This document shows positions 1 to 64,000 of a DNA stretch of 64,000 nucleotides, piece by piece. The position numbers were made by a program, and so were the translations under genes. The DNA is from a virus (taxonomy: Duplodnaviria; Caudoviricetes), in the IMG/VR virus record IMGVR_UViG_3300026260_000475, positions 1 through 64,000 of that record. One strand, 5' to 3'. The notes under the pieces are model-generated. The model worked only from the letters and a program-made list of their open reading frames with translations, searched no databases and had not been told where the DNA came from. Position 1 is the stretch's first letter. Each line of letters starts with the position of its first letter.

Positions 1-255
1 ATAATTAAAAAGAAGTTAACAGAACCTACTTTTGTTGAAAAGATGAATGATAAGTATATAATATGTGATGCATCTCGTACTCAAAACGTGAATGAAGAAA
101 TAAATAATATTATAAATTTTATGTATTCTTCTCCAGAAAATCCAGGACTTATAAAAGAGGCATTACGAACTATTAAAATTCATGATGATTATAGAAATGA
201 ATCTTTTGGAGAAGTTTTTCCTGAAATATATGAATTTTTAAAGGAATATGAATAA
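1..255 (+). CDS. 3' end of a probable twitch-type radical SAM protein (partial, runs in from the window edge)
   Basis: Frame is open from base 1. The C-terminus HDDYRNESFGEVFPE matches the tails of the twitch rSAM paralogs here (e.g. LDNIRSENFSEVFPEL at 23178). Confidence 0.6.
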   Translation: MIKKKLTEPTFVEKMNDKYIICDASRTQNVNEEINNIINFMYSSPENPGLIKEALRTIKIHDDYRNESFGEVFPEIYEFLKEYE

Positions 256-992
256 TGAAAAAGTATAAATATGTGGTAGTAAGTGGATGTAGTTATTCTG
301 CAAGTGATGATAATCCGTCACGGCCTAAGAATGGGAAATACATGGGAACTGTTAATTCAGGAGAAACGTATGGAGATTTAATTGCAGATTATTATGGGGC
401 AGAATTGTATAATTTTTCTCGTTCTGGATATTCATTACATTATATGAATAGAGTTATTTTAGATTGGTGTAGTAGAAATAAAGATAAGTTTAAAGATACT
501 TTAATTATATTTGGTATAACTGAACCAGATAGGATGGAATTTTGGAGTAATAAAGAGGATAGATGGCAAGCTGGATATTGGTGGACTAACAAAGCGAAAC
601 TTAAAGCTAATACATTTGTAAAAAATTGGTATAAATATTTTCATAATGCAAAGGCACAATTTTATGAGGCAACTAATATGATTTTAGGGTTACAATCATT
701 TTTTAAAGTGAGTGATATAGATCATATATTTTTTGATGGTTTAATATCGCTTGATAAATATTGGGAACGTGTATGTGATGATGAAGAAGATAAATTGGGT
801 CATAAATTATTATTTGATAATTTAGTATCACGAGAAAATTGGTATAAACATCCAGAATATGAATCTATGAACAAATTGCTAGAATACAATCCTGAACTGA
901 GAATTTTTCCAAAGGATTTACATCCAAACAAAAAAGCACATAAATATTGGGCAGAATGTTTATTGGAGTATATTAATGATAAAAAAGTTTAA
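255..992 (+). CDS. SGNH/GDSL-like hydrolase or acyltransferase
   Basis: N-terminal SGCSYS block I, block II N..RSG, C-terminal DLHPN..AH. Confidence 0.7.
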   Translation: MKKYKYVVVSGCSYSASDDNPSRPKNGKYMGTVNSGETYGDLIADYYGAELYNFSRSGYSLHYMNRVILDWCSRNKDKFKDTLIIFGITEPDRMEFWSNKEDRWQAGYWWTNKAKLKANTFVKNWYKYFHNAKAQFYEATNMILGLQSFFKVSDIDHIFFDGLISLDKYWERVCDDEEDKLGHKLLFDNLVSRENWYKHPEYESMNKLLEYNPELRIFPKDLHPNKKAHKYWAECLLEYINDKKV

Positions 993-2517
993 TTTTTATT
1001 TTGATTATTTTTTAACCAATTCTAATAAAATTGTAGAGTTACAAGGTGAAGATGTAATACCGTTACCAAATGCTATGCCTCCTGAATTTTATATTTCGTT
1101 ACAAAATAAAATTCCAAAAGAAACAAATGATTTTTATCATGGGTATTATATGAATCCTGGTGGATGGGCTCGAGAATTAAGATTGATAGAATATTTTAGA
1201 GAATGTAAAGAAATTAATTTTGAAATTAAAAATATTCAAGATACAGTTGAGAAGAATGAATATAATTGGTATGTTATAGAAATAACTGATGTACGATCAA
1301 TAACAATCGCAAATCCACTTACTAATATTCCTAAAAATACTATAAAATTTATTAAAGAAAATGATTTAAAAATATTATTGTGGTGTCCATTTCAAGATAT
1401 TATATATTATAAAGATGATTTGAAGTGGGATAATATTTTTAAGAAGGATTCTTCTTTAGTTGAAAGTGAAAGTGATATATTTAGATTATATTCAATTTAT
1501 GAATTTCTTAGATATTATGATATAAAATTTGAAAATTTGTATTTAAGACACCATACTTTAAATTATTCTGAAGTTATAGAGAAATTAAGTTTAATTTATC
1601 CACAAATTGAAAATTTATCACAAATGAATATATTACCAACAAATGGGTGTCTTTGGGAATATGTATTTTATTTATATAAAGAAGGATATCAACCAATGTT
1701 TTCACATTTAAAAGAAAACAGAAAGAGTTTGGATGAAATAGATTTATCAAAACCTCGTAAAAAGTGGTTTATGTCATTAAATGGTTATGTTAAACCACAT
1801 AGGGTGAGATTATTAGCAGAATTAAAAAGTAGAAATATATTAGATAAAGGTTATTGTAGTTTAATTGGAATGCCATTTGAATATGATTTTGATGATAGTG
1901 GAAATCCATTGAGGTATAACAGAGAAGAACTGGATGAATTACTTGTGCTTATCGATAAAGGTATGGGTGGATATCATTGGGCACATGTAGATAATTTAAT
2001 TGAAGAAACAAAATTCATAGTAGAAAATATACCAATGTTAGTAGATGGTTATACTTTTCATGATAATGATAAAGCATTGCCTGTAGATAATATTTTGGAT
2101 AGTTATTTTTCTATTATAACAGAAACAACAATGGATCCATTATATACTAATGATGCTGAGAGGATAGATAGAGATAAATTTATTTATAGTTTATTAATAT
2201 CTGAAAAAACTTATAAACCATTATATTATATGCATCCATTTATAGTTTTAGGATGTCCAGGTACTTTAAAATATTTAAGGTCTATTGGGTTCGAAACATT
2301 TCCTGAATTTTTTGATGAATCGTATGATGATATATATGATAACGAAAAACGGTATAGGTTTTGTCTTAGAGAAATTGAAAAATTGTGTAATAAAGACTTA
2401 AAAGAAGTACATGAATTATATCAGAGTATTATACCTAAATTAAAGCATAATAAAGAGATGATTGAACAATATGATTTTAAAAAAGAATTGGAGAGGTGGT
2501 TTAGCTATGAAAACTAA
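976..2517 (+). CDS. Uncharacterised 'ET..EK..KP..HPF' family protein (possible glycosyltransferase-like fold)
   Basis: C-terminal SIITET...ISEKTYKP..MHPFIVLG...GFETF..FFDESYD, shared with six paralogs in the window. Confidence 0.55.
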   Translation: MIKKFNFYFDYFLTNSNKIVELQGEDVIPLPNAMPPEFYISLQNKIPKETNDFYHGYYMNPGGWARELRLIEYFRECKEINFEIKNIQDTVEKNEYNWYVIEITDVRSITIANPLTNIPKNTIKFIKENDLKILLWCPFQDIIYYKDDLKWDNIFKKDSSLVESESDIFRLYSIYEFLRYYDIKFENLYLRHHTLNYSEVIEKLSLIYPQIENLSQMNILPTNGCLWEYVFYLYKEGYQPMFSHLKENRKSLDEIDLSKPRKKWFMSLNGYVKPHRVRLLAELKSRNILDKGYCSLIGMPFEYDFDDSGNPLRYNREELDELLVLIDKGMGGYHWAHVDNLIEETKFIVENIPMLVDGYTFHDNDKALPVDNILDSYFSIITETTMDPLYTNDAERIDRDKFIYSLLISEKTYKPLYYMHPFIVLGCPGTLKYLRSIGFETFPEFFDESYDDIYDNEKRYRFCLREIEKLCNKDLKEVHELYQSIIPKLKHNKEMIEQYDFKKELERWFSYEN

Positions 2518-3274
2518 GGCCGTTATTATTTATGATATGTGGGATAATCATCATTGTATTTCTTCTGATAGAAGAATAGGAGAATTGGCACCAAAAATAA
2601 ATAATTTTATTTCTGTTTGTAGAAGTGATAACATAAAGATTATTCATGGAGTGAGTATGTGTATGGAGTATTATAAAGATACTAAAGCACGACAAAATGT
2701 ATTTAATTTACCCGATGTAGAAGTTCCTAATATTTCGTGGAATAAATTTTCTGATATATTATCAACCCTGATACCTACACGAATTTCACCTAATCTACGA
2801 GGACAGGTAACAACTTGTTCATGTGATACTCATAAAGATACCCCGTGTTGTGGTATGGAAGTTTATGACCCAGAAGTATGGCAACCAATAAAACAACGAG
2901 ATGAAATTCAAATAAAGTCTGAAGATTTTATTATAGATGATAATATTAAAGAAATATATAATATATTATCTTATTATAATATTAAAGAAGTGATTGTGGT
3001 GGGGGTGCATTTGAATGGGTGTATCATGGATAGAAATTTTGGAATTATTAGATTAAAGGCATTAGGTATAGAACCAATTGTATGTAAAGATTTGATAGAT
3101 ACACATCATCAATATGAGGACGAAGAAATTCCATTGGAAGAACTGCATGAGGTGGGTAACAATGTTACGATTGATTGGATTGATGATATTTGGTGTCCAG
3201 TAGTTAAAAGTGAAGAGATTATAAATAGATTATTTAAAAGTAGTGGTGCTAATTTTGCAAATTCCGGCGTTTAG
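2507..3274 (+). CDS. Isochorismatase/cysteine hydrolase family protein
   Basis: AVIIYDMW..H near the N-terminus and GVHLNGCIM with catalytic Cys. ATG 2507 follows GGAGAGG, so it is preferred to the TTG at 2462. Confidence 0.65.
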   Translation: MKTKAVIIYDMWDNHHCISSDRRIGELAPKINNFISVCRSDNIKIIHGVSMCMEYYKDTKARQNVFNLPDVEVPNISWNKFSDILSTLIPTRISPNLRGQVTTCSCDTHKDTPCCGMEVYDPEVWQPIKQRDEIQIKSEDFIIDDNIKEIYNILSYYNIKEVIVVGVHLNGCIMDRNFGIIRLKALGIEPIVCKDLIDTHHQYEDEEIPLEELHEVGNNVTIDWIDDIWCPVVKSEEIINRLFKSSGANFANSGV

Positions 3275-4064
3275 AAAAATAGATATAGAAACTCATAGTT
3301 ATTGCAATAGAACATGCGACTTTTGTAGTGATTATATCTATCCACGGCATTTTATGAAAGAGATGGATAGGGGGGTGTTTTCAAAAATAATAGATGAACT
3401 TGTAGAGTTGGGATATGACAGATATATATTTTTATTTAGATATAATGAACCTCTAGCAAATTTACCTAATATTAATAGATGTGTAGCGGAGATAAGAGAA
3501 AAACTACCAAAGGTAAAGATTGGAATAAACACTAATGGTGATTATTATCGTAAGAGTGGGAGAGATGGAACTGAGATGGTGGATATGATCCAAAAAGATA
3601 TTGATGCGGATTATCTTACTATAATGGATTATGATAATAGATTTGAAGAATTTATCGATGAAGATGACAACGGTGGTGTAAGAATGATGCAATTAGATAG
3701 TATAGGTAATATGTGTGATAGAGGTGGTACATTAAAAGGAAAGGGTTATTTTGATGATCCATATAATACAGATGAATTAAGAACTGAAGCGTGTTATGAA
3801 CCCGAAAGAGTATTGGCTATAGATTATTTGGGTAACATTACTTTTTGTTGTAATTTTAGAATAGAAAATCCAGCACATAAAGATTTAATATTTGGTAATA
3901 TAAAGGATACTACTATAGTAGAAGCTTATAATAAATCAACTGAGTTTAGAGAAGGTGTGGCAAAATCTATATTTCCAGATCCATGTAAGTATTGTCAGAT
4001 GAAACCTGGTAGATTTTCAAGAGATAATCCATCCATTGGTAATAATATGGAAACGTATGTATGA
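3243..4064 (+). CDS. Radical SAM protein with C-terminal SPASM/twitch domain
   Basis: CNRTCDFC, NEPL, NTNG; C-terminal C..P...G.ITFCC...GN...C..C. Confidence 0.85.
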   Translation: MVLILQIPAFRKIDIETHSYCNRTCDFCSDYIYPRHFMKEMDRGVFSKIIDELVELGYDRYIFLFRYNEPLANLPNINRCVAEIREKLPKVKIGINTNGDYYRKSGRDGTEMVDMIQKDIDADYLTIMDYDNRFEEFIDEDDNGGVRMMQLDSIGNMCDRGGTLKGKGYFDDPYNTDELRTEACYEPERVLAIDYLGNITFCCNFRIENPAHKDLIFGNIKDTTIVEAYNKSTEFREGVAKSIFPDPCKYCQMKPGRFSRDNPSIGNNMETYV

Positions 4065-6276
4065 GAGAAGTGTTATGTCATCAATAAATGGTCGTATTTC
4101 AACCGAATGGATTCATAATAATCGTCCCTATAATGGTTTGTTTAGAGCCTATTGGACTGAAGATGGTAATGCTTCAGTAGAAAATACAGGTTTACCAGTT
4201 AGGTATGAATGGTATTGCAAAGATGGTAAAAGAGCAGATGGTATATCAAGAGGTTGGTGGCCAAATGGACAATTAAAACAGGAAATGACTTGGAAAGACG
4301 GAGAACTTTTATTAGAGATTCATTGGGGTAAGAATGGAGTAAAGACGGCTAGATATACTTGGAAGAATGGGAAACGAGATGGATTACAGACTTACTGGTA
4401 TCCAAATGGACATAAGAGAAAAGAATCAACTTACAAAGATGGGAAACAAGATGGAGTAGAAACTAGGTGGTATCAAAATGGACAGAAGATATATGAAGTA
4501 AATTATAAGGAAGGGTTATATTATGGTGATAATATTGATAGCCCCTATAGTGGTAAGGTGGTTATTTATTATGAGAATGGAAAGAAAGAGTATGAAGGAA
4601 CTTTCAAGGATGGGAAACTAGAAGGATTAGTTACTGGGTGGCATGAGAGTGGACAAAAACATTATGAAAAGCCTTACCATGATGGTAAAACTAATGGGTT
4701 ATCTATTGAGTGGCATACTAATGGTCGTAAGGCGTATGAAGCAACGTGGGAAGATGGGAAAGAGGAAGGAGTGGTTATCCTATGGAAGCCTAATGGGCAG
4801 GTAGAAAGAAAAGATATATATACGGATGGAATAAGGACGAGACCAGCGGGGATTGATTATGAGGATTATTTGGTTTCAGGAGAGGATGAAGTACACCATA
4901 AAGAGTACGGGCCAAACCATAATCCTAAAAATGGAAAATTTAGAAAACATTGGTCAAACGGTAACTTGAGATATGAGTGGGAATATAAGAATGGAAAACG
5001 AGTAGACGGTATATCAAGAGGTTGGTGGCCAAATGGTCAATTAAAACAAGAGTGGACTTGGAAAGATGGTAGAGTAAATGGATTACAGACTCATTATTGG
5101 ATGAGTGGAAAAAAGAGCTGTGAAGGGAGTTATAAAGAGATTCCTGAAAAGCTGGTTAGAGTAGGAAAATGGACTTGGTGGTATGAAAAAGAAACGGGGG
5201 AGCAAAAATATAGAGAAATAAATTATAAAAACGATCCTATAGAAACTAGACATGGATTAGTTACTCTTTGGTATGATAATGGACAGAAAAAAGTTGAAGG
5301 AAATTACAAAGATGGAAAAGAAGATGGAATTTGGATTGCATGGGATGAGAATGGACAAATAAAAAGAGAGAATAAAAATTATGATGATAAACTATTCTCA
5401 TTGAATGCGGGATATAACAAAATACCCGAAGAATTCTTATTAGAACCTCTGAAAAAATATAAAAAGAGAAAGAAAAAAATTATATTTAATGGATGTAGCC
5501 TGACTTATGGGGCCGAATCCGTTCATGATGGGATAGACCAACATTTAGATAATTTTAATAACTCATATCCAATGTTGATACAAAAAAAATTAAAAAATAT
5601 TGAGGTAATTAATTTGGCATCGTGTGGTAAATCTAATTCACAAATGTTTTGTCAAAATATTGATTATTTAATGGAAAGTATTTCCAATGAAGATGAACTT
5701 ATTTTTATTACTCAATGGAGTTGGGTTGAGAGGTTTCCCAAAGTAGTTTCAGTTAAAAATATAAATAAGTTTGAAAAAACTGCTGAATGGTTGTCATTTT
5801 TAAAATATTATAGTGATCAAGAACACGGAATATCAACTATTGCAGATTATGATGGTAGACATGATACTTGGGTTGATGCTGATTTAAATATGGAAGAACA
5901 TAATGTACAATATAACCTTTTGGCTAATATGAGTTTAACTATGTTGTTATCCTATATAAATTTGTTAGATACTTATAATGTTAAAAATTTAAATTATATC
6001 ACCCAATTACTTACTACAGATGAAATGAAAGTAAGTAATCGCTTTCAAGAGGGCAATAATGATTTTACCAGTACTTATGATTTGAATTGCATCACAGAAG
6101 AAATATTAAAACACAAAAATTTTTTGATGGATGATTGGATTACGGAGTTTATTTGTAAACCAAAATTTTTAAGAAAGAACTCCCACGCTTCAGCTGAAGC
6201 ACATCAATTGTGGGCAAATAAGTTATTAAGGATTTTATTAGATAAGGATTATATTAAGAAAGAAGATTTAGTTTGA
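4057..6276 (+). CDS. MORN-variant (YwqK-like) repeat protein fused to a C-terminal SGNH-like domain
   Basis: Many W/Y-x-x-NG-Q-K...Y-KDG repeats in the first ~450 aa, then FNGCSLTYG, NLASCGKSN and NSHAS..AH. Start placed at ATG 4057. Confidence 0.75.
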   Translation: MYERSVMSSINGRISTEWIHNNRPYNGLFRAYWTEDGNASVENTGLPVRYEWYCKDGKRADGISRGWWPNGQLKQEMTWKDGELLLEIHWGKNGVKTARYTWKNGKRDGLQTYWYPNGHKRKESTYKDGKQDGVETRWYQNGQKIYEVNYKEGLYYGDNIDSPYSGKVVIYYENGKKEYEGTFKDGKLEGLVTGWHESGQKHYEKPYHDGKTNGLSIEWHTNGRKAYEATWEDGKEEGVVILWKPNGQVERKDIYTDGIRTRPAGIDYEDYLVSGEDEVHHKEYGPNHNPKNGKFRKHWSNGNLRYEWEYKNGKRVDGISRGWWPNGQLKQEWTWKDGRVNGLQTHYWMSGKKSCEGSYKEIPEKLVRVGKWTWWYEKETGEQKYREINYKNDPIETRHGLVTLWYDNGQKKVEGNYKDGKEDGIWIAWDENGQIKRENKNYDDKLFSLNAGYNKIPEEFLLEPLKKYKKRKKKIIFNGCSLTYGAESVHDGIDQHLDNFNNSYPMLIQKKLKNIEVINLASCGKSNSQMFCQNIDYLMESISNEDELIFITQWSWVERFPKVVSVKNINKFEKTAEWLSFLKYYSDQEHGISTIADYDGRHDTWVDADLNMEEHNVQYNLLANMSLTMLLSYINLLDTYNVKNLNYITQLLTTDEMKVSNRFQEGNNDFTSTYDLNCITEEILKHKNFLMDDWITEFICKPKFLRKNSHASAEAHQLWANKLLRILLDKDYIKKEDLV
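4240..5066 (+). repeat. 59-bp intragenic direct repeat (4240-4298 and 5008-5066)
   Basis: 54/59 identical, first 29 nt identical (GGTATATCAAGAGGTTGGTGGCCAAATGG); encodes GISRGWWPNGQLKQE.TWK twice. Confidence 0.9.
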
Positions 6277-7439
6277 AAATTAAATCAAAAACAATAGATA
6301 AAAATGAATTAGTTATAGATGATTTCACTCCAGGTAAACCATTAAGAATATATGATAAAGATGGTAATTGGAAAGATTTTAATAACGAGAAATTAGTAGG
6401 TGACAAATTACATCATTTTAAAGGATGGAAATGTGGTGCTGGAACATTGAGTATGCATGTAGGTTTTCATGGTGAGGTAACGGTTGGTTCTTATTCTTGT
6501 AAGTGGGGAGTTAATAGTCCTAAGTCAATAAAAGAACAAAAATTGAGAAATATAAAACATGAATATGGTGTAAATATACTCGGTAATGTGTTTGATGATT
6601 TCGAATTACCTGCGGATTGGATAACTTGTGAACAAAAAGAATGTATTTGTGGGGCAGATTTATTCATACCTAAAGCAAAAACAAAAAAAGATTTGGATTT
6701 ACTGAGAAAGACACAATATTTATATACAGACTTTGGTAAACGGACTAAAAAAGATTTTGAAATTGTGGCAATGGAGAAATCCTTTTTACCTGGTTATAAA
6801 AAACAAATTTATTGGGATTTGTCTCTTGTTTGTAATTATGCGTGTTCTTATTGTTGGCAACACGATAAAAAAGAAAAATATAATACTTATGAGCAGTTAA
6901 TGGATGCTACTCATAAAATAGAGGATAAATTCATTAAAGGAGAAAATTGTAATTTTTGTATATCGGGAGGAGAACCAACATTTCAACCAGGTTATATGGA
7001 TTGGGTTAAATATTTATTTAATAAAGGATATTATGTTTCATCACATAGTAATGGAAGTAATAAACCTGAAGTTTATAAAGAATTAATATATTATAGTGAT
7101 TTAAATATAAGTGTTCATTTTGAATTTTATAAATCTGAGAGATTATTGAAAGTTTTAGATACAATCACACAAGAAAAAGTTAAGAATGATAACAAAGGGG
7201 TAAAACACTTGGAAGTAAAATTAATGTTCAGACCTGGGATTAGAGAAGAATTGTTGTGGTTTGAAAGACAAATACATCAAATACCTAATTTTACTGATTA
7301 TTGTACATTATCAGTAGTTCCATTAGTTGGCCCGTATAAATATGAACCAAAAGAATCTTATTTTAAAGAAAAGGAATATGATATAATAGAAAAATATTAT
7401 ACTGACGAGGATAAAGAATTATTTGGAGATAGAAATTGA
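6273..7439 (+). CDS. Radical SAM protein with the Cys-rich auxiliary domain at the N-terminus
   Basis: N-terminal FKGWKC...CEQKECICGADLFIPK, then CNYACSYC, SGGEPT and SNGS. Confidence 0.85.
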   Translation: MKIKSKTIDKNELVIDDFTPGKPLRIYDKDGNWKDFNNEKLVGDKLHHFKGWKCGAGTLSMHVGFHGEVTVGSYSCKWGVNSPKSIKEQKLRNIKHEYGVNILGNVFDDFELPADWITCEQKECICGADLFIPKAKTKKDLDLLRKTQYLYTDFGKRTKKDFEIVAMEKSFLPGYKKQIYWDLSLVCNYACSYCWQHDKKEKYNTYEQLMDATHKIEDKFIKGENCNFCISGGEPTFQPGYMDWVKYLFNKGYYVSSHSNGSNKPEVYKELIYYSDLNISVHFEFYKSERLLKVLDTITQEKVKNDNKGVKHLEVKLMFRPGIREELLWFERQIHQIPNFTDYCTLSVVPLVGPYKYEPKESYFKEKEYDIIEKYYTDEDKELFGDRN

Positions 7440-7455
7440 AGTTAGAGGAGATAAA

Positions 7456-8151
7456 ATGAATATAATAGCATTAATTACTGGTCGTGGTAATAATACTTTA
7501 AATAATAAAAATATTTTACCAGTTAATGGTGAACCTTTGTTATCATATGGGGCCATTGAAGCAAAAAAACTTGAGGATATTTCTAAATATTATATTAGTA
7601 GTGACGATGATAATATTTTAGATGTAGGGTATTCACTCGGATATGAAAAAATTAAAAGGCCAGCCGAGTTAGGAACTCCTACTGCTCGACATGGTGATGT
7701 AGTGAAACACGCGGTACAAGTTATGGATGAATGTGATATACTTGTTGTTTTAATGGCAAACTGTGCTACAATAAAATCATCACAGATAAAAGATTGTATA
7801 GATTTATTAAAAGAAGATGAATCAATTTCAACTGTTGCACCTGTAGTGAAGGATCAAGATCATCATCCTTACCGAACAAAACGAATTGAGGATGGGTTTT
7901 TAGAACCGTTTGTTCCTATTCCCGATGAAAGTAATAGTCCTAATAGACAGCAATTAAAACCAGCAAGTTATTTTTTATGTCATAGTTTTTATGTTCATAG
8001 AGTTAGTAAATGTTTTACAGAAGATGGACAACCACCATATTTCCATATGGGCAATAAAGTAAAACCTTATATAGTAGATTATTCACTTGATGTACATTCT
8101 ATGGAAGATATTTATTTAACAGAAGTGTGGATTAATAAGGAGAAAAAGTGA
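7456..8151 (+). CDS. Acylneuraminate/KDO-type cytidylyltransferase (CMP-sugar synthetase family)
   Basis: IALITGRG..TL.NKNI....G.PL, ISSDD, RPAEL, SLDVHS.ED. ATG 7456 follows GAGGAG. Confidence 0.8.
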   Translation: MNIIALITGRGNNTLNNKNILPVNGEPLLSYGAIEAKKLEDISKYYISSDDDNILDVGYSLGYEKIKRPAELGTPTARHGDVVKHAVQVMDECDILVVLMANCATIKSSQIKDCIDLLKEDESISTVAPVVKDQDHHPYRTKRIEDGFLEPFVPIPDESNSPNRQQLKPASYFLCHSFYVHRVSKCFTEDGQPPYFHMGNKVKPYIVDYSLDVHSMEDIYLTEVWINKEKK

Positions 8152-8882
8152 AATTTGAACCAGAAAATAAAGATTTTGATTATAATCAATATATGCATGA
8201 GTTAGGTGGTTTTGGTTGGCAGGAAGAATATGATATATGGAATTTAGAAAATGAAGATAATATCTATAAGAAGTTAAAGGGGTATATTGCAATTTTTAGG
8301 AGACATACTCGTATAAGTCACCATGAAAATAGCGGCAATTGGGATGATACTTTTTCTAATGAGTTTGTTGAAAAAAGCTTTAGTGATTTTAAAGAGTTGA
8401 TACATGAAAATACAGATGAGATATTTAAAAATTTATCTTCCAGATGGATACTGTCAATACTAAATTGTTTTTATGATGTTGGAAGTGATGAAGAAAAATC
8501 ATCAGCTTTAGCAATTTCTACATTGGGGGAGATTCATAGATATATTGAAATGTTCTTATATACAATTCCTGATATAGATGATATACTCGAAAATAAACTT
8601 GTAAATCCAAATACTACACTTTCTAATGGTGATGATTATATATGTTTGTTTAAAAGAATACGTCATTCTATAACAAAAGATACAAAACCTCTGGTTGAAG
8701 GTTTGATTAAGAGGTATTTTGATGAAGATAAATTTATTTTCAATTTATTTAATCAATTTGAATTTAATGATATGAAAAAAGACATTTTAAAATTATTAGA
8801 GAAGGATTCTTCTGGTTCATATTTATATAGTGAAACCGTAAAAACAGACTATTTGAATACAGAAGAACCAGAATATAAATGA
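8148..8882 (+). CDS. Hypothetical protein
   Basis: 244-aa ORF coupled to both neighbours, GGAG upstream; no recognised motif. Confidence 0.6.
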   Translation: MKFEPENKDFDYNQYMHELGGFGWQEEYDIWNLENEDNIYKKLKGYIAIFRRHTRISHHENSGNWDDTFSNEFVEKSFSDFKELIHENTDEIFKNLSSRWILSILNCFYDVGSDEEKSSALAISTLGEIHRYIEMFLYTIPDIDDILENKLVNPNTTLSNGDDYICLFKRIRHSITKDTKPLVEGLIKRYFDEDKFIFNLFNQFEFNDMKKDILKLLEKDSSGSYLYSETVKTDYLNTEEPEYK

Positions 8883-9391
8883 AATATTATAAAAGTATAG
8901 AACGAAGAGAGATATATTTACCTTCAGAGTTAACAATGGAGTTTGTGCCATTTTTTATATCAACTATAAATGAAATGATTTCTATGTCAAGTGAGGATAT
9001 AACAATATATTGTTCTTCTTATGGTGGGGATTTATATGCAGCATTTTCTATAATTGATTATATTAATTTAATTGAAGCTAAAGTGAATACTATATGTATA
9101 GGTGCGTCAATGTCTGCCGCTAGTATTATTTTAGGAAGTGGTACGGGAGAAAGAACCATGTCTAAGAATTCTACTCTTATGATACACAGTGCAGTATTTG
9201 AAGAAGGTAAAACTTCATATATGGTAAAATCTTCTGACCATTTAAAGGAATTAAAAATAAATATTTTGGAAGTTTTATCTAAAATTTCTAATAAAGATAA
9301 AGATTTTTGGAAATCTAAAATAAAAGACGATTTATATCTCAAAAGTGAAGAATGTTTAGATTTAAATCTGATAGATAAAATTATAAGTTAG
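8879..9391 (+). CDS. clpP: ClpP-like serine protease subunit
   Basis: SYGGDL, ICIGASMSAA (Ser), R....NS.LMIH (His), DLYL...E (Asp), LIDKI. Confidence 0.85.
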   Translation: MKYYKSIERREIYLPSELTMEFVPFFISTINEMISMSSEDITIYCSSYGGDLYAAFSIIDYINLIEAKVNTICIGASMSAASIILGSGTGERTMSKNSTLMIHSAVFEEGKTSYMVKSSDHLKELKINILEVLSKISNKDKDFWKSKIKDDLYLKSEECLDLNLIDKIIS

Positions 9392-9402
9392 GAGATTTCG
9401 CT

Positions 9403-10671
9403 ATGAATATAGGATTTATGGGAATGGGTAAGTTAGGATTACCTGTGGCTCTTGCAATAGAGGGCAAGGGACATAAGGTAATAGGTTATGACCCATCACC
9501 TCAAGTACAAGAAATAGTTAAGAGTAAGAAATTACAATATAAAGAAATTTATGCTCAAGGTTATTTGGATAAAAGTAAAATAGAAATTAAGAGTGTTGAA
9601 GAAGTAGTAAAACATTCAGATATTATATTTGTTCCAATACAAACACCACATGACACTCAGTTTGAGGGTTCAACTAGGATACCAGATGAAAGAAAAGATT
9701 TTGATTATACCTATTTAAAGAATGGTCTTGTTGAGTTAGATATAGAATTAGAAAAACAAAAAAAGGAAGTAGTTGTAGTAGTAATTTCTACAGTTCTACC
9801 TGGAACAATACGAAAAGAGATTATGCCATATTTAAGTGATTGGACTAAACTATGTTATAATCCATTCTTTATTGCTATGGGAACTACTATAGAAGATTTT
9901 CTTAGACCAGAGATTATTTTATTTGGTGTGGATGATGATGAGGCGGCAAAGAAAGCAAAGAAGTTTTACAGAACAATTAATCATGCACCATTTTATGATA
10001 CAACTATAGAGAATGCAGAATTGATTAAGGTTGCTTATAATACTTTTATAGGAACTAAGATAGCATATGTAAATACACTAATGGAGATGTGTCATCATTT
10101 ACCAAATACAAATGTAGATGAGGTGATGAATGGATTGAAGATGTGTAGTAAACGTATTATATCAGACAAGTATCTAAGTGGTGGTATGGGTGATGGTGGT
10201 GGTTGTCATCCAAGAGATAACATAGCATTGAGTTGGTTGAGTGATGAACTTGGATTAAGATTTAATTGGTTTGATAACATAATGAAACAGAGAGAAGTTC
10301 AAACTGAATGGTTAGCTGATTTAATTGAAGAACATTCAGGAGGATTAGCAATTAATATTCTTGGTAAATCATTTAAACCACAAACAAATATCACTACAGG
10401 AAGTCCATCTATATTATTAAAGAATATATTAGAAGAAAGAGGACACGCCGTATTTATGTGGGATCCGTATATTGATGAATCTTGGGAAGATATGAAGAAA
10501 CAATATGGTTGGGAAGATGAACCACAATTATATTTTATTGGAACTAAACATGAAGATTTTGTAAACTTTCCTTTTGAGAAGGGTTCGATAGTAATTGACC
10601 CTTGGCGTTTCATTTCAGATAAAGAAGATATAAAAGTTATAAGACTTGGAGAACACGAGTATATTTATTAG
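9403..10671 (+). CDS. ugd: UDP-glucose/GDP-mannose 6-dehydrogenase family
   Basis: GMGKLGLP Rossmann motif, STVLPGT, AELIK..YN, GGGCHPRD catalytic Cys, LGKSFKP. Confidence 0.9.
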   Translation: MNIGFMGMGKLGLPVALAIEGKGHKVIGYDPSPQVQEIVKSKKLQYKEIYAQGYLDKSKIEIKSVEEVVKHSDIIFVPIQTPHDTQFEGSTRIPDERKDFDYTYLKNGLVELDIELEKQKKEVVVVVISTVLPGTIRKEIMPYLSDWTKLCYNPFFIAMGTTIEDFLRPEIILFGVDDDEAAKKAKKFYRTINHAPFYDTTIENAELIKVAYNTFIGTKIAYVNTLMEMCHHLPNTNVDEVMNGLKMCSKRIISDKYLSGGMGDGGGCHPRDNIALSWLSDELGLRFNWFDNIMKQREVQTEWLADLIEEHSGGLAINILGKSFKPQTNITTGSPSILLKNILEERGHAVFMWDPYIDESWEDMKKQYGWEDEPQLYFIGTKHEDFVNFPFEKGSIVIDPWRFISDKEDIKVIRLGEHEYIY

Positions 10672-10674
10672 TAT

Positions 10675-11961
10675 ATGGAAAAAGTAATCATAGTAAACCC
10701 TGATGCAAAAATGGACGCCAAACAATTTGCGTATGCACCGTTAGGTCCATTATACATTGCAGCTGTCTTAGAGAGAGATGGTTTCGAATGTGAGTTATGG
10801 GATTTAAGGGAAGACTTCAATACATATGATAATCCACCAGAGGGTGACATTTATTGTTTAACAGCAGTTACACCACAAATAGATGATATGAAAGAAGTGG
10901 CTCGTAATATCAAAAAGAAATATGGTGATAAGGCATATACCATTATTGGTGGTCCTCACGCAACTTGGTTACCTGAAGATTGTGTCGACCATTTCGATTG
11001 TGTAGTTCAAGATGAGGCAGAGAGTATTATAACAAAGATTTGTACAGAGAAACCAACAGGTGTTCATAGAGGTGATAGAGTTGTTGATTTAGATACGATA
11101 CCACATCCAGCAAGACACTTACTTCCCGACCATAGAGCAGCTAGTGCAGATTTGTGGGGTGGATACAACTACGAAAGTAATGTGATTGGTGCAACACTTA
11201 TGTCAAGTAGAGGTTGTCCTTTCGCTTGTGCTTTTTGTGCTAACCTACAACAAAAGACAAGATTTAGAAGTGCTGAGAATATCGTAGAAGAAATAAAACT
11301 TATGATTGATAAGTATGGTGTAAAACATTTTAGATTCTTAGATGACAACATAATCATAGATAAGAAAAGGTTTGAAAGATTAGCACCGATGTTGCACGAA
11401 TTAGATATTAGATTCAGATGTTCTATTAGTTCGGTATTATTGAATGATGAATATTGTGAGTTATTATATCATGCAGGTTGTAGAGAAGTTGGTATAGGTT
11501 TTGAATCAGCAGATGACGACATACTAAAACTTATTAACAAAGCTGGTAAAGCAACTAACAATATGCACAAAGATGCAGTGCAAGTTATACAGAAGTGGGG
11601 AATGAAAGCTAAGGTTTATATTATTACAGGTTTACCTGGTGAAACAAAAGAATCAATAGAAGCAACAAAGAAGTTTGTATTAGATTTAAAACCTGATAAG
11701 TGGATTTGTTTATTATTCACACCTTATCCTGGTACACCGATTTATATGAATCCAGATTTATATGGTGTAGAGATAATACACAAGAGATTTAGAGAATATG
11801 TTCAGTCGTATCCATCAAAGAGTCATGTAAATCTTAAAAAGGTAGGTAATGGAGAGATATTGGCAACAAATAAAGATTTAGAAGAAAGGTTTGAAGATTT
11901 GTATCATTGGTTAAACAAATTAAATCCAGAATCTATGGAGTATAGTTCATTTAATGGTTAG
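10675..11961 (+). CDS. Cobalamin-binding (class B) radical SAM enzyme
   Basis: PLGPLYIAA, IIGGPHAT (B12-binding domain), SRGCPFACAFC, GFES, GLPGET, PYPGT. Confidence 0.9.
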   Translation: MEKVIIVNPDAKMDAKQFAYAPLGPLYIAAVLERDGFECELWDLREDFNTYDNPPEGDIYCLTAVTPQIDDMKEVARNIKKKYGDKAYTIIGGPHATWLPEDCVDHFDCVVQDEAESIITKICTEKPTGVHRGDRVVDLDTIPHPARHLLPDHRAASADLWGGYNYESNVIGATLMSSRGCPFACAFCANLQQKTRFRSAENIVEEIKLMIDKYGVKHFRFLDDNIIIDKKRFERLAPMLHELDIRFRCSISSVLLNDEYCELLYHAGCREVGIGFESADDDILKLINKAGKATNNMHKDAVQVIQKWGMKAKVYIITGLPGETKESIEATKKFVLDLKPDKWICLLFTPYPGTPIYMNPDLYGVEIIHKRFREYVQSYPSKSHVNLKKVGNGEILATNKDLEERFEDLYHWLNKLNPESMEYSSFNG

Positions 11962-11966
11962 AGGTT

Positions 11967-13367
11967 ATGAAATTAGCAATATGTATTCCGTATAGGGATA
12001 GTGGAGATGGTGTTAGGGAAGAACATTTAAAAAAGTTTATTCCATATCTCACTAAATTCTTAAACGAAAGAAATATAGAACATAAATTTTTTATAGGACA
12101 TCAAGATGACGATAATTTATTTAATCGGTCGCTAATGAAGAATGTTCCATTTATAATCGCACGCGATCAAGGTTATGATTATTTTGCCTTTCACGACGTA
12201 GATATGTTACCAGAAGATGACACGTGTGATTATTCTTATCCGAAAGACCACCCAGTCCAAATAGCAACTTATCTATCACAATGGGATTATAATCTTAGAG
12301 ATGTGGAGTATTTTGGTGGATGTGTATTATTCACGAGAGAACAATTTGAAAAAGTAAATGGGTATAATCCTAATTATTGGGATTGGGGATTCGAAGATGA
12401 TGATTTATTTTATAGATGTCAATTAGAAGGAATGGTAAATAATCGAACTATAGATGGATTGGGTCAAACTAATTATTTACATTTTGATGGTTCAACTCAT
12501 ATAGAAATACCATCTAATCATTCTATCAATCGAGTTATTACTAAAAATTGTAAAATAGAGATAGTAGTTAGACCAGATGTTTCACACCTGACCAATTATT
12601 TAATTGGAGATAGTAAGAGAAAGTTTACTCATTTACCTATTTTAGTAAGACCAGGTTATGATTTTAGGTTAGCGTATGATAATTCAAGAGCATATTCTTC
12701 TACTTTTTGGAGTTGGAGAAATGATTTACATTATATATGGGTTAAGAAACAACCAAATGACTGGACTAAACTAACTTATAAGAGTGAAGATAAAAAACAT
12801 TATCTTATGATTAATGACAAGTTTCAAGATGGAAGACACGGTGCAGGAACAAAGTTACCACTTGAGATTGAAATACCTATGAAACGATATGGTAGAGTAC
12901 CTTATTGGATAGGTAAGGATTCAGATAATATTTTTTTTACAGGAGATATAGCTTCAGTAAAAATGACTAATGATAGAGGTAAAGTAGTATTACATTATGA
13001 TTTTTCAGATGTTGGTGGTGGAGTAGTAGAGGATTTGAGTGAAAATGATAATCATGGTCAAATTATAGGTAATACTATTGCAAAACGAGATACAATAGAT
13101 AAGTTTTATGATTTACCAATACCACATAGAAGATATGGAAAGTATAAGTGTTTAAAACATGAAGATTTAGGAATAGTTGATGGTAAATTTAATAAGGGAG
13201 AGACTACAGCTATTAATGAAAGACTTTATAGAAATAAAATGCAAACAAAAGAGTTAGATTATAAATCAATAGGATTGAATTCTTCAAAGTATGAAATAAA
13301 TTCTATAGATAAAAATGAAGAATTAAATTATGAAATGATTAATATAAAGACTTTCTATGATAAATGA
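11967..13367 (+). CDS. GT7 (beta-1,4-galactosyltransferase-like) enzyme with inserted LamG/ConA-like domain
   Basis: IPYRD, FNR, FHDVD, YFGG, VNGY, WGFEDDD; then LHFDG...F.GDI...LHYDF...DLS.N.NHG; GT7 tail GLNS..Y. Confidence 0.85.
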   Translation: MKLAICIPYRDSGDGVREEHLKKFIPYLTKFLNERNIEHKFFIGHQDDDNLFNRSLMKNVPFIIARDQGYDYFAFHDVDMLPEDDTCDYSYPKDHPVQIATYLSQWDYNLRDVEYFGGCVLFTREQFEKVNGYNPNYWDWGFEDDDLFYRCQLEGMVNNRTIDGLGQTNYLHFDGSTHIEIPSNHSINRVITKNCKIEIVVRPDVSHLTNYLIGDSKRKFTHLPILVRPGYDFRLAYDNSRAYSSTFWSWRNDLHYIWVKKQPNDWTKLTYKSEDKKHYLMINDKFQDGRHGAGTKLPLEIEIPMKRYGRVPYWIGKDSDNIFFTGDIASVKMTNDRGKVVLHYDFSDVGGGVVEDLSENDNHGQIIGNTIAKRDTIDKFYDLPIPHRRYGKYKCLKHEDLGIVDGKFNKGETTAINERLYRNKMQTKELDYKSIGLNSSKYEINSIDKNEELNYEMINIKTFYDK

Positions 13368-13824
13368 TAAAAAAAAATTAGCTTATGTTAGAAGATTATA
13401 TGGTGAAGCACCTGATGGTCATTTAGAATTATCAGATATAGTTGGTTGGCCAAGAGATGAGGAATGGATGAATGATTTACCACATATGAATCATGGTTTG
13501 AAGAAAAGACGAGGTTCAGTTTGTCCGTGTGTATATGAAAAGTATAATGAAGTTACTAATAGAGCAATTGTAAAATATATTTGTGAATTATTAGAGTCTG
13601 ATATAAAGATTCCTTTAAGAGTTAGAGATGTTAAGGGAGTTATTTCAATGATAGATGGAGTTCATACAGCTATCGCATATAATGAGTTAGGTATAAGTAA
13701 AGTACCAGTACATATCAATCCTAAACGAGCTCGATATGGTGTTTGTTATAAAGATTATTTAATTAGACCTAATGGTGAGAAGATAAAAGTAAAACCTACG
13801 ATTGGATATTACGATGTTAAGTAA
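13357..13824 (+). CDS. ParB/Srx-like N-terminal domain protein
   Basis: P.RV......IDGVHT.IAY.ELG...VPV resembles the ParB-N DG.HR motif (Arg replaced by Thr). Confidence 0.45.
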   Translation: MINDKKKLAYVRRLYGEAPDGHLELSDIVGWPRDEEWMNDLPHMNHGLKKRRGSVCPCVYEKYNEVTNRAIVKYICELLESDIKIPLRVRDVKGVISMIDGVHTAIAYNELGISKVPVHINPKRARYGVCYKDYLIRPNGEKIKVKPTIGYYDVK

Positions 13825-14917
13825 ATATGATGTTTATTATTCAACTGGTGGATTACATTTTGTAGGTGGTGGTTCTGATGTATGGATTAATAATTGGATA
13901 GAATTAATTACAAAAGGTTTAGATGTAAAACCAATACTTTGTATAGATAGAATTAAAACACCTATGAGTGATGAGAATTGGTATCATGGATATTATGCTG
14001 AAAAGTTTAAAGGGATAAAAATTGTAGAAGTTGAAAAGGAATCTGATTTAGAAGAAGAAGCTGATTTATATGTTATGTGGGCACGAGCGGAAATTAAAGA
14101 TTTTTTTATAGATGTAGTCAATAATTGTAGACGACTTAATATATTACATGGGTTTTATCGTCCAAAGGATATAATAATTAATAACTTTGACAAGTTACAT
14201 TCAGTTATTTTACATGTATCGGTAAGAGTATCATTAAAAGCTGGTTTTCTTTTAAATTTGGATCCAATTCAACATTTTTCAGGAACAGCTGAATGGGAAG
14301 ATGAAGTTGCTAAACGAGCAAAGAATGTTATATGGATAGGACTTGATAAAATTCCATTACACGACACGGTAGATATAATTGATATACCTAATTATTATAT
14401 TTTTAATCAATATCTACCATCTATTGAAAATAATACTATAGGGTTTACTTCGAGATGTGAGACAAGGAAATGTCCACACTTTATAGATGGATTAGATTCA
14501 ATTGCATTTACTAAACCAAGTGATTTATGGTGGTGGACAAAAAATCTTGGATATAAATTTGAAAAAACTAGGGTAACTCAATTTAGATTTAGTTATTTGG
14601 ATAAATTTTTTAAATCAAAGAGATGGGGAATAAGTCATTCAGCCTTTATTGATGAACCATTTGGTTATTCTATATTCCAAGCGGTAGATTATGGAAAAAT
14701 ACCTATATTGAATAGTAATTGGTGTACTGATATAGAATATCCTTTTAGAGCATTCACTAAAGAGGATTTTAATACTGAATATAACAAAATTTGTAGTCTA
14801 TCTGTCAATGAAAGGAACGAAATACTTGATAATTTACGAATTAACCTAAATGATCGGTATAATAATCCTGATTTATGGACAGAGAGATATTTATCTATAT
14901 ATAATCAAGGAAGTTAA
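13814..14917 (+). CDS. GT-B fold glycosyltransferase (GT4-like)
   Basis: N-terminal GGG.D, central R.ETRK, and EPFGYSIFQAVDYG.IPI (EX7E-type motif with Q). Confidence 0.7.
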   Translation: MLSKYDVYYSTGGLHFVGGGSDVWINNWIELITKGLDVKPILCIDRIKTPMSDENWYHGYYAEKFKGIKIVEVEKESDLEEEADLYVMWARAEIKDFFIDVVNNCRRLNILHGFYRPKDIIINNFDKLHSVILHVSVRVSLKAGFLLNLDPIQHFSGTAEWEDEVAKRAKNVIWIGLDKIPLHDTVDIIDIPNYYIFNQYLPSIENNTIGFTSRCETRKCPHFIDGLDSIAFTKPSDLWWWTKNLGYKFEKTRVTQFRFSYLDKFFKSKRWGISHSAFIDEPFGYSIFQAVDYGKIPILNSNWCTDIEYPFRAFTKEDFNTEYNKICSLSVNERNEILDNLRINLNDRYNNPDLWTERYLSIYNQGS

Positions 14918-14919
14918 TA

Positions 14920-15999
14920 ATGGGTGCACCCAGTAATGAAAATTTAAGTTTAGGAAAACTAAGAAGAGCAGTGGACGGAAACAATTCGTATACTGATATA
15001 TCTAAATTAGGTGAGGTGTGTGCTGGAACGACATCTGCTAATGCAAATGTATCAATGTCAGATTTTTATATTTCAGCTGTCGCAGCTCCTACAGGATATG
15101 CGTTTGTAGATGAACAAACAGCTGAAACTTATACCTTACAGTTTTCTGATACTGGGGCTCGGTTTCTTGCACGAATAGGAGCTCAAAGCTTTAATTTCTC
15201 TTGGAGTGGTTCAGCGTTATTTCCACCTGGATCAAGTCAAGATTATACTGCAGTATACACAGCTGGTTCGATATCAAATGTAGATACAGCAAATACGGAG
15301 GGTGATGGAACTCGTGGAACTTTTCACGCAGCTCATACCAATGATACAGCTGCAGTAGTTGGTGGAACATTTGCAGAAGATGGTCAATCAGATGGATATA
15401 ATGACCACGCAACAAACTATAATAGTAAATTAACAAAGAGTGTTCAGATAGAGGATACATATAATAGTAGTGCTATTACTTGTTTCTTACCTGATACACC
15501 AATTGAGTTAGCGGACGGTGAAATACTACCTATTGAAGATTTAGTAGTAGGGGATAAAATAAAATCATTCGATTTAGAGGGATTACCAGACGAATCTTTA
15601 GGTATAGATAGATATAGAAATTTTAGTTTAGATACTACTATAGGAGAACACATAGAAACGGAAGTAAAAAATGTGTGGTTTGACTTTAATACTGGATATT
15701 TAAATATAAACAATGGATTACTAAAGGTTACGAGTGAACACGAATTTTGGTGTTTGAATAATACTACTGATAATGATGCAAACCCGTATATGCCTGTTAT
15801 AGGTAAATGGGGATTTAAAAAAGCTGTACAATTGAAAGCGGGTGATAAGTTATTTAGTCAGAATGGAATAATTGAAGTAGAATCAATTGAATGGAATCAT
15901 CTTGAGGTTGAGGTTGTTAATATTAACGTAGAACCAGTAGATGTATATTTTGTTAATGGTATTTTGGCACACAATAAGGGAAATAATTCACAACACTAA
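14920..15999 (+). CDS. Ser/Thr/Gly/Ala-rich putative structural protein with C-terminal Hint (intein-like) domain
   Basis: Hint at 15481-15975: block A CFLPDTPI...IEDL.VGD, block B VTSEHEF, block F/G VVNINVE...YFVNGILAHN; followed by only KGNNSQH. Confidence 0.85.
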   Translation: MGAPSNENLSLGKLRRAVDGNNSYTDISKLGEVCAGTTSANANVSMSDFYISAVAAPTGYAFVDEQTAETYTLQFSDTGARFLARIGAQSFNFSWSGSALFPPGSSQDYTAVYTAGSISNVDTANTEGDGTRGTFHAAHTNDTAAVVGGTFAEDGQSDGYNDHATNYNSKLTKSVQIEDTYNSSAITCFLPDTPIELADGEILPIEDLVVGDKIKSFDLEGLPDESLGIDRYRNFSLDTTIGEHIETEVKNVWFDFNTGYLNINNGLLKVTSEHEFWCLNNTTDNDANPYMPVIGKWGFKKAVQLKAGDKLFSQNGIIEVESIEWNHLEVEVVNINVEPVDVYFVNGILAHNKGNNSQH

Positions 16000-16007
16000 T
16001 ATTATAA

Positions 16008-16709
16008 ATGTTATTAATTAATCAATCGGTTTTAAAACAGTTCTTAACTTCTAACGATTTCAAGTCGGATGTTAAATATAAATGGACACACGGAGCTACT
16101 GAAGATTATTTAGGTCTCGGTATGGTTTTTTACGCATTGACTTATTTTTACAAGTTTAAATCTTGTATTGTATTAGGTAGTGGTGGTGGATTTGTCCCAA
16201 GAATTATTAGACAGGCTCAATGGGATATTAAGGATTTAGGTTTTGGTGAAGAAGAAGATTACCATGTCTATTTAGTAGATGCTAAAAATGGAATAAATGG
16301 TATTACTGAATGGGGTGAAGATGATTGGTTTATAAAAAGATTTTGGATAGATACAATCGTAAGTACTACAGAAAAAGCTTACTATGATTATTTTGTAAGA
16401 AGAAATATTAAAGCAGATATGATACATATAGATGCAGGACACTCTTTAGAAGATGTAGAAAGAGATTTTGAATTATATTCTAAATTATTAAATAAGAATG
16501 GAATAATAACTATACACGATATAGATTCAGAATGGAATGAAACAATTCAAACTACAGAAACAGAAACATATGATAAATGCGAAGGCCCATCAGAGTTTAT
16601 AAAAAAATTAGATAAGAAAAAATGGAGACTTATAAGTTTAATGGATTACACACCAGAAACAGAACACCCAACTTCAAGTGGATTGGCAGTTATACAGAGA
16701 AATGAATAA
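16008..16709 (+). CDS. Class I SAM-dependent methyltransferase (Methyltransf_24-like)
   Basis: VLGSGGG, LVDA, IHIDAGHS...DF...L..NGIITIHD. Confidence 0.8.
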   Translation: MLLINQSVLKQFLTSNDFKSDVKYKWTHGATEDYLGLGMVFYALTYFYKFKSCIVLGSGGGFVPRIIRQAQWDIKDLGFGEEEDYHVYLVDAKNGINGITEWGEDDWFIKRFWIDTIVSTTEKAYYDYFVRRNIKADMIHIDAGHSLEDVERDFELYSKLLNKNGIITIHDIDSEWNETIQTTETETYDKCEGPSEFIKKLDKKKWRLISLMDYTPETEHPTSSGLAVIQRNE

Positions 16710-18282
16710 ACATAAATTAGCAATTATAGTTCCTTATAGAGATAGGGAGAAGCAGTTAAATATATTTCTTCCACACATGGAAAAGTTTTTATCAAGACCA
16801 GCTCAAGAACAAAGATATGGTGGAACTTCAGCAGTAGATTCTGAGAAATTAGATTATGATATATTTGTAGTAGAACAAATGGATGATTATCCTTTTAATA
16901 GAGGAATGTTGATAAACAGTTGTGTTAAAATGTTACCAGAAGAATATGATTATCTTGTATTTCATGATATAGATTTATTACCAATGACTGATAGTATTGA
17001 TTACAGATATGAGGAAAAACCAGTTCATTTAATTTCAGAGGTTGAGGGTAATAAGACATTACCTTATTTTGAATATATAGGTGGAGCTTTTAAAATACCT
17101 CGACATATTTTTGAAAAGATAAATGGATTTTCAAATGAATATTGGGGTTGGGGATTTGAAGATTTAGATTTTTTATTAAGAATGAGAGAAAGTCATTTAA
17201 CAGAGTTGGAACATTTTTATGATACTTCCAATTTGACTCGAAATAAAATATATGATTATGTCGGAGTTATACCAGCTAATGTTAAAATGAATAGAAAGTT
17301 TAGAAGTTTAAAATTTGATGGTAATAATTATGTAAAAATACATAATAATGATAGAATTACAAATATAACACATGGTTCTTATTCAGTCTCGGCTTGGTTT
17401 AATCCACAACTTACTAAAGATGATAAAGCTACTAAGTTAGAACCTATAAGTATTGTTTCACGTGCGGGATTTCATACTGGTATCCAGATAGTTGATATTT
17501 CTGATACTGATGTTCAAGTTAGGTGTATGGGATTCACGGAAGATACTGCAGATTCAGTTGATGATAATTTTGCAATAGAGTTTAGTGTACAAATAAATGA
17601 ATGGAGTCATGTTTGTTTTGTTTTAAATGATAAACAAAAGAAAATACAGGTTTATTTAGACGGAGTTGAAGTGGATGGTACTAATCAAAAAATAACTTAT
17701 GAGAATAGTTTGAAATTCTATGATAGTTCTTATTTTATTGGTTCTTCTTATGAAAAAACTGGTAATTTTAAAGGTTTGATATCAGAACCTTGTTGGTTTG
17801 ATTATGCGTTGAATGAACAAGAAGTTAATTTACTTTATGAAAAGAATCCATCGGAACATTCGTGGACACATTTTTATGATGAACCTTGTATGTATTTTCC
17901 TTTTGATCAACTTTATAATAATTTTGTTTTTGATTCATCATTTACTCATTCAAATGGTAAAATATACTGTCTCGAAAATACTGAAGATTTACTTGTTGAA
18001 CAAGAAACAATACTTGGTACTGAAATAGAATTACCTAAACGTTTGAATGGTAAGTTTAAAAGTTTAACTAAAGACAAAATGAAAAATATTAAACAAAATA
18101 TGAAATGGATTAATATAGATTACTTTGAAGACCCTGATATACAGGAAAATTATTTATTTTTTAATGAGTTGGTTAAAGATTTGAAAATACTTTCAGTTGA
18201 AGATGGTCTTTCAAATTTAACTTTTAATTTATTAGATGAAACGGAATATAAAAATGCAAAGTTTATGAAAGTTGCTTTGTGA
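16702..18282 (+). CDS. GT7-like galactosyltransferase with inserted LamG/ConA-like domain
   Basis: IVPYRDR, FNRG, FHDID, INGFSNEYWGWGFEDLD; insert LKFDG..SVSAWF..WSHV..VYLDG..FKGLI; tail DGLSNL.F. Confidence 0.85.
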   Translation: MNKHKLAIIVPYRDREKQLNIFLPHMEKFLSRPAQEQRYGGTSAVDSEKLDYDIFVVEQMDDYPFNRGMLINSCVKMLPEEYDYLVFHDIDLLPMTDSIDYRYEEKPVHLISEVEGNKTLPYFEYIGGAFKIPRHIFEKINGFSNEYWGWGFEDLDFLLRMRESHLTELEHFYDTSNLTRNKIYDYVGVIPANVKMNRKFRSLKFDGNNYVKIHNNDRITNITHGSYSVSAWFNPQLTKDDKATKLEPISIVSRAGFHTGIQIVDISDTDVQVRCMGFTEDTADSVDDNFAIEFSVQINEWSHVCFVLNDKQKKIQVYLDGVEVDGTNQKITYENSLKFYDSSYFIGSSYEKTGNFKGLISEPCWFDYALNEQEVNLLYEKNPSEHSWTHFYDEPCMYFPFDQLYNNFVFDSSFTHSNGKIYCLENTEDLLVEQETILGTEIELPKRLNGKFKSLTKDKMKNIKQNMKWINIDYFEDPDIQENYLFFNELVKDLKILSVEDGLSNLTFNLLDETEYKNAKFMKVAL

Positions 18283-19010
18283 TTTATTTTACGGGTTGTA
18301 GTTTTACTTGGGGAGCAGGTTTACAGTATGATTATCTTAGAAATAAAGAAGGTTGGAGTGTTGATAAAATAAATAAACATATTCCACCCATGTTTAAGTT
18401 AGAAGATGTAGGGTATGAGGCAGATGAATATAGAAAAAAACATCATTTTCCAAATTTAGTAGCTAAGGAGATAGATAAAACATATAAAGTTCTTAATTTA
18501 CATAATGGTGGTAGTAATTATAGTATTTTAGAAGATTGTAAAACCCTTCCATTTCATGAAGCAGAATTAGTTGTGGTTCAATTTACGGATTGGGTACGAG
18601 GATACTCGGAACTTCGTGCTATTAACCCAGAAGAACTTTCAGAAGAAAAAATTAATAGTATTATTTTCAAACAAATAGAAGAAATTAATAATGTAATAAA
18701 AAAGAGGACACAAAATAAAAAATGGATAGGGATTTCTTGGAGAAAAGATTTAGCTTTAGTTTTAAAAGAACATTTTCCAGAAAATCATGTTCCTATATTT
18801 TATGATAGGAAAGAATACGATTCATTTGAAGAAGTTTTACCTGGAGATACATTTAATAACTATAATTTTTCAAGTACAGAGAATTTAAGAATATGTGATG
18901 TGATAAAGGGTGTGAAGGATACACATTTAAGTTCAAAGGGACATCAAATGATAGCAGATTCAATAACTTTTTATTTAAATTTTAAGGAGATTAAAAATGG
19001 CAGAAACTAA
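18279..19010 (+). CDS. SGNH/GDSL-like hydrolase or acyltransferase
   Basis: FTGCSFTWG, NGGSN, DTHLS.KGH. Confidence 0.7.
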   Translation: MIYFTGCSFTWGAGLQYDYLRNKEGWSVDKINKHIPPMFKLEDVGYEADEYRKKHHFPNLVAKEIDKTYKVLNLHNGGSNYSILEDCKTLPFHEAELVVVQFTDWVRGYSELRAINPEELSEEKINSIIFKQIEEINNVIKKRTQNKKWIGISWRKDLALVLKEHFPENHVPIFYDRKEYDSFEEVLPGDTFNNYNFSSTENLRICDVIKGVKDTHLSSKGHQMIADSITFYLNFKEIKNGRN

Positions 19011-19239
19011 AACTCATAAGGAAAGAGAAGTAGTTGCTTTAGAATCAATTGCTGATAGTTTTAAGAGAATAGCAGATTCAGTTGAGACATTTGAGGATGT
19101 TACTTTAAATGTAGACCCAGAAGCTTGGTCTGAACGATTAGAGTGGTACTTAAATGAATTTTTTCTTATGGCTAAGAGTAAAGTGGTTGGTCAAGGTCAA
19201 AGTAGACCAGACCGTAGAGCACCTGTATCTAAGAAATGA
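18997..19239 (+). CDS. Small hypothetical protein (80 aa)
   Basis: AAGGAG upstream of the ATG; coupled to both neighbours. Confidence 0.65.
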   Translation: MAETKTHKEREVVALESIADSFKRIADSVETFEDVTLNVDPEAWSERLEWYLNEFFLMAKSKVVGQGQSRPDRRAPVSKK

Positions 19240-20144
19240 AATATAAAACTCTAATTTGGAGTGGTTGTTCTATGACATATGGTAATGGAATGATTGATGA
19301 ACAAGGTAAAACAACTGAAGAACTATATAGTGATAAAAAAGTAGAATGGTTACATCCAAAATTTTATGAAACATTTCCTGATGTCGAGACAATGCAACAA
19401 GGATGTGAGGCAGTAAAACAAATAAGTTATCCTATGCAGGTGGGTAAAAAATTAGAATTGGATACATATAATTTGGCAATTGGTGGTTATGGAGTGGAAT
19501 CACAATTGAGAAAAATATCTTCATTTTTAATTAAAAATAAAAATAAAATTGATTATACTAAAACTATAGTTTGTTATCAAATTCCAGCATTAAGTAGAGT
19601 TGAGTTATTAAATAATTTAGATATACACGGAGAACCAAGATTTCATTTTTACCCTTTTCAGATATCAAGAGGAGAACGAGGAGATGATACTGGTAAACTT
19701 GGTAGAGGAGCATTACATCCAAGATTAGAACACTTTTTTAAATATAATTTTGATTTTGACTTTTATATTGCAAAATTTTTGATGCAATTGGTAGAGTATA
19801 GAGGGTTTTTAGAATCTAAAGGAATTTTATTTCTACCACATAATATGACTGAGGAAGGTTTTCCGTATGAGAGAGAGGATGAATTTATTGAAAAGAATAT
19901 GTTGAACTTTAATCAATGGAATCATGTTAAAGTAGATTTTCCTAATAGGAAATCTTTATTTAAAGAGTTAAAATTATGGAAAGAACCTGATTTTGAAATT
20001 AGTAAAATGAGTAATTTAGGTAAAAAATATTATAACGCACTTAGTTTGATTGAGTGTGGTTATAATAATGATTTACATTATTCACCTGAAGGTCATACGA
20101 TATTGGCTGAAGTGTATGCTAAACATTTGAAAGATTTTTTATGA
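19236..20144 (+). CDS. SGNH/GDSL-like hydrolase or acyltransferase
   Basis: SGCSMTYG, NLAIGG.G, DLHYS.EGH. Confidence 0.7.
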   Translation: MKYKTLIWSGCSMTYGNGMIDEQGKTTEELYSDKKVEWLHPKFYETFPDVETMQQGCEAVKQISYPMQVGKKLELDTYNLAIGGYGVESQLRKISSFLIKNKNKIDYTKTIVCYQIPALSRVELLNNLDIHGEPRFHFYPFQISRGERGDDTGKLGRGALHPRLEHFFKYNFDFDFYIAKFLMQLVEYRGFLESKGILFLPHNMTEEGFPYEREDEFIEKNMLNFNQWNHVKVDFPNRKSLFKELKLWKEPDFEISKMSNLGKKYYNALSLIECGYNNDLHYSPEGHTILAEVYAKHLKDFL

Positions 20145-21583
20145 AAAAGTTAAGTTTAATAGTTCCATATAGAAAAAGGGAATCACATTTAAGAAAATTT
20201 ATTCCTTATATGGAAGATTATCTTAATAAATCTAATATACCTTTTTCGATAGTGGTTGTTGAACAAAATAATGATAAACCATTTAATAGAGGTAAACTTC
20301 TAAACATAGGTTATGATTTATCAACAAAAGATAGTGATTATTTTTGTTTTCATGATGTGGATTTAATTCCAGATGATGTAGATTATTCTTACACCGAACA
20401 TCCAGTACATTTAGCTACTAATTTGAGTAAGGATGAGTTCCGTGATTGTTGGGAATATTACTTTGGTGGAGTTACCTTATTTAATAAACAAGATTTTACA
20501 GATATTAATGGATATTCGAATGAATACTGGGGATGGGGATTTGAGGACGATGATTTATTGAGAAGATGTGTCAATTTTGGATTGAAGATAGATGAGAAAG
20601 AAGTAAAATCTCCAGTAACTTATGGATTAGGTTCAGGATATTTTAATGGAACAACCTCATATTGTGAAGTAATGTTTGGGAATAAAGAAATAAGAGAAAT
20701 ATTTTCTGAAGATTTTACTATTTTGACTAATTTTTTACCTGATAAGGTTATGCAAAAGGAAAATGTGTCAGAATGTATATGGTCAATACCAGAATTGGGT
20801 TTTAATTTATTGTTTAGTGACAGAGGTTCTTTAGATTTAGTTGCAACAAACATAGATGGTGAAAAGTTTGTATGTCAACAAATATATAGGATGGTTGATA
20901 GAATACCAACACTTAGTATTATATCGTATGATAGTAAGAATAATAGATTAAATTTTTATATTAATGGAGAACTTATAGATTTTGTTGAAATAGATATGAA
21001 AAAAATTGATGAACAAGAGTCAATGTATTTAGGAGTTGAGAATCCAGAAGGTCATCCGAATAAATATTTTTATAAAGGACAGATATTCGAACATGCAGTA
21101 TATAACAGGAAACTTTCAGAGCGAGAAGTTAAAGATTTATTTTTAAAAAGAAGAGGTAGAAGTCTAACTCAAGATTTTAATTCGTATAAACCACATAAGT
21201 TATGTTGTTATTATGATTTTAACCATCATACTTCAGATTATTATATGGATTTAAGTAATAATAAAGTTAGAAATTTTAAAACCGATGTAATGTCAGGTGT
21301 TTTGAATGAAGATTCTTATTTTGTAAAGAGGATAATTAAAAAATTACCATTTAGGCGTAAATCTAAATTTTTATCTTTATTCCATCAAACAGAAGGATGG
21401 GTTGGTAAAGGTTGGAAACAACCAGAAACTTATATTAACCAACGTCATTATTTTAATATAGAGAATAAGATAGATATTGTTTTAAATGATGGATTATCTA
21501 ACTTAGAATACAAAGTTGATAGTTATAAAGACATAACAGAATATTCTAAACTATATAAGGTATCTTTTAATGAGTCAACATGA
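20141..21583 (+). CDS. GT7-like galactosyltransferase with inserted LamG/ConA-like domain
   Basis: IVPYR, FNRGKLLN, FHDVD, YFGGV, WGWGFEDDD; insert YFNG..FYING..YKGQI...YNRKLS..E; tail DGLSNLEY. Confidence 0.85.
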   Translation: MKKLSLIVPYRKRESHLRKFIPYMEDYLNKSNIPFSIVVVEQNNDKPFNRGKLLNIGYDLSTKDSDYFCFHDVDLIPDDVDYSYTEHPVHLATNLSKDEFRDCWEYYFGGVTLFNKQDFTDINGYSNEYWGWGFEDDDLLRRCVNFGLKIDEKEVKSPVTYGLGSGYFNGTTSYCEVMFGNKEIREIFSEDFTILTNFLPDKVMQKENVSECIWSIPELGFNLLFSDRGSLDLVATNIDGEKFVCQQIYRMVDRIPTLSIISYDSKNNRLNFYINGELIDFVEIDMKKIDEQESMYLGVENPEGHPNKYFYKGQIFEHAVYNRKLSEREVKDLFLKRRGRSLTQDFNSYKPHKLCCYYDFNHHTSDYYMDLSNNKVRNFKTDVMSGVLNEDSYFVKRIIKKLPFRRKSKFLSLFHQTEGWVGKGWKQPETYINQRHYFNIENKIDIVLNDGLSNLEYKVDSYKDITEYSKLYKVSFNEST

Positions 21584-23066
21584 ACATGATAGAATAAAAA
21601 CTATTTTACCTGAGATAGAAAAAAGAACATCACCTACTTTTTGTCTCGCAAAGTGGCATCATTGTACAATTTATTTACATTTAGGTGAAACTCATTCTTG
21701 TTATCATCCATCACCACATAAAATTCCACTTGAAGAACTAAAAAATAATCCATCAGCTTTACATAATACGATAGAGAAGAAGAAACAACGGAAGATGATG
21801 TTGGAAGGAGAACAACCACCAGGTTGTGCGTATTGTTGGAAGGTTGAAGCTATGGGTGATGAGTATATTAGTGATAGAAAACAACGTTCAGTATCAATAC
21901 ACGAAGGACAGCCTTGGTTACTTGATGAGATTGTAGAGAATCCTTGGGATTTTAATGTTAATCCAGAGTATATAGAGTTGTCTTTTGGTAATCAATGTAA
22001 TTTCAAGTGTGGTTATTGTCATCCAAGATATAGTTCGAGGTTTTTTGATGAAATAAAGGACTTAGGTCCATATAAAAATTTAAGTAGTGGAGATTATAGT
22101 GTAGAATGGTTTGAACAAAACTTATATAAGAATGATGAGGATAATCCTTATGTAAAAGCTTGGTTTGAATGGTGGCCCGACTTACGAAAGAGTTTAAATA
22201 TCTTGAGAATTACAGGTGGAGAACCATTAATTCACGGAAGTACATACAGATTGTTAGATGAGATAAACAAAAACCCAGTTCCTAATATGGAATTGAATAT
22301 AAATACCAATATGGGAGCTAACCCTAAGTTAATTGATAAGTTTATAGAGAAAATAAGACCAATCATAGAAGAAAAGAAGGTTAGGGAGTTTAAATTATTT
22401 ACAAGTATAGATGCAGTGGGAGATAAAGCGGAATATATAAGGAATGGTTTGGATTATGAGTTATTTCAGAGGAATATAAACAAATATTTGACCGATATTC
22501 CGAATTCTGCAATATCTTTTATGATTACCTTTAACTTGATGTGTGTTAGTAACTTTAGTGAGTTATTAGAGATGATATTAGAGTTACGTGAGAGACATAA
22601 TAAACCCTGGCCCAAGAAGCCAGATGAAAAGAATGAAGAGAGATGGCAAAGAGTACAAATTGATACACCACATTTGAAAGAACCACCACATTATGATATG
22701 TTAATACTACCTAAAGATGAATTTTTACCATATATGATAGACCATCTTGATTTTATGTATGCTAATAATCACAAATGGGATCCAAATAAGTTTGACGATT
22801 TAGAAATAGCTAAATTTAAACGAGTTGTAGATTATTATGAAACGTCAGACCCAGATGAACAATATTTATCTAAAGGGAGAAGTGATTTTTATAATTTTTT
22901 TACACAACATGACGAAAGAAGGGATACAGATTTCTTAAAGACCTTTCCAGAGTATGAAAATTTTTGGAATTTATCTAAAGAGGCTACAATTGGAACTTCA
23001 AGACGAATGAGAATTATGGAACGAAGAAAAAAATTAAGAGAAAGAGTTAAATCGAGGAGAAAATGA
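21570..23066 (+). CDS. N-terminal twitch-domain radical SAM protein
   Basis: FCLAKW...HSCYH...CAYCW, then CNFKCGYC and TGGEP. Confidence 0.85.
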   Translation: MSQHEHDRIKTILPEIEKRTSPTFCLAKWHHCTIYLHLGETHSCYHPSPHKIPLEELKNNPSALHNTIEKKKQRKMMLEGEQPPGCAYCWKVEAMGDEYISDRKQRSVSIHEGQPWLLDEIVENPWDFNVNPEYIELSFGNQCNFKCGYCHPRYSSRFFDEIKDLGPYKNLSSGDYSVEWFEQNLYKNDEDNPYVKAWFEWWPDLRKSLNILRITGGEPLIHGSTYRLLDEINKNPVPNMELNINTNMGANPKLIDKFIEKIRPIIEEKKVREFKLFTSIDAVGDKAEYIRNGLDYELFQRNINKYLTDIPNSAISFMITFNLMCVSNFSELLEMILELRERHNKPWPKKPDEKNEERWQRVQIDTPHLKEPPHYDMLILPKDEFLPYMIDHLDFMYANNHKWDPNKFDDLEIAKFKRVVDYYETSDPDEQYLSKGRSDFYNFFTQHDERRDTDFLKTFPEYENFWNLSKEATIGTSRRMRIMERRKKLRERVKSRRK

Positions 23067-23176
23067 TGAGATGTTGTAAGTGGTTAAGAGAAAAAATAGC
23101 TAAGCTAAAGTTAGAGCTAAGATATCGTAAAAAGATAAAAGAATTAAGAAAAAGAGACCCTTTTATTTATAAATAA
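23063..23176 (+). CDS. 37-aa basic peptide MMRCCKWLREKIAKLKLELRYRKKIKELRKRDPFIYK (not in the ORF track)
   Basis: ATGA overlap with the upstream stop, GAGGAG just upstream, and TAA at 23174-23176 one base before the next ATG. It exactly fills the gap. Confidence 0.75.
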   Translation: MMRCCKWLREKIAKLKLELRYRKKIKELRKRDPFIYK

Positions 23177-23177
23177 A

Positions 23178-24485
23178 ATGAAAAAGTTAACGGATATTAT
23201 AGAGTATGTAGGAAAAGATTATTATTTAAAAGAATCTAAAACTTTTTGTATGTTGCCTTGGGTACATATGTATGTTAACACAGATTCTTCTGTTTGGTCT
23301 TGTTGTGTTAATAAAACTATGACACTTGGTGACCACGAATACGAATTAACAAATATTATGTCACAACCAGTTATTGAAACTATGAATAGTGAGTATTTTA
23401 AAAAATTACGATTGGATATGATAAATGATATTGAGAATGATAATTGTACAGATTGTTTTAAGTTAGAAAAGAGTACAGGACATTCTTATAGAAATGATTT
23501 CAACAGAGAATATGGTGATTATTTTGATAAAGTACCTGATATGAATACTGATGGTTCTTTAGATGATTTTGAGACAATATATTTAGATTTTAGATTTTCT
23601 AATCTATGTAATTTTAAATGTAGGTCTTGTAGACCAGAGTGGAGTTCTAATTGGGCTAAGGAAGCTAAAGATAATAAAGACCATCCATATAAAGATTGGG
23701 ATGGTTATATACCAAGACATGATTTAACAGAAGAAGAATTTATAGATAAGTTTAAAGATGCATTTAAGACAATAAAAAGAATTTATTTTGCAGGTGGTGA
23801 ACCATTAGCAGCAAAAGAACATTATTGGATATTAAATTATTTGATAGAAAATAATAATACAGATGTTCTTGTTGAGTATAATACTAATTTATCTATGTTA
23901 AAGAATAATAAATTAAAATTAAGTGTTGTAGATTATTGGAAAAAATTTAGTAATATAAACATAAGAGTTAGTTTAGATGCTATGGGTGATAGAGCGGAGT
24001 ATTTGAGAAGTGGGACAGATTGGAAATTAATCGAAGATAACTTCAGATATGTTAAAGAGAATTTACCTAATGTAAACATAGGGATATCTACAGTATTCCA
24101 ATTGACTAATGCTTTACATATACCTGATTTTTATCAAGATTGGATAGATAAAGGTTTATTAGATGAGGAGGGATTACATAATATTTTTGTAATACCATTA
24201 ACAGGCCCAGAACAATTGAGTTCACATATATTACCGAAAGAATTAAAAACTTTAGTTAGAGATAAATGGAAAGATTTTATGGATAGACTTGGAGATATAA
24301 TTGTCAAAGACTCACAATTCAAATTTAAAAAATATATAGGTGATTGTCTTGATTATATGGATTCTGAAGATTTATATAATAGTCAAAAAATACATTTTGA
24401 AAATTATACAAAGTATTTAGATAATATTAGAAGTGAAAACTTTTCAGAAGTATTTCCTGAGTTAAAAGATTATTATGACTGTTAA
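23178..24485 (+). CDS. N-terminal twitch-domain radical SAM protein
   Basis: FCMLPW.H...SCC...CTDC, then CNFKCRSC, AGGEP, YNTN; tail FPEL. Confidence 0.9.
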   Translation: MKKLTDIIEYVGKDYYLKESKTFCMLPWVHMYVNTDSSVWSCCVNKTMTLGDHEYELTNIMSQPVIETMNSEYFKKLRLDMINDIENDNCTDCFKLEKSTGHSYRNDFNREYGDYFDKVPDMNTDGSLDDFETIYLDFRFSNLCNFKCRSCRPEWSSNWAKEAKDNKDHPYKDWDGYIPRHDLTEEEFIDKFKDAFKTIKRIYFAGGEPLAAKEHYWILNYLIENNNTDVLVEYNTNLSMLKNNKLKLSVVDYWKKFSNINIRVSLDAMGDRAEYLRSGTDWKLIEDNFRYVKENLPNVNIGISTVFQLTNALHIPDFYQDWIDKGLLDEEGLHNIFVIPLTGPEQLSSHILPKELKTLVRDKWKDFMDRLGDIIVKDSQFKFKKYIGDCLDYMDSEDLYNSQKIHFENYTKYLDNIRSENFSEVFPELKDYYDC

Positions 24486-25695
24486 AGATAAATTGAATAA
24501 CTCCAAAGTATTTTGTATGATGCCTTGGATTCATACACATATTTGGCCAAGTGGAAAATCTTTTCCTTGTTGTATGTCAAGTGAAAGTGTAGGAGATTTA
24601 AATGATAATTCATTAAAGGAAATTTGGAATAATGAGAAGTATAAAAAACTTCGAAGAAATATGTTGAAAGAAAAAGAATCTTCAGAATGTACACGATGTT
24701 ATGAGATGGAAAAATCTAATATTTTTACATTAAGAAATATGGTAAATGAAAATTATAAAGAACATATTGATAGAGTAGAGACTACACAAGAAGATGGAAC
24801 GGTAGAAGAATTAAATATGAGTTATATGGATATTAGAGTTTCTAATATTTGTAATTTTAGATGTAGAACTTGTGGACCAGAATTAAGTAGTGCGTGGTAT
24901 GATGAACATTTAAAAATTTATGGACAACCACCTGATAATCCGAGACTTATGAATGTAGCAGATAATAAAAAGTTTTGGAAAGAGTTACAACCATTACTAT
25001 TAACAGTAGAAGAAGCTTGTTGGGCTGGTGGTGAACCAATCATTACAGAAGAACATTATAAGATATTAGATTTTTGGATTGAAAATAAGATGAAAGATGT
25101 GAGGTTGAGATATACTACCAACTTCAGTAATCTATACTTTAAGAAAAAATCTATATTAGAGTATTGGAATAGTTTTAAGGATGTGAGGATAGCTGCAAGT
25201 CTTGATGGTATGGGTAAAAGAGGTGAGTTGATTAGAGCAGGAACTAATTGGGATGTAATAGAAAAAAATAGAAAACAAATGATAAAAGAATGTCCCGATG
25301 TATATTTTGAGATAACACCTACAGTTAGTATTATGAATGTTTATCATTTACCAGACTTTCATAAAGATTGGATTGATAGAGGATTGTTAGAACCTAATAA
25401 TATACGAATGAATATATTAACATATCCAATGGAACATAGAATACAGATAATACCGAAGGAACAAAGGAAAAAGTTTATTACGAAGTATCATGAACATATA
25501 CAATGGATAGATAATAATTTTGGTGAGGGTATTGCTAAAGATGGATTTATATCTATACTTGATTTTTTAGAACAAAAGAATTATGATAATCTTATATCAG
25601 ATTTTATAAATAGAAATACACCATTGGATGAATTAAGAGGAGAATCTTTGTTTAAAATTTGTCCTGAATTAAAATTTTTGGAATATTATGTCTAA
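24475..25695 (+). CDS. N-terminal twitch-domain radical SAM protein
   Basis: FCMMPW.H...PCC...CTRC, then CNFRCRTC, AGGEP, YTTN. Confidence 0.9.
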   Translation: MTVKDKLNNSKVFCMMPWIHTHIWPSGKSFPCCMSSESVGDLNDNSLKEIWNNEKYKKLRRNMLKEKESSECTRCYEMEKSNIFTLRNMVNENYKEHIDRVETTQEDGTVEELNMSYMDIRVSNICNFRCRTCGPELSSAWYDEHLKIYGQPPDNPRLMNVADNKKFWKELQPLLLTVEEACWAGGEPIITEEHYKILDFWIENKMKDVRLRYTTNFSNLYFKKKSILEYWNSFKDVRIAASLDGMGKRGELIRAGTNWDVIEKNRKQMIKECPDVYFEITPTVSIMNVYHLPDFHKDWIDRGLLEPNNIRMNILTYPMEHRIQIIPKEQRKKFITKYHEHIQWIDNNFGEGIAKDGFISILDFLEQKNYDNLISDFINRNTPLDELRGESLFKICPELKFLEYYV

Positions 25696-26305
25696 ATTAG
25701 TTACATTTGGAGATAGTTTTGTAGCTCAACGTGTTTATTACAAAGAATTAGAACCAAAATCTTGGTTAGATGTTATTTGTAGAGAAAATAATTTTGTTTT
25801 GGATGGTTGTGGTTTAGGTGGTAATGGTATATGGACAACTGTTATGGATTTTTTGAATCACGAAAAAGATTTTGATGTTTGTATTTTTGGTTGGTCTACT
25901 TTACATAGGGAAATGGACATTCGAAAAGAAAATGATGACTCGATATTTTTGAAAGGGATATCGTTATTACAATGGTTTGATAGATTTTTACAAAAAAATT
26001 ATTCAGATAAAAAAATTATACATCTTTATTGTTTTAAAGAACAAGATAAACTTTTTGATATTGATCTTTTAATTAAAAATGATATAAGTTTTGATTTTTA
26101 TCCACATATATTTAATCAAGGTGTTAATATTAAACCAGAATTATTAAAATTTTCAAAACTTTTAGATTTTAAATTAGAAGATGACGATAGGACATTACAC
26201 ATGGCACCACAAGTTCATAAATCCTTTGGTAAACAACTCAATGAAGTCTTAAAAGATAAATCTTTAAAGAATGGTGATATAGTGGAGTTCAATCTTGGAT
26301 ATTAA
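25688..26305 (+). CDS. SGNH/GDSL-like protein
   Basis: TFGDSF, GLGGNG, C-terminal TLHM....H. Confidence 0.65.
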   Translation: MSKLVTFGDSFVAQRVYYKELEPKSWLDVICRENNFVLDGCGLGGNGIWTTVMDFLNHEKDFDVCIFGWSTLHREMDIRKENDDSIFLKGISLLQWFDRFLQKNYSDKKIIHLYCFKEQDKLFDIDLLIKNDISFDFYPHIFNQGVNIKPELLKFSKLLDFKLEDDDRTLHMAPQVHKSFGKQLNEVLKDKSLKNGDIVEFNLGY

Positions 26306-27764
26306 GAAACTAAAAAAGAGTAAAACCTTTTGTCCTTTTCCATTTATGAATTTAAATAGTAATACTGATGGGTCTGTTAAGATATGTTGTGCACAAAATG
26401 AAAATATACATTTGAAAAAAGAAGATGGTACAACTTATAATTTATATGAAGATGATATAGAAGATGTTTGGAATTCAACCCATATAAAAGATATTAGAAA
26501 GAAACTTTTGAATGGAGAACAAATAAAAGAATGTAATGTCTGTTGGAATGTAGAGAACGCTAATAAATCTTATGGTGGTCATGATGCACCTACGAGTACA
26601 AGATTGGATAGTATAAAGAGTTATATGGAAGAAGATGGTATTTTTAGTTATCATCGTCAGTTTATTGAAAATAATGTATTATCTACTCTCGGCGACGGTT
26701 GGGTTGAGGAATCTTTGAAGAGTTTAGAGTTAAGACTTGGAAATCATTGTAACTTAGCTTGTAATATGTGTTGGGGATATAGTAGTAGTAAGATAAATAC
26801 CGAGAGACTGAATCTTTTGAAGAGTAGAGATGTAGATATGCCTGATTGGTTGTTTGAAATGTGGTATCCTTCGGAGTATGATATATCAAAAATCAATATG
26901 ATGTGGCATGAGAATCCAAAATTCTTAGAAAATTTTAAAAAGATAGCACCAACATTGAAAAGATTGTATGTAACTGGTGGAGAACCAAGTATTATTGAAG
27001 CAAATACTAAAATTATAAATCATTTAATTGAAATAGGTAATAAAGAATGTCATATATCCTTTACAACTAACTTAACAACTTGGAATTTAGACTTATATGA
27101 GAAGTTAGATTTTTTTGATAGGAGTGAAGTTCAGATAAGTCTTGATGGTTTTGATAAATCTCAAGAATATATACGATATGGTTCAAGTTGGGAAGTGGTA
27201 TCGGAAAATTTTAAGAAATTAATTCAATTACCTAACAAAATTAGGATACAAATCTATACGGTATTTCAAATTTATAATATGTTTGAGACTTATAAGTTGA
27301 TGAAGTGGTTAGATTCATTGAGAATGGACGGATTATTAAATAGAGAGATTGGATTTTATTCTATATTGATAGATCAACCTTTATTTTTAAGAACTAATTT
27401 GATTCATTGGGAGATAAGAGATAAAGCAATGAATTTATATAGGGAATTTTATGATTATTCAACTTATAACAATGAATATTTAGATTTTCACGGAACTGCA
27501 AATAAAATCATTTCTTACTTAGAAAGTGATTGGGAATCACACGCAAGTTATGGAAAATATTGTCAAGGTGTAGAACAAACAGAATTAAATCAAAGAAAGA
27601 TGTTTTATCAATATACCTATTATATGGATAAGGTTCGTAATACTAATTTTTTTAGAACATTTCCAGAATTTCGTGAATTAAAACTTGAATTTGATGATAG
27701 TTTAGGTGAACATTTAGTAACACCAAATTGGTGGATAGATGATAAACTTCCAGGAAGCAAATGA
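26295..27764 (+). CDS. N-terminal twitch-domain radical SAM protein
   Basis: FCPFPF...ICC...CNVCW, then CNLACNMC, TGGEP, FTTN. TTG start. Confidence 0.9.
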   Translation: MDIKKLKKSKTFCPFPFMNLNSNTDGSVKICCAQNENIHLKKEDGTTYNLYEDDIEDVWNSTHIKDIRKKLLNGEQIKECNVCWNVENANKSYGGHDAPTSTRLDSIKSYMEEDGIFSYHRQFIENNVLSTLGDGWVEESLKSLELRLGNHCNLACNMCWGYSSSKINTERLNLLKSRDVDMPDWLFEMWYPSEYDISKINMMWHENPKFLENFKKIAPTLKRLYVTGGEPSIIEANTKIINHLIEIGNKECHISFTTNLTTWNLDLYEKLDFFDRSEVQISLDGFDKSQEYIRYGSSWEVVSENFKKLIQLPNKIRIQIYTVFQIYNMFETYKLMKWLDSLRMDGLLNREIGFYSILIDQPLFLRTNLIHWEIRDKAMNLYREFYDYSTYNNEYLDFHGTANKIISYLESDWESHASYGKYCQGVEQTELNQRKMFYQYTYYMDKVRNTNFFRTFPEFRELKLEFDDSLGEHLVTPNWWIDDKLPGSK

Positions 27765-28786
27765 GTGATTTAGTAAAGATATTACCAGGTGAAAAGAAGT
27801 ATTTAAGTGTAACTTGGCAAGTAAGTAACTTCTGTAATTATAGGTGCTCTTATTGTAATGAGGGTAATTGGAGTGGTACACATAAAAATGAAGATACTGA
27901 AAAATATATTGATTTTCTTGATAAGTTAATAACAAGATTTCAGTTTAAAGGTTATGAATCATTCAAATTCTTTTTTTCAGGAGGAGAACCTGTCTTTTGG
28001 AAACCTTTATTACCAGTTGCAGAATTTTTACATGAGAAATGTGATAAACCATTGTTAGCAATCAATACTAATTTGAGTAATTCGTTATTATGGTGGAAGA
28101 AAAATTATCATTATTTCCAAGATGTAGTAGCGAGTTACCATATTGGACAAGTAGACCATGAAAGATTTTTACAGAACGCTCAATTTTTACAAGATAAGAT
28201 GAATTACCTTGCTATTCGTATGATGATGGATGACCATGACTTTCAAGATGTTATAGATAGAGGAAATGAGATTTGGGAAGAGATGGATAATTGTGTTTTG
28301 GAGTGGGTGCCGTTACTTGATGAGTTATCAACAGGGGCACAGCCTTGGTATTATAATGAGGAGTGGAAAAGGAAGTGGTTTGAAGAAACAGATGGATATT
28401 GGAGAAAATGGGGAACAGTAAATGAACATAGAGAATTTAATCCAGCGTATAGTGCTGAAGTTTGGGATGATGGTAAAATACAACCAGTAAACTCTAATAG
28501 ATTAGCCGCAGAAAGATTAAATAACTTTGAGGGTTGGCATTGTTGGTTAAATGACGCTATTTTTATAAATCCATATGGTGATATCAGTGCTGGTAGTTGT
28601 GGAGTTAGTGGTAGAATAGGAAATATAAATGAAGATGTTATAAACTTTTTAGAAAGACCAATTATATGTCCTAAATCACATTGTACTTGTGGAACTGATA
28701 TTATTATACCAAAGATAAGTCATAAAGTATATGATGGAGAAACAGATTATCCAGTATTAGATAAGGAAGATATAAATGTCGACTAA
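27761..28786 (+). CDS. Radical SAM protein with C-terminal Cys-rich auxiliary domain
   Basis: CNYRCSYC, SGGEP; C-terminal FEGWHC...GSCG...CPKSHCTCGTDIIIPK. Confidence 0.88.
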   Translation: MSDLVKILPGEKKYLSVTWQVSNFCNYRCSYCNEGNWSGTHKNEDTEKYIDFLDKLITRFQFKGYESFKFFFSGGEPVFWKPLLPVAEFLHEKCDKPLLAINTNLSNSLLWWKKNYHYFQDVVASYHIGQVDHERFLQNAQFLQDKMNYLAIRMMMDDHDFQDVIDRGNEIWEEMDNCVLEWVPLLDELSTGAQPWYYNEEWKRKWFEETDGYWRKWGTVNEHREFNPAYSAEVWDDGKIQPVNSNRLAAERLNNFEGWHCWLNDAIFINPYGDISAGSCGVSGRIGNINEDVINFLERPIICPKSHCTCGTDIIIPKISHKVYDGETDYPVLDKEDINVD

Positions 28787-31013
28787 GATTGCATTATGTA
28801 TGTGTCCAGCTTGGTCTTTAGAGACACCACCACTTAGTCTTGGATTATTGGCAGGTGCTTTAAAAACTAAAGGTAGAGATGTGAAACAATTTCATATTAA
28901 TTTACTTTCGGCAATGTATGTGGATGTAAAAACACAAGAAGAATTGTGGGCACCGACTGGTCATTTCTTTTGGACTAATGACCATTCTTTTGAAGATAAA
29001 ATTATTCCTGCGTACAAAGATTATTGGGATACTATAATAGAAGAATTGTCAACGTTTGATATTGTTACATTTACAACTTATTTTTCAAATGTAGTAGTAA
29101 CGGATTATATAGCTGAGAGGTTATATAAGAAAAATCCTAAACTACATATATTTTATGGTGGTCCATATTGTTGGAATGCACCACATGGTGGGTTGAGGTC
29201 ATCTAAACCACAAGGAGAACCTGATAGAGATTGGATTAAAGTATCGTGTGATGTTGAAGGTGAATTAATTATAAATGATTTAATAGATTATTATGAAAAA
29301 GGTGAGGGTTATGAAAATGTAAAAGGAATATGGACTTGGGATAAAGATAAACAACCTTTATTTACTGGAATGAGAGAACCATTAAAAAATTTAGATGATG
29401 TACCAGCAGCAAATTGGGACGGAGTTGAATTACAGAATTATAAACTTTTTCATTATGAAGGTCATGCACATTTACCACTACAAGGTTCACGAGGATGTAC
29501 TTATAAGTGTACATTTTGTTCAGAGACAAGAATTTTTAGATTTAAAAAAGGGCATACATTAGCAAAAGAAATAATAGACCAAGTTGAGAAATATAATATA
29601 ACACATTTCTCATTTGTAGATTCTCTTGTTAATGGTTCAATGCCACAGTTTAAGATATTAATTGATGAGTTGTGTGATGAAGTGGATAAAAATCCAAAAT
29701 TGAAAGAATTAAGTCTTGGTGGATATGCAAGAACACATAAAGATATGGATATGGAGTTGATGACAAAGGCGGCCAAGGCAGGGTTTAAATGGTTATCTAT
29801 TGGAGTAGAGAGTGGAACACCTAAAATACTTGAAGTTATAGAAAAAAGACAGACCAGAGAATTAATAACTCAGTTGTGGCATGCATGTTGGGCAAATGGT
29901 ATTCGTATGGATGCTAATTGGATATCAGGGTATCCAAAAGAAAATCACGTTGATTGGATAATCAGTTTAGCTTTCTTATATGAGAATAAACACTTTATGC
30001 CTGTTGTGGCCGCTAATCAATTTCCAGCTGGAGTAACTCCAGGAACAGCGTTGGATCAATATAGAGAAAAATTTGCTATCTCACATCATACTACAATATT
30101 TTATGATTGGGTTAGTGAAAATTTTAAGAATACATATATAAACAGATTTTTACGAGTTAAACTATGTCATATGTTTTTAGAGATGTGGAAAATATATTAT
30201 TCTGGTTTTTGGTCAGTACGTGAAGATTTAAAATATTTCAAAGTAAAAGCTCCTCGAAGTATTTTTAATATAGAAGATTATACAGAGTGGAATCATAGAG
30301 AACATGGAACATTTTGGCAACAACATCATTGGCAGAATCAATATCCAGAACAATTTGAAGTTGAAAAAATGAATTATAATGTTCCTTATTTAGAATTTGC
30401 AAATATACCTGTACATGATGAGTATGACCCTTCGGTAAGTATAGAAGATACTATAAAGATAGAAACAAGAAATGAAATACGAGTTTGGTGTTGGTTATTA
30501 TATCAAATGGTAGGAGCTTATGATATTGAAGTGGAGTTTGATGAAGATTATAGTGAGAGAAATATAGATGGAGCGAGATTAGTAAGTAATTTTAAATTTA
30601 CTTCTGAACTTAATGGTGATTATAGACTTGAAATAAATAATAAATTGACAGTAGATGGAGATGCTAAACAAACAATACATTTATGTTTACCAAATAGACT
30701 TGAACATCATGATATGTTGGAATATAGAAAGAGAAAAAGACAGGTAAGAATTAAGCATAGTGAAGATAGACATCTAAGAGCTAAACAGTATAAACTAAAA
30801 GATGTTATTAGTTTGAGTGAAGATGGTATGATTGTAAATTATTATGATATATCATTTGAAGATAATTTTGTAGATGAGGGAAATATGAATGATAGGTATG
30901 ATGACGAAGAACATTTACAAAAAAAATATGGTGTTCCAAATTACATTGATGCGTTTGACATCGAGAAATATAAAATTAATTTAAAAAGAACTTTTATGAC
31001 AGGAAAACATTAA
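28776..31013 (+). CDS. Cobalamin-binding (class B) radical SAM enzyme with long C-terminal extension
   Basis: PPLSLGLL, YGGP, EGE, SRGCTYKCTFC, GVESG, GYP.E; roughly 300 extra C-terminal residues of unknown fold. Confidence 0.88.
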   Translation: MSTKIALCMCPAWSLETPPLSLGLLAGALKTKGRDVKQFHINLLSAMYVDVKTQEELWAPTGHFFWTNDHSFEDKIIPAYKDYWDTIIEELSTFDIVTFTTYFSNVVVTDYIAERLYKKNPKLHIFYGGPYCWNAPHGGLRSSKPQGEPDRDWIKVSCDVEGELIINDLIDYYEKGEGYENVKGIWTWDKDKQPLFTGMREPLKNLDDVPAANWDGVELQNYKLFHYEGHAHLPLQGSRGCTYKCTFCSETRIFRFKKGHTLAKEIIDQVEKYNITHFSFVDSLVNGSMPQFKILIDELCDEVDKNPKLKELSLGGYARTHKDMDMELMTKAAKAGFKWLSIGVESGTPKILEVIEKRQTRELITQLWHACWANGIRMDANWISGYPKENHVDWIISLAFLYENKHFMPVVAANQFPAGVTPGTALDQYREKFAISHHTTIFYDWVSENFKNTYINRFLRVKLCHMFLEMWKIYYSGFWSVREDLKYFKVKAPRSIFNIEDYTEWNHREHGTFWQQHHWQNQYPEQFEVEKMNYNVPYLEFANIPVHDEYDPSVSIEDTIKIETRNEIRVWCWLLYQMVGAYDIEVEFDEDYSERNIDGARLVSNFKFTSELNGDYRLEINNKLTVDGDAKQTIHLCLPNRLEHHDMLEYRKRKRQVRIKHSEDRHLRAKQYKLKDVISLSEDGMIVNYYDISFEDNFVDEGNMNDRYDDEEHLQKKYGVPNYIDAFDIEKYKINLKRTFMTGKH

Positions 31014-32284
31014 TGAAAGATTTAAAATATTTTTGTTCACATTTATTTACTTCCCTAAGTTTTGACCACGCAGGTAGGGTTAGGGTTTGTTGTAACAATT
31101 ATGAAGTACCAACGGGAGAAGACCTTGAACCAATTAATGTATATTCAGAAGATTTTGATGTAAAGAAAGCTTTTAATAGTGATTTACATAATCGGATACG
31201 TAAAAACATTTTAAATAATAAACAAGATGAAAGTTGTATTAGATGTTGGCAAACAGAAGATAATGGAGCAGACAGTTATAGAACTATATGGAATAGTACA
31301 TTAGCATCTGGTTATTTACGAGGTATAATGTTAGATTCTGTTAATGATGATGGAGAAATTGATAAGCCCTTTACAACATTTTTAGATTTTACTATGGGGA
31401 ATAAATGTAATTTAGTATGTAGGATGTGTAATTTACAAAATTCTAACCAATGGGATTTAGAATCTGATTTATTAGGACTTGATATAGAAGGATTTGAGTC
31501 ATCCACTACCTTAGAAGTAGATAAAAAGTTTTTAAGTGATGAATTTTTCGTTAAGAATTTTATGCATTTGAAACAAGTAAACTTTCTTGGTGGAGAACCT
31601 TTGATAATTAAGGAACATTATGAATTTTTAAAGAAATGTATTAAGTTTGGTGTAGCACCTAAGATGATTTTATCTTATACCACTAATTTAACTGTAATTA
31701 AGAAAGAACTTAAAGATTTATGGAAATGTTTTAGACATGTTTCAGTAGGAGTAAGTCTTGATGCTATCGGTCCACTTAATGATTATATTAGATATCCATC
31801 TAAATGGAATGTAATAACTAAAAATTTACTAAAACTATCTAAATTTAGAAATGAAGTAAGTATGGATATTCAAATACACTCAACATTTCAACTATTAAAT
31901 GTTTTAGATTGGGGTGAATTGTTTGATTGGACGTATTCATTATCAGATTTAGGAGTATGGAGAGTACCATTTCCAAATTGGCTTACACATCCAAGTTATT
32001 ATGATTGTCGTATATTGTCAGATGAGTTAAAACAGGACGCAATAGATAGAATTACTAAATCAATAGAGAGTAAAAGTGATACTGAATGGACTGATGGTGA
32101 GAAACAATGGTTAGGTATATTAGATAGTAATCTGAAAACTATGCAGGAAAGATTAGATGAAGGTTTAGAATTAGATTCGAGACATAAATTACAACATTAT
32201 ACAAAGTTGCTTGATATGAATAGGGACCAATCTATTACAAAAATTAATCCAAAATTAGCAGAATTTATTTATGAGAAGTTATAA
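31013..32284 (+). CDS. N-terminal twitch-domain radical SAM protein
   Basis: FCSHLF...VCC...CIRCW, then CNLVCRMC, LGGEP, YTTN. Confidence 0.9.
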   Translation: MKDLKYFCSHLFTSLSFDHAGRVRVCCNNYEVPTGEDLEPINVYSEDFDVKKAFNSDLHNRIRKNILNNKQDESCIRCWQTEDNGADSYRTIWNSTLASGYLRGIMLDSVNDDGEIDKPFTTFLDFTMGNKCNLVCRMCNLQNSNQWDLESDLLGLDIEGFESSTTLEVDKKFLSDEFFVKNFMHLKQVNFLGGEPLIIKEHYEFLKKCIKFGVAPKMILSYTTNLTVIKKELKDLWKCFRHVSVGVSLDAIGPLNDYIRYPSKWNVITKNLLKLSKFRNEVSMDIQIHSTFQLLNVLDWGELFDWTYSLSDLGVWRVPFPNWLTHPSYYDCRILSDELKQDAIDRITKSIESKSDTEWTDGEKQWLGILDSNLKTMQERLDEGLELDSRHKLQHYTKLLDMNRDQSITKINPKLAEFIYEKL

Positions 32285-33761
32285 ATTATATTTTGGTTGG
32301 GATTATTATAACTATTCTTTAGATGTAGATATAGAAGAAATAATTAGGGAAAAATTTCCAGATTTTCGACCAACAGGTATTTATCCAAATGATTCAGATA
32401 CATTACCTTTAACAGATTCTACCTATGAGCTTACAAATGATTGGCATCAACTAATTACAACACTTGAAAGGTATAATGGTAATGTAGAGATAATACATAA
32501 AGACACTACTGAATTAATACAACAAAATATTCCATTTATTTATCTTATAGGTATAAAGTCTGGTCCACAAATTTGGGGAAGAGGTGATAGAAATAAATTA
32601 TTTCATAATATAAAACAACATACTAAAAATTATATTAAAGATGGTAAGGTATTGGTAATAGTTGATATGTCTGGAGAAGGATATCCAGTAGAAAATTTAG
32701 ACGAATTGACACTTTCTGAAACTGGAGATATTCCGAGTACACCAATAGCTATAGAGAGGGCGTGTACAAGAGAAGATTTTCCGTTTGATAAGGTTTGTTA
32801 TTTAACTGGAAACGCTCAAGCTGTTAATTTTAAAAAATCAAAGATAAAAGCTATAACAATGGTTAATTCTGAGATTAGATTAAAATATCAAAAAAATCCA
32901 AACATGAATCCAACGTGGACAGAGGATAAGTTTAATGAAATATTTGAGTATAAGAAAAAAAATTATCGTAGACCAACAACAAAATATTTTTTAAGTTTGT
33001 GTAAATTGGTAAAGGATTGGAGATTATATCATTCGTTAGGTTTGAATTATTATAATTTACATGAAAAGGGATTAACTTCATTAATTATACCACAAAACGA
33101 ATTAGTTGTATTGAATGAGAGAGAATTTATTGATGAAGATGTTGATGATTTTGAATTTAATAAAAATATAAAAGATTTTAAAGAATATATAAGAGTTATA
33201 AAACTTAAACTTAGGTTAATAGGTAATACTGAACATGGTAAATTTGTAAAGTCGAATGATAACATTCAAAGTTTGCTTAAAAAAATACCTTTATATGTTG
33301 ATTTGAAGTCATTTGAAGAAGAAGATGGTACACCAATAAGTGGATTTACAACTTGGAATTCAAGTTTTTATAATGATTCATTTTTTTCATATTTGTATGA
33401 GAGTTACGCATATAATAATAAAACTAATTATGTGACAGAGAAGTTTTGGAAAACTGTTTTAAATTTTCATCCAACAATATTAGTTACAAATCCATATACT
33501 TTGAGATATTTAAAGGAGAGAGGTTATAAAACATTCTCACCATATATACATGAATTTTATGACGAAGTAGAAGAATTTGACATAAGGTCAGAAATGTTAT
33601 TAAAAGAAGTTAATAGGTTATGTGATATGCGAAAGATAGAATTATTAGATTGGTATGCAAGTCAGTCTGAAACTCTTATTTATAATTTCAAAAAATATGT
33701 AATTGAAGATCCTATAGTAGATGCTGTAAATGAAATTAAGAAAATATATAAATTATTATGA
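32271..33761 (+). CDS. 'ET..EK..KP..HPF' family protein
   Basis: SYLYES...YVTEKFWK...FHP...GYKTFSPYI.E.YD; tandem paralog of 33758. Confidence 0.55.
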   Translation: MRSYKLYFGWDYYNYSLDVDIEEIIREKFPDFRPTGIYPNDSDTLPLTDSTYELTNDWHQLITTLERYNGNVEIIHKDTTELIQQNIPFIYLIGIKSGPQIWGRGDRNKLFHNIKQHTKNYIKDGKVLVIVDMSGEGYPVENLDELTLSETGDIPSTPIAIERACTREDFPFDKVCYLTGNAQAVNFKKSKIKAITMVNSEIRLKYQKNPNMNPTWTEDKFNEIFEYKKKNYRRPTTKYFLSLCKLVKDWRLYHSLGLNYYNLHEKGLTSLIIPQNELVVLNEREFIDEDVDDFEFNKNIKDFKEYIRVIKLKLRLIGNTEHGKFVKSNDNIQSLLKKIPLYVDLKSFEEEDGTPISGFTTWNSSFYNDSFFSYLYESYAYNNKTNYVTEKFWKTVLNFHPTILVTNPYTLRYLKERGYKTFSPYIHEFYDEVEEFDIRSEMLLKEVNRLCDMRKIELLDWYASQSETLIYNFKKYVIEDPIVDAVNEIKKIYKLL

Positions 33762-35308
33762 AGAACATTAGATTTGGTTGGGATTATTTACATTATTCCA
33801 AACAGACGGAAATAAAAAAAATAATAGAGAAAAATTTTAGTGGTTTTTCACCTGATGGAATTTATCCAAATGATTCAGATACACTTCCATTGTTTGATTT
33901 AGAATATCAACCAACAAATGCGTGGCACAATATAGTAAACATATTAGAACATCATCATCAACCTAAAATGACATTGATACATAAAGATACTACTGATTTT
34001 ATCAAGGATAATGAGAGTTTCGTATATATTATAGCAACAAATGGGGGACCAGAGCTCTGGTGTGGTGGAGACACGGAGAGAAATACCTTATTTCATAATA
34101 TAAAAGAACATACAAAAGAACATATTAGAAAAGGTAAGGTGGTAGTTACTATAGATTTGTCGTTTGAAGGATTTCCAATTGATGGAACTGATGAAATGAG
34201 TATATTGGATATGGGTAGACATCCTCATCTAGCAGAAACAGTACATAAAAGAGCAGAAGAAGAAAAATTTCCCATAGAGAATATAGTATTTTTAAGTGCT
34301 AATCATAAAGATGTAGAGTATTATAAAGAATGGTGTGAAGAAAAGAATATAAAAAAACCAATGAATTGGATTTTACTTGATTGGTGTGAAAAAGCAATCT
34401 CGTCAGATTTTAAACACTTGGAAGATACTTTTGAAGATAATTTTAATTATAAAAAAGATAACATAGATACTATAAAACATTATTTGTGTCTATGTAGACG
34501 ATTAAAAACTCCAAGAATATTTCATCATTTGGGTTTGAATTATTTTAATTTATTAGATAAAGGTTCTGTATCTTGTATACTACCTAAATGGGAAATTCGT
34601 ACAGTTTTTAAGGATATAGATAGAACTAAAATGGAAATGAATAATGCAGGTGAGGTAACTTTTAGTGATTGTGCAACCGAAGATGATACAGAGTTTAATA
34701 AAACATTAAAAGATAGTGTATTTTTAGATGATATAGTGGACGAGTGGTGGACAAAATTTAATCATTTTGGAGTATTAGGTAGAAGAAGATATTTGTTTCC
34801 GTTCAGACGAAAGAAAAATATTAAAAGTTTTTTAAAAAAATTACCTTTGTTAGTGGATAAAACAAGTTTTAATACTTTAGATTCATTTCATCATTGGGAT
34901 ACTAAGTTATATAAGGATACTATGTTTTCTTATGTGTATGAGACTTGGTCAATGTCTACAAATATGGTGTTTTTTTCAGAAAAGATTTACAAATGTATTT
35001 TAAATTACCATCCATTTTTGGGAATGATTAATTATCAGACTATAGATTTTATGAAACGTAATGGTTATAAGAGTTTTTCACCCTGGATTGATGAAACTTA
35101 TGATATTATTTCAGATCCAGATGAAAGAAGTGAATATTTATTTAAAGAATTACAAAGTTTATGTGAGATGCCTATAAATAAGTTATTAGATTGGTATGGA
35201 GCTCAGTCTGATGTATTAATTCACAATAGGGAAGTATTTATGACTAATAAACATTTAGAGAATAGTACAAAACAATTTTTAAAAGTTTGGGAAAAACATT
35301 ATGAATAA
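33758..35308 (+). CDS. 'ET..EK..KP..HPF' family protein
   Basis: SYVYET...FSEKIYK...YHPF...GYKSFSPWIDETYD; shares FGWDY and GIYPNDSDTLPL with 32271. Confidence 0.55.
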   Translation: MKNIRFGWDYLHYSKQTEIKKIIEKNFSGFSPDGIYPNDSDTLPLFDLEYQPTNAWHNIVNILEHHHQPKMTLIHKDTTDFIKDNESFVYIIATNGGPELWCGGDTERNTLFHNIKEHTKEHIRKGKVVVTIDLSFEGFPIDGTDEMSILDMGRHPHLAETVHKRAEEEKFPIENIVFLSANHKDVEYYKEWCEEKNIKKPMNWILLDWCEKAISSDFKHLEDTFEDNFNYKKDNIDTIKHYLCLCRRLKTPRIFHHLGLNYFNLLDKGSVSCILPKWEIRTVFKDIDRTKMEMNNAGEVTFSDCATEDDTEFNKTLKDSVFLDDIVDEWWTKFNHFGVLGRRRYLFPFRRKKNIKSFLKKLPLLVDKTSFNTLDSFHHWDTKLYKDTMFSYVYETWSMSTNMVFFSEKIYKCILNYHPFLGMINYQTIDFMKRNGYKSFSPWIDETYDIISDPDERSEYLFKELQSLCEMPINKLLDWYGAQSDVLIHNREVFMTNKHLENSTKQFLKVWEKHYE

Positions 35309-36818
35309 AAAAAGAATACCTTTATATCACGAGAGAGCAATAGGAGAGTTTGTATGGGGTGGACATAGTGGAATGGGTTCAGATAGAGATGGTAGTTCTA
35401 CTTTACCATTCCCTAACTGTATACCTGATTGTGTTTATGATGAATTTTTGGAATCGGATAGTGATGACACTAACTGGTTCTTACAAAATGAAAGTAAGGA
35501 AGTACCAAGGCTTAGGGAAGAAGGTAAACAACCATTTCAAACGATGTCACATTATGGATTTTTAGTTACTCCAGAATCAGAAAAAGAAAATTTAAACGCA
35601 ATAGTTGACGAATTTGAGTTAGTATTGACGAATAGTAGAAAGGAAAAGTACGTTTATTTAGTACAACCACAGTCAGTAGATGGTAATGATATTTTTGAAG
35701 TTATAAGTTATAATACACCGAAGGATGTAATGGAAGATTTATCAAATGATAGAGCTGTTTTGTGTCTCTCATTTATTCAAGAAGGAGATAGTTATGATGG
35801 ATTGTTTTCAGACCTACATAAGTTTTGTGATAAAAATACTATACCAAGAAAGAATTTTGTATTTTGTTCGAATAATGCCACTTTAGAAATTGAATATGAT
35901 AAATATTGTGAGGAAAATAGTATTACAGATAAGTCTACCATGATTTCAATTTATTATTATTATAATCATGTTTCAACAATGTATAGATTAGATTATAAGT
36001 GTTATAAAAATGGATGGGAGCCACCAACATTTAGGGAAGTGAGTAAAGATTATCATGATGGGTTTAGAATTAATACATTAGAGAAATTTAATCCTTTGAG
36101 AAAGGAGATTAGACCATATCATTATATGTGTTATAATAGACAACCAAAATTACATAGAACATTAATGGTAGCTTATTTGATGAAAGAGAATTTACTTGAT
36201 AAGGGATTGACAAGTTTAGGTTCTGTATATACTATACCAGCTGTTGAAGGAGATCAGTTTATACCTACATATAGGAATAGAAGAACACCAATATATACTG
36301 AAGAAGAAAAGGCTAAAATAATGCCATATTGGGAAAAAGTTAAAGAACAATCACCATTTCTTGTAGATTTAAAAGAAGAACAAATGAAACATGTTTGGGA
36401 ATCTTCTTGGATGGACATTTTTCCAGTTATTCATAACAAATCTTATTTTTCAATAGTGAGTTCTACAAGTTTTGATACTACCTGGATGCACCCTGACGAA
36501 AAATTTTGGAAGGAATTGGGACAATTTAAACCATTTATTTGGGTGGGTCCACCACATTCATTACAACATCTACACTCACAAGGATTTAAGACATTTTCAC
36601 CTTGGATTGATGAATCATATGATGAAGAAGAAGATTGTGAAAAACGATTCTTGATGATAGTGAAAGAAGTTAAACGATTGTGTGATATGAGTTTAGAAGA
36701 AATGCACGAGTGGTATCACGAAATGGAAGATATTTTGAAACATAATTGGAAGAGAATATTAAATTATAATCCTTCACCTTTTTTTAAACCATACAATAAA
36801 CTTTATGAGTTGTTATAA
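35301..36818 (+). CDS. 'ET..EK..KP..HPF' family protein
   Basis: CYNR..K.HR, SIVSST...PDEKFWK...KPF...GFKTFSPWIDESYD. Confidence 0.55.
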   Translation: MNKKRIPLYHERAIGEFVWGGHSGMGSDRDGSSTLPFPNCIPDCVYDEFLESDSDDTNWFLQNESKEVPRLREEGKQPFQTMSHYGFLVTPESEKENLNAIVDEFELVLTNSRKEKYVYLVQPQSVDGNDIFEVISYNTPKDVMEDLSNDRAVLCLSFIQEGDSYDGLFSDLHKFCDKNTIPRKNFVFCSNNATLEIEYDKYCEENSITDKSTMISIYYYYNHVSTMYRLDYKCYKNGWEPPTFREVSKDYHDGFRINTLEKFNPLRKEIRPYHYMCYNRQPKLHRTLMVAYLMKENLLDKGLTSLGSVYTIPAVEGDQFIPTYRNRRTPIYTEEEKAKIMPYWEKVKEQSPFLVDLKEEQMKHVWESSWMDIFPVIHNKSYFSIVSSTSFDTTWMHPDEKFWKELGQFKPFIWVGPPHSLQHLHSQGFKTFSPWIDESYDEEEDCEKRFLMIVKEVKRLCDMSLEEMHEWYHEMEDILKHNWKRILNYNPSPFFKPYNKLYELL

Positions 36819-36826
36819 TTATAAGT

Positions 36827-37780
36827 ATGGATACTATAAAATTAGGATTTAATATATATGATATTAGAGATTTTTTTGATAATTCTTATGTTAAAGAATA
36901 TGAAGAATCTGTAATTAGCGTACGAAAATATTTTTCGAGTAAATTAAATTTATGTCAAAAAAGATTACCATATGAAGATGGATGTCCATCGTGGAATAGT
37001 GATTTTATAAAATATATGGATAATTTATTAGATTCTGATTATTCTTATTTGTATGAAAAAACATATTATCATAAAGAAACTGATAATATATATATACAAA
37101 TGGATTATAATTTCACTAAGGATTGTTTTGAATATTTTGATAAACACAATATAGATCAAAATACTATAAATGGTGAGATTCCTGGCGTAAGTACTATATC
37201 TAATGGGTTTTATCATCAATGTCCATTTCACGAAGTGGAAGGTTTTAATAGATTAAAAGCCGCAATGAAATCAGGTTCGACTTTAGTAGATTATTTGTTA
37301 ATGACTGACGATATTAATTTTAAATTAATGAAATTATGTAATGGTAGTGAAGAATTACCAATTGATTCTAAAGTTGGAGACTGGACAGAATCAGAGGAAA
37401 ATTTAATTAATTTAACGTCAGCAGAACGAAAAAGAAAGATATGGTTAAATGTATTATATGCAAAACAATTCCATCCATACCATCAAGATGGACAAGGTGA
37501 TAGAAATAGAAAGTTTACTTGTTTAAATTATCCAAATGTTGGTAGAACACTTAAAGATGGTGGATTGTTTAGATATTATGACGAAATACCAGTTAGTGGA
37601 TTTACAAAATGGAATGTTAATATAGATAAAGATTCTTATCACGAGATATTATGTAATTATACGAAAGTTATAATATTAAATCATTCTATTGATAATGATA
37701 TAGTAGGAAACCTATATCATCAAGTTACTAAAAATCTTGGGGAAGTCAGATATAACTTATATAATACATTTACTGCATAA
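36827..37780 (+). CDS. 2OG-Fe(II) oxygenase-like protein
   Basis: YHQDG...R.FTCLNY....DGG...YHQV.....RY gives the HxD...H...R pattern. Confidence 0.65.
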   Translation: MDTIKLGFNIYDIRDFFDNSYVKEYEESVISVRKYFSSKLNLCQKRLPYEDGCPSWNSDFIKYMDNLLDSDYSYLYEKTYYHKETDNIYIQMDYNFTKDCFEYFDKHNIDQNTINGEIPGVSTISNGFYHQCPFHEVEGFNRLKAAMKSGSTLVDYLLMTDDINFKLMKLCNGSEELPIDSKVGDWTESEENLINLTSAERKRKIWLNVLYAKQFHPYHQDGQGDRNRKFTCLNYPNVGRTLKDGGLFRYYDEIPVSGFTKWNVNIDKDSYHEILCNYTKVIILNHSIDNDIVGNLYHQVTKNLGEVRYNLYNTFTA

Positions 37781-37808
37781 ATTTATTTATGATTTACTAT
37801 AATAACTA

Positions 37809-37817
37809 ACTATTTAT
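37809..37817 (+). promoter_or_regulatory. Candidate promoter element ACTATTTAT
   Basis: The same 9-mer is present in the other real intergenic gap (57433-57441), and here it lies just 5' of the structured RNA element. The AT-rich background makes chance occurrence possible. Confidence 0.35.
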
Positions 37818-37822
37818 ATATA

Positions 37823-37939
37823 AGTCGAGTAGAGCTAACACGGGTGAAAATCCTGAAAGACCTATCCCTCTACATTTAGACTATAAAACACGGGTGGCAT
37901 CAAGGTAAGTTGGTGCCTCCATAATTGGAGGCTTTTTTT
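37823..37939 (+). ncRNA. Candidate cis-regulatory (riboswitch-like) RNA leader of the gmd operon
   Basis: GC-richer island with AGTC/GACT and GTAGAG/CTCTAC helices, a GGGT-GAAA-ATCC tetraloop hairpin, an AACACGGGTG direct repeat, and two mutually exclusive 3' hairpins. Confidence 0.6.
37915..37939 (+). terminator. Intrinsic terminator / SD-sequestering hairpin
   Basis: GCCTCCA-TAAT-TGGAGGC followed by T7. The 3' arm contains GGAGG (37927-37931), 8 nt before GTG 37940. Confidence 0.75.
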
Positions 37940-38965
37940 GTGCACGTATTAATAACGGGTATAACAGGTTTTGTCGGTAGTCATATGGCTGACTATCTTC
38001 TCAAAAATGAACCTAACGTAAAAATCTATGGACTTCGTAAATGGAGAAGTAGATTTGATAATGTAGATCATTTATATAAACATCCTAATGTTACATTTAT
38101 TGAGGGTGATTTATCAGATCGTTCAAGTTTAAACCGAGCTTTACAGATATCTAAACCAGATATTGTATATCACTTCGCAGCCCAGAGTTTTCCTGAGTCA
38201 AGTTTTGTAACACCAACTTTAACATTAACAACAAATGTTATAGGAACTACTAATCTATTAGAAGAACTAAGAAAGGCTAAAGATGATGGTGTATGTGACC
38301 CTGTAATCATTAGTGTATCTTCTTCAGAGGTCTATGGTAATCCTACCAAAGACGAAATTCCAATTACGGAATCAAATCCAATCAGAGCTGCAAATCCCTA
38401 TTCAATTTCAAAAGTTGGACATGATTTGATGTCTCAATACTATTATAGTGCATATGATATGAAAGTTATTACTACTCGAATGTTTTCTCACGAAGGTAAA
38501 AGACGAGGGAAGTTATTTGCATTATCTTCTTTCGCATTCCAAATAGTAAAACATGAAAAATCAAAAGATTTTGGTAAAGAGGGTAGTTGGTATGAAGTTT
38601 ATCATGGTAATTTAAATTCAGTAAGGACTTATAATCATATAGATGATGCAGTTCGTGCTTATTGGTTAGCCGCGACCAAATGTGAATATGGTGAAGTCTA
38701 TAATATAGGGGGAGATGAAACTTGTACGATAGGTGAAGCTTTGGATATGTTGATATCTAAATCAAAAAAACCAGAAATGTTTATAAAATTACAAGATCCT
38801 AATAGAGTAAGACCTACCGATATTACATTACAAGTACCAGATAGTACAAAATTCAGAGAAAAAACAGGTTGGAAACCAACTAAAGGTTTAGAAGAGATAT
38901 GTGATGATTTATTAGACTTTTGGAGAAGTCATAAGGATTTTTGGAGAGACCCAGATGGCCTTTAA
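37940..38965 (+). CDS. gmd: GDP-mannose 4,6-dehydratase-like extended SDR
   Basis: LITGITGFVGSH, HFAAQS, SSSEVYG, PYSISK, GNL.S.R, RPTD. GTG 37940 has a GGAGG SD. Confidence 0.85.
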   Translation: MHVLITGITGFVGSHMADYLLKNEPNVKIYGLRKWRSRFDNVDHLYKHPNVTFIEGDLSDRSSLNRALQISKPDIVYHFAAQSFPESSFVTPTLTLTTNVIGTTNLLEELRKAKDDGVCDPVIISVSSSEVYGNPTKDEIPITESNPIRAANPYSISKVGHDLMSQYYYSAYDMKVITTRMFSHEGKRRGKLFALSSFAFQIVKHEKSKDFGKEGSWYEVYHGNLNSVRTYNHIDDAVRAYWLAATKCEYGEVYNIGGDETCTIGEALDMLISKSKKPEMFIKLQDPNRVRPTDITLQVPDSTKFREKTGWKPTKGLEEICDDLLDFWRSHKDFWRDPDGL

Positions 38966-39461
38966 TTACAAAACATATGATTCAGAAACATTACCTGAAG
39001 TTAAGGTATTTCAACCAGAGCCTTGGTTTGATTATAGAGGTGAGATGTGGACATTTAGTGAAGATTCGATGGAAACTCCAATGGAAAAAATATCTAAGTT
39101 CACACGTTCAAGAAAAAATGTACTTAGAGGATTACATGGAGATAAAGTAACTTGGAAACATATTACTTGTGTTTGGGGAGAAATATATTTGGTTGTAGTT
39201 GATAATAGACCAGATTCAGTTAATTATTTGAAGTGGGATAGTTTTATTATTTCAGAAAGAAATCATTTAAGTGTTTTAGTACCACCTAATTTTCTGAATG
39301 GACATTTATGTTTAAGTGAAGAGTGTTTATTTCATTATACACAATCTTATCCAAAAGATTATATTGATTGGATGGATCAAGATGTTATGAAATGGAATGA
39401 TGAACGAGTTAATATAGATTGGCCGATAGATAATCCTATATTAAATTGGAGAGATAAATGA
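38955..39461 (+). CDS. rmlC: NDP-4-keto-6-deoxyhexose 3,5-epimerase (RmlC cupin)
   Basis: DYRG, SRKNVLRGLH, V.GEIY.VVVD.R, GH.CLS, WND....IDWP. Confidence 0.85.
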   Translation: MAFNYKTYDSETLPEVKVFQPEPWFDYRGEMWTFSEDSMETPMEKISKFTRSRKNVLRGLHGDKVTWKHITCVWGEIYLVVVDNRPDSVNYLKWDSFIISERNHLSVLVPPNFLNGHLCLSEECLFHYTQSYPKDYIDWMDQDVMKWNDERVNIDWPIDNPILNWRDK

Positions 39462-40348
39462 AACATATAGTTACGAGTGGATGTAGTTTTACTGATGCAT
39501 CTAATTGTTGTGATTATACAACACATAAGATGATTTCTGAAGATTATGATGAAGATAAATATAAAAGTTGGGCGTTACACTTGGAAGATATTATTCCAGA
39601 TTCAAAAGTTTATAATAGAGCCCTACCAGGAGCAGGAAATGCTTTTATAGTTAGGTCAATTATATGGCAAGTTAATGAATTATTAAAACAGAATATAAAA
39701 CCATATGTTGTTATGCAGTTAACCTCTCCTGATAGGAAAGAATTTTTACTTGATTGTGATGATGTAAAAAGTGAAACGGATAATAATTTATTAGTACATT
39801 ATATTCCAGATATAATGCCATTACATTTCGACCCACACAATGCTAAAGAACTTAATGATAATAAAATGTGGTTAAAACATACATATGAAGAAAATTCTAT
39901 AATGAGATATCATTATAAGTATTATAATAATAAACTCAGTGCGTTAGTTGAGACATTTGAGAGTGTGTTAAGGTTACAATGGTTTTTAAAATTAAATGAT
40001 ATTGATTATAAAATATTTCCAGGTTGGGCAGTTTTACAACAATGGATTTCAACACGTGGAGAGTATCCTTTAGATTTTGAGTTTGAGAACATTGCTGAAA
40101 CAAAATATTTGTGGAATATGATAGATTTTGATAATGTGTGGTTTTATGAATTCAAGTATAGTCAAGTAAGAAGATTTGGTGGTAGTTTTGGTGGGATAAC
40201 AGAATGGTCAGAGGATAATTTACCATTTAATGAAAGATTTATTACAGGAGATAGAATTACAGAAGATGGTACTCCTTTAGACCAACATCCATCAAATACA
40301 ACACATAAAACATTTGCAAAAGAGGTAGTTTCGAAATGGATAAAATAG
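39458..40348 (+). CDS. SGNH/GDSL-like hydrolase or acyltransferase
   Basis: SGCSFT, NRALPGAGN, DQHPS...H; close paralog of 44408. Confidence 0.7.
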   Translation: MKHIVTSGCSFTDASNCCDYTTHKMISEDYDEDKYKSWALHLEDIIPDSKVYNRALPGAGNAFIVRSIIWQVNELLKQNIKPYVVMQLTSPDRKEFLLDCDDVKSETDNNLLVHYIPDIMPLHFDPHNAKELNDNKMWLKHTYEENSIMRYHYKYYNNKLSALVETFESVLRLQWFLKLNDIDYKIFPGWAVLQQWISTRGEYPLDFEFENIAETKYLWNMIDFDNVWFYEFKYSQVRRFGGSFGGITEWSEDNLPFNERFITGDRITEDGTPLDQHPSNTTHKTFAKEVVSKWIK

Positions 40349-40929
40349 ATAAACAATACTTAATAGACTTTGAAACAGAAGTTAAAGAGAGATATGAGGC
40401 AGGTGAGATTAAAGCACCAGTTCATTTGAGTTCTAACAATGAAGAACAACTTATTAAGATATTTAAAATGATTGATAAAGATGATTGGGTATTTTGTAGT
40501 TGGAGAAATCATTATCACGCATTATTACATGGTATTCCAAGAGATACACTTATGGATATGGTTGTTCGTGGTAAGAGTATGAGTGTGTATTCAGATAAAC
40601 CGAAGTTCTATTCATCTTCTATAGTTGGTGGAATATTACCAATAGCACTTGGTGTGGCTTCATCAATTCATATGAAAGGTGAAAAAAATAAAGTGTGGTG
40701 TTTTGTAGGTGATATGACATTTGAAACGGGATTGTGTTATGAGACATACAAATATAGTAGAAATTTTGACTTACCTTTAGAATTTGTCATAGAGGATAAT
40801 AATTTATCAACAAATACACCTACAGATGAAGCTTGGGGAGCAAAACAAGCATTACCAAATGATGTATTTTTCTATGAATATAAAAGTGATTATCCACATC
40901 ATGGAACAGGAAATTGGGTGTTATTCTAA
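40336..40929 (+). CDS. TPP-dependent enzyme, E1 alpha-like subunit (short)
   Basis: PVHLS, WRNHYHAL, SIVGG..P.A.G, TPP motif GD...E.G...EDNN. Confidence 0.85.
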   Translation: MDKIDKQYLIDFETEVKERYEAGEIKAPVHLSSNNEEQLIKIFKMIDKDDWVFCSWRNHYHALLHGIPRDTLMDMVVRGKSMSVYSDKPKFYSSSIVGGILPIALGVASSIHMKGEKNKVWCFVGDMTFETGLCYETYKYSRNFDLPLEFVIEDNNLSTNTPTDEAWGAKQALPNDVFFYEYKSDYPHHGTGNWVLF

Positions 40930-41459
40930 TGAAGTATAAAGATGAATTAATAAGAAGTATGGAGTGGTTGAGTGAGAAAGAAGATACAATTTTTCTTGGA
41001 CAATCAGTAAAGTATAGTGGTAATGCAATTTATAATACATTAAAAACATTACCAGAAGAAAAAAGAATAGAAATGCCTGTAACAGAGGAATTACAAATGG
41101 GAATGAGTACAGGAATGGCTATGAATGGTTTAGTTCCAATAAGTTGTTTTCCAAGATTTGATTTTATAATGAGATGTATGGATTCATTAGTAAATCATTT
41201 AGATAAAATGCAACATATGACAGAGAGAACATTTAAACCAAAGGTTATAATGAGAACCTCAATAGGTTCAACGAACCCTCTTAATGGTGGAGTACAACAT
41301 ACCCAAGATTATACGATACCATTAAGAGGAATGTTACATGAAGTAGATGTAGTATTATTAGAAGAACCAGATGATATATTCAGAGAATTTGAAAACGCAT
41401 ATAATGCAGATAGGTCAACTTTATTAGTAGAACACGGAGATTATTATAATGATAAATAA
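40929..41459 (+). CDS. TPP-dependent enzyme, E1 beta/transketolase pyrimidine-binding domain only
   Basis: FLGQ.V, EMPVTE..QMG...G.A..G..P, G.QH; ends at LLVEH with no C-terminal domain. ATG 40929. Confidence 0.8.
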   Translation: MKYKDELIRSMEWLSEKEDTIFLGQSVKYSGNAIYNTLKTLPEEKRIEMPVTEELQMGMSTGMAMNGLVPISCFPRFDFIMRCMDSLVNHLDKMQHMTERTFKPKVIMRTSIGSTNPLNGGVQHTQDYTIPLRGMLHEVDVVLLEEPDDIFREFENAYNADRSTLLVEHGDYYNDK

Positions 41460-42333
41460 AAGTGCACTCGTTATAGGTGCGAATGGAATGGTAGGAACAG
41501 CTTTAATGAAAGTTCTTTCTAATTCTAAACTGTATAATCAGATTAGAGGTGTTGATATTGAAACTGATATGACGATTAAAGAGAATGCTAAAATTATTGC
41601 AAGTTATGACCACATATATCATGTTGCAGGAAAGAAAGGTTCACCACAAACAGCAAAAGAAAGACCTGCAGATTATCTACCGATGTTACAGTTTGACGCA
41701 AACATAATAGAAGCAGTAGGTAAGTACAAACCAGAGTGGTTTTTATATACGAGTTCAATAGGTGTTTATCCACCAGCCGAAGTTTATGAAGAAGATAAAG
41801 TTTGGCACAAAGTTCCAAGTGAGAATGATAGAGTTCCAGCTTATATAAAACGAATGGGTGAGTTGAGTTGTTATGCAGTTAGTGCTACGTATGGATATGA
41901 AAATATTTCTATAGTTAGACCTGCGAATATTTATGGGCCGAATGATAATTTTGGTGAAAATTCTATGGTTATACCTTCATTAATTAAGAAAGCACACGAA
42001 AATGAAAAATTGGAAGTGTGGGGAGATGGTTCACCAATTAGAGATTTTATTTATTCTGAAGATGTGGCTCGTGGTATGTTACATATGGTTCAAAATAAAA
42101 TTTACGATACAGTAAATCTTGGTAGTGGAGTAGGAGTTACAATAAAAGACACAGCAGAGACAATAGCTACTTATCTTGATAGAGATATTGTTTGGGATAT
42201 TAGTAAACCTATGGGTGATATGAAAAGAATAATGTCTACTAAGATACTTGAGAGTTATGGGTTTGAATTGAAATATGATTTAAAAACTGGGATTGAAAAG
42301 ACCATTGATTGGTATTTGAATGAAGGATTATAG
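41449..42333 (+). CDS. NAD-dependent epimerase/reductase (GDP-fucose synthase/WcaG-like)
   Basis: IGANGMVG, TSSIGVY, YIKR, RPANIYGP.DNF, VWGDGSPIRDFIY. Confidence 0.85.
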   Translation: MINKSALVIGANGMVGTALMKVLSNSKLYNQIRGVDIETDMTIKENAKIIASYDHIYHVAGKKGSPQTAKERPADYLPMLQFDANIIEAVGKYKPEWFLYTSSIGVYPPAEVYEEDKVWHKVPSENDRVPAYIKRMGELSCYAVSATYGYENISIVRPANIYGPNDNFGENSMVIPSLIKKAHENEKLEVWGDGSPIRDFIYSEDVARGMLHMVQNKIYDTVNLGSGVGVTIKDTAETIATYLDRDIVWDISKPMGDMKRIMSTKILESYGFELKYDLKTGIEKTIDWYLNEGL

Positions 42334-43684
42334 GTTAATCATCAAGTCTAATACTTTTTGTCTTGTACCTTGGATACATCAGATGATTGATACTAACGGA
42401 GCACATAAACTTTGTTGTGTATCACAAGGTGCGATACTAAAAAAAGATGATGATAGTGATTACAATTCTACACAAGATGAATTAAAAGATTCGTGGAATT
42501 CTAATCATATGAAAACATTTAGAAAAAAAATGATAGACGGTGTTAAGTTAGATGAATGTAATTCTTGTTATAGTGATGAACGAGTTGGAAGAACATCTTT
42601 AAGACAAAATATTAATGAGGGTTGGTTAAAGACTTTAGGTGAAGAAGAAATAAAAAATAAAATCATATATTCCTTACAGAATAATTATGAGACCTTATCA
42701 TCTCCCGTGTATTTGGATTTACGATTAGGTAATCTTTGTAATTTAAAATGTAGGATGTGTCATCCATTTTCTTCAAATCAACTTGCAGAAGAACATTATA
42801 GTTTATTAAAAAACAATACAGATTATAACGAAATTTATGAGAAAAATGATATAGCATGGCCAAATGATACTTCTCTTTTAGAAGAAGATTATTATAATGA
42901 TAATATGAATTCGGAGTGGTATGAATCTAATTTATTATGGGATGAATTAATAGAAATGATACCATATTTAAAACGAGTTTATTTAACAGGGGGAGAACCT
43001 ACACTTATAAAAAATAATTATAAATTTATGGAAGCTATAATTGAAAAAGGATATAATAAAAAATTAGCATTAGCGTTTAACATTAATGGGATGAATGTGA
43101 ATGATAGATTTTTAAAATTAATTAGTCAATTTGCTGAGATTCAAATAAATGTTTCAATAGATGGGATTGGAAAGGTGAATGACTACATACGTGGAAATTC
43201 TGAGTGGAATGTTGTATATACTAATTTTATAAAATTAATGTCATTAGATAATGTAAAGGAAGATTGGCACCGAAGTCCAATAAAACTTTTTGTAAATTCT
43301 ACTATACAAGTTTATAATATATTAGATGTTAAAAATTTATTAGATTTTGTAACTAATTGTAGATTAAAATTTAAAAAATATATAGACCTTGATTTGATTA
43401 TCTTAAATCATCCTAAATTTTTAAATGTTGGAATTTTGAGTAAGAAGATAAGGACAAAATGTATAGATTTATTAGATGAATTTCTCATTGAGAGTTCTCA
43501 TTTGTATAAAGATGATTCTATAACTTTAAATTCAGTTAATGCTTTGAAAAATTTAATGTCCGAAGAACCAACAGATAGTCATTTATTAAAATATTTTATA
43601 AATTATACTGAGATTCTTGATAAAAATCGTAATCAAACTTTTAATGATACTCTACCAGAGTTATGTGAGATGATAAATGAATAA
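42320..43684 (+). CDS. N-terminal twitch-domain radical SAM protein
   Basis: FCLVPW.H...LCC...CNSC, then CNLKCRMC, TGGEP; tail LDKNRNQ.F...LPEL. Confidence 0.9.
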   Translation: MKDYRLIIKSNTFCLVPWIHQMIDTNGAHKLCCVSQGAILKKDDDSDYNSTQDELKDSWNSNHMKTFRKKMIDGVKLDECNSCYSDERVGRTSLRQNINEGWLKTLGEEEIKNKIIYSLQNNYETLSSPVYLDLRLGNLCNLKCRMCHPFSSNQLAEEHYSLLKNNTDYNEIYEKNDIAWPNDTSLLEEDYYNDNMNSEWYESNLLWDELIEMIPYLKRVYLTGGEPTLIKNNYKFMEAIIEKGYNKKLALAFNINGMNVNDRFLKLISQFAEIQINVSIDGIGKVNDYIRGNSEWNVVYTNFIKLMSLDNVKEDWHRSPIKLFVNSTIQVYNILDVKNLLDFVTNCRLKFKKYIDLDLIILNHPKFLNVGILSKKIRTKCIDLLDEFLIESSHLYKDDSITLNSVNALKNLMSEEPTDSHLLKYFINYTEILDKNRNQTFNDTLPELCEMINE

Positions 43685-44411
43685 TTTACCAAATAATTCA
43701 TATTGGGGATATGATAATTTTCATACTATGCCTTTAGATGGTATTAAACCAAATACAGAAGATGCAACTCGGTGGATTGAAAGTTGTCCTTTGTTTTATA
43801 GGGCGAATAAGTCATATGATACACTCTCTATAGATAGAACAAAAACTATAGAATATAATTTTAACGGTATAGGGTGTAGAGGTGATGGTATATCAGAATG
43901 GATGGGTAGAGATAAAACATTATTAACATTTGGATGTTCACATACAGAGGGAGTTGGATTAACTGAAGATAAAACTTGGTCATATATGTTAGCTCAAGAT
44001 ATAGAAGCCTCTTATATAAACTATGGAAGAGCGGCACAGTCTAATGATTATATATGTAGAGCAGTTTTATCTGTAACTGAAAGACTTAAACCTGATGTAG
44101 TCGCAATATTATTTACATATCCACATAGAAGAGAGGTATATCGTGAAGATGGACTTATGAATTATTATGTATTGGGAAGTAAGGATAAACCATTAACTTT
44201 ACATCAGAATGATTATAGTGATGAGATTAATAGATTTAAAAATTTTCATATTATAAAAAGTCATTTAAATAATTTAGGAATAAAATTTTTATATTCGGAT
44301 ATTGATTTTTATGAAGAAGAAATTTTAGATAAATCTGTGGATGGTATGCATTATGGTGAGATGACTAATAGAAGATTAGCTGATAAGTTGTATAGTGGAT
44401 ATCAAATATGA
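43677..44411 (+). CDS. SGNH/GDSL-like protein
   Basis: YNFN..GCR, FGCSHTEGVG, NYGR...SN, DGMHYG. Confidence 0.7.
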   Translation: MNNLPNNSYWGYDNFHTMPLDGIKPNTEDATRWIESCPLFYRANKSYDTLSIDRTKTIEYNFNGIGCRGDGISEWMGRDKTLLTFGCSHTEGVGLTEDKTWSYMLAQDIEASYINYGRAAQSNDYICRAVLSVTERLKPDVVAILFTYPHRREVYREDGLMNYYVLGSKDKPLTLHQNDYSDEINRFKNFHIIKSHLNNLGIKFLYSDIDFYEEEILDKSVDGMHYGEMTNRRLADKLYSGYQI

Positions 44412-45265
44412 AACATTTAGTTACAGGTGGATGTAGTTTTACACAAACATTACATTGTGTAGACCATTTGAAGGAATTTATACCATTTGATGTAAATTCA
44501 TATGAAACTTATAAAAGTTGGGCACATCATCTTACTGATTTTGATAGCGATATTAAATTATATAATCAAGCCTCACCTGGAGTTGGAAATTCGTACATAA
44601 GTCGTTCAGTAATTTATAAAGTACAGGAATTATTAGATGATAGTATAAGACCACAAGTTATTATTCAAGTTTCTAATCCAAACCGTGATGAACTTTTACT
44701 TAATTATAATGATTTAAATGAAAATGATAAGTTATCAAGTTTACATTATTTAGATAGATTAAAAAATGATAATAAAGTTTGGGTGAAGTATTCTTGGCAT
44801 GATGATTCTATCCAGAAATATTTTTTAACTAATTATCTTAATGAAATTTATGGATTGGTTAATACATTTGAACAAGTATTAAAGTTACAATGGTATTTAG
44901 AACTTAATAAGTTAGATTATACGTTTTTCTTTGGTTGGGACTTACCAAATATTAATTTAAAACATACAAAGCCAGTTGGCCAGTTTAATTTTGGGGATTT
45001 TTTGAAAGAATATATTGTAGAGGCATATCATTTGTGGGAAATGATAGATTGGTCTAAGTGGTGGTTATATAGTTATGATAACGAAAAAGGTAAATCAAAT
45101 TATGGTGGTCTAACAGAGTGGTCATTGGATAATATGGTATTTGAAGATAGATTTATAACTGGTGATTTAAGAAGTAGAGTAAATAATTTACCTTTAGACC
45201 AAAATCCGTCAGATAAAGCACACAAGATGTTTGCGAAGAAAGTAGTAAGCAAATGGATAAAATAG
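44408..45265 (+). CDS. SGNH/GDSL-like protein (expected catalytic His replaced by Asn)
   Basis: GGCSFT, NQASPGVGN; DQNPS where the paralog at 39458 has DQHPS. Confidence 0.7.
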   Translation: MKHLVTGGCSFTQTLHCVDHLKEFIPFDVNSYETYKSWAHHLTDFDSDIKLYNQASPGVGNSYISRSVIYKVQELLDDSIRPQVIIQVSNPNRDELLLNYNDLNENDKLSSLHYLDRLKNDNKVWVKYSWHDDSIQKYFLTNYLNEIYGLVNTFEQVLKLQWYLELNKLDYTFFFGWDLPNINLKHTKPVGQFNFGDFLKEYIVEAYHLWEMIDWSKWWLYSYDNEKGKSNYGGLTEWSLDNMVFEDRFITGDLRSRVNNLPLDQNPSDKAHKMFAKKVVSKWIK

Positions 45266-46605
45266 TTTTTGGATATGATTTATATTCACCTGAAGGTGAA
45301 ATACCAAATGGTTTTAATATTAAACATTTTGGGGAGTTACAAGATGAAAGTTGGTATTTAGACAGAGGTATTAAAAAAGTTAAAACTAATTTACAAGAGA
45401 ATAGTTTGGTTTCTAATACTAATTTTTATAATTCATATGTAGAAAAAAAATCAGTATATGATATAGTTCGAGATAGACAGGGAGATAAAGAATATGATTG
45501 GTATTATTTAATTGAACCATATGCAACTTTTAGAACTACGTTTTTAGATAAAATATCAAAACAAGCTTTAACTGAGATTAGAAATTATAAAGGTAAACTT
45601 TTAATTAGTTTTATTCAAGATGGTGGATTTGGAGTAGACCAAGATTCTTTTGAAGTTTTATTACAATTTATTCGAACTAATAATATTAGTGAAGATAAAG
45701 TTTATTTGATATTTCAAGATTTTAAATTAGAAGAAAACCTTACAGATACTTTTGACACGAAGTATAATTTTTATAATTTTAATTTAGCACAATTACATAA
45801 ATCTCAGGAATTTAATACTATATTACATAATCCAGGTTTTAATGGATGGAGTGGTAAAATTGATCAAGTTGGTAGATTATATGGTGAAGATTCAATACAG
45901 ACACATAATGTTTTTCTTGAAAATATAACTGAACCTAAAAAAGATTTTTTATTTTTTACAAGACATTGGAAACTTGAGCGTTTACTTATGATATCACATA
46001 TTCATAAACTGGGATTAGATAAGTCAAAGGTGTCGTGGACGAATAAACCAATGGAAACTGGTCCTTCTGTGAGTAAAAAATTAATTGATGAGTTCTTATC
46101 ATATGATAATAATGAAGAAGTGGTAGATTTGTTAATGAATACCTCATCTGTATTAGATATTCAAGATATTACTGGTATTGAAGGGTATGGTTATGAATCA
46201 AAAGAATTATATACACAAACATATATTAGTGTTGTAGGTGAAACTTTGTTTTTTCAAGATGATAATTTTCCAAGTGGGTATTTATCTGAAAAAATATGGA
46301 AACCAATTGGACATTCACATCCATTTGTATTATTAGCACCAGCTTTTAGTTTGAAATATATAAAAGAGGAATTTGGTTATCTTACTTTTGGTGATTATAT
46401 AGATGAATCATATGATGAAGAGGTAGATGATTGGAAAAGATTCGAAAAAGTAAAACAAGTAATGACAGAATTTTCAGAAAGGTCTGTAAAAGATAAGGTA
46501 AACTTTTTAAAGCAAGTTAGTTCTATTTTAAAACATAATCAAGATTTGTTTTTTTCTATGAACTCTAAACAATATATAGACAAGGTACTTAATTTTTTAA
46601 GATGA
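45253..46605 (+). CDS. 'ET..EK..KP..HPF' family protein
   Basis: SVVGET...LSEKIWKPI..SHPF...GYLTF..YIDESYD. Confidence 0.55.
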   Translation: MDKIVFGYDLYSPEGEIPNGFNIKHFGELQDESWYLDRGIKKVKTNLQENSLVSNTNFYNSYVEKKSVYDIVRDRQGDKEYDWYYLIEPYATFRTTFLDKISKQALTEIRNYKGKLLISFIQDGGFGVDQDSFEVLLQFIRTNNISEDKVYLIFQDFKLEENLTDTFDTKYNFYNFNLAQLHKSQEFNTILHNPGFNGWSGKIDQVGRLYGEDSIQTHNVFLENITEPKKDFLFFTRHWKLERLLMISHIHKLGLDKSKVSWTNKPMETGPSVSKKLIDEFLSYDNNEEVVDLLMNTSSVLDIQDITGIEGYGYESKELYTQTYISVVGETLFFQDDNFPSGYLSEKIWKPIGHSHPFVLLAPAFSLKYIKEEFGYLTFGDYIDESYDEEVDDWKRFEKVKQVMTEFSERSVKDKVNFLKQVSSILKHNQDLFFSMNSKQYIDKVLNFLR

Positions 46606-47756
46606 GTAGAAAGTATTGTAGTATAGGTATGGGAGATTGGGTTGAGGTAGGTAATACTGGAGCACCTGATGGTACACCAATTGTTAATGGTGATGTATAT
46701 CCTTGTTGTCCAGGTTGGTTGTTGGATAAAGATGGAAGTGATGGATATGTGTTTGGTAATCTATTTAAAGAATCTTGGGAAGATGTTTGGAATGGAAAAA
46801 GGGCTAAAAGATTTAGAGAATCTATTTTAAGTGGTGATTTTACTTATTGTAATGATGCGGTATGTCCACATCTCCAGAATGTTCATAGTAATCCAAATGT
46901 AGGTTCTGACGATTCCGCACCAGCTGTTAGGAAAATTGAAGATATAGAGTTGTTATATAAAGAACGGGGAGAACATCATAGAAATATTATTGAAAATAAT
47001 TTAGTTACTATGAAACATGCACCTATGGTAGTAAAATTAGATTATGATAAAAGTTGTAATTTGTCTTGTCCATCTTGTAGGGTTGATTTACAAACAGCAA
47101 ATAGAGAAGAACTTGTTTTAGCACAAAAAATACAAAATTATTTAATTGAAAGTGTTATAAAAAGAGGAGCTAAGAAATTATATGTTACTGGAACGGGAGA
47201 CCCTTTCGGTAGTAAAACTCTTAGAAGTTTTTTATTAGATTTTAAAAAAGAAAATTTTCCAAGTGTAGAGGGAATTAGGTTACATACTAATGGTATATTA
47301 TGGACTAAGGAATTGTGGTCTAAAATGGAAGGACTTCATGGTGTTGTCAATGATGCTGAAGTTTCTATTGATGCAGGTACAAAAGAAACATATGAAAAGA
47401 TAAGAAGAGGTGGAGATTGGGATATTTTAATGGAAAATTTATTATTTATACCGACGCAAGTTAATTGGTTTGGTCTTAGTATGGTTGTTCAAAAAACAAA
47501 TTATCAGGAAATACCACATTTAATAAAATTAAGACAAAAATTAATTGATAGTACAGGAAATAAAAATATATATCTGTATTTTTCTAAAATAACTGATTGG
47601 AAAACATATAGTAAAGAAACATATGAAGAATTAGCTGTATGGAAATCAAATCATACGGAACATAAAAAGTTTTTAAAAATTTTAAATGAAAATATTAACA
47701 AAAACGATTGGCAGGATAGATTTATTGGTACAAATATGACGGAGTTACTCACATGA
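46602..47756 (+). CDS. Radical SAM protein with N-terminal SPASM/twitch-like domain
   Basis: YC...GDVYPCC...GNL...W...C...CP, then CNLSCPSC, GTGDPF, HTNG. Confidence 0.88.
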   Translation: MSRKYCSIGMGDWVEVGNTGAPDGTPIVNGDVYPCCPGWLLDKDGSDGYVFGNLFKESWEDVWNGKRAKRFRESILSGDFTYCNDAVCPHLQNVHSNPNVGSDDSAPAVRKIEDIELLYKERGEHHRNIIENNLVTMKHAPMVVKLDYDKSCNLSCPSCRVDLQTANREELVLAQKIQNYLIESVIKRGAKKLYVTGTGDPFGSKTLRSFLLDFKKENFPSVEGIRLHTNGILWTKELWSKMEGLHGVVNDAEVSIDAGTKETYEKIRRGGDWDILMENLLFIPTQVNWFGLSMVVQKTNYQEIPHLIKLRQKLIDSTGNKNIYLYFSKITDWKTYSKETYEELAVWKSNHTEHKKFLKILNENINKNDWQDRFIGTNMTELLT

Positions 47757-48943
47757 AATATAAAATTAATTGGGACGAAAAGTTACCAGAGATAATATCA
47801 ACTTGGACGAGCGATAGTGGAGAAACACGCCCTACAGATGGTTCTAAATCACCATATAATTCAACACATCCATATTTTAGTCACGATTTTACTGAAACTA
47901 ATATATTAAATGATAGTGAATTGATTTTTAAATGGCCTCACACAACTGTTTTCCGTGATAAACATGGTATACTTCATCCTAATACTGATGTTTTAGTTGA
48001 ACGAGGAAAAAAAGTATGTAGTGCATTTTTTGGTGAAAGTTTTACTTTCGGTGATAGTATGGCAACGGAAATAAAATCAGTGCCTTTGACTAGAGCACAA
48101 CAATTAGATCTTAATTCTAAGGATGTACCAAATGACCCAGAGATGAACGAAATGTTGACTTGGGAAGCTGGTGGTAAAAAGATAAAAGTAAATCATATTA
48201 GATATAGATATGATAATTTTTCATATAGAATGAATAACAATCTTGGAGGTCATTTTTCAAGGATGATGGATACCGATTATTTGTTAAAGGCAGTACCAGG
48301 ACAATCTAATGTTGGTATTTTAATGGGATTAGAAAGTTCTGTGGAGTATTTATCAGAAGCATATGATAAAGTTTATGTAGTTGTACAGTTAACCGAAACA
48401 GGTAGGGATTGGGAAGTTGAATGTGGTTATAACTCGGAGTTACTAATGTTACGAGGAAATTCATTTTATGATTATTTTGTAAATTATGAAAATTGGTTTA
48501 GTGATAAGTTAAATAAATTACAAGAACAATATCCAAATTGTGAATTTATAGTTTGGAGAAATTTTACTCGGTGGTTGGGTGGAGATTTTGGTAACATCAA
48601 AACGATTGATAAAGTTATGATTGAATATTTTTATGAATTGACTTTAAAATATGGTAGTGATAAGATAGTTAATTCACTTAAAAAGAAATATGGAGATACT
48701 TTACCTGTTAGTGTTGGTGGTAATCCACATTGGGAAGATATATCTAAAAAGGGATTAGGTGGATTTTTTCATAGGGATACTGAAAGTATACAATGTATTT
48801 TAGATGAATGTGATAAATGGGAGAGGGCAATGGATTGGATGAGAGATAATAATAATGTTTTTGAAGGTAGAGGATCATATCATCCTAGTTCAGTAGGTAA
48901 TAGAGTATTTACAGAACATATAATAGAGGAATTAGATTTATGA
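47753..48943 (+). CDS. SGNH/GDSL-like protein with N-terminal extension
   Basis: FGESFTFGD, AVPGQSN, QLTETGR, YHPS..G. Confidence 0.6.
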   Translation: MKYKINWDEKLPEIISTWTSDSGETRPTDGSKSPYNSTHPYFSHDFTETNILNDSELIFKWPHTTVFRDKHGILHPNTDVLVERGKKVCSAFFGESFTFGDSMATEIKSVPLTRAQQLDLNSKDVPNDPEMNEMLTWEAGGKKIKVNHIRYRYDNFSYRMNNNLGGHFSRMMDTDYLLKAVPGQSNVGILMGLESSVEYLSEAYDKVYVVVQLTETGRDWEVECGYNSELLMLRGNSFYDYFVNYENWFSDKLNKLQEQYPNCEFIVWRNFTRWLGGDFGNIKTIDKVMIEYFYELTLKYGSDKIVNSLKKKYGDTLPVSVGGNPHWEDISKKGLGGFFHRDTESIQCILDECDKWERAMDWMRDNNNVFEGRGSYHPSSVGNRVFTEHIIEELDL

Positions 48944-49905
48944 GAATATTAATTACAGGTGGTTCAGGATATCTTGGTTCAGTTATTGTTCCTACTTTAT
49001 TAGAAAAGGGACATTATGTAACTGTGTATGATAACTTAATGTATAATCAGTTAACATTAACTGACTTATGTTATAAAAAGAATTTTAATTTTGTATATGG
49101 TGATGTTAGAGAGTATACAAAACTGAATAAATATGTTAATAAATCAGATGTTATAATACCATTGGCTGGAATAGTTGGATTTCCCGCATGTGAAAAAGAT
49201 AAACCATTAGCCACAGCAGTAAATTATTATCAGATAAAAGATATTGTGGATAATATGTCAGATGACCAGAGGTTATTATTTCCAAATACTAATAGTGGTT
49301 ATGGTAGTAGAGTAGATGGTATGGTTACTGAAAATAATAAACTTACACCGATATCACATTATGGACATACTAAATGTGATGCAGAAAATTATATTAGATC
49401 ACATAGTAATGGAATTATATTTAGATTAGCTACGGTGTTTGGAGTATCACAAAAAATGAGATTGGATTTATTAGTAAATGAGTTCGTATACAAGGCATTG
49501 ACAGACAAATATATTACAATATTTGAAAAGGAGTTTGTTCGTAATTATATTCATATTAGAGATGTAGCGAGTGTGTTTGATTTTATGATAGATAATTATG
49601 ATGATTATAATGGAGAAATTTTTAATGTAGGATTATCAGATACAAATATTAATAAACAACAATTAGCAGAAAAAATTAAAGAATATATTCCCGATTTGAC
49701 AATAACATATTCGGATTATTATAAAGATCCAGATAAAAGGGATTATATTGTATCAAATAAAAAAGTAGAATCAGTAGGATGGAAACCAAAATATTCTTTG
49801 GATGATGGTATAAAAGAATTGATGATGGCGTATCAGATTATTATAAATAATGATGTAAGTCATTTTAGAAATGCATTTCCACTAACATATGGAGCGTCGT
49901 TATGA
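48940..49905 (+). CDS. NAD-dependent nucleotide-sugar epimerase/dehydratase (extended SDR)
   Basis: ITGGSGYLG, GDVR, LAGIVG.PAC, YGHTK, RLATVFG.S..MRLDL, RNYIHIRD. Confidence 0.88.
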   Translation: MRILITGGSGYLGSVIVPTLLEKGHYVTVYDNLMYNQLTLTDLCYKKNFNFVYGDVREYTKLNKYVNKSDVIIPLAGIVGFPACEKDKPLATAVNYYQIKDIVDNMSDDQRLLFPNTNSGYGSRVDGMVTENNKLTPISHYGHTKCDAENYIRSHSNGIIFRLATVFGVSQKMRLDLLVNEFVYKALTDKYITIFEKEFVRNYIHIRDVASVFDFMIDNYDDYNGEIFNVGLSDTNINKQQLAEKIKEYIPDLTITYSDYYKDPDKRDYIVSNKKVESVGWKPKYSLDDGIKELMMAYQIIINNDVSHFRNAFPLTYGASL

Positions 49906-50849
49906 AGATATTAGTAACAGGAACAACTGGATTAATTGGATATAATTTATCTAAGAGATTATTGAAAGAAGGACACGAAGTATTCGGAGTAATTCATAAA
50001 AATATAAAACCTATTGCGGGAGTTTTATATCAGTACGGAGATTTACAAGATAGAAAATTTTGCGATAGTGTGACAGAGGGAAAGGATATTGTGATTAATT
50101 GTTCCGCAAATACATCTAATGCGGTAGATACAGTTAAATCACCTTTAGTTCATGTTACACCAAATGTTATAGTTAATACACAGTTGATAGAGTCTGCATA
50201 TTTTAATAAAGTTAAAAAATATGTTTTTATCAGTAGTTCAACGGTCTACCCACCATCATATGATAAAAAGGTTGATGAAACTTGGAATATATTTGAAGAA
50301 CCTTATCCAGTTTATCATGGAGTTGGTTGGATGAAGAGATATGGTGAAGTATTATGTGATTTATATGCAAATCAGTTATCACCAAATATGGATTGTTTAG
50401 TAGTTCGTCCTGCTAATTGTTATGGACCTCACGACAAATATGAATTTGATAAATGTCATGTAACACCCGCTACAATTAAAAAGGTTGTAGACAAACATAA
50501 TCCAATACAAGTCTGGGGTGATGGAGAGGATGTTAGAGATATTATTTATATTGATGATTTTGTAGATGGTTTAGTAAATGTAATGGATAAGTGTGAAGAA
50601 AAATATGAAGTAGTCAATATAGGGAGTAATGAAAGTTATTCAATAAATCAAATATTAAAAAAATGTATGGAAATAGAAAATTATAATGTACCTATTGAAC
50701 ATATTAGCGGAAAACCATCTATGATACCAATTAGAAAAATAAGTTCGGATAAGATGAAAGAAAAGTATGATTGGAAATGTAAATATACACTCGAACAAGG
50801 TTTGAGAAATACAATAACTTGGTATAAGGAGAAATATCATGAAAAATAA
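49902..50849 (+). CDS. NAD-dependent epimerase/reductase (GDP-fucose synthase-like)
   Basis: VTGTTGLIG, SSSTVY, WMKR, RPANCYGP.D, VWGDG.DVRD.IYIDD. Confidence 0.85.
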   Translation: MKILVTGTTGLIGYNLSKRLLKEGHEVFGVIHKNIKPIAGVLYQYGDLQDRKFCDSVTEGKDIVINCSANTSNAVDTVKSPLVHVTPNVIVNTQLIESAYFNKVKKYVFISSSTVYPPSYDKKVDETWNIFEEPYPVYHGVGWMKRYGEVLCDLYANQLSPNMDCLVVRPANCYGPHDKYEFDKCHVTPATIKKVVDKHNPIQVWGDGEDVRDIIYIDDFVDGLVNVMDKCEEKYEVVNIGSNESYSINQILKKCMEIENYNVPIEHISGKPSMIPIRKISSDKMKEKYDWKCKYTLEQGLRNTITWYKEKYHEK

Positions 50850-51618
50850 AAAAGAAATTATAAATACTTGGGAAGAAAATGGATTTATAAACTTCCCACT
50901 ATTCACTTCAGAAGATGTAAAAGAAATGAAAACTGAGTTAATGAGATTACTTGAGGAGAGAGGAGATGTTAGTAAATTTTATGAACATCCACATTTAAAA
51001 TCAGAGTTATTTTTAAAAATAACGAAGGACAAACGACTTGTTAGTATGGTGGAGACATTAATAGGAAATGATTTAGATATTCCAGATTGTAAGATAGAGG
51101 CAACCCAAACTTGGGCATATTTAAAACCACCAGGATCGTTGGGTAGAGATGTACATCATAATATATTTTATTCTCACGCAAATTATGGAGAAGTAGTAAA
51201 TGTAACTATTGCAATAGATGACTCTGATGAAGAAAATGGATGTTTATATTTTTATCCAGGTTCTCATAGTGATAGAATGGTATATCCTATTCCTGATTCA
51301 TCACATACTGAATTTGCTTCAAAAGATGAAGAACGAATAAAAACAAATCCAGAAGGACAACCAAATGAAAGAGGTAAACCTTGTTATGTTCCTGGTAATT
51401 GGGTTGATGGAGAGTGGGTAGATAAATATCCAAAAGTATATGTTCCGATGAAAGCAGGTTCAGTAGCACCATTAAATTCTCATGTGTTACATGGTTCGGA
51501 TGAGAATAAAACCAAAGATAGATGGAGAAGGTCTTTTTTAATACAATATCAAAAACTTGGTAAAATACAAAGTGTTGGTGAACATATGAAAAGAGAAGTT
51601 ATAGATGTATATAATTAA
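50839..51618 (+). CDS. PhyH-family 2OG-Fe(II) dioxygenase with H-x-N motif
   Basis: KPPG....HHN, IAIDD...ENGCL...PGSH, MKAG, LHGS..N....RR. Confidence 0.8.
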   Translation: MKNKKEIINTWEENGFINFPLFTSEDVKEMKTELMRLLEERGDVSKFYEHPHLKSELFLKITKDKRLVSMVETLIGNDLDIPDCKIEATQTWAYLKPPGSLGRDVHHNIFYSHANYGEVVNVTIAIDDSDEENGCLYFYPGSHSDRMVYPIPDSSHTEFASKDEERIKTNPEGQPNERGKPCYVPGNWVDGEWVDKYPKVYVPMKAGSVAPLNSHVLHGSDENKTKDRWRRSFLIQYQKLGKIQSVGEHMKREVIDVYN

Positions 51619-51635
51619 ATTGGACATATTTCTAA

Positions 51636-52712
51636 ATGATTGAACATCCACAACGACTTTCATATAATACAGTTAAATGGACTACTATTAAGTTAAAAGT
51701 AGTTTTTGATAGAGTTTGTAAAAATTCTATATTTGATTTAAGTTCAGGTGACGCAGTATTTTATGATGTAGATTATTATAGAATGTTAAAAGGTAATGGT
51801 TATGTGAAAGATACTGATTTATGGATTTTTTGGATGAAACACGAAGCTTATTTACCATTCGAAACTGATATTAAAAATTTACACAAGGTTTGTGAAGAAC
51901 TTAACTTAGATGAGAGTAAAGTTGTCTTTATTAATGGTGATATGAATCTTAGTAAAAATTATAATAAGTGGTTTAAAAAAAGTGGTTTTAATAAACCAAT
52001 TAATTGTATTGGATTCCCTTGGTATTTTTTACATGATAGGGAAGATTTAAAAACAAATCCATATAAATTTATAAAGTATCAAGACAGAGAAGTACAACCA
52101 AGTAAAAAATTTATTTGTTTGAATGGGACGTATAATAAATCAAGAGATTACATTATAAATAAATTAGACAAATTTAAAAATGATGGATATTTGAGTAATT
52201 TGAGTAAAGGTATAAAGTTAGATAAAATTTCAATAGACAAATTGGTAGGTCAAGATAGAAATGATGAACCATCTGTTTTTCTTTTAAATGATTTTCATCA
52301 AGATTCCTTTTTTAGTATAATTAATGAAGCTGGTGGTGGTTGGGAAGCATTCGACCAAGATGATATTCACTCTTTTTTGACCGAAAAAATTACTAAACCA
52401 TTATATTATGGTCATCCGTTTATCTTGATTGGTTGGAAAAACTCTTTGAAGTTTTTAAAAGAAATGGGATTTGAGACTTATGATGATATATTTGATTTAA
52501 CATATGATGGTATGGAAACTTGGAAAGAACGAACAGTTTCAGCTTGGAAACAAATAGAAAAGATATTATCTTTACCAGATGATGATTTCTATCACATATT
52601 TGAGGAAATACAAGATAAAGTAATTTATAATCAACAAAGATTTTTTAATAATGATGGTTATATAGATGATTTTATCAGTAAGTTAATGGGGATATCTAAT
52701 GCAGCCAAATGA
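51636..52712 (+). CDS. 'ET..EK..KP..HPF' family protein
   Basis: FICLNG....R, SIINE...LTEKITKP..GHPF...GFETY..IFD..YD. Confidence 0.55.
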   Translation: MIEHPQRLSYNTVKWTTIKLKVVFDRVCKNSIFDLSSGDAVFYDVDYYRMLKGNGYVKDTDLWIFWMKHEAYLPFETDIKNLHKVCEELNLDESKVVFINGDMNLSKNYNKWFKKSGFNKPINCIGFPWYFLHDREDLKTNPYKFIKYQDREVQPSKKFICLNGTYNKSRDYIINKLDKFKNDGYLSNLSKGIKLDKISIDKLVGQDRNDEPSVFLLNDFHQDSFFSIINEAGGGWEAFDQDDIHSFLTEKITKPLYYGHPFILIGWKNSLKFLKEMGFETYDDIFDLTYDGMETWKERTVSAWKQIEKILSLPDDDFYHIFEEIQDKVIYNQQRFFNNDGYIDDFISKLMGISNAAK

Positions 52713-53817
52713 TTTTAGTTCAGTTTGTGAAAAGTTTGGTACTATTATAGGTAACGATATAAGAGATACCCATAACCTTAAAAATGAGTCTAACATAATA
52801 ATGGATTTATCAGATGTTTTGGTGAATAGAGCTAATACAGAACCTAATTTTTATTTATTTATAAATTGGATAACAGATTCAGATGTAAAAAGATTTATTT
52901 CAGAGTTAGAAAGTGTTATAGAATTACGAGGAATAAAAAAAGATAAAGTTATGGTTTTAATTAATAGAAATCTTGCATTACCACAAAGTGAAATAAAGTT
53001 TGTAAATAGTGATTTTTTAATGTATAAGGTTGGGTTACATTCTAATAGGTATTCTGATACATTTTATAAAGATTTAAGTTTTTTAACAGACAAAAGAGAA
53101 CGGAAAATTTTATCATTGAATAGAAGATTGAATAATTGTTGGCATAGGGTATTATTATTAGCATTATCAAGTAAACATAACTTATTTGAAAACAATTATA
53201 TCACTTACAATTTAGACCCAGAGTTTGATTCAGAAGTACCACCTTTAGAAGAATTGATTAACTTAACTGCACAACCAAAAGGAAGTTATAATTTAATATC
53301 ACAAAAAGAATTATATACAGAGATGGATACATTAGTAAAAAATAAAAAAAATGTATATGAATCTTTTTCCCACGAAAGTCCTGGATATATTTTTACTATT
53401 AAGGATGAGACGGTTGATATTTATAAGAGTAGTTATATCAGTTTAGTTACTGAGACGTTTTTTTATGAAGATGATTATATTATAACAGAAAAAGTTTATA
53501 AACCTATAATACATTATCATCCATTTATAGTTTTAGGTAGTCCATATACATTAAAACATATGAGAAGTATAGGATTTAAAACATTTGGAGATTTTTGGGA
53601 TGAGAGTTATGATGAAGAAGAAGATAATGATAAGAGATTTGAAAAAGTTTTTAATTTATTGATGGGTTTTAATAAGATGTCTATTGAGGAATTACATAAT
53701 TTATATCTTGAGATGATTCCTACATTAAAATATAACTATGATTTGATGATGGGATATGGAAATAAGAAACAATTGACAAAAAATTTAGAAAATAGTATAT
53801 TAGAGGTAATAAAATGA
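52699..53817 (+). CDS. 'ET..EK..KP..HPF' family protein
   Basis: SLNRR....HR, SLVTET...ITEKVYKP...HPFIVLG...GFKTF..FWDESYD. Confidence 0.55.
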   Translation: MQPNDFSSVCEKFGTIIGNDIRDTHNLKNESNIIMDLSDVLVNRANTEPNFYLFINWITDSDVKRFISELESVIELRGIKKDKVMVLINRNLALPQSEIKFVNSDFLMYKVGLHSNRYSDTFYKDLSFLTDKRERKILSLNRRLNNCWHRVLLLALSSKHNLFENNYITYNLDPEFDSEVPPLEELINLTAQPKGSYNLISQKELYTEMDTLVKNKKNVYESFSHESPGYIFTIKDETVDIYKSSYISLVTETFFYEDDYIITEKVYKPIIHYHPFIVLGSPYTLKHMRSIGFKTFGDFWDESYDEEEDNDKRFEKVFNLLMGFNKMSIEELHNLYLEMIPTLKYNYDLMMGYGNKKQLTKNLENSILEVIK

Positions 53818-54506
53818 TATATAAGAAAAGAGAATGGGATGAATCTCCTGTTCCGTTTATATATGTAGATAATTTCTTAGATGAAAAAACTTGTTTAGAA
53901 TTACATGATGAATGTTTGAATGCACCAAGAGGTGGATGGACATTATTCAGTAGAGCTGGTTCTGCTATGGAAGAATATAATGATTTGTTTTATACAAAAA
54001 CTGCACATAAAATAACTTATGATTTATTACATAGTGGAGAGTTCATTTATGAGTTAGAACAACTTACAGGTATTGTAGGTTTGATGCCAGATCCACATTT
54101 AGTGGGAGCAGGATTTAGTAGATTTAGAAAAGATAAAGATTTAAAAATACATCATGATTTTAATTGGAATGATAGATTAAGATTACATAGAAAACTAACT
54201 TGTATGTTATTTTTAAATCCAGATTGGAAAGAAACTTGGGGCGGTCATCAACAATATTGGGAATCAAGAGATGGGGAGATGCTTGATGAAGTAGCACCAA
54301 TGTTTAATAGATTCATAATGTTTGAAAATAAAAAAGAATCTCCGTATCATTCAGTAAAAAAATTAACTTGTCCTAAGAATCAAGTAAGAACTGCATTGAG
54401 AGTTTTTTATTATATTAGTTCAAGTGAGTATGATGAGAACGACCCACCACATAGAAGTATTTATGATACAGATGAGTATACACATACGAGGTTATATGAT
54501 GAATAA
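53814..54506 (+). CDS. 2OG-Fe(II) oxygenase (prolyl-hydroxylase-like 2OG-FeII_Oxy_3 type)
   Basis: DNFL, PDP.L.GAG, IHHDFN, LNPDW...WGG, P.FNR, YHSV, R..L..FYY. Confidence 0.88.
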   Translation: MIYKKREWDESPVPFIYVDNFLDEKTCLELHDECLNAPRGGWTLFSRAGSAMEEYNDLFYTKTAHKITYDLLHSGEFIYELEQLTGIVGLMPDPHLVGAGFSRFRKDKDLKIHHDFNWNDRLRLHRKLTCMLFLNPDWKETWGGHQQYWESRDGEMLDEVAPMFNRFIMFENKKESPYHSVKKLTCPKNQVRTALRVFYYISSSEYDENDPPHRSIYDTDEYTHTRLYDE

Positions 54507-55020
54507 TTGGAAAATAGGAAAAATAGAACCATTTTGGGACGATGAATATAAACATTTAAATTATAGAAAAGAACCATTTAATAATCCAAAAGATTTGGAA
54601 TGGTGGAGAGGTCAAGGATATACACATCCAAACGAATTATTTACTGGTATGATGTGTAAACATGGAGAGAATCAACCAAGTTGGACATCTAAAATAGTAG
54701 AGTGGTTAGAAAAAGATTTTAATTGGAGTGATGTAGGAGTAAATTATTATCGAATGGAAACAGGTGTTATATTACCACCACATGAAGATATGTATGTACA
54801 ATATTCAGAAATGTTTAATTGTACTTTAGATGAGATAGAAAGAGTTTTATTGTTTATGGAAGATTGGAGAAGTGGTCATTACTTTGAAGTAGACCGTAAT
54901 CCAATTGTGGATTACAAAGCAGGAACTTATGCGTGGTGGAAAGGAAAGGTAGAACATATGGCAGCTAACATAGGAGCTGGTTATAGATATACATTACAAT
55001 TAACGGGACATGTAAAATGA
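54496..55020 (+). CDS. Cupin/2OG-Fe(II) oxygenase-like protein
   Basis: LPPHED, DW.SGH.F, EHMAAN.G...RYTLQ.TG. ATG 54496 (or 54499) follows GAGG. Confidence 0.7.
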   Translation: MMNNWKIGKIEPFWDDEYKHLNYRKEPFNNPKDLEWWRGQGYTHPNELFTGMMCKHGENQPSWTSKIVEWLEKDFNWSDVGVNYYRMETGVILPPHEDMYVQYSEMFNCTLDEIERVLLFMEDWRSGHYFEVDRNPIVDYKAGTYAWWKGKVEHMAANIGAGYRYTLQLTGHVK

Positions 55021-55916
55021 ATATAACAGAAAAGTATAGAGGGGGAAACGCAATACCAGATTTAGAGGTAATTGATTTTTGGAAAGAGTCGTTAAAGGAT
55101 TTAACTGATGTTATTCTTACAGACCACTATTCATTTCCTAATAATGGAAAATTATTTACTGATAAATTTGATGAATATATTAAGGCGTCTAAGTTAAATA
55201 ACCTAATTGGATTAGATGAGTATGAACATAGGTCTTATGTACATGGAACAAGTCAAACATTTGATAGTTTTTGGATGAGAAATCATGATAAAAGATTTAG
55301 ATGTTTCAAAGGAGAGTTCTTTTATCATAAAGCAAATTGGAAAAAGTTTCATAAGTGGTGTTATATAGAAGATGATAGAATTAATACAAATGATGCAGTA
55401 GTTATTAGTTTACCATTTTCAGATTATGGTAAAGAACATCCTAAGATGAGAGAACTATTAAAAGAATGTGAAATGTTTGGTGTTCCAGTATTGATTGATT
55501 GTGCTTATTATTTAATAGGTGAAGGTATAGAATTTGATTTCACAGAGTACGGATGTATTGAAGATATAACATTTAGTTTAAGTAAAGGTTTTCATCTTTC
55601 TAATAGATTACGTGGTGGTGTGAGATATACGAAAAAGTATTATGATGACAATATACATATTATGAATGAATGGAATCAGTATAGTCATTTATCAGCACAT
55701 CTTGGTACTAAATTGTTATCACATTTCCCATCAGATTATACTGTTAATAAATGGAAGGATAAACAACTTCAGTTTTGTAAAGAAAATAATTTGAAACCAA
55801 GTGATTGTGTTATATTTGCATTAGAGACAGATGGAGATAAATATAAAGAGTTAAATAGAGGTACAGAGGTTAATCGTTTGTGTATTTCATATGTGATAGG
55901 TGATAAGATAGAATGA
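55017..55916 (+). CDS. PLP-dependent fold-type I enzyme (aminotransferase-like)
   Basis: GT.Q.F, SLPF, LIDCAY (PLP Asp), FSLSKGF (PLP Lys), R.G. Confidence 0.7.
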   Translation: MNITEKYRGGNAIPDLEVIDFWKESLKDLTDVILTDHYSFPNNGKLFTDKFDEYIKASKLNNLIGLDEYEHRSYVHGTSQTFDSFWMRNHDKRFRCFKGEFFYHKANWKKFHKWCYIEDDRINTNDAVVISLPFSDYGKEHPKMRELLKECEMFGVPVLIDCAYYLIGEGIEFDFTEYGCIEDITFSLSKGFHLSNRLRGGVRYTKKYYDDNIHIMNEWNQYSHLSAHLGTKLLSHFPSDYTVNKWKDKQLQFCKENNLKPSDCVIFALETDGDKYKELNRGTEVNRLCISYVIGDKIE

Positions 55917-57406
55917 GACTGTTAGGTCTTAATGCGTTGAATCATGACGCGGCGGTCTGTGTAGTTGAAGATAATAAAATTGTTTTTGCTTCACATAGTG
56001 AACGATATTCAAAAATTAAAAATGATCCAAACTTGAATCATGATATAATGGATAAAGCTTTATCTTATGGTAAACCAGATAAGGTAGTTTGGTTTGAAAG
56101 ACCATATCTTAAAAAGACACGACAATTCTACGCAGGTCAGTATAGTGAGGTGTTTGATGTATTTAATATACCATCTCAATATTTAAAGAAATTTAACATT
56201 TATAGTAATATCAAGTATGTATCACATCATAAATCACATGCCTCAGCTGGTTACTTTACAAGTCCTTATGATGAGGCGTGTATTGTAGTGATTGATGCGA
56301 TTGGGGAATGGGAGTGTGCTTCTATTTGGTATGCTCACGGTAATCATCTTGAAAAAAGATATTCTATTAGTTATCCAAACTCATTAGGTTTGTGGTATTC
56401 AGCTATGACTCAACGATTAGGATTAAAACCACAAGAGGACGAATACATTCTTATGGGAATGGCTGGTTGGGGAACACAAGACCACAAACTAAAGAATGCA
56501 ATTCGTAAAGACTTTTTTAATCATTCTAATAAACCGATTGATTTAAAGAACAATTTACATAGAGGTTGTTTAGATTGGAATCCAGAATACTACCCTGATG
56601 ATGGTAGTGATGATTGGAAATTCAATATAGCAGCGAATGTTCAATGGATATGTGAGGAAGAAATTCAAAAAGTATTTACTATTGCACGAAGATTAGTTCC
56701 TGAAACGGATAATTGTGTTTATATGGGTGGAGTGGCATTAAATTGTGTAGCCAACTCAATTATAGCAAGAGACCATTATCCTAATTTATGGATATTACCA
56801 AATCCAGGAGATGCTGGTAGTTCTCTTGGGTGTATTTTAGATTATACTAAACAACATATTGAGTTTTCTAATGCTTTTTTGGGTCATGAGATACAAGGTG
56901 AGTACCCTGTTACTCAAGTGAGTAAAGAATTACTCAAGGGTAACATAGTTGGTGTAGCAAATGGTAAAGCTGAATATGGTCCACGAGCATTAGGTAATAG
57001 AAGTCTGCTTGCTGACCCAAGAGGTGAAGATATTAAAGATAAAGTAAATAAAATCAAACATAGACAAGAGTTTAGACCATTCGCACCAAGTGTATTGGAA
57101 GAACACGCACACGAAATCTTCGATATGCCTACACGAAAATCACAATTTATGCAGTTTGTAGCAGATTGTAAGTATCCTGACAAATATCCAGCAATCTGTC
57201 ATATTGACAGAACGTCACGGGTTCAGACTGTAAGTCACGAAGATAATCCAGGATATTATAGGTTAATTAAAGAATTTTATAAAAAAACAGGTTGTCCTAT
57301 GGTTTTAAACACAAGTTTGAACATAAAAGGCCAACCAATCGTTAATGATGAGAAAGATGCACTATCTTTTGAAAAAAAATATAAAGTAAAGGTAATATCA
57401 AATTAA
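55913..57406 (+). CDS. O-carbamoyltransferase (NodU/CmcH/TobZ family)
   Basis: HDAA, SERY, HH.SHA, DAIGE, GGVALNC, PGDAG, EYGPRALGNRS, FRPFAP, NTSLN..G.P. Confidence 0.93.
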   Translation: MRLLGLNALNHDAAVCVVEDNKIVFASHSERYSKIKNDPNLNHDIMDKALSYGKPDKVVWFERPYLKKTRQFYAGQYSEVFDVFNIPSQYLKKFNIYSNIKYVSHHKSHASAGYFTSPYDEACIVVIDAIGEWECASIWYAHGNHLEKRYSISYPNSLGLWYSAMTQRLGLKPQEDEYILMGMAGWGTQDHKLKNAIRKDFFNHSNKPIDLKNNLHRGCLDWNPEYYPDDGSDDWKFNIAANVQWICEEEIQKVFTIARRLVPETDNCVYMGGVALNCVANSIIARDHYPNLWILPNPGDAGSSLGCILDYTKQHIEFSNAFLGHEIQGEYPVTQVSKELLKGNIVGVANGKAEYGPRALGNRSLLADPRGEDIKDKVNKIKHRQEFRPFAPSVLEEHAHEIFDMPTRKSQFMQFVADCKYPDKYPAICHIDRTSRVQTVSHEDNPGYYRLIKEFYKKTGCPMVLNTSLNIKGQPIVNDEKDALSFEKKYKVKVISN

Positions 57407-57432
57407 AAATAAATTGAAAAAATACATAGAAC

Positions 57433-57441
57433 ACTATTTAT
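57433..57441 (+). promoter_or_regulatory. Candidate promoter element ACTATTTAT before the lysis/internal-protein block
   Basis: Lies in the 75-nt gap between the carbamoyltransferase and 57482; same 9-mer as 37809-37817. Confidence 0.35.
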
Positions 57442-57481
57442 TAGAGAATAGTGACCATCACTTAAAGTATAAGGATATATC

Positions 57482-58012
57482 ATGATTAAGCTCAAAAAAT
57501 TACTCACAGAACATGCTTGGAGTAGGAGTTTTGGTGAAAGTTTACCAACTTTAGACTCAGTAAAGCAAAGACATCAAGAAAATAAAAAAACTACCTTAAA
57601 TGAAGCTACACGTTGGATAATGGGTATGGAAGGACCAAATGGTAAAATAGTATCTACTTACGGTCATTGGGATGGTTATCCTAAATATACAGGTAAAATG
57701 TTAAAAAAACATTATTCTAATACAGTTAAAGTAAAAGATTTATTGAAACTTGGTAAAGCTGGTATTTCTTCTATTAACAAAAAAATAAAAGGAACTAAAG
57801 ACCATACATTTAATAGTCCTGAAAAAGATGTTAGTGTATTTTATGGTCGTGACAGGGGTGAGAAAACTTCTTCAATACAAAAATTTAAAAATAGAGATTC
57901 AATAAAATGGAATATGGGAGAAGAATATGCGTATATTTGGAATACTAAAGATAATAAGTGGTATTATAGGTCGCGTCATTCGAATCCCCAAAAATGGACG
58001 GAGCTTAAATAA
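57482..58012 (+). CDS. Hypothetical phage protein with MIKLKKLLTE leader and Y.HWDGYP domain
   Basis: Basic/hydrophobic leader ending in E, an LNE linker, then ATRW...STYGHWDGYP..TG..L..HY; AAGGA SD. Confidence 0.65.
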   Translation: MIKLKKLLTEHAWSRSFGESLPTLDSVKQRHQENKKTTLNEATRWIMGMEGPNGKIVSTYGHWDGYPKYTGKMLKKHYSNTVKVKDLLKLGKAGISSINKKIKGTKDHTFNSPEKDVSVFYGRDRGEKTSSIQKFKNRDSIKWNMGEEYAYIWNTKDNKWYYRSRHSNPQKWTELK

Positions 58013-58013
58013 A

Positions 58014-58496
58014 ATGTTAACAACTTTTGATGAAATAATACAAATAACACTAGACCACGAAGGTGGATATGTTCACGACCCGACTGATTTAGGTGGTGAA
58101 ACTAATTTTGGCATAGCAAAACGATTCTATCCTGACGTAGATATTAAGAACCTAACAGAAGATGGTGCAAAAGAAATCTACAAAAGAGATTATTGGGATA
58201 AGAATAAAGTTGATGATGTACCTGATGATTTAAAACATATCTTTTTTGATATGTGTGTGAATCAAGGTAGAGGAACTGCCGTAAAGATTTTACAACGAGC
58301 TATTAATGCAAAGGGTGGTGATTTAACAGTTGATGGTGGATTCGGTCCAGGTACAAAAGCTGCTTTGGCAAAACATACACCTGAATTAGATAGAGTTCGT
58401 TGTTACAGATTAAAACATTACTATGATTTAGTAAACAAGAAACCCGAACAAGAACGATTTATATTTGGATGGTATAAAAGGGCATTGTCAGTATGA
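58014..58496 (+). CDS. Glycoside hydrolase family 108 endolysin with peptidoglycan-binding C-terminus
   Basis: HEGGYV.DP.D.GGETNFGI, A.EIY...YW, FD..VN.G, LQRA, DG.FGP.T, F..GW..R. ATG 58014. Confidence 0.92.
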   Translation: MLTTFDEIIQITLDHEGGYVHDPTDLGGETNFGIAKRFYPDVDIKNLTEDGAKEIYKRDYWDKNKVDDVPDDLKHIFFDMCVNQGRGTAVKILQRAINAKGGDLTVDGGFGPGTKAALAKHTPELDRVRCYRLKHYYDLVNKKPEQERFIFGWYKRALSV

Positions 58497-58765
58497 TTAG
58501 CTTAAAGTCTTTAATGAAAAATATGAAGGAAGCTAAAATTACTGCACCAAAGAAAGGTGTAGATACTCCACTTGACGCTAAGATACAAATACCTGGATAT
58601 GGTGTTATGACACGTAAACAATTAAAGGGTGGTATGCAGAGAATAGTTACTGAAGTTTCTAAGTATTTGAAAAAAGGACAAGTAGAGAATGCTTATAATG
58701 TTTTGTATAAACAGAGTGTATTAAAGGGATTTTTAGAAACTGATATAAAACATAACGGAAAATAA
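58493..58765 (+). CDS. Hypothetical protein with MISLKSL..MKE leader
   Basis: 90-aa ORF with ATGA coupling; leader resembles that of 57482. Confidence 0.6.
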   Translation: MISLKSLMKNMKEAKITAPKKGVDTPLDAKIQIPGYGVMTRKQLKGGMQRIVTEVSKYLKKGQVENAYNVLYKQSVLKGFLETDIKHNGK

Positions 58766-58767
58766 TT

Positions 58768-59376
58768 ATGAAGATTAAAAAATCAAAACTTATAGAAATG
58801 ATTCGTATTGAGTTGGAGGGATTCAAGAGTGATGCACAAAGGAGAGCTGCATTTGCTAGTGGATATAAGGCCAAAGGTAAGAAAAAGAAAAATAATGAAT
58901 CCGTAAATGAAGGTAAGATGAATCTTTCATTTTTGAAAATTCAAACTAAAAATTTAGCAACGGATGTACAAGATTTGTTTATAGCAGTTAAAGGTGGTGA
59001 TGAAGATGAAATTACATCTGAGTTAGACCAAGTTAAGTTTAGAATTGGTATGTTAAGAAAAAAAGGAATGGGATTAAGAGAATCCGTAAATGAAACTTTA
59101 CCCAATAGGGTTTGGATGGATCTTCGAAAAAAATATAGTACGAATGAATTAAAAAGATTTTTTAAAAAAGAATCCGTAAATGAAGGTGGAATGGGTGTTT
59201 TATCGAAAGACCAGGCAGATATATTACAGGGGTTAGTGATGAAACATAAGAACAAAAATCCTAAAGCTATTTATAATGTTGTTATGAAAAGTCCACATTT
59301 TAAGGGAGTAGATAAAAAAGAGATGTTAGGATATATTCATGGGGCAATAGCTTTTTCAAAATATATGAAGATATAA
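58768..59376 (+). CDS. Modular basic protein with three ESVNE linkers (putative capsid-internal protein)
   Basis: Leader MKIKKSKLIEMIRIELE; three identical GAATCCGTAAATGAA linkers at 58897, 59080 and 59170. Confidence 0.7.
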   Translation: MKIKKSKLIEMIRIELEGFKSDAQRRAAFASGYKAKGKKKKNNESVNEGKMNLSFLKIQTKNLATDVQDLFIAVKGGDEDEITSELDQVKFRIGMLRKKGMGLRESVNETLPNRVWMDLRKKYSTNELKRFFKKESVNEGGMGVLSKDQADILQGLVMKHKNKNPKAIYNVVMKSPHFKGVDKKEMLGYIHGAIAFSKYMKI

Positions 59377-60749
59377 TGCCTGCTAAGTCTAAAGCTCAAC
59401 AAAGATTTATGGGTATGGTTCACGCCTTTAATAAAGGTGAACTAAAAGGTTCAGAGGTATCTAAAGATGTAAAAGATGCCGCTAAATCTATGAAGAAGAA
59501 AGATACAAAAGATTTCGCTAAAACAAAACACAAGGGATTACCGAATAAAGTGAAAAAAGAAAATTTAATCAAATTAATTAAGTCTTATCTTAAACAAGAA
59601 TCCTTAAAAGAAAGTGGTATTATGTACCGTGCTGGAGTGAAGAAATACGGAAAAGAAGGAATGACCAAAATTGTCCAAGCTGCGGGAAGAAAAGCGTCAC
59701 ATGCTGAAATAGGTAAGATTAAAGATAAGTATGATAAAACAAAGAAGGAATCTACAGATGAAGGTTTTGGTGGAGATTTAAAAGGCAGTGATAAAAAGAA
59801 ATTTGAAAAAGCTAGAAAAGAAAATGGTGAACAATTAGGATATACATTATCAGGAACACCAGATGTAAAAGAAGAACGAGATTACAAGGCAGAATACAAA
59901 AAATATGGTTCATCTACTAAAGCAAAGAAATATAGAGCAGAATTAAACAAATATAATCGTCAAAAAGGTACTTATGGTAATGGAGATGGTAAAGATGCTT
60001 CACATAAAGGTGGAAAGATAGTGGGATTTGAAGCAGAATCAAAAAATAGAGGTAGAGCAGAAAAAAGTCGTTTGAAAAAAGAATCCATAAATGAAGCTAG
60101 AACTATTAATGTTGAACCTAATTGGGAAGGTATGTGGAGATTTTTTAAGCAGATGGCAATAACTAACCCAAGAGATTGGAAACGAATGGAACGCACAATG
60201 GGTAGTGATTGGAAAAAAATAGATAAAATGGCACAACAAAAAGGATGGAAATTTGAATCAGTAAATGAAACTGTAATAAAAGAAAATCTAATGTCATTTT
60301 ACAAATACATGGGTGATTTCTACGGAAAGAAAGGTATTTATCCTGATAAGAAAGGTAGGGATTTGAAGGTTGGGGATATAAACAAAGCCTTATCGGTTTA
60401 TCTCAAGAAGTATGGAACATCTGAATTCGAAGGTGATACTTTGGATAGAGAAAGAGTCCGTGATATTCTAATCAAGATGAGAAAGTTAGATCCTGATTAT
60501 TCTAAAAAAGAATCCGTAACTGAAGGTAAAAATCCAAAGAGAGAAAAAGTTAAAAAAGATTTTAAGACATCTTTAAATTTTGCAAAGGGTGCTATAAGAA
60601 AAATTGAAACATTTATGAAATCAGATTATTGGGGAATGGCAGATAGATATGTAACTGATAAACGAACTGGACTTGTATCTATTGTAAAAGATATGGAAAA
60701 ATCTATGAACCAAATCATAAAAATGCCAGTAGATGAATCCATAAATGAA
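58897..60749 (+). repeat. Dispersed in-frame 15-bp repeat GAATCCRTAAATGAA (E-S-V/I-N-E), nine copies including variants
   Basis: Copies start at 58897, 59080, 59170 (identical), 60081, 60735 (GAATCCATAAATGAA), 60255, 60510, and more degenerate 59598 and 59748. All are in the coding frame. Confidence 0.85.
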
Positions 60750-61274
60750 AGTGTTAGTAAAAGGATTACTGTAAAAGAAGTAAAGAAGTGGATGAAAACA
60801 CTCGAAGAATTTAGATATAAGAGGATAAGTCCTGTAGATGCTCGTAGAGTTACTTCATTTATTAATAATAAATTAAAAGAAGAAGAATTACCACAAAGTT
60901 TACAGAAAAAATGGTCAGAAGCTAAATATAGTAGAGAAAAATATTTAGCAGCGAGGTATTTAAAATCAAATAAAAATACTATTAAAGAATCTAAAGATTG
61001 TTGTGATAATTGTAAAGAAGAAAAAACTTGTTGTTCTGTAAGTGAAGAGATACAACCACAAGGTAATATTAAAAAAGTTCTTGATGTTGTAAAAAACAAA
61101 CAACATACAAAAATTGGTGGAACTCTCATAGATGCTACGACAGCAGGTATGATGGCACAAGTATGGGATAAGGTAAACGATTCAAGTAAAGAAAAAATGA
61201 ATAAGATGAATGTAAAACAACTCATTAATCTAATTTTAAAATTATGGAAAGCAGTAGGAACACCACGATTATGA
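59376..61274 (+). CDS. Modular Lys-rich polyprotein-like protein with ESxxE linkers (putative capsid-internal protein)
   Basis: Starts MPAKSKAQQRFMG...FAKTKHKGLP; unrelated short modules joined by ESLKE, ESTDE, ESINE, ESVNE, ESVTE and ESINE. Confidence 0.7.
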   Translation: MPAKSKAQQRFMGMVHAFNKGELKGSEVSKDVKDAAKSMKKKDTKDFAKTKHKGLPNKVKKENLIKLIKSYLKQESLKESGIMYRAGVKKYGKEGMTKIVQAAGRKASHAEIGKIKDKYDKTKKESTDEGFGGDLKGSDKKKFEKARKENGEQLGYTLSGTPDVKEERDYKAEYKKYGSSTKAKKYRAELNKYNRQKGTYGNGDGKDASHKGGKIVGFEAESKNRGRAEKSRLKKESINEARTINVEPNWEGMWRFFKQMAITNPRDWKRMERTMGSDWKKIDKMAQQKGWKFESVNETVIKENLMSFYKYMGDFYGKKGIYPDKKGRDLKVGDINKALSVYLKKYGTSEFEGDTLDRERVRDILIKMRKLDPDYSKKESVTEGKNPKREKVKKDFKTSLNFAKGAIRKIETFMKSDYWGMADRYVTDKRTGLVSIVKDMEKSMNQIIKMPVDESINESVSKRITVKEVKKWMKTLEEFRYKRISPVDARRVTSFINNKLKEEELPQSLQKKWSEAKYSREKYLAARYLKSNKNTIKESKDCCDNCKEEKTCCSVSEEIQPQGNIKKVLDVVKNKQHTKIGGTLIDATTAGMMAQVWDKVNDSSKEKMNKMNVKQLINLILKLWKAVGTPRL

Positions 61275-61699
61275 AAATAAGTGTAAAAGAATTAAAGCAA
61301 GCAATAAAAGAATCACCAGAAGCTTTTAATAATACGTTAACCTATAATGAATTAGAAGAAGTTATTCAAGAAGCATATGAAAATGGATTTTTTGAAGATA
61401 TAACTTTGGAAGATATCGCTGATACAAAACAGTTTAGTACTATGATGGAAGCTTTTTTATCAGAACTTAAATTTAAACGAGTTATTAGAGGTAAGAAGAT
61501 TTTTAAGAAAGTTATTTGTCCTAAAAATAAAAAGTTTGTTAAACCATTAAACAAATGCGTTCAAAAATCTGCCAAAGAGAAAATCAAAAAGAAAAAAGCT
61601 ATGAAAAAGGCCGCTATAAAGAGGCGTGGTAAAATGGGTATGATATTACGGAAACGATTAAAGTCATTAAAGAAACGTGCAGCATTTGGTCTTAAATAA
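61271..61699 (+). CDS. Hypothetical protein, acidic N-half and very basic C-half
   Basis: ATG 61271 by ATGA coupling; leader MKISVKELKQAIKE; LSE junction, then a K/R-rich region with two Cys. Confidence 0.65.
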   Translation: MKISVKELKQAIKESPEAFNNTLTYNELEEVIQEAYENGFFEDITLEDIADTKQFSTMMEAFLSELKFKRVIRGKKIFKKVICPKNKKFVKPLNKCVQKSAKEKIKKKKAMKKAAIKRRGKMGMILRKRLKSLKKRAAFGLK

Positions 61700-64000
61700 T
61701 GAACAAATTAACAGAATGGTTAACTAAACCCTTTATTGAAGATTTAAATGAGGATGTAAATTTACCTATTAATGTTGGTGATACTGTTAAGATGGGTAAG
61801 TTTAAAAATAAAAAGGTTGTAGTTAAAAAAATAGACTGGAATGAAAAAGGTGATTTACTAATCAATGGTAGACCAGCCTTAAAATTTAGAATGACAAAAG
61901 ATTCCAATCTTGATTTCAATAATAAATCAGAACAATTAAAAGAAGGTGTTGAGGATAAAGGTATCTTTAAAGCAGTATTCTTAGCAGGTGGTCCAGGAAG
62001 TGGTAAGACATTTGTTAGTAGACAACTATTTGGTATGCCCGATAGTGTGAATATTAGTATGAGTGGTATGAAAATGGTTAACTCGGATAAAGAGTTAAAA
62101 CATTTGTTAAAAAAATACGGATTCGGTACAGACTTAGATAAAATGCCTGATGATTTATTCAAACAACTTACAGACCCTACAGATAAAGATTATAGTGGTT
62201 TACGAGATTTTTCGAAAAGTCTAACTAAACAACGAAAGAAATTATATAAAAAAGGTAGACTTGGAATGATTATTGATGGTACAGGTCATAAGTGGAAAAA
62301 TGTTAAAAGTGATAAAGTAGAATTAGAAAAACTTGGTTATGATACTTATATGATTTTTGTTGATACTTCATTAGAGGTGGCACAAAAAAGAAATCAAGAA
62401 CGAGATAGAATTTTACCACCAAATTTGTTAAAGAAATCATGGCAAGATGTTCAGAAAAATCGTGGAGCATTTAAATCATTATTTAAAAACAATTTTATTG
62501 AAATTAAAAATAATGAAACATTAAATGATAAACAAATTGAGAAAAAATTTGGTAGTTTAACAAGAAAATATATTAATGTATTTATGAATAAACCAATTAA
62601 AAGTCAAATTGCTAAAAATTGGATTAGGAAACAACAGATATTAAAGAAAAACGAGTCTATTGGATTAGATGCTGGTGGTGGTATTATTAATGGTTCACCA
62701 GATTCTAAAAAAGTAAAGAAAAATAAAACTGATAGAATGAGTGGTTATGAAAAAGTTAGTGAAATTTTTCCAAAAGGGGCTGGTCGTAAGGTAAGTAAAG
62801 CTCTTCAAAAAAAATCACCCACAATCAAAAAAGTTGTTGGTATATATCCAGGTAGATTTCAACCATTCGGTCCTCATCATAAAAAAACTTATGATTGGTT
62901 AAAGACACAAGTTGATGATGTTTATATAGTTACATCTAATCTTAAATCCTTACCAAGACACCCAATGAACTTTAAAGAAAAAGTTAGACATATGGTAAAA
63001 ATGGGTATTCCAAAAAGTGAGATTAGTCAAGAGAAAAATTTATATGGTGTAAAGGACGCATTAACGGGATATGATAAAGATACAACTGCAGTAATTTATG
63101 TTGTTGGAAAAAAAGATGCTGGTAGATTAAAATCTGGTGCATACTTTGATGATTATAAAAAGAATAAGGATAGTATGGTGGGATTTAAAGAACGTGGATA
63201 TATTCTCACAGCACCACACGTTGCAATGAAGGCCGCAGGTATGGAAGTTAGTGGAACTTCTATGAGACAATTACTTGGGTCACCAGAATACGAAGATGAT
63301 AGAAAACGGAGATTTAAAAAATTCTTTGGTTACTTTGATCAAGGTGTTTATAATATGATGACTAATAAGTTTAAAAAGTTATTTGAATCAATAGATGATT
63401 TTTTAATTAATAACCCTGACACTATTCCAAATCTTTTAAACGAAGCATCTACCACTACAGCATTTGGTATTGATGATGGACCTCCAACTTTTTATAATAG
63501 TTTTGGTGATTATAAAGTTATAGTTAATAAGTGGGTTGATGAACTTTATAGTGATATGGGATGGGAAGTAGTAAGTTATATGATAGGAGATAAAGCTATT
63601 GACCCAGGATTTGATTACACATCAAAGACTGATACCGTACCAGCTGTTGCTTATGGAAAAAGAGGTACAGGAGCGTATGGTGAAAGATTTGGAGAAAAGG
63701 ATCCAATTAAAGCATATAAGAATCATATTTCATATGTGATAGATGGATTAGGATTTGAAGTTTTAGATTGGTTAGGATTTACTAAAGATGGTAAAGAGAC
63801 TACAGGAGTTGATGTGGAAGTACCAGTAGGTTTTGGAGTAGATGGGAAGAATCAAAATACAGATAGAAAGAAAAATTTAGCACTTACATCAAAGGAAGAT
63901 AAACAAGGTGATTCACTTACTGCAATTGATGCTAAGTTGGATATGAGAAAAAAGGGAGTTAAACAAACAATAGTTATACCACATAAAAAATCTCGTAAAA
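61699..64000 (+). CDS. Large multidomain protein (3' partial): zeta-toxin/AAA_33-like P-loop kinase plus cytidyltransferase-like nucleotidyltransferase
   Basis: Translated by hand: open from ATG 61699 to the window end. KAVFLAGGPGSGKT (GGPGSGKT at 61987-62010), VNSD, IIDGTG, FVDTSLEVAQKRNQER; IYPGRFQPFGPHH (GRFQPFGPHH at 62851-62880), VGKKD, SGTSMR. Confidence 0.85.
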   Translation, partial: MNKLTEWLTKPFIEDLNEDVNLPINVGDTVKMGKFKNKKVVVKKIDWNEKGDLLINGRPALKFRMTKDSNLDFNNKSEQLKEGVEDKGIFKAVFLAGGPGSGKTFVSRQLFGMPDSVNISMSGMKMVNSDKELKHLLKKYGFGTDLDKMPDDLFKQLTDPTDKDYSGLRDFSKSLTKQRKKLYKKGRLGMIIDGTGHKWKNVKSDKVELEKLGYDTYMIFVDTSLEVAQKRNQERDRILPPNLLKKSWQDVQKNRGAFKSLFKNNFIEIKNNETLNDKQIEKKFGSLTRKYINVFMNKPIKSQIAKNWIRKQQILKKNESIGLDAGGGIINGSPDSKKVKKNKTDRMSGYEKVSEIFPKGAGRKVSKALQKKSPTIKKVVGIYPGRFQPFGPHHKKTYDWLKTQVDDVYIVTSNLKSLPRHPMNFKEKVRHMVKMGIPKSEISQEKNLYGVKDALTGYDKDTTAVIYVVGKKDAGRLKSGAYFDDYKKNKDSMVGFKERGYILTAPHVAMKAAGMEVSGTSMRQLLGSPEYEDDRKRRFKKFFGYFDQGVYNMMTNKFKKLFESIDDFLINNPDTIPNLLNEASTTTAFGIDDGPPTFYNSFGDYKVIVNKWVDELYSDMGWEVVSYMIGDKAIDPGFDYTSKTDTVPAVAYGKRGTGAYGERFGEKDPIKAYKNHISYVIDGLGFEVLDWLGFTKDGKETTGVDVEVPVGFGVDGKNQNTDRKKNLALTSKEDKQGDSLTAIDAKLDMRKKGVKQTIVIPHKKSRK

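Follow-up and report, generated by a model that had tools for sequence, protein, structure and literature searches.

What would a phage build with 57,406 nucleotides of sugar, glycosyltransferase and radical SAM genes, and to which acceptor would the product be attached? The window analysed here spans the initial 64,000 nucleotides of an IMG/VR virus record that is 105 kb long and has a CheckV completeness of 48%; the island occupies positions 1-57,406, and all genes given below by coordinates lie on the + strand. Downstream of the island, the same contig carries T4-type terminase, portal, prohead protease, capsid, sheath and tube genes (PHROG matches: TerL, 2.9e-46; portal, 2.4e-72; prohead protease, 9.7e-54; major head protein, 2.8e-71; sheath, 4e-73; tube, 6.4e-26). 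The GC content is 29-36% along the contig with no break, and the composition is continuous across the island and the structural genes (GC3 of 19 and 16%, respectively). An earlier note on this DNA had proposed that the island is phage-encoded, and the structural genes, the virus record and the continuous composition agree with this. The nearest capsids (51-53% identity) are from an uncultured huge phage, a Microcystis phage and Flavobacterium phages. The carrier is a marine T4-like myovirus with about half of its genome in hand. The island continues leftwards beyond the contig edge; on the right it is bounded by the adjoining endolysin gene that had been described, a GH108 gene with PG_binding_3 (57927..58496; Pfam) that lies outside it.

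All 53 non-nested ORFs of at least 100 aa in 1-57,406 are on the + strand, and the sole minus-strand ORF (10299-10613) is nested within a + gene. The co-oriented block that had been described is real. Of the 52 junctions between these ORFs, 42 overlap, and in 47 the gap does not exceed 10 nt. Because so many junctions overlap, the island is predicted to be one unit of expression. The largest gap between ORFs of at least 100 aa is occupied by an 80-aa ORF that bridges two genes (18997..19239; ORF inspection). The largest true intergenic gap of the junction survey (37781..37924) is a possible internal transcription start; an Rfam search of this gap matched no family and its RNA fold was not significant (z -1.5).

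The claimed sugar-nucleotide enzymes are all recognized by Pfam. They comprise a cytidylyltransferase of the CMP-sugar synthetase type (7423..8151; PF02348, E 4e-8), a UDP-glucose/GDP-mannose 6-dehydrogenase (9403..10671; three UDPG_MGDP_dh domains), an NDP-sugar 4,6-dehydratase (37925..38965; GDP_Man_Dehyd, E 9e-72), an RmlC-like 3,5-epimerase (38955..39461; PF00908, E 4e-28) and three SDR epimerases/reductases matching PF01370 (41449..42333, E 9e-38; 48940..49905, E 3e-29; 49902..50849, E 3e-43). The TPP E1 alpha/beta pair corresponds to two short ThDP subunits, one E1 alpha-like with the PP domain (40336..40929; E1_dh, E 5e-14, profile positions 5-175 of 300) and one with the PYR domain (40914..41459; Transket_pyr, E 4.7e-7). 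The methyltransferase (16008..16709; SAM-dependent, Methyltransf_24, E 7.6e-10) and the carbamoyltransferase were also recovered; the latter belongs to the NodU/CmcH/TobZ family and is the last island gene (55913..57406; Carbam_trans_N, E 1e-37; Carbam_trans_C, E 1e-57). Two of the four oxygenases that had been counted were found, a PhyH-family Fe(II)/2OG oxygenase (50839..51618; PF05721, E 2e-21) and a 2OG-Fe(II) oxygenase of the prolyl-hydroxylase-type Pfam family (53814..54506; 2OG-FeII_Oxy_3, E 5.6e-15), but Pfam did not find the other two. No PLP enzyme was found: DegT gave no match, and a Pfam search of the unknown ORFs at E values up to 10 returned nothing.

Pfam recognizes three glycosyltransferases in the island, all GT7: one with Glyco_transf_7N and 7C (11967..13367), one fused to a ConA-like/LamG domain (16678..18282; Pfam; PDB match to beta4GalT7, E 6.7e-30) and one fused to a LamG/sialidase-N-like domain (20141..21583; Pfam). 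The last has 1331 metagenomic homologs, and among the matches listed the GT7 plus LamG/sialidase-N-like architecture predominates. Seven further, unannotated paralogs, here called family A, were grouped by BLAST and alignment (976..2517, 32271..33761, 33758..35308, 35301..36818, 45253..46605, 51636..52712 and 52699..53817); their GT-B fold is assigned from this relatedness and a model of the last (pLDDT 82.9), which among the matches listed resembles GT-B glycosyltransferases or GT-B-like enzymes, judged by titles. In some relatives of family A, the protein also contains a fused NAD-epimerase or UDP-Glc dehydrogenase domain. The stated minimum of four glycosyltransferases is thus exceeded, at about ten (three GT7 and seven GT-B), although Pfam alone finds only three.

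The count of 12 complete radical SAM enzymes is reproduced: all 12 ORFs contain CX3CX2C and match PF04055, three of them with scores under the Pfam cut-off. A 13th is truncated by the contig end, leaving the C-terminal piece of an N-terminal-twitch (N-twitch) enzyme (61..237; NF033640 positions 339-397, E 5.6e-7). By sequence, seven of the enzymes are predicted to have an N-terminal twitch and two to be class B-like. Six ORFs exceed the NF033640 cut-off of 170 bits (21570..23066, 319.5 bits; 23178..24485, 366 bits; 24475..25695, 394 bits; 26295..27764, 293 bits; 31013..32284, 298 bits; 42320..43684, 336 bits), and a divergent one has an N-terminal SPASM/twitch (46602..47756; N-terminal PF13186 plus PF04055; NF033640, 50-54 bits). 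One B12-binding (class B) enzyme matches PF02310 and PF04055 above the cut-off and NCBIfam B12-radical-SAM families, every one under the cut-off (10675..11961); a 745-aa protein is related to the class B methylases (28776..31013; PF04055). The remainder are a small enzyme with a C-terminal SPASM/twitch (3243..4064; PF13186, PF04055; CX3CX2C at residue 21) and two enzymes with a Cys-rich domain, N-terminal in one (6273..7439; PF04055, E 2.4e-10) and C-terminal in the other (27761..28786; CX3CX2C at residue 25, PF04055 below the cut-off), their domain order being swapped in a two-segment BLAST match. In Foldseek searches, the model of the N-twitch ORF 24475..25695 (pLDDT 92.3) folds about equally like peptide-, nucleotide- and sugar-acting radical SAM enzymes. 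In two bacterial genomes, the neighbours of the N-twitch genes are an RmlC-like gene or a pair of GT2 and SDR epimerase genes, a sugar context outside phages.

Nine SGNH domains had been reported, and nine ORFs do carry a G[C/D]S block I and a C-terminal D..H block. However, no SGNH Pfam family reaches its cut-off in the island (PF00657 scores 22.7 against 23.6 on one ORF, and PF13472 has no match), and only four of the nine are related by BLAST (family B). These four are the SGNH/DUF6071-like ORFs 255..992 (PF00657, E 1.3e-4, below the cut-off; GCS and D..H blocks) and 39458..40348 (alignment; ESM Atlas neighbours in DUF6071/GDSL clusters, 0.96-0.98), the divergent, SGNH-like 43677..44411 (alignment and HMM) and the SGNH/DUF6071-like 44408..45265 (alignment), in which Asn replaces the block V His of the others. 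A MORN-repeat protein (4036..6276; MORN_2, E 2.6e-36) has a C-terminal DUF6071/SGNH-like domain (GCS at residue 483; DUF6071 at 23.7 bits, below the cut-off), and ORF 19236..20144 has the motif blocks and matches the family B HMM (E 1e-5). Three are SGNH-like at the level of motifs only: 18279..19010 (N-terminal GCS, C-terminal D.H block), 25688..26305 (GDS at residue 5, C-terminal H block) and 47753..48943 (GDS at residue 97; family B HMM, E 0.008), the last with neither a Pfam nor a PDB match. Motifs and sub-threshold matches thus suggest up to nine SGNH/DUF6071-like proteins. ORF 18279..19010 also has an ADP-ribosyltransferase match in Pfam, below the cut-off.

Some island genes fit no glycan pathway clearly, namely a ClpP-family protease (8879..9391; PF00574, E 5e-26), the MORN-repeat protein, a weak Hint-domain ORF (14920..15999; PT-HINT, E 3e-5, below the cut-off) and eight unknown ORFs. 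Those without a Pfam family include 8148..8882 (faint phmmer link to the PhyH ORF, E 0.02), 13357..13824, 13802..14917 and 55017..55916 (both with no PDB sequence match), 36827..37780 (faint PDB match to prolyl-4-hydroxylase, E 0.61) and 54424..55020. ORF 2462..3274 is weakly isochorismatase-like (PF00857, E 9e-5, below the cut-off).

Taken together, positions 1-57,406 are very probably a phage island for sugar and glycan biosynthesis and tailoring. Glycan building and tailoring, as the note had proposed, stands at the level of enzyme families (Pfam, NCBIfam and fold), and diversification by paralog expansion fits the seven N-twitch radical SAM, seven GT-B, nine SGNH-like and three GT7 proteins. 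In the proposed pathway, the SDR, ThDP and radical SAM steps would remodel NDP-sugars, the glycosyltransferases would join these into an oligosaccharide, and the oligosaccharide would then be acylated or deacylated, hydroxylated, methylated and carbamoylated. The encoded proteins appear to be cytoplasmic and soluble: among the 85 + 13 contig ORFs scanned for hydropathy there is no multi-pass membrane protein, the contig has no export genes, and none of the island proteins has a signal-peptide-like N-terminus. An ordinary LPS or capsule locus, named earlier as the finding that would count against a phage island, is not what the 105 kb contain, with no flippase, polymerase or multi-pass membrane protein by hydropathy. 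As the contig has no lipid-carrier initiation or glycan export genes, the acceptor would be cytoplasmic; the likeliest candidate is a virion protein that receives its glycan before lysis. We favour a virion protein tentatively, at rather less than an even chance, with the host envelope and DNA as live rivals; the explanation as a whole, a cytoplasmic phage sugar island with its glycan most likely on a virion protein, also falls somewhat short of even. To our knowledge, soluble GT-B enzymes that serve LPS or capsule synthesis likewise have no membrane segments; export may thus depend on host genes or on genes in the missing half of the phage genome.

The island is modular. Arrays of N-twitch radical SAM paralogs were found in 40 IMG/VR loci (31 clusters at 95% nucleotide identity), with at least three paralogs in 35 of them. 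A carbamoyltransferase is present in 26 of the 40 loci, family A also in 26 and the DUF6071 family in 28 (representative at 38.6 bits against a cut-off of 27); ORF 27761 has homologs of 37-45% identity in six and of 25-26% in two more. The core is the N-twitch array, a DUF6071/SGNH-like gene and the carbamoyltransferase, often with the GT-B family, and it recurs in other large phages without the remainder of the island. In the cultured Ralstonia jumbo phage RsoM2USA, an N-twitch radical SAM gene, an SGNH-like gene and a carbamoyltransferase gene (49% identity) lie within 5 kb, and the 31.5-kb stretch searched there contains no homolog of the window's glycosyltransferases, so that the core may act on something other than a phage-made glycan. 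The proposal that the element builds an oligosaccharide on virion proteins, DNA or the host surface is thus supported as to its enzyme families but not as to one shared product.

The rival that survives best, though we consider it unlikely, is that altered NDP-sugars and soluble glycosyltransferases enter a host LPS, capsule or S-layer pathway, so that the cell surface is altered during a long latent period and superinfection is blocked. According to Zaragoza-Solas 2020 (PMC7029224), pelagimyophages contain a hypervariable 'host recognition cluster', on average 44.6 kb long, in which radical SAM cassettes accompany glycosyltransferases and LPS-type sugar genes (UDP-glucose dehydrogenase, for example); the authors argue that it serves to modify the O-chain. 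LPS or lipid-linked-glycan glycosyltransferases account for many matches of the family A model (WaaB, WaaG, PglA and WbnH among them). However, capsid comparison shows no close kinship of this phage with HTVC008M-type pelagimyophages, the 105 kb have no initiating transferase, flippase, polymerase, ligase or membrane acyltransferase, and ten glycosyltransferases and twelve radical SAM enzymes far exceed the needs of serotype conversion. The phage O-antigen modifiers described so far are membrane proteins.

DNA hypermodification is less probable still. Here the GT-Bs and the carbamoyltransferase would act on hydroxymethylpyrimidines, with the sugar and radical SAM enzymes supplying and tailoring the base glycan. 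The family A model is closest to T4 beta-glucosyltransferase (Z 11.5), with T4 alpha-glucosyltransferase at Z 10.2, but protein- and lipid-directed glycosyltransferases lie within about 1 Z unit of the former, and the scores do not separate DNA glycosyltransferases from others. One preprint describes phage gene clusters that decorate 5hmC with mono- to trisaccharides; they encode epimerases and a cytidylyltransferase besides their GT-A or GT-B enzymes, and the GT-Bs resemble T4 beta-glucosyltransferase (bioRxiv 10.1101/2023.12.21.572611). A phage carbamoyltransferase of the TobZ family, the same Pfam family as here, is a proven 5hmC-DNA enzyme that makes 5-carbamoyloxymethylcytosine and co-occurs with thymidylate-synthase homologs and dCMP deaminases, but in that eLife study the carbamoyltransferases flanked by glycosyltransferases were those on unmodified contigs (PMC8670742). 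Among the 40 loci, a dCMP-deaminase family occurs in 12 and a small P-loop kinase in 20, and three of four large relatives have a thymidylate-synthase gene at a distance of 5-8 kb from the module. Against this, the relatives' thymidylate synthases carry PFNIASY; Asn at this position marks a true thymidylate synthase and Asp a dCMP hydroxymethylase. Moreover, the contig (48% complete) has no thymidylate-synthase homolog or TET/JBP, TET/JBP was not found in the four large relatives, and a glycan from ten glycosyltransferases would be far larger than any known DNA adduct.

A diffusible aminoglycoside-, nucleoside- or oligosaccharide-type metabolite directed at the host, competitors or defence systems is very unlikely: matches of the N-twitch model include viperin, MoaA and BlsE (nucleotide or nucleoside-sugar enzymes), and a cyanophage paper (PMC12801897) applies the term 'antibiotic synthesis genes' to a handful of genes of this kind, but no scaffold-forming enzyme (cyclitol synthase, PKS or NRPS), exporter or self-resistance gene is present, and the lectin-like domains on two GT7 proteins and the seven GT-B paralogs point to a polymeric or repetitive acceptor. 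Slightly less probable still is a mainly RiPP-like maturation of a peptide or structural protein by the radical SAMs, oxygenases, methyltransferase and ClpP with glycosylation as a side decoration, for which the best Foldseek matches of the N-twitch model (sactipeptide synthase CteB, SkfB, SuiB and anSME), the nearest NCBIfam of ORF 28776 ('RiPP maturation radical SAM C-methyltransferase', TIGR03975, E 1.4e-25, below the cut-off) and the ClpP and Hint-like ORFs speak, but the packed island shows no evident precursor-peptide gene (the only small ORF being the 80-aa linker), sugar-nucleotide genes and ten glycosyltransferases dominate it and the bacterial N-twitch genes neighbour sugar genes.

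As the note had pointed out, the mix of enzyme classes resembles that of actinomycete sugar-antibiotic clusters, which would favour a small molecule; the shared classes are twitch and B12 radical SAM enzymes, a carbamoyltransferase, a ThDP pair, PhyH, SDRs and a methyltransferase. BtrN, GenK, AviB1/B2, AviO, AviX12 and the note's other examples are actinomycete enzymes, and their likeness to the island is at the level of enzyme class. Among phages, similar islands are already in print, as is one T4-like genome with 12 radical SAM genes; what is new here is the recurrence of N-twitch paralog arrays across the 40 IMG/VR loci, with a minimal form in RsoM2USA.

The virus record is a single linear contig of 105,343 bp with a CheckV completeness of 48%, and a set of virion genes lies downstream of the sugar-gene island. 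PHROG profiles identified the large terminase (contig 66811-68385; E 2.9e-46), portal (contig 68394-70205; E 2.4e-72), prohead protease (contig 71983-72615; E 9.7e-54), a gp23-type major head protein (contig 75595-77226; E 2.8e-71) and tail sheath (contig 95809-98241; E 4e-73), as well as the tail tube (E 6.4e-26), a baseplate hub and a 1667-aa fibre-like protein. These structural genes are on the same molecule, between 66.8 and 98.9 kb, and the genome is that of a T4-like tailed phage (myovirus). A tblastn search with the capsid protein matched T4-type capsids, the nearest being those of an uncultured 484-kb phage, Microcystis phage Mel-JY01 and Flavobacterium phages (51-53% identity); identity to the classical T4-type capsids is about 26%. 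Over the window the GC content is 26-34% with a steadily positive GC skew of about 0.3, and both GC and GC3 run smoothly from the island into the structural genes. The structural genes and this continuity show that the block is phage-encoded, as an earlier note made from the sequence had supposed. A cellular chromosome, which that note had named as fatal to its proposal, is ruled out by the PHROG structural genes and the IMG/VR virus record. A chimeric assembly finds no support either, since the composition is continuous and the same gene module is present on other viral contigs with T4-type capsids.

Several features flanking the island were also recorded. Between the prohead protease and capsid genes lies a protein composed of 26% Glu and 10% Asp (contig 74258-75574; L001:13258-14574), a position and composition as in a T4-type scaffold. 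The hydrophobic N-terminus of the GH108 endolysin may be a signal-anchor. A Lys-rich protein of 632 residues (window 59376-61274) carries DUF3008 at its N-terminus; fragments of it have matches in dozens of IMG/VR phages that differ in gene order, and it looks mosaic or of low complexity. Its relatives, in mosaic, reordered phages with no island genes upstream, were uninformative as a gauge of island turnover. Between the lysin region and the terminase sits a protein of 1192 aa (window 61699 to contig 65277) whose residues 70-317 form a P-loop kinase-like (AAA_33/zeta-like) domain; it has homologs in many related phages.

The island itself (window 1-57,406) comprises 53 plus-strand ORFs of at least 100 aa and an 80-aa ORF at 18997-19239. 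All of the long ORFs in the window are on the plus strand; four minus-strand ORFs reach 100 aa, and each is nested within a plus-strand gene. Neighbouring genes overlap at 42 of the 52 junctions and are separated by no more than 10 nt at 47, and the only sizeable noncoding gaps are of 111, 144 and 75 nt. The description of a co-oriented, coupled block next to an endolysin is therefore accurate, the GH108 endolysin (57927-58496) adjoining the island end. The 144-nt gap (37781-37924) is the largest true intergenic gap and is AT-rich at its start. Further on, AACACGGGTG occurs twice without mismatch at a spacing of 50 nt, a repeat that is within chance. The start of the dehydratase gene is overlapped by a hairpin; the fold of the gap is not significant (z -1.5), there was no Rfam match in it and a promoter scan scored at shuffle level. 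The motif TATAAATA, that of T4 late promoters, occurs 14 times with only three copies within 60 nt upstream of a start and was discarded as a guide to expression timing. A tRNA scan of the window found none.

Most of the enzyme classes assigned in the earlier note were recovered with Pfam. The sugar-nucleotide enzymes are a UDP-Glc/GDP-Man dehydrogenase, an NDP-sugar 4,6-dehydratase, an RmlC-like epimerase, a cytidylyltransferase and three further SDR epimerase/reductases, and the methyltransferase is a Methyltransf_24 protein. The carbamoyltransferase is complete and of the NodU/CmcH/TobZ type (Carbam_trans_N, E 1e-37; Carbam_trans_C, E 1e-57), and is not NodU itself (131 bits against an NCBIfam cut-off of 1000). 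The proposed TPP (ThDP) E1 alpha/beta pair consists of adjacent subunits matching E1_dh at 52 and Transket_pyr at 30 bits, scores that exceed the respective cut-offs, although at 197 and 181 aa they are far shorter than classical E1 subunits, and the transketolase C-terminal domain was not found in the pair by Pfam. Two of the four oxygenases claimed hold up as PhyH (matching only 50872-51531) and 2OG-FeII_Oxy_3, whereas the other two were not confirmed, ORFs 8148 and 36827 (named, like those below, by start position in the window) having only faint oxygenase links. The PLP enzyme was not recovered: DegT (PF01041) had no match on the contig and Pfam at E values up to 10 returned nothing for the eight unknown ORFs. 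For four unknown ORFs, phmmer against the PDB gave nothing below E 0.1. Weak, sub-cut-off Hint/pretoxin-HINT matches were noted at window 14920-15999, a protein with no obvious glycan-pathway role. A ClpP-family protease gene also lies within the island (window 8879-9391); ClpP is among the marine phage Fe-S-related genes listed in a 2017 paper (PMC5332604).

All-against-all BLAST of the island proteins revealed four expanded families. The one designated family A has seven members (976, 32271, 33758, 35301, 45253, 51636 and 52699) and no Pfam match. An AlphaFold model of member 52699 built from 66 sequences (pLDDT 82.9, pTM 0.85) was compared with 48,161 PDB representatives, of which 46 chains matched at Z ≥ 8. 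The best folds were T4 beta-glucosyltransferase (1c3j; Z 11.5) and a chlorovirus glycosyltransferase (3oy2; Z 10.7), with 243-291 residues aligned, followed by an alpha-1,3-fucosyltransferase (5zoi; Z 10.3) and T4 alpha-glucosyltransferase (Z 10.2). Judged by their titles, the matches listed are GT-B glycosyltransferases or GT-B-like enzymes. Foldseek against the PDB was weak (best E 0.011), and profile searches of PDB sequences with this family and with family B, the SGNH-like set described below, gave nothing useful. The model comparison thus identifies family A as predicted glycosyltransferases of the GT-B fold.

A closer affiliation with GT10 has some leads: the ESM Atlas neighbours score 0.78-0.79, which is a lead only, the 5zoi match is tied with other folds, and the ...ET...TEK..KP motif of family A resembles the GT10 motif. 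A PF00852 (GT10) scan gave no contig match and was uninformative because its control was also silent. Family A is large, with 14,691 relatives at E ≤ 0.001 (6,516 at ≤ 1e-30), tandem-fused forms included, among 1.84 billion representatives searched with the family profile. BFVD gave 22 matches at E ≤ 0.001, of which one is a mimivirus protein and the other 21 come from uncultured tailed phages. Of these 21, 20 are unnamed; the one with a name carries a fused UDP-glucose dehydrogenase domain. A single member searched against 50,697 GenBank phage records had no match.

Three further ORFs (11967-13367, 16678-18282 and 20141-21583) contain both Glyco_transf_7N and Glyco_transf_7C above cut-off, and two of these GT7 proteins are fused to ConA-like/LamG domains. 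The best PDB relative of 16678 is beta4GalT7 (E 6.7e-30, over residues 10-174 only). The GT7 core in all three is of the animal type. The GT7-plus-LamG combination has 1331 metagenomic relatives on contigs of up to 287 kb and is the predominant architecture among the matches listed; none was found in the 50,697 GenBank phage records. The seven family A proteins and the three GT7 proteins bring the island to about ten glycosyltransferases, where the earlier note had counted at least four, the GT7 enzymes being assigned by Pfam and family A by the fold of one model together with BLAST.

The count of 12 complete radical SAM enzymes was reproduced. Twelve ORFs match PF04055 and all have the CX3CX2C motif; nine reach the cut-off, with 3243, 24475 and 27761 just below it. 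A thirteenth radical SAM gene, at 61-237, is cut by the contig edge, and the island therefore extends past the available sequence. Seven of the radical SAM ORFs form family C. Six of these (21570, 23178, 24475, 26295, 31013 and 42320) belong by score to NF033640, the `twitch domain-containing radical SAM protein' family (293-394 bits against a cut-off of 170), and 46602 is a divergent relative whose 50-54 bits fall below membership. These N-twitch proteins carry five conserved Cys residues N-terminal to CX3CX2C, an unusual position for the Cys-rich twitch domain, and have more than 1000 metagenomic relatives. An N-twitch model (pLDDT 92.3) matched CteB, GDGT-MAS, viperin, SkfB, SuiB, anSME, BlsE and MoaA about equally well in Foldseek; with such matches spread across sugar, nucleotide and peptide enzymes, the fold leaves the substrate class undistinguished. 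Outside family C, ORF 10675 combines PF02310 (B12-binding) with PF04055, both above cut-off, and ORF 28776 has no Pfam B12 match and only sub-threshold NCBIfam class B matches. By BLAST, ORFs 6273 and 27761 share a common core and a common Cys-rich (twitch-like) domain in opposite order, so that both sides of a domain swap (6273-7439 and 27761-28786) are present within one island.

The nine SGNH domains previously claimed are seen at the level of motifs. In the four family B proteins (255, 39458, 44408 and 43677) a G-C-S block lies close to the N-terminus and a D..H block close to the C-terminus, and their ESM Atlas neighbours are viral DUF6071 and GDSL clusters (0.96-0.98). A family B HMM and the block I pattern add five ORFs (the C-terminus of 4036, 18279, 19236, 25688 and 47753), and blocks I and V align in all nine, 44408 having Asn for the block V His. 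No Pfam SGNH model, however, reaches cut-off: PF00657 scores 22.7 against 23.6 in one ORF, DUF6071 is sub-threshold at two places and PF13472 has no match on the contig. Weak Pfam matches of 18279 to an ADP-ribosyltransferase and of 19236 to a poxvirus kinase were discounted, as both ORFs align with the SGNH-like set. The protein at 44408-45265, in which Asn replaces the His of its eight relatives, may have lost its catalytic activity.

One N-twitch protein, searched against IMG/VR, gave 40 loci, which form 31 clusters at 95% nucleotide identity. Neighbours were counted within 10 kb on each side, using stop-to-stop ORFs and BLAST at 1e-6; many loci are cut by contig ends, and absences therefore mean little. 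At least three N-twitch paralogs are present in 35 of the 40 loci and at least five in 27. The carbamoyltransferase (43-54% identity) and family A each occur in 26, and a DUF6071 family with no BLAST match in the window occurs in 28 (its representative scores 38.6 bits against a cut-off of 27), lying between the radical SAM array and the carbamoyltransferase gene where mapped. Two other families likewise lacking a BLAST match in the window are a small P-loop kinase (20 loci) and a dCMP deaminase (12 loci, for example L013:19639-20181), both within 10 kb of the array. The 27761-type radical SAM protein (8/40), the UDP-Glc/GDP-Man dehydrogenase (7/40) and a class-B-like radical SAM protein (5/40) are less frequent. 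Five relatives on contigs of 144-289 kb (41-80% complete) were searched for the capsid gene, which was found in three; these capsids are only 36-38% identical to the one here, which indicates that the module crosses lineages. N-twitch proteins and family A thus recur together in distinct lineages of large marine phages. Among cultured phages, the Ralstonia jumbo phage RsoM2USA combines, within 5 kb, a single N-twitch gene with genes for an SGNH-like protein and a carbamoyltransferase (49% identity), all annotated as hypothetical; the paper on RsoM2USA makes no mention of these genes or of modified DNA. Vibrio phages K566 and K567 have N-twitch paralogs, five of them in the K566 region mapped.

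In bacteria the N-twitch family is rare. It was found in three of 401 sampled genomes of one phylum, including the centre genome, whose match is probably a viral contig. In the other two the N-twitch genes lie beside an RmlC-like gene or beside GT2 and SDR epimerase genes, neighbourhoods that offer slim evidence, from two cases, of a link to sugars. A scan of genome contigs for cellular relatives returned only two short MAG contigs. One of them, a 4.6-kb contig in a Porticoccaceae MAG (L044; G006:C262), consists solely of a tandem N-twitch array (three complete copies and two partial) and is probably a misbinned viral contig.

Where the product of the island is attached was considered from the same data. 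A crude Kyte-Doolittle scan found more than one hydrophobic segment in none of the 98 contig ORFs, and a similarly crude scan found no signal-peptide-like start among the island proteins; the enzymes therefore look cytoplasmic. On this half-genome the hydropathy scan of the 98 ORFs showed no initiating transferase, flippase, polymerase or membrane acyltransferase, and no multi-pass membrane protein of a Wzx/Wzy or ABC surface-polysaccharide locus. The nearby export genes that the earlier note thought would point to an ordinary LPS or capsule locus are thus not seen at this level. Cytoplasmic enzymes would fit glycosylation of virions by the virus's own enzymes, of which chloroviruses, mimiviruses and mycobacteriophages are examples. 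The lectin-like domains of two of the GT7 proteins, and a GT7 core closest to the proteoglycan enzyme beta4GalT7, lean in the same direction. We tentatively favour a virion protein as the acceptor, with rather less than even confidence. Several fibre-like virion proteins contain 20-30% Ser and Thr, a content usual for fibres that does not count as evidence for glycosylation.

Decoration of the host envelope is a more doubtful reading. Soluble LPS glycosyltransferases exist, so cytoplasmic enzymes are compatible with it, and modification of the host O-chain is how comparable islands are interpreted in the relevant part of PMC7029224. A product on DNA is unlikely, with evidence on both sides. 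A carbamoyltransferase of the same family is, in the account of PMC8670742, a proven 5hmC-DNA enzyme, and phage clusters with GT-B enzymes like T4 beta-glucosyltransferase, epimerases and a cytidylyltransferase are described as glycosylating 5hmC (bioRxiv 10.1101/2023.12.21.572611). However, a thymidylate-synthase homolog (PF00303) was not found on this half-genome, and TET/JBP (PF12851) is absent at E values up to 0.1 from the contig and from four large relatives, all of them incomplete. In three of these four relatives a canonical-looking thymidylate synthase with the motif PFNIASY lies 5-8 kb from the module. Asn in this motif marks true thymidylate synthases and Asp marks dCMP hydroxymethylase; the relatives' enzymes have the Asn of true thymidylate synthases, which counts against the DNA reading. 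The specific proposal that the module of N-twitch array, DUF6071/SGNH-like protein, carbamoyltransferase and GT-B enzyme decorates the bases of the phage's own DNA with oligosaccharides that are radical-tailored, acylated and carbamoylated is quite unlikely in our estimation. A small-molecule product is very improbable, and a role mainly in peptide or protein maturation would be more surprising still.

The N-twitch radical SAM, family A GT-B and GT7-lectin proteins are three large families of no known function, and in this phage they stand in one tightly coupled block. The shared block, and the recurrence of the first two in other phages, place each family in a genomic context and give it a substrate class that can be tested. 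If virion decoration is correct, this would be by far the most elaborate bacteriophage glycosylation system known, with a bearing on adsorption, grazing and particle stickiness in the sea. A product on DNA would widen the known DNA chemistry, and writing on DNA bases by the module would constitute a hypermodification tier far exceeding the mono- to trisaccharides known so far, and one widespread among large marine phages. With either acceptor, oxygen-sensitive radical chemistry is a major investment for phages in oxic seawater. The combination of three large uncharacterized families, one context and cultured phages available for tests makes this a striking case.

The closest published parallels in setting are the host recognition cluster and the LPS-type gene islands of pelagimyophages and cyanomyophages (Zaragoza-Solas et al. 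2020, PMC7029224), which are likewise large, variable, carried by marine T4-like phages and equipped with glycosyltransferases and radical SAM genes. According to the sections of that paper concerned, the `host recognition cluster' of the T4-like pelagimyophages is hypervariable, averages 44.6 kb and contains glycosyltransferases, UDP-glucose dehydrogenase-type sugar genes and radical SAM cassettes gained stepwise. Unlike that cluster as portrayed there, the island here contains no genes for tail fibres, and the lysin and terminase genes lie downstream of it; among its glycosyltransferases GT7 and the unannotated GT-B family dominate, whereas GT8 is reported in PMC7029224, and the core of N-twitch, DUF6071 and carbamoyltransferase genes is not described in the portions of PMC7029224 compared. 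The pelagimyophage and cyanophage capsids are likewise only distant relatives of the one here. The marine T4-like genome TARA_ERS488813_N000010 is likewise reported to have 12 radical SAM genes (Nishimura et al. 2017, PMC5332604); its authors discuss ClpP and Fe-S-related genes alongside and read the radical SAM genes as Fe-S metabolism, in contrast to the glycan island here. No near-identical record was found in the phage collection.

The DNA-modification clusters of Pyle 2023 and Yang 2021 (bioRxiv 10.1101/2023.12.21.572611; PMC8670742) resemble the island in their soluble phage GT-A and GT-B enzymes, epimerases, cytidylyltransferase and TobZ-family carbamoyltransferase, and GT-B folds resembling T4 beta-glucosyltransferase are common to the clusters of the former study and to family A. 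As presented in these sources, such clusters have few genes and take as their anchor either a cytosine methyltransferase plus TET or a thymidylate-synthase homolog, and radical SAM enzymes go unmentioned in the main text of both. No description of the N-twitch/DUF6071/carbamoyltransferase/GT-B module, of the GT-B family or of GT7-lectin fusions in phages was found in open-access papers and bioRxiv. None of the DNA-modification anchors was found here or beside the module in relatives.

Enzymes that tailor deoxysugars, aminoglycosides and orthosomycins in actinomycetes, such as BtrN, GenK, TobZ, AviB1/B2, AviO and AviX12, bring together the same classes as the island: twitch and B12 radical SAM enzymes, a carbamoyltransferase, an E1-like ThDP pair, a PhyH oxygenase and SDRs. 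NCBIfam equivalog scores are nevertheless far below cut-off (NodU, 131 against 1000; AprD4, 57 against 500), the twitch domain is N-terminal here and, at 197 and 181 aa, the ThDP subunits are short. The likeness may be read as a resemblance in enzyme class only.

Virion glycosylation offers a precedent for the acceptor that we favour. Examples are the capsid glycans of chloroviruses, the fibril glycans of mimiviruses and the O-glycans on the capsids and tails of mycobacteriophages, the last reportedly described by Freeman in 2023. In these viruses soluble glycosyltransferases and sugar-nucleotide enzymes of viral origin place unusual methylated glycans on structural proteins without using host export. 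None of them is known to employ arrays of radical SAM enzymes, an expanded SGNH set or a carbamoyltransferase. Those from phages involve 2-4 genes, against 54 in the island, and it is the chlorovirus glycosyltransferase 3oy2 that provides the second-best fold match of family A (Z 10.7).

What the first reader, a model, noticed from the sequence alone, without database searches (positions are those of the whole stretch)
37823..37942. Riboswitch-like RNA leader with mutually exclusive hairpins controlling the GDP-sugar operon
Seen in the largest intergenic gap of the island. (1) A 5' domain closed by AGTC 37823-26/GACT 37879-82 and GTAGAG 37829-34/CTCTAC 37868-73 encloses a GGGT-GAAA-ATCC hairpin. 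(2) AACACGGGTG occurs twice (37837 and 37887). (3) OFF hairpin GCCTCCA-TAAT-TGGAGGC-T7 (37915-37939) both resembles a terminator and buries the GGAGG SD of gmd. (4) ON helix GG-T-GGCATCAA (37893-37903) with TTGGTGCC-T-CC (37910-37920) captures nearly the whole 5' arm of the OFF hairpin. (5) CTATCC 37862-67 can pair with GGGTGG 37892-97 as a pseudoknot that would block the ON helix. Known: this is aptamer plus expression-platform logic, and phage motifs manA and wcaG precede sugar genes, but I cannot match this sequence to them by eye. Inference: a possibly new switch sensing a nucleotide-sugar, GTP/GDP, SAM or a protein.
Basis: partly seen in the sequence, partly recalled or inferred. Interest (0 to 1): 0.85.

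Follow-up and report, generated by a model that had tools for sequence, protein, structure and literature searches.

The report
Uncatalogued pseudoknotted phage sugar-operon leader RNA
The gap in front of the sugar-dehydratase gene holds one copy of a conserved, pseudoknotted leader RNA that many uncultured marine T4-like phages place before their nucleotide-sugar genes, and it is built like a riboswitch that turns the operon off, although what it senses is unknown.

Summary
The leader at 37811-37942 is real and is not a plain terminator. Pattern scans found the same element in 13-24 viral contig stretches and at least 119 marine metagenome stretches. That gave 84-92 distinct sequences.

Covariation supports stems P1, P2 and P3 and a two-part pseudoknot. 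96% of cells are paired, against 32-45% in slid controls, and 11 of 19 pairs show compensatory changes.

A hairpin P4 shares 2 nt with the pseudoknot. In 103 of 105 platforms it shares 2-4 nt with a terminator. The terminator's 3' arm carries the SD in 95 of 105.

The first downstream genes are nucleotide-sugar enzymes. Rfam 15 has no match, including wcaG and manA.

- The pseudoknot register differs from the one proposed.
- The 10-mer repeat is not conserved.
- "GDP" specificity is unproven.

My best reading is an OFF riboswitch-like attenuator with an unknown ligand. This scan found the same motif earlier on other DNA (e1-5858021). It may also sit unnamed in a 2023 catalogue whose supplements I could not open.

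The parts
37811..37820 (+). AT-rich promoter-like box (TATTTATATA) ending 2 nt before P1
   Evidence: A box of this type ends 0-6 nt before P1 in 80 of 99 distinct upstream sequences (81 counting one at 10 nt). A control window at -180..-155 has it in 1 of 99. The exact 10-mer occurs 8 times on the + strand and 0 times on the - strand of the 105-kb record. Four of those lie in gaps: this one, and three 25-35 nt before an SD and ATG. Promoter function is inferred.
37823..37826 (+). P1, 5' arm (AGTC)
   Evidence: Pairs with 37879-37882 and is predicted by RNAalifold. It is invariant. The 3' arm was fixed by my search pattern, so P1 carries no covariation information except a fifth flanking pair (CG 32, UA 13-18, other 36).
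37829..37833 (+). P2, 5' arm (GTAGA)
   Evidence: Pairs with 37869-37873. All 5 pairs show compensatory changes, and 98.8-99.6% of cells are paired.
37835..37840 (+). Conserved junction J2/3 (CTAACA)
   Evidence: The last five letters were fixed by my first pattern. When that pattern was relaxed, variants ending in G or T, or with an extra A, appeared, so the junction is highly but not absolutely conserved.
37841..37855 (+). P3 hairpin of variable length; base pairs 37841:55, 37842:54, 37843:53
   Evidence: The three base pairs covary (GC 49 / CG 35; GC 49 / GU 25 / UA 8 / AU 2; GC 61 / UA 8 / CG 7 / AU 2). The loop and upper stem range from a 4-nt loop to a 25-nt extended stem in relatives.
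37856..37859 (+). Conserved junction AAAG
   Evidence: Invariant, but fixed by the search patterns.
37861..37868 (+). Pseudoknot 5' strand (CC-TAT-CCC)
   Evidence: Pairs 37868:92, 37867:93, 37866:94, 37862:96 and 37861:97. Two free positions covary: GC 47 / CG 39 / UA 1, and UA 37 / AU 18 / CG 16 / unpaired 20. In this window the middle position (T37863 opposite T37895) is unpaired.
37869..37873 (+). P2, 3' arm (TCTAC)
   Evidence: See P2 5' arm.
37879..37882 (+). P1, 3' arm (GACT)
   Evidence: See P1 5' arm. Fixed by the search pattern.
37883..37891 (+). A-rich linker between P1 and the pseudoknot 3' strand
   Evidence: The first five letters were fixed by the pattern. The remainder varies in length by 0-9 nt.
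37892..37897 (+). Pseudoknot 3' strand (GGGTGG)
   Evidence: See pseudoknot 5' strand. The last two G (37896-97) are also the first two nucleotides of P4.
37896..37917 (+). P4 hairpin (candidate anti-terminator), 8 bp with a 6-nt loop
   Evidence: At least 6 contiguous pairs start at the shared GG in 103 of 105 distinct platforms. Depth 5 is CG 72 / UA 16 / UG 15, and depth 6 is UA 56 / UG 31 / CG 18. The 3' end was chosen to maximise pairing, so the slide control in that call is biased.
37915..37939 (+). Intrinsic-terminator-like hairpin (7 bp, loop TAAT) plus T7. Its first 3 nt belong to P4.
   Evidence: Found. It is the only such site on the + strand of the 64-kb window and one of 3 distinct sites in the 105-kb record. 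It is conserved in 105 of 106 platforms, and 103 of 105 share 2-4 nt with P4.
37927..37931 (+). Shine-Dalgarno GGAGG inside the terminator 3' arm
   Evidence: An SD-like tetramer lies in the 3' arm in 95 of 105 platforms. The start codon follows 5-13 nt after the stem in 101 of 105.
37940..38965 (+). First regulated gene: SDR NDP-hexose 4,6-dehydratase-like, start GTG 37940
   Evidence: Pfam PF16363 at 8.3e-72. No NCBIfam equivalog cut-off is reached. The ORF listing gives TTG 37925, but that codon lies inside the terminator stem, and relatives start with ATG at the position of 37940.

Best explanation
This is one member of an uncatalogued family of leader RNAs, about 115-120 nt long, from uncultured marine T4-like phages.

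Transcription probably starts at a phage promoter box a few nucleotides before P1. The first ~75 nt fold into a compact aptamer-like domain:
- P1 and P2 are stacked around a variable hairpin P3.
- The junctions are highly conserved.
- A two-part pseudoknot joins the strand between P3 and P2 to a G-rich strand after P1.

The last two G of that strand are also the first two nucleotides of hairpin P4. The last 2-4 nt of P4 are also the first nucleotides of a terminator hairpin, and the terminator's 3' arm is the ribosome-binding site of the first gene.

Inferred mechanism:
- When a ligand (unknown; most likely a small molecule tied to nucleotide-sugar supply) locks the pseudoknot, P4 loses its two closing G pairs. 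The terminator then forms completely, so transcription stops and any read-through RNA has its SD buried. This is the OFF state.
- Without the ligand, P4 forms first, withholds the base of the terminator, and the sugar-tailoring operon is transcribed and translated. This is the ON state.

What is shown: the conserved structure, the shared nucleotides and the gene association. What is inferred: the promoter, the direction of switching and the existence of a ligand.
For: Family size. It reduces to 84 distinct aptamers, and a covariance model finds 92 hits in 90 loci.

Structure. RNAalifold on a MAFFT alignment predicts P1, P2 and P3, and 8 of its 12 pairs show compensatory changes. With the pseudoknot added, 95.8-96.2% of cells are paired against 32-45% when the partners are slid. 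11 of 19 pairs show compensatory changes. The covariation score is 0.36 against 0.12 for shuffles, and 0 of 500 shuffles reach it. The pseudoknot was not part of the covariance model that made alignment A3, so its counts are not fitted.

Platform. A terminator is present in 105 of 106 platforms. P4 has at least 6 bp in 103 of 105. P4 and the terminator share 2-4 nt in 103 of 105. Median energies are -5.9 kcal/mol for P4 and -7.2 for the terminator, and each falls to about -1.7 without the shared nucleotides. The SD lies in the terminator arm in 95 of 105.

Context. Among 111 distinct first downstream proteins, 63 are SDR epimerase/dehydratases, 23 are RmlC-like, 9 are DUF6071, 5 are B12-radical-SAM, 4 are 2OG-Fe oxygenases and 3 are PhyH. 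Because the first gene varies, autoregulation by its product is unlikely. This terminator is the only one on the + strand of the 64-kb window, with no room for a promoter between it and the start codon. The downstream genes therefore need read-through.

Weak RNA evidence. A contig from a metatranscriptome library spans 37861-37982 without differences, across the terminator into the gene. DNA carry-over is not excluded.
Against: - No ligand was tested, and no binding or termination assay exists.
- The minimum-free-energy z-score of the window copy is only -0.45.
- The overlaps are short (2 nt with the pseudoknot, mostly 2 nt with the terminator). Shortened versions of all three helices could coexist, which would make this a constitutive structured RNA followed by a terminator.
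- The nucleotides that carry the switch logic (GG, CC) are invariant, partly because my patterns fixed them. Covariation therefore cannot show that they alternate partners.
- In 20 of 91 sequences with letters there, including the window, the middle pseudoknot pair is unpaired.
- The sequences are related, so counts are of cells and not of independent events. No R-scape-type test was available.
- About 7-10 of 95 platforms carry a second terminator that does not overlap P4, which the simple model does not explain.
- The host is unknown, so I cannot say that its RNA polymerase stops at such terminators.
Confidence: 0.55

Rival explanations
1. The element is a protein- or factor-dependent attenuator. 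It has the same architecture, but the pseudoknotted domain is bound by a phage or host protein, or another macromolecule, rather than a metabolite. That binding decides between P4 and the terminator, for example to time expression of the sugar genes during infection.
For: Everything that supports a cis-acting switch fits this reading equally well. Phages often time genes with dedicated factors. The promoter box is shared with genes of the structural region, which suggests temporal control.
Against: The domain is small, with many invariant unpaired nucleotides in its junctions and a compact pseudoknot. By general knowledge, that is typical of metabolite aptamers. The first gene varies, so simple autoregulation is unlikely. 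No candidate binding protein was identified, and none was searched for.
Confidence: 0.2
2. The element is a cis-acting processive antitermination RNA, comparable in role to EAR (the epsC motif) of Bacillus or put of HK022. The folded domain would modify RNA polymerase so that it reads through the adjacent terminator and through the long sugar gene array.
For: It heads a long co-directional array of polysaccharide-type genes that runs from 37940 without another terminator in the window. From recall, long polysaccharide operons in bacteria often use processive antitermination (EAR, RfaH/ops, LoaP). The members with two tandem terminators would be read through naturally under this model.
Against: The nucleotide sharing between pseudoknot, P4 and terminator, kept in 103 of 105 platforms, is not needed for processive antitermination and is the signature of a local switch. 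No Rfam model, epsC included, matches. No distal terminators exist in the window to be suppressed.
Confidence: 0.1
3. The element is a stand-alone small RNA gene, or simply the terminator of the upstream genes. A ~115-nt structured RNA would be made from its own promoter and ended constitutively by the terminator, acting in trans. The downstream gene would be expressed only by leakage.
For: A conserved promoter-like box lies directly before P1, and a strong terminator lies directly after. All three helices could coexist in shortened form. The upstream gene ends 42 nt before P1 with no terminator of its own.
Against: The terminator's 3' arm is the SD in 95 of 105 platforms. The start codon follows within 5-13 nt in 101 of 105, always on the same strand. 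The element always precedes nucleotide-sugar genes even though the first gene differs. Such coupling is not expected for a trans-acting RNA. A plain terminator would not need a 75-nt covarying domain.
Confidence: 0.1

Closest known systems
wcaG RNA motif (Rfam RF01761; Weinberg et al. 2010, PMC2864571, passages read)
   Same: According to the paper, it is an orphan riboswitch candidate found almost only in marine metagenomes and T4-like phages, in front of genes for exopolysaccharide production. That is the same habitat, the same kind of virus and a similar class of gene.
   Different: No match to its covariance model at E<=10 in the window leader, or at E<=1 in 20 loci that hold family members. 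The wcaG phages named in the paper infect cyanobacteria. The capsid protein here is closest to a Microcystis phage (56%) and to Flavobacterium phages (52%). I did not see the wcaG consensus drawing, so no feature-by-feature comparison was made.
manA RNA motif (Rfam RF01745; same paper, passages read)
   Same: A marine and phage riboswitch candidate upstream of mannose/fructose metabolism and other genes. The paper suspects a pseudoknot.
   Different: No covariance-model match. Per the paper its gene set is broader, including nucleotide synthesis, chaperones and photosynthesis, whereas this family is confined to nucleotide-sugar tailoring enzymes.
H-type pseudoknot riboswitches that hide the ribosome-binding site or control a terminator (for example SAM-II/SAM-V, preQ1-II; recalled, not tested beyond Rfam)
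   Same: A small aptamer closed by a pseudoknot whose 3' strand is handed over to the expression platform, giving OFF logic.
   Different: No sequence or structure match to any of these Rfam models. Here the pseudoknot is bipartite with a 3-nt bulge, sits on a P1-P2-P3 stack, and acts through an intermediate hairpin (P4) on a combined terminator and SD hairpin.
EAR / epsC motif and other processive antitermination leaders of polysaccharide operons (epsC mentioned in PMC2864571; the mechanism is recalled)
   Same: A structured RNA at the head of a long polysaccharide-type operon.
   Different: No model match. This element is physically interlocked with the adjacent terminator, which processive antiterminators do not require.
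Unnamed candidates 'DNAVirus_N' of Fremin et al. 2023 (PMC10690425; abstract and passages read)
   Same: 8495 candidate structured RNAs were predicted from the same collection (IMG/VR). 879 lie within 25 nt upstream of genes and 1241 contain a terminator. This family could be among them.
   Different: The main text does not contain the words epimerase, dehydratase, sugar or riboswitch.

Membership tests
Riboswitch (the kind, not a family) | Conserved structured domain with covariation in the 5' leader | tested here: met
   96% of cells paired, 11 of 19 pairs with compensatory changes, and the three nested stems predicted by RNAalifold.
Riboswitch (the kind, not a family) | Sits in cis before functionally coherent genes | tested here: met
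   among 111 distinct first proteins, 63 SDR, 23 RmlC-like, 9 DUF6071, 5 B12-radical-SAM, 4 2OG-Fe oxygenase and 3 PhyH. Start codon 5-13 nt after the terminator stem in 101 of 105.
Riboswitch (the kind, not a family) | Expression platform with mutually exclusive structures linked to the aptamer | tested here: inconclusive
   Shared nucleotides are kept in 103 of 105 platforms and the energies are near-equal. The overlaps are only 2-4 nt and the shared bases are invariant, so alternation is inferred and not shown.
Riboswitch (the kind, not a family) | Direct binding of a small-molecule ligand without protein, with a ligand-dependent change in expression | not testable with these tools
   Needs in-line probing, ITC, transcription assays or reporters.
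wcaG RNA motif (RF01761) | Scores with the family's covariance model (gathering 'score set by Rfam') | tested here: not met
   No hit at gathering score in the window, none at E<=10 in 37700-38000, and none at E<=1 in 20 member loci.
manA RNA motif (RF01745) | Scores with the family's covariance model | tested here: not met
   no hit.
epsC / EAR motif | Scores with the family's covariance model | tested here: not met
   no hit to any of the 4227 Rfam 15 models, apart from chance hits through the terminator (Phe_leader E=1.2, RyhB E=2.1).
epsC / EAR motif | Promotes read-through of distal, unrelated terminators | not testable with these tools
   Needs transcription assays. No further + strand terminator exists in the window.
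Intrinsic (Rho-independent) terminator | G+C-rich hairpin directly followed by a T-run | tested here: met
   7 bp with 5 GC pairs, loop of 4 nt, T7. Present in 105 of 106 family platforms.
Intrinsic (Rho-independent) terminator | Actually stops the host RNA polymerase | not testable with these tools
   The host is unknown. RNA-library contigs cannot show 3' ends.

The most novel reading that the evidence does not exclude
This is the first riboswitch class that senses a nucleotide-activated sugar, either a host-supplied NDP-hexose or an NDP-4-keto-6-deoxy intermediate or end product. It would be confined to phages. The phage would use it to match expression of its glycan-tailoring operon to the host's nucleotide-sugar pool. 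That would fit the absence of any sugar-1-phosphate nucleotidyltransferase (PF00483) in the four phage records searched, one of them a complete 216-kb genome.
Probability: 0.2. Interest if true: 0.9.

Novelty: new variant of a known kind. Interest (0 to 1): 0.68.

Why it matters
No riboswitch is known to me (from recall) that senses a nucleotide sugar, and the marine phage sugar-gene motifs manA and wcaG were still listed as orphan candidates in the 2010 paper I read.

This family gives a small, well-defined RNA of about 75 nt with a clear read-out: a terminator and the SD combined in one hairpin. It offers dozens of natural variants for mutational design, so ligand screening could start directly.

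The family appears restricted to uncultured marine T4-like phages. Across one genome for each of 185,579 prokaryote species there was 1 true hit, on a short MAG contig. There were no hits in 50,697 GenBank phage records by blastn with four variants. It would therefore be an example of a regulatory RNA class evolved and kept by viruses to control auxiliary glycan genes.

It also marks where the long sugar-gene array of this phage is divided into units. It is the only terminator on the coding strand in 64 kb.

Tried and rejected
Single-sequence thermodynamics. The window leader folds no better than shuffles (z = -0.45), so this is not informative for a switch.

First loose pattern. The covariance model found 2 true members in the 100 of those 115 loci I searched, L053-L152. 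The other 15 were screened only by my regular expressions.

Chance hits of the patterns, dropped before all counts: L216, L237, L257 (metagenome), L299, L300 (genomes) and L309, L316 (viral). They lie in G+C-richer, apparently coding sequence and lack the 5' arm.

GenBank phages. blastn with four family variants found nothing meaningful (best E = 0.5 in AT-rich flank, no match). No cultured phage or host could be named. blastn is weak for 80-nt RNAs, so absence is not proven.

The 10-mer repeat as a functional feature is rejected (and the listing).

The outer extension of the ON helix cannot be tested. Pairing is about 95-100% at shifts -1, 0 and +1 because G pairs with any pyrimidine.

Additional copies. 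One copy only in G000. One each in G003, G004 and G005, none in G002 (215 kb, complete), and only a partial hit at E = 0.94 in G001. Two copies in L243 and in L247. Of 47 loci fetched with the dehydratase protein, 6 hold the motif within 3 kb.

RNA runs. Six RNA libraries hold 6-18% of the sampled words. I laid four of them, all as contigs. Parts without cover, and the places where contigs stop, say nothing. Transcription, 5' ends and 3' ends are not shown.

Ligand identity. Nothing in the sequence let me choose among candidates.

Not used: complex prediction, structure prediction, fold search, the search for homologous proteins and the search of protein representatives, because the question concerns an RNA.
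Full report
**What is in the window.** The 159-nt gap between the ORF ending at 37780 and the gene starting at 37940 is read. The consensus scan finds one terminator-like site there, a 7-bp stem with 5 GC pairs, a 4-nt loop and T7. My own scan of the whole 105-kb record finds only three distinct terminator-like sites on the coding strand. This one is the only site within the 64-kb window. The other two lie at about 77.3 kb and 98.3 kb, the first just downstream of the Gp23 match. The gene after the gap is an SDR 4,6-dehydratase-like protein (Pfam PF16363, 8.3e-72). It reaches no NCBIfam equivalog cut-off, and dTDP-glucose 4,6-dehydratase scores above gmd. The name 'gmd' and a GDP specificity are therefore unproven. 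Its start is GTG 37940, and relatives have ATG at that position. The TTG at 37925 that the ORF listing reports lies inside the terminator stem.

**Is it catalogued?** Rfam 15 gives no hit at gathering score anywhere in the window. At E<=10 in 37700-38000 it gives only chance hits through the terminator (Phe_leader E=1.2, RyhB E=2.1, and a 22-nt viral pseudoknot E=5.3). At E<=1 it gives nothing in 20 other loci that hold the element. So manA, wcaG, epsC and all known riboswitch classes in that library are excluded as families.

**Relatives.** I fetched 47 viral loci with the dehydratase protein. Six of them hold a homologous leader within 3 kb. From these I derived patterns:
- The strict pattern found 5 viral stretches.
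- A second pattern that frees the 5' half found 24 viral stretches, 2 of them chance.

Of the three genome hits, only one is real. It sits on a 14.7-kb MAG contig of 30% G+C, which I suspect is a phage contig binned with a bacterium; the other two are chance hits in coding sequence.

After removing seven chance hits, 84 distinct aptamer sequences remained. A covariance model built from them found 92 matches in 90 loci. Two of these were second copies on the same contig. The model also found one copy each in the records G000, G003 (216 kb, rated complete), G004 and G005. blastn of four variants against 50,697 GenBank phage records found nothing.

**Structure.**
- On the structure-blind MAFFT alignment A1, RNAalifold predicts exactly P1 (4 bp), P2 (5 bp) and P3 (3 bp at the base). 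8 of these 12 pairs carry compensatory changes.
- I added a fifth P1 pair and a two-part pseudoknot. 95.8% of 1594 cells then pair, against 32-45% for slid partners. 11 of 19 pairs have changes on both sides. The covariation score is 0.360 against 0.122 for shuffles, and 0 of 500 shuffles reach it.
- On the model-made alignment A3 of 92 sequences the figures are 96.2% and 0.369. The pseudoknot was not in the model.
- Its two free positions covary: GC 47 / CG 39 / UA 1, and UA 37 / AU 18 / CG 16, with 20 unpaired. The window copy is among the unpaired.
- P3 ranges from a stem with a 4-nt loop to a 25-nt extended stem, as real RNA hairpins do.

Caveats: my patterns fixed several motifs, so their invariance is partly by construction. 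When I relaxed the pattern, the junction before P3 showed three variants. The sequences are related, so the counts are of cells and not of events.

**Expression platform.** The counts come from 106 distinct platforms:
- 105 have a perfect terminator-like hairpin followed by a T-run.
- 103 of those 105 have a hairpin P4 of at least 6 contiguous pairs that starts at the last two G of the pseudoknot strand.
- In 103 of 105, P4's 3' end shares 2 nt (76 cases), 3 nt (21) or 4 nt (6) with the terminator's 5' arm.
- P4 covaries at depth 5 (CG 72 / UA 16 / UG 15) and depth 6 (UA 56 / UG 31 / CG 18).

The 3' end of P4 was chosen to maximise pairing, so the slide control is biased.

Median folding energies are -5.9 kcal/mol for P4 and -7.2 for the terminator. 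Each drops to about -1.7 when the shared nucleotides go to the competitor. The terminator's 3' arm holds an SD-like tetramer in 95 of 105 platforms. The start codon follows 5-13 nt after the stem in 101 of 105. Seven of 95 platforms show two perfect terminator-like hairpins in a row, and three more have a long spacer.

**Context.**
- The 111 distinct first downstream proteins are almost all nucleotide-sugar tailoring enzymes: 63 SDR epimerase/dehydratases, 23 RmlC-like cupins, 9 DUF6071, 5 B12-binding radical-SAM, 4 2OG-Fe(II) oxygenases and 3 PhyH.
- An AT-rich box ends 0-6 nt before P1 in 80 of 99 distinct upstream sequences (81 counting one at 10 nt), against 1 of 99 control windows.
- Its exact form in the window occurs 8 times on the + strand and never on the - strand of the record. 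Three further copies lie 25-35 nt before an SD and ATG in the structural-gene region. I therefore read it as a phage promoter; this is an inference.
- G000, G003 and G005 encode a T4-type major capsid protein (Pfam PF07068). Its nearest cultured relatives are Microcystis phage Mel-JY01 (56%) and Flavobacterium phages (52%). The host is unknown.
- None of four phage records has an NTP_transferase (PF00483), while all 14 control genomes do. The pathway therefore probably starts from host-made NDP-sugars.

**RNA evidence.** It is weak. Contigs from RNA libraries cover parts of the leader. One contig, without differences, runs from 37861 to 37982 across the terminator into the gene. DNA in such libraries is not excluded, and contigs show no ends.

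**Mechanism and rivals.**
- *Best-supported reading (0.55):* an OFF switch. A ligand-stabilised pseudoknot takes the two G that close P4. P4 then releases the base of the terminator, which both stops transcription and hides the SD. Without ligand, P4 forms first and the operon is expressed.
- *Protein- or factor-dependent attenuator (0.2):* same architecture, different effector.
- *Processive antiterminator like EAR or put (0.1):* argued against by the local interlocking with the terminator.
- *Stand-alone small RNA or plain terminator (0.1):* argued against by the strict coupling to the SD and start codon and by the 75-nt covarying domain.

What I could not show: ligand binding, actual alternation of the shared nucleotides, the transcription start, and termination in the host.

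**Novelty.** The family is absent from Rfam 15. My four literature searches found no description. The closest in spirit are the orphan marine phage motifs wcaG and manA (PMC2864571, passages read). This scan already reported the same motif from another genome (finding e1-5858021). I reached the same reading independently before seeing that note.

I rate it a new family working on a known principle. Interest is 0.68, and would rise to about 0.9 if it proves to sense a nucleotide sugar.

Noticed in passing
G000 record 77284-77305 and 98272-98303 (beyond the window); window 37915-37939: By my scan, only three distinct intrinsic-terminator-like sites lie on the coding strand of the 105-kb record. 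One lies just downstream of the Gp23-type major capsid match (75808-77196). The whole 64-kb window has a single one.
   Followed up: partly
window 1669, 6717, 8820, 37811; record 65839, 68138, 70236, 95362: The 10-mer TATTTATATA occurs 8 times on the + strand and 0 times on the - strand. At 65839, 70236 and 95362 it lies 25-35 nt before an SD and ATG, like a phage promoter. It is not the T4 late-promoter word as I recall it. The other four copies lie inside ORFs.
   Followed up: partly
L243:225-305(-) and 2359-2451(-); L247:1046-1123(+) and 11273-11320(+): Two metagenome contigs carry two copies of the leader, about 2 kb and 10 kb apart. Some phages therefore control more than one unit with it.
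   Followed up: no
L205, L202/L246, L231, L275, L182/L213 (platform region): Some members have two terminator-like hairpins in tandem. In L205, L231 and L275 the second is preceded by a short stretch resembling a P4 3' arm, as if a second platform had been added by recombination.
   Followed up: no
G000, G003, G004, G005 whole records: No sugar-1-phosphate nucleotidyltransferase (Pfam PF00483) in any of the four phage records, one of them rated complete, although they carry many NDP-sugar tailoring genes. All 14 control genomes have one.
   Followed up: partly
L270:2216-3706(+): One first downstream ORF is 497 aa, about 150 aa longer than the dehydratase alone. It links the dehydratase and RmlC-like groups in my clustering, which suggests a fused dehydratase-epimerase. 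The domains were not checked individually.
   Followed up: no
window 37579-37631: A contig from an oligo-dT RNA library that matches the upstream gene at about 95% skips 51 nt here and has 9 other letters instead. This is probably an indel variant of a related phage rather than processing.
   Followed up: no
window 36827-37780 and 32271-36818: The four ORFs upstream of the leader (496, 516, 505 and 317 aa) have no Pfam family at E<=0.001. The 317-aa ORF also has no NCBIfam family.
   Followed up: no
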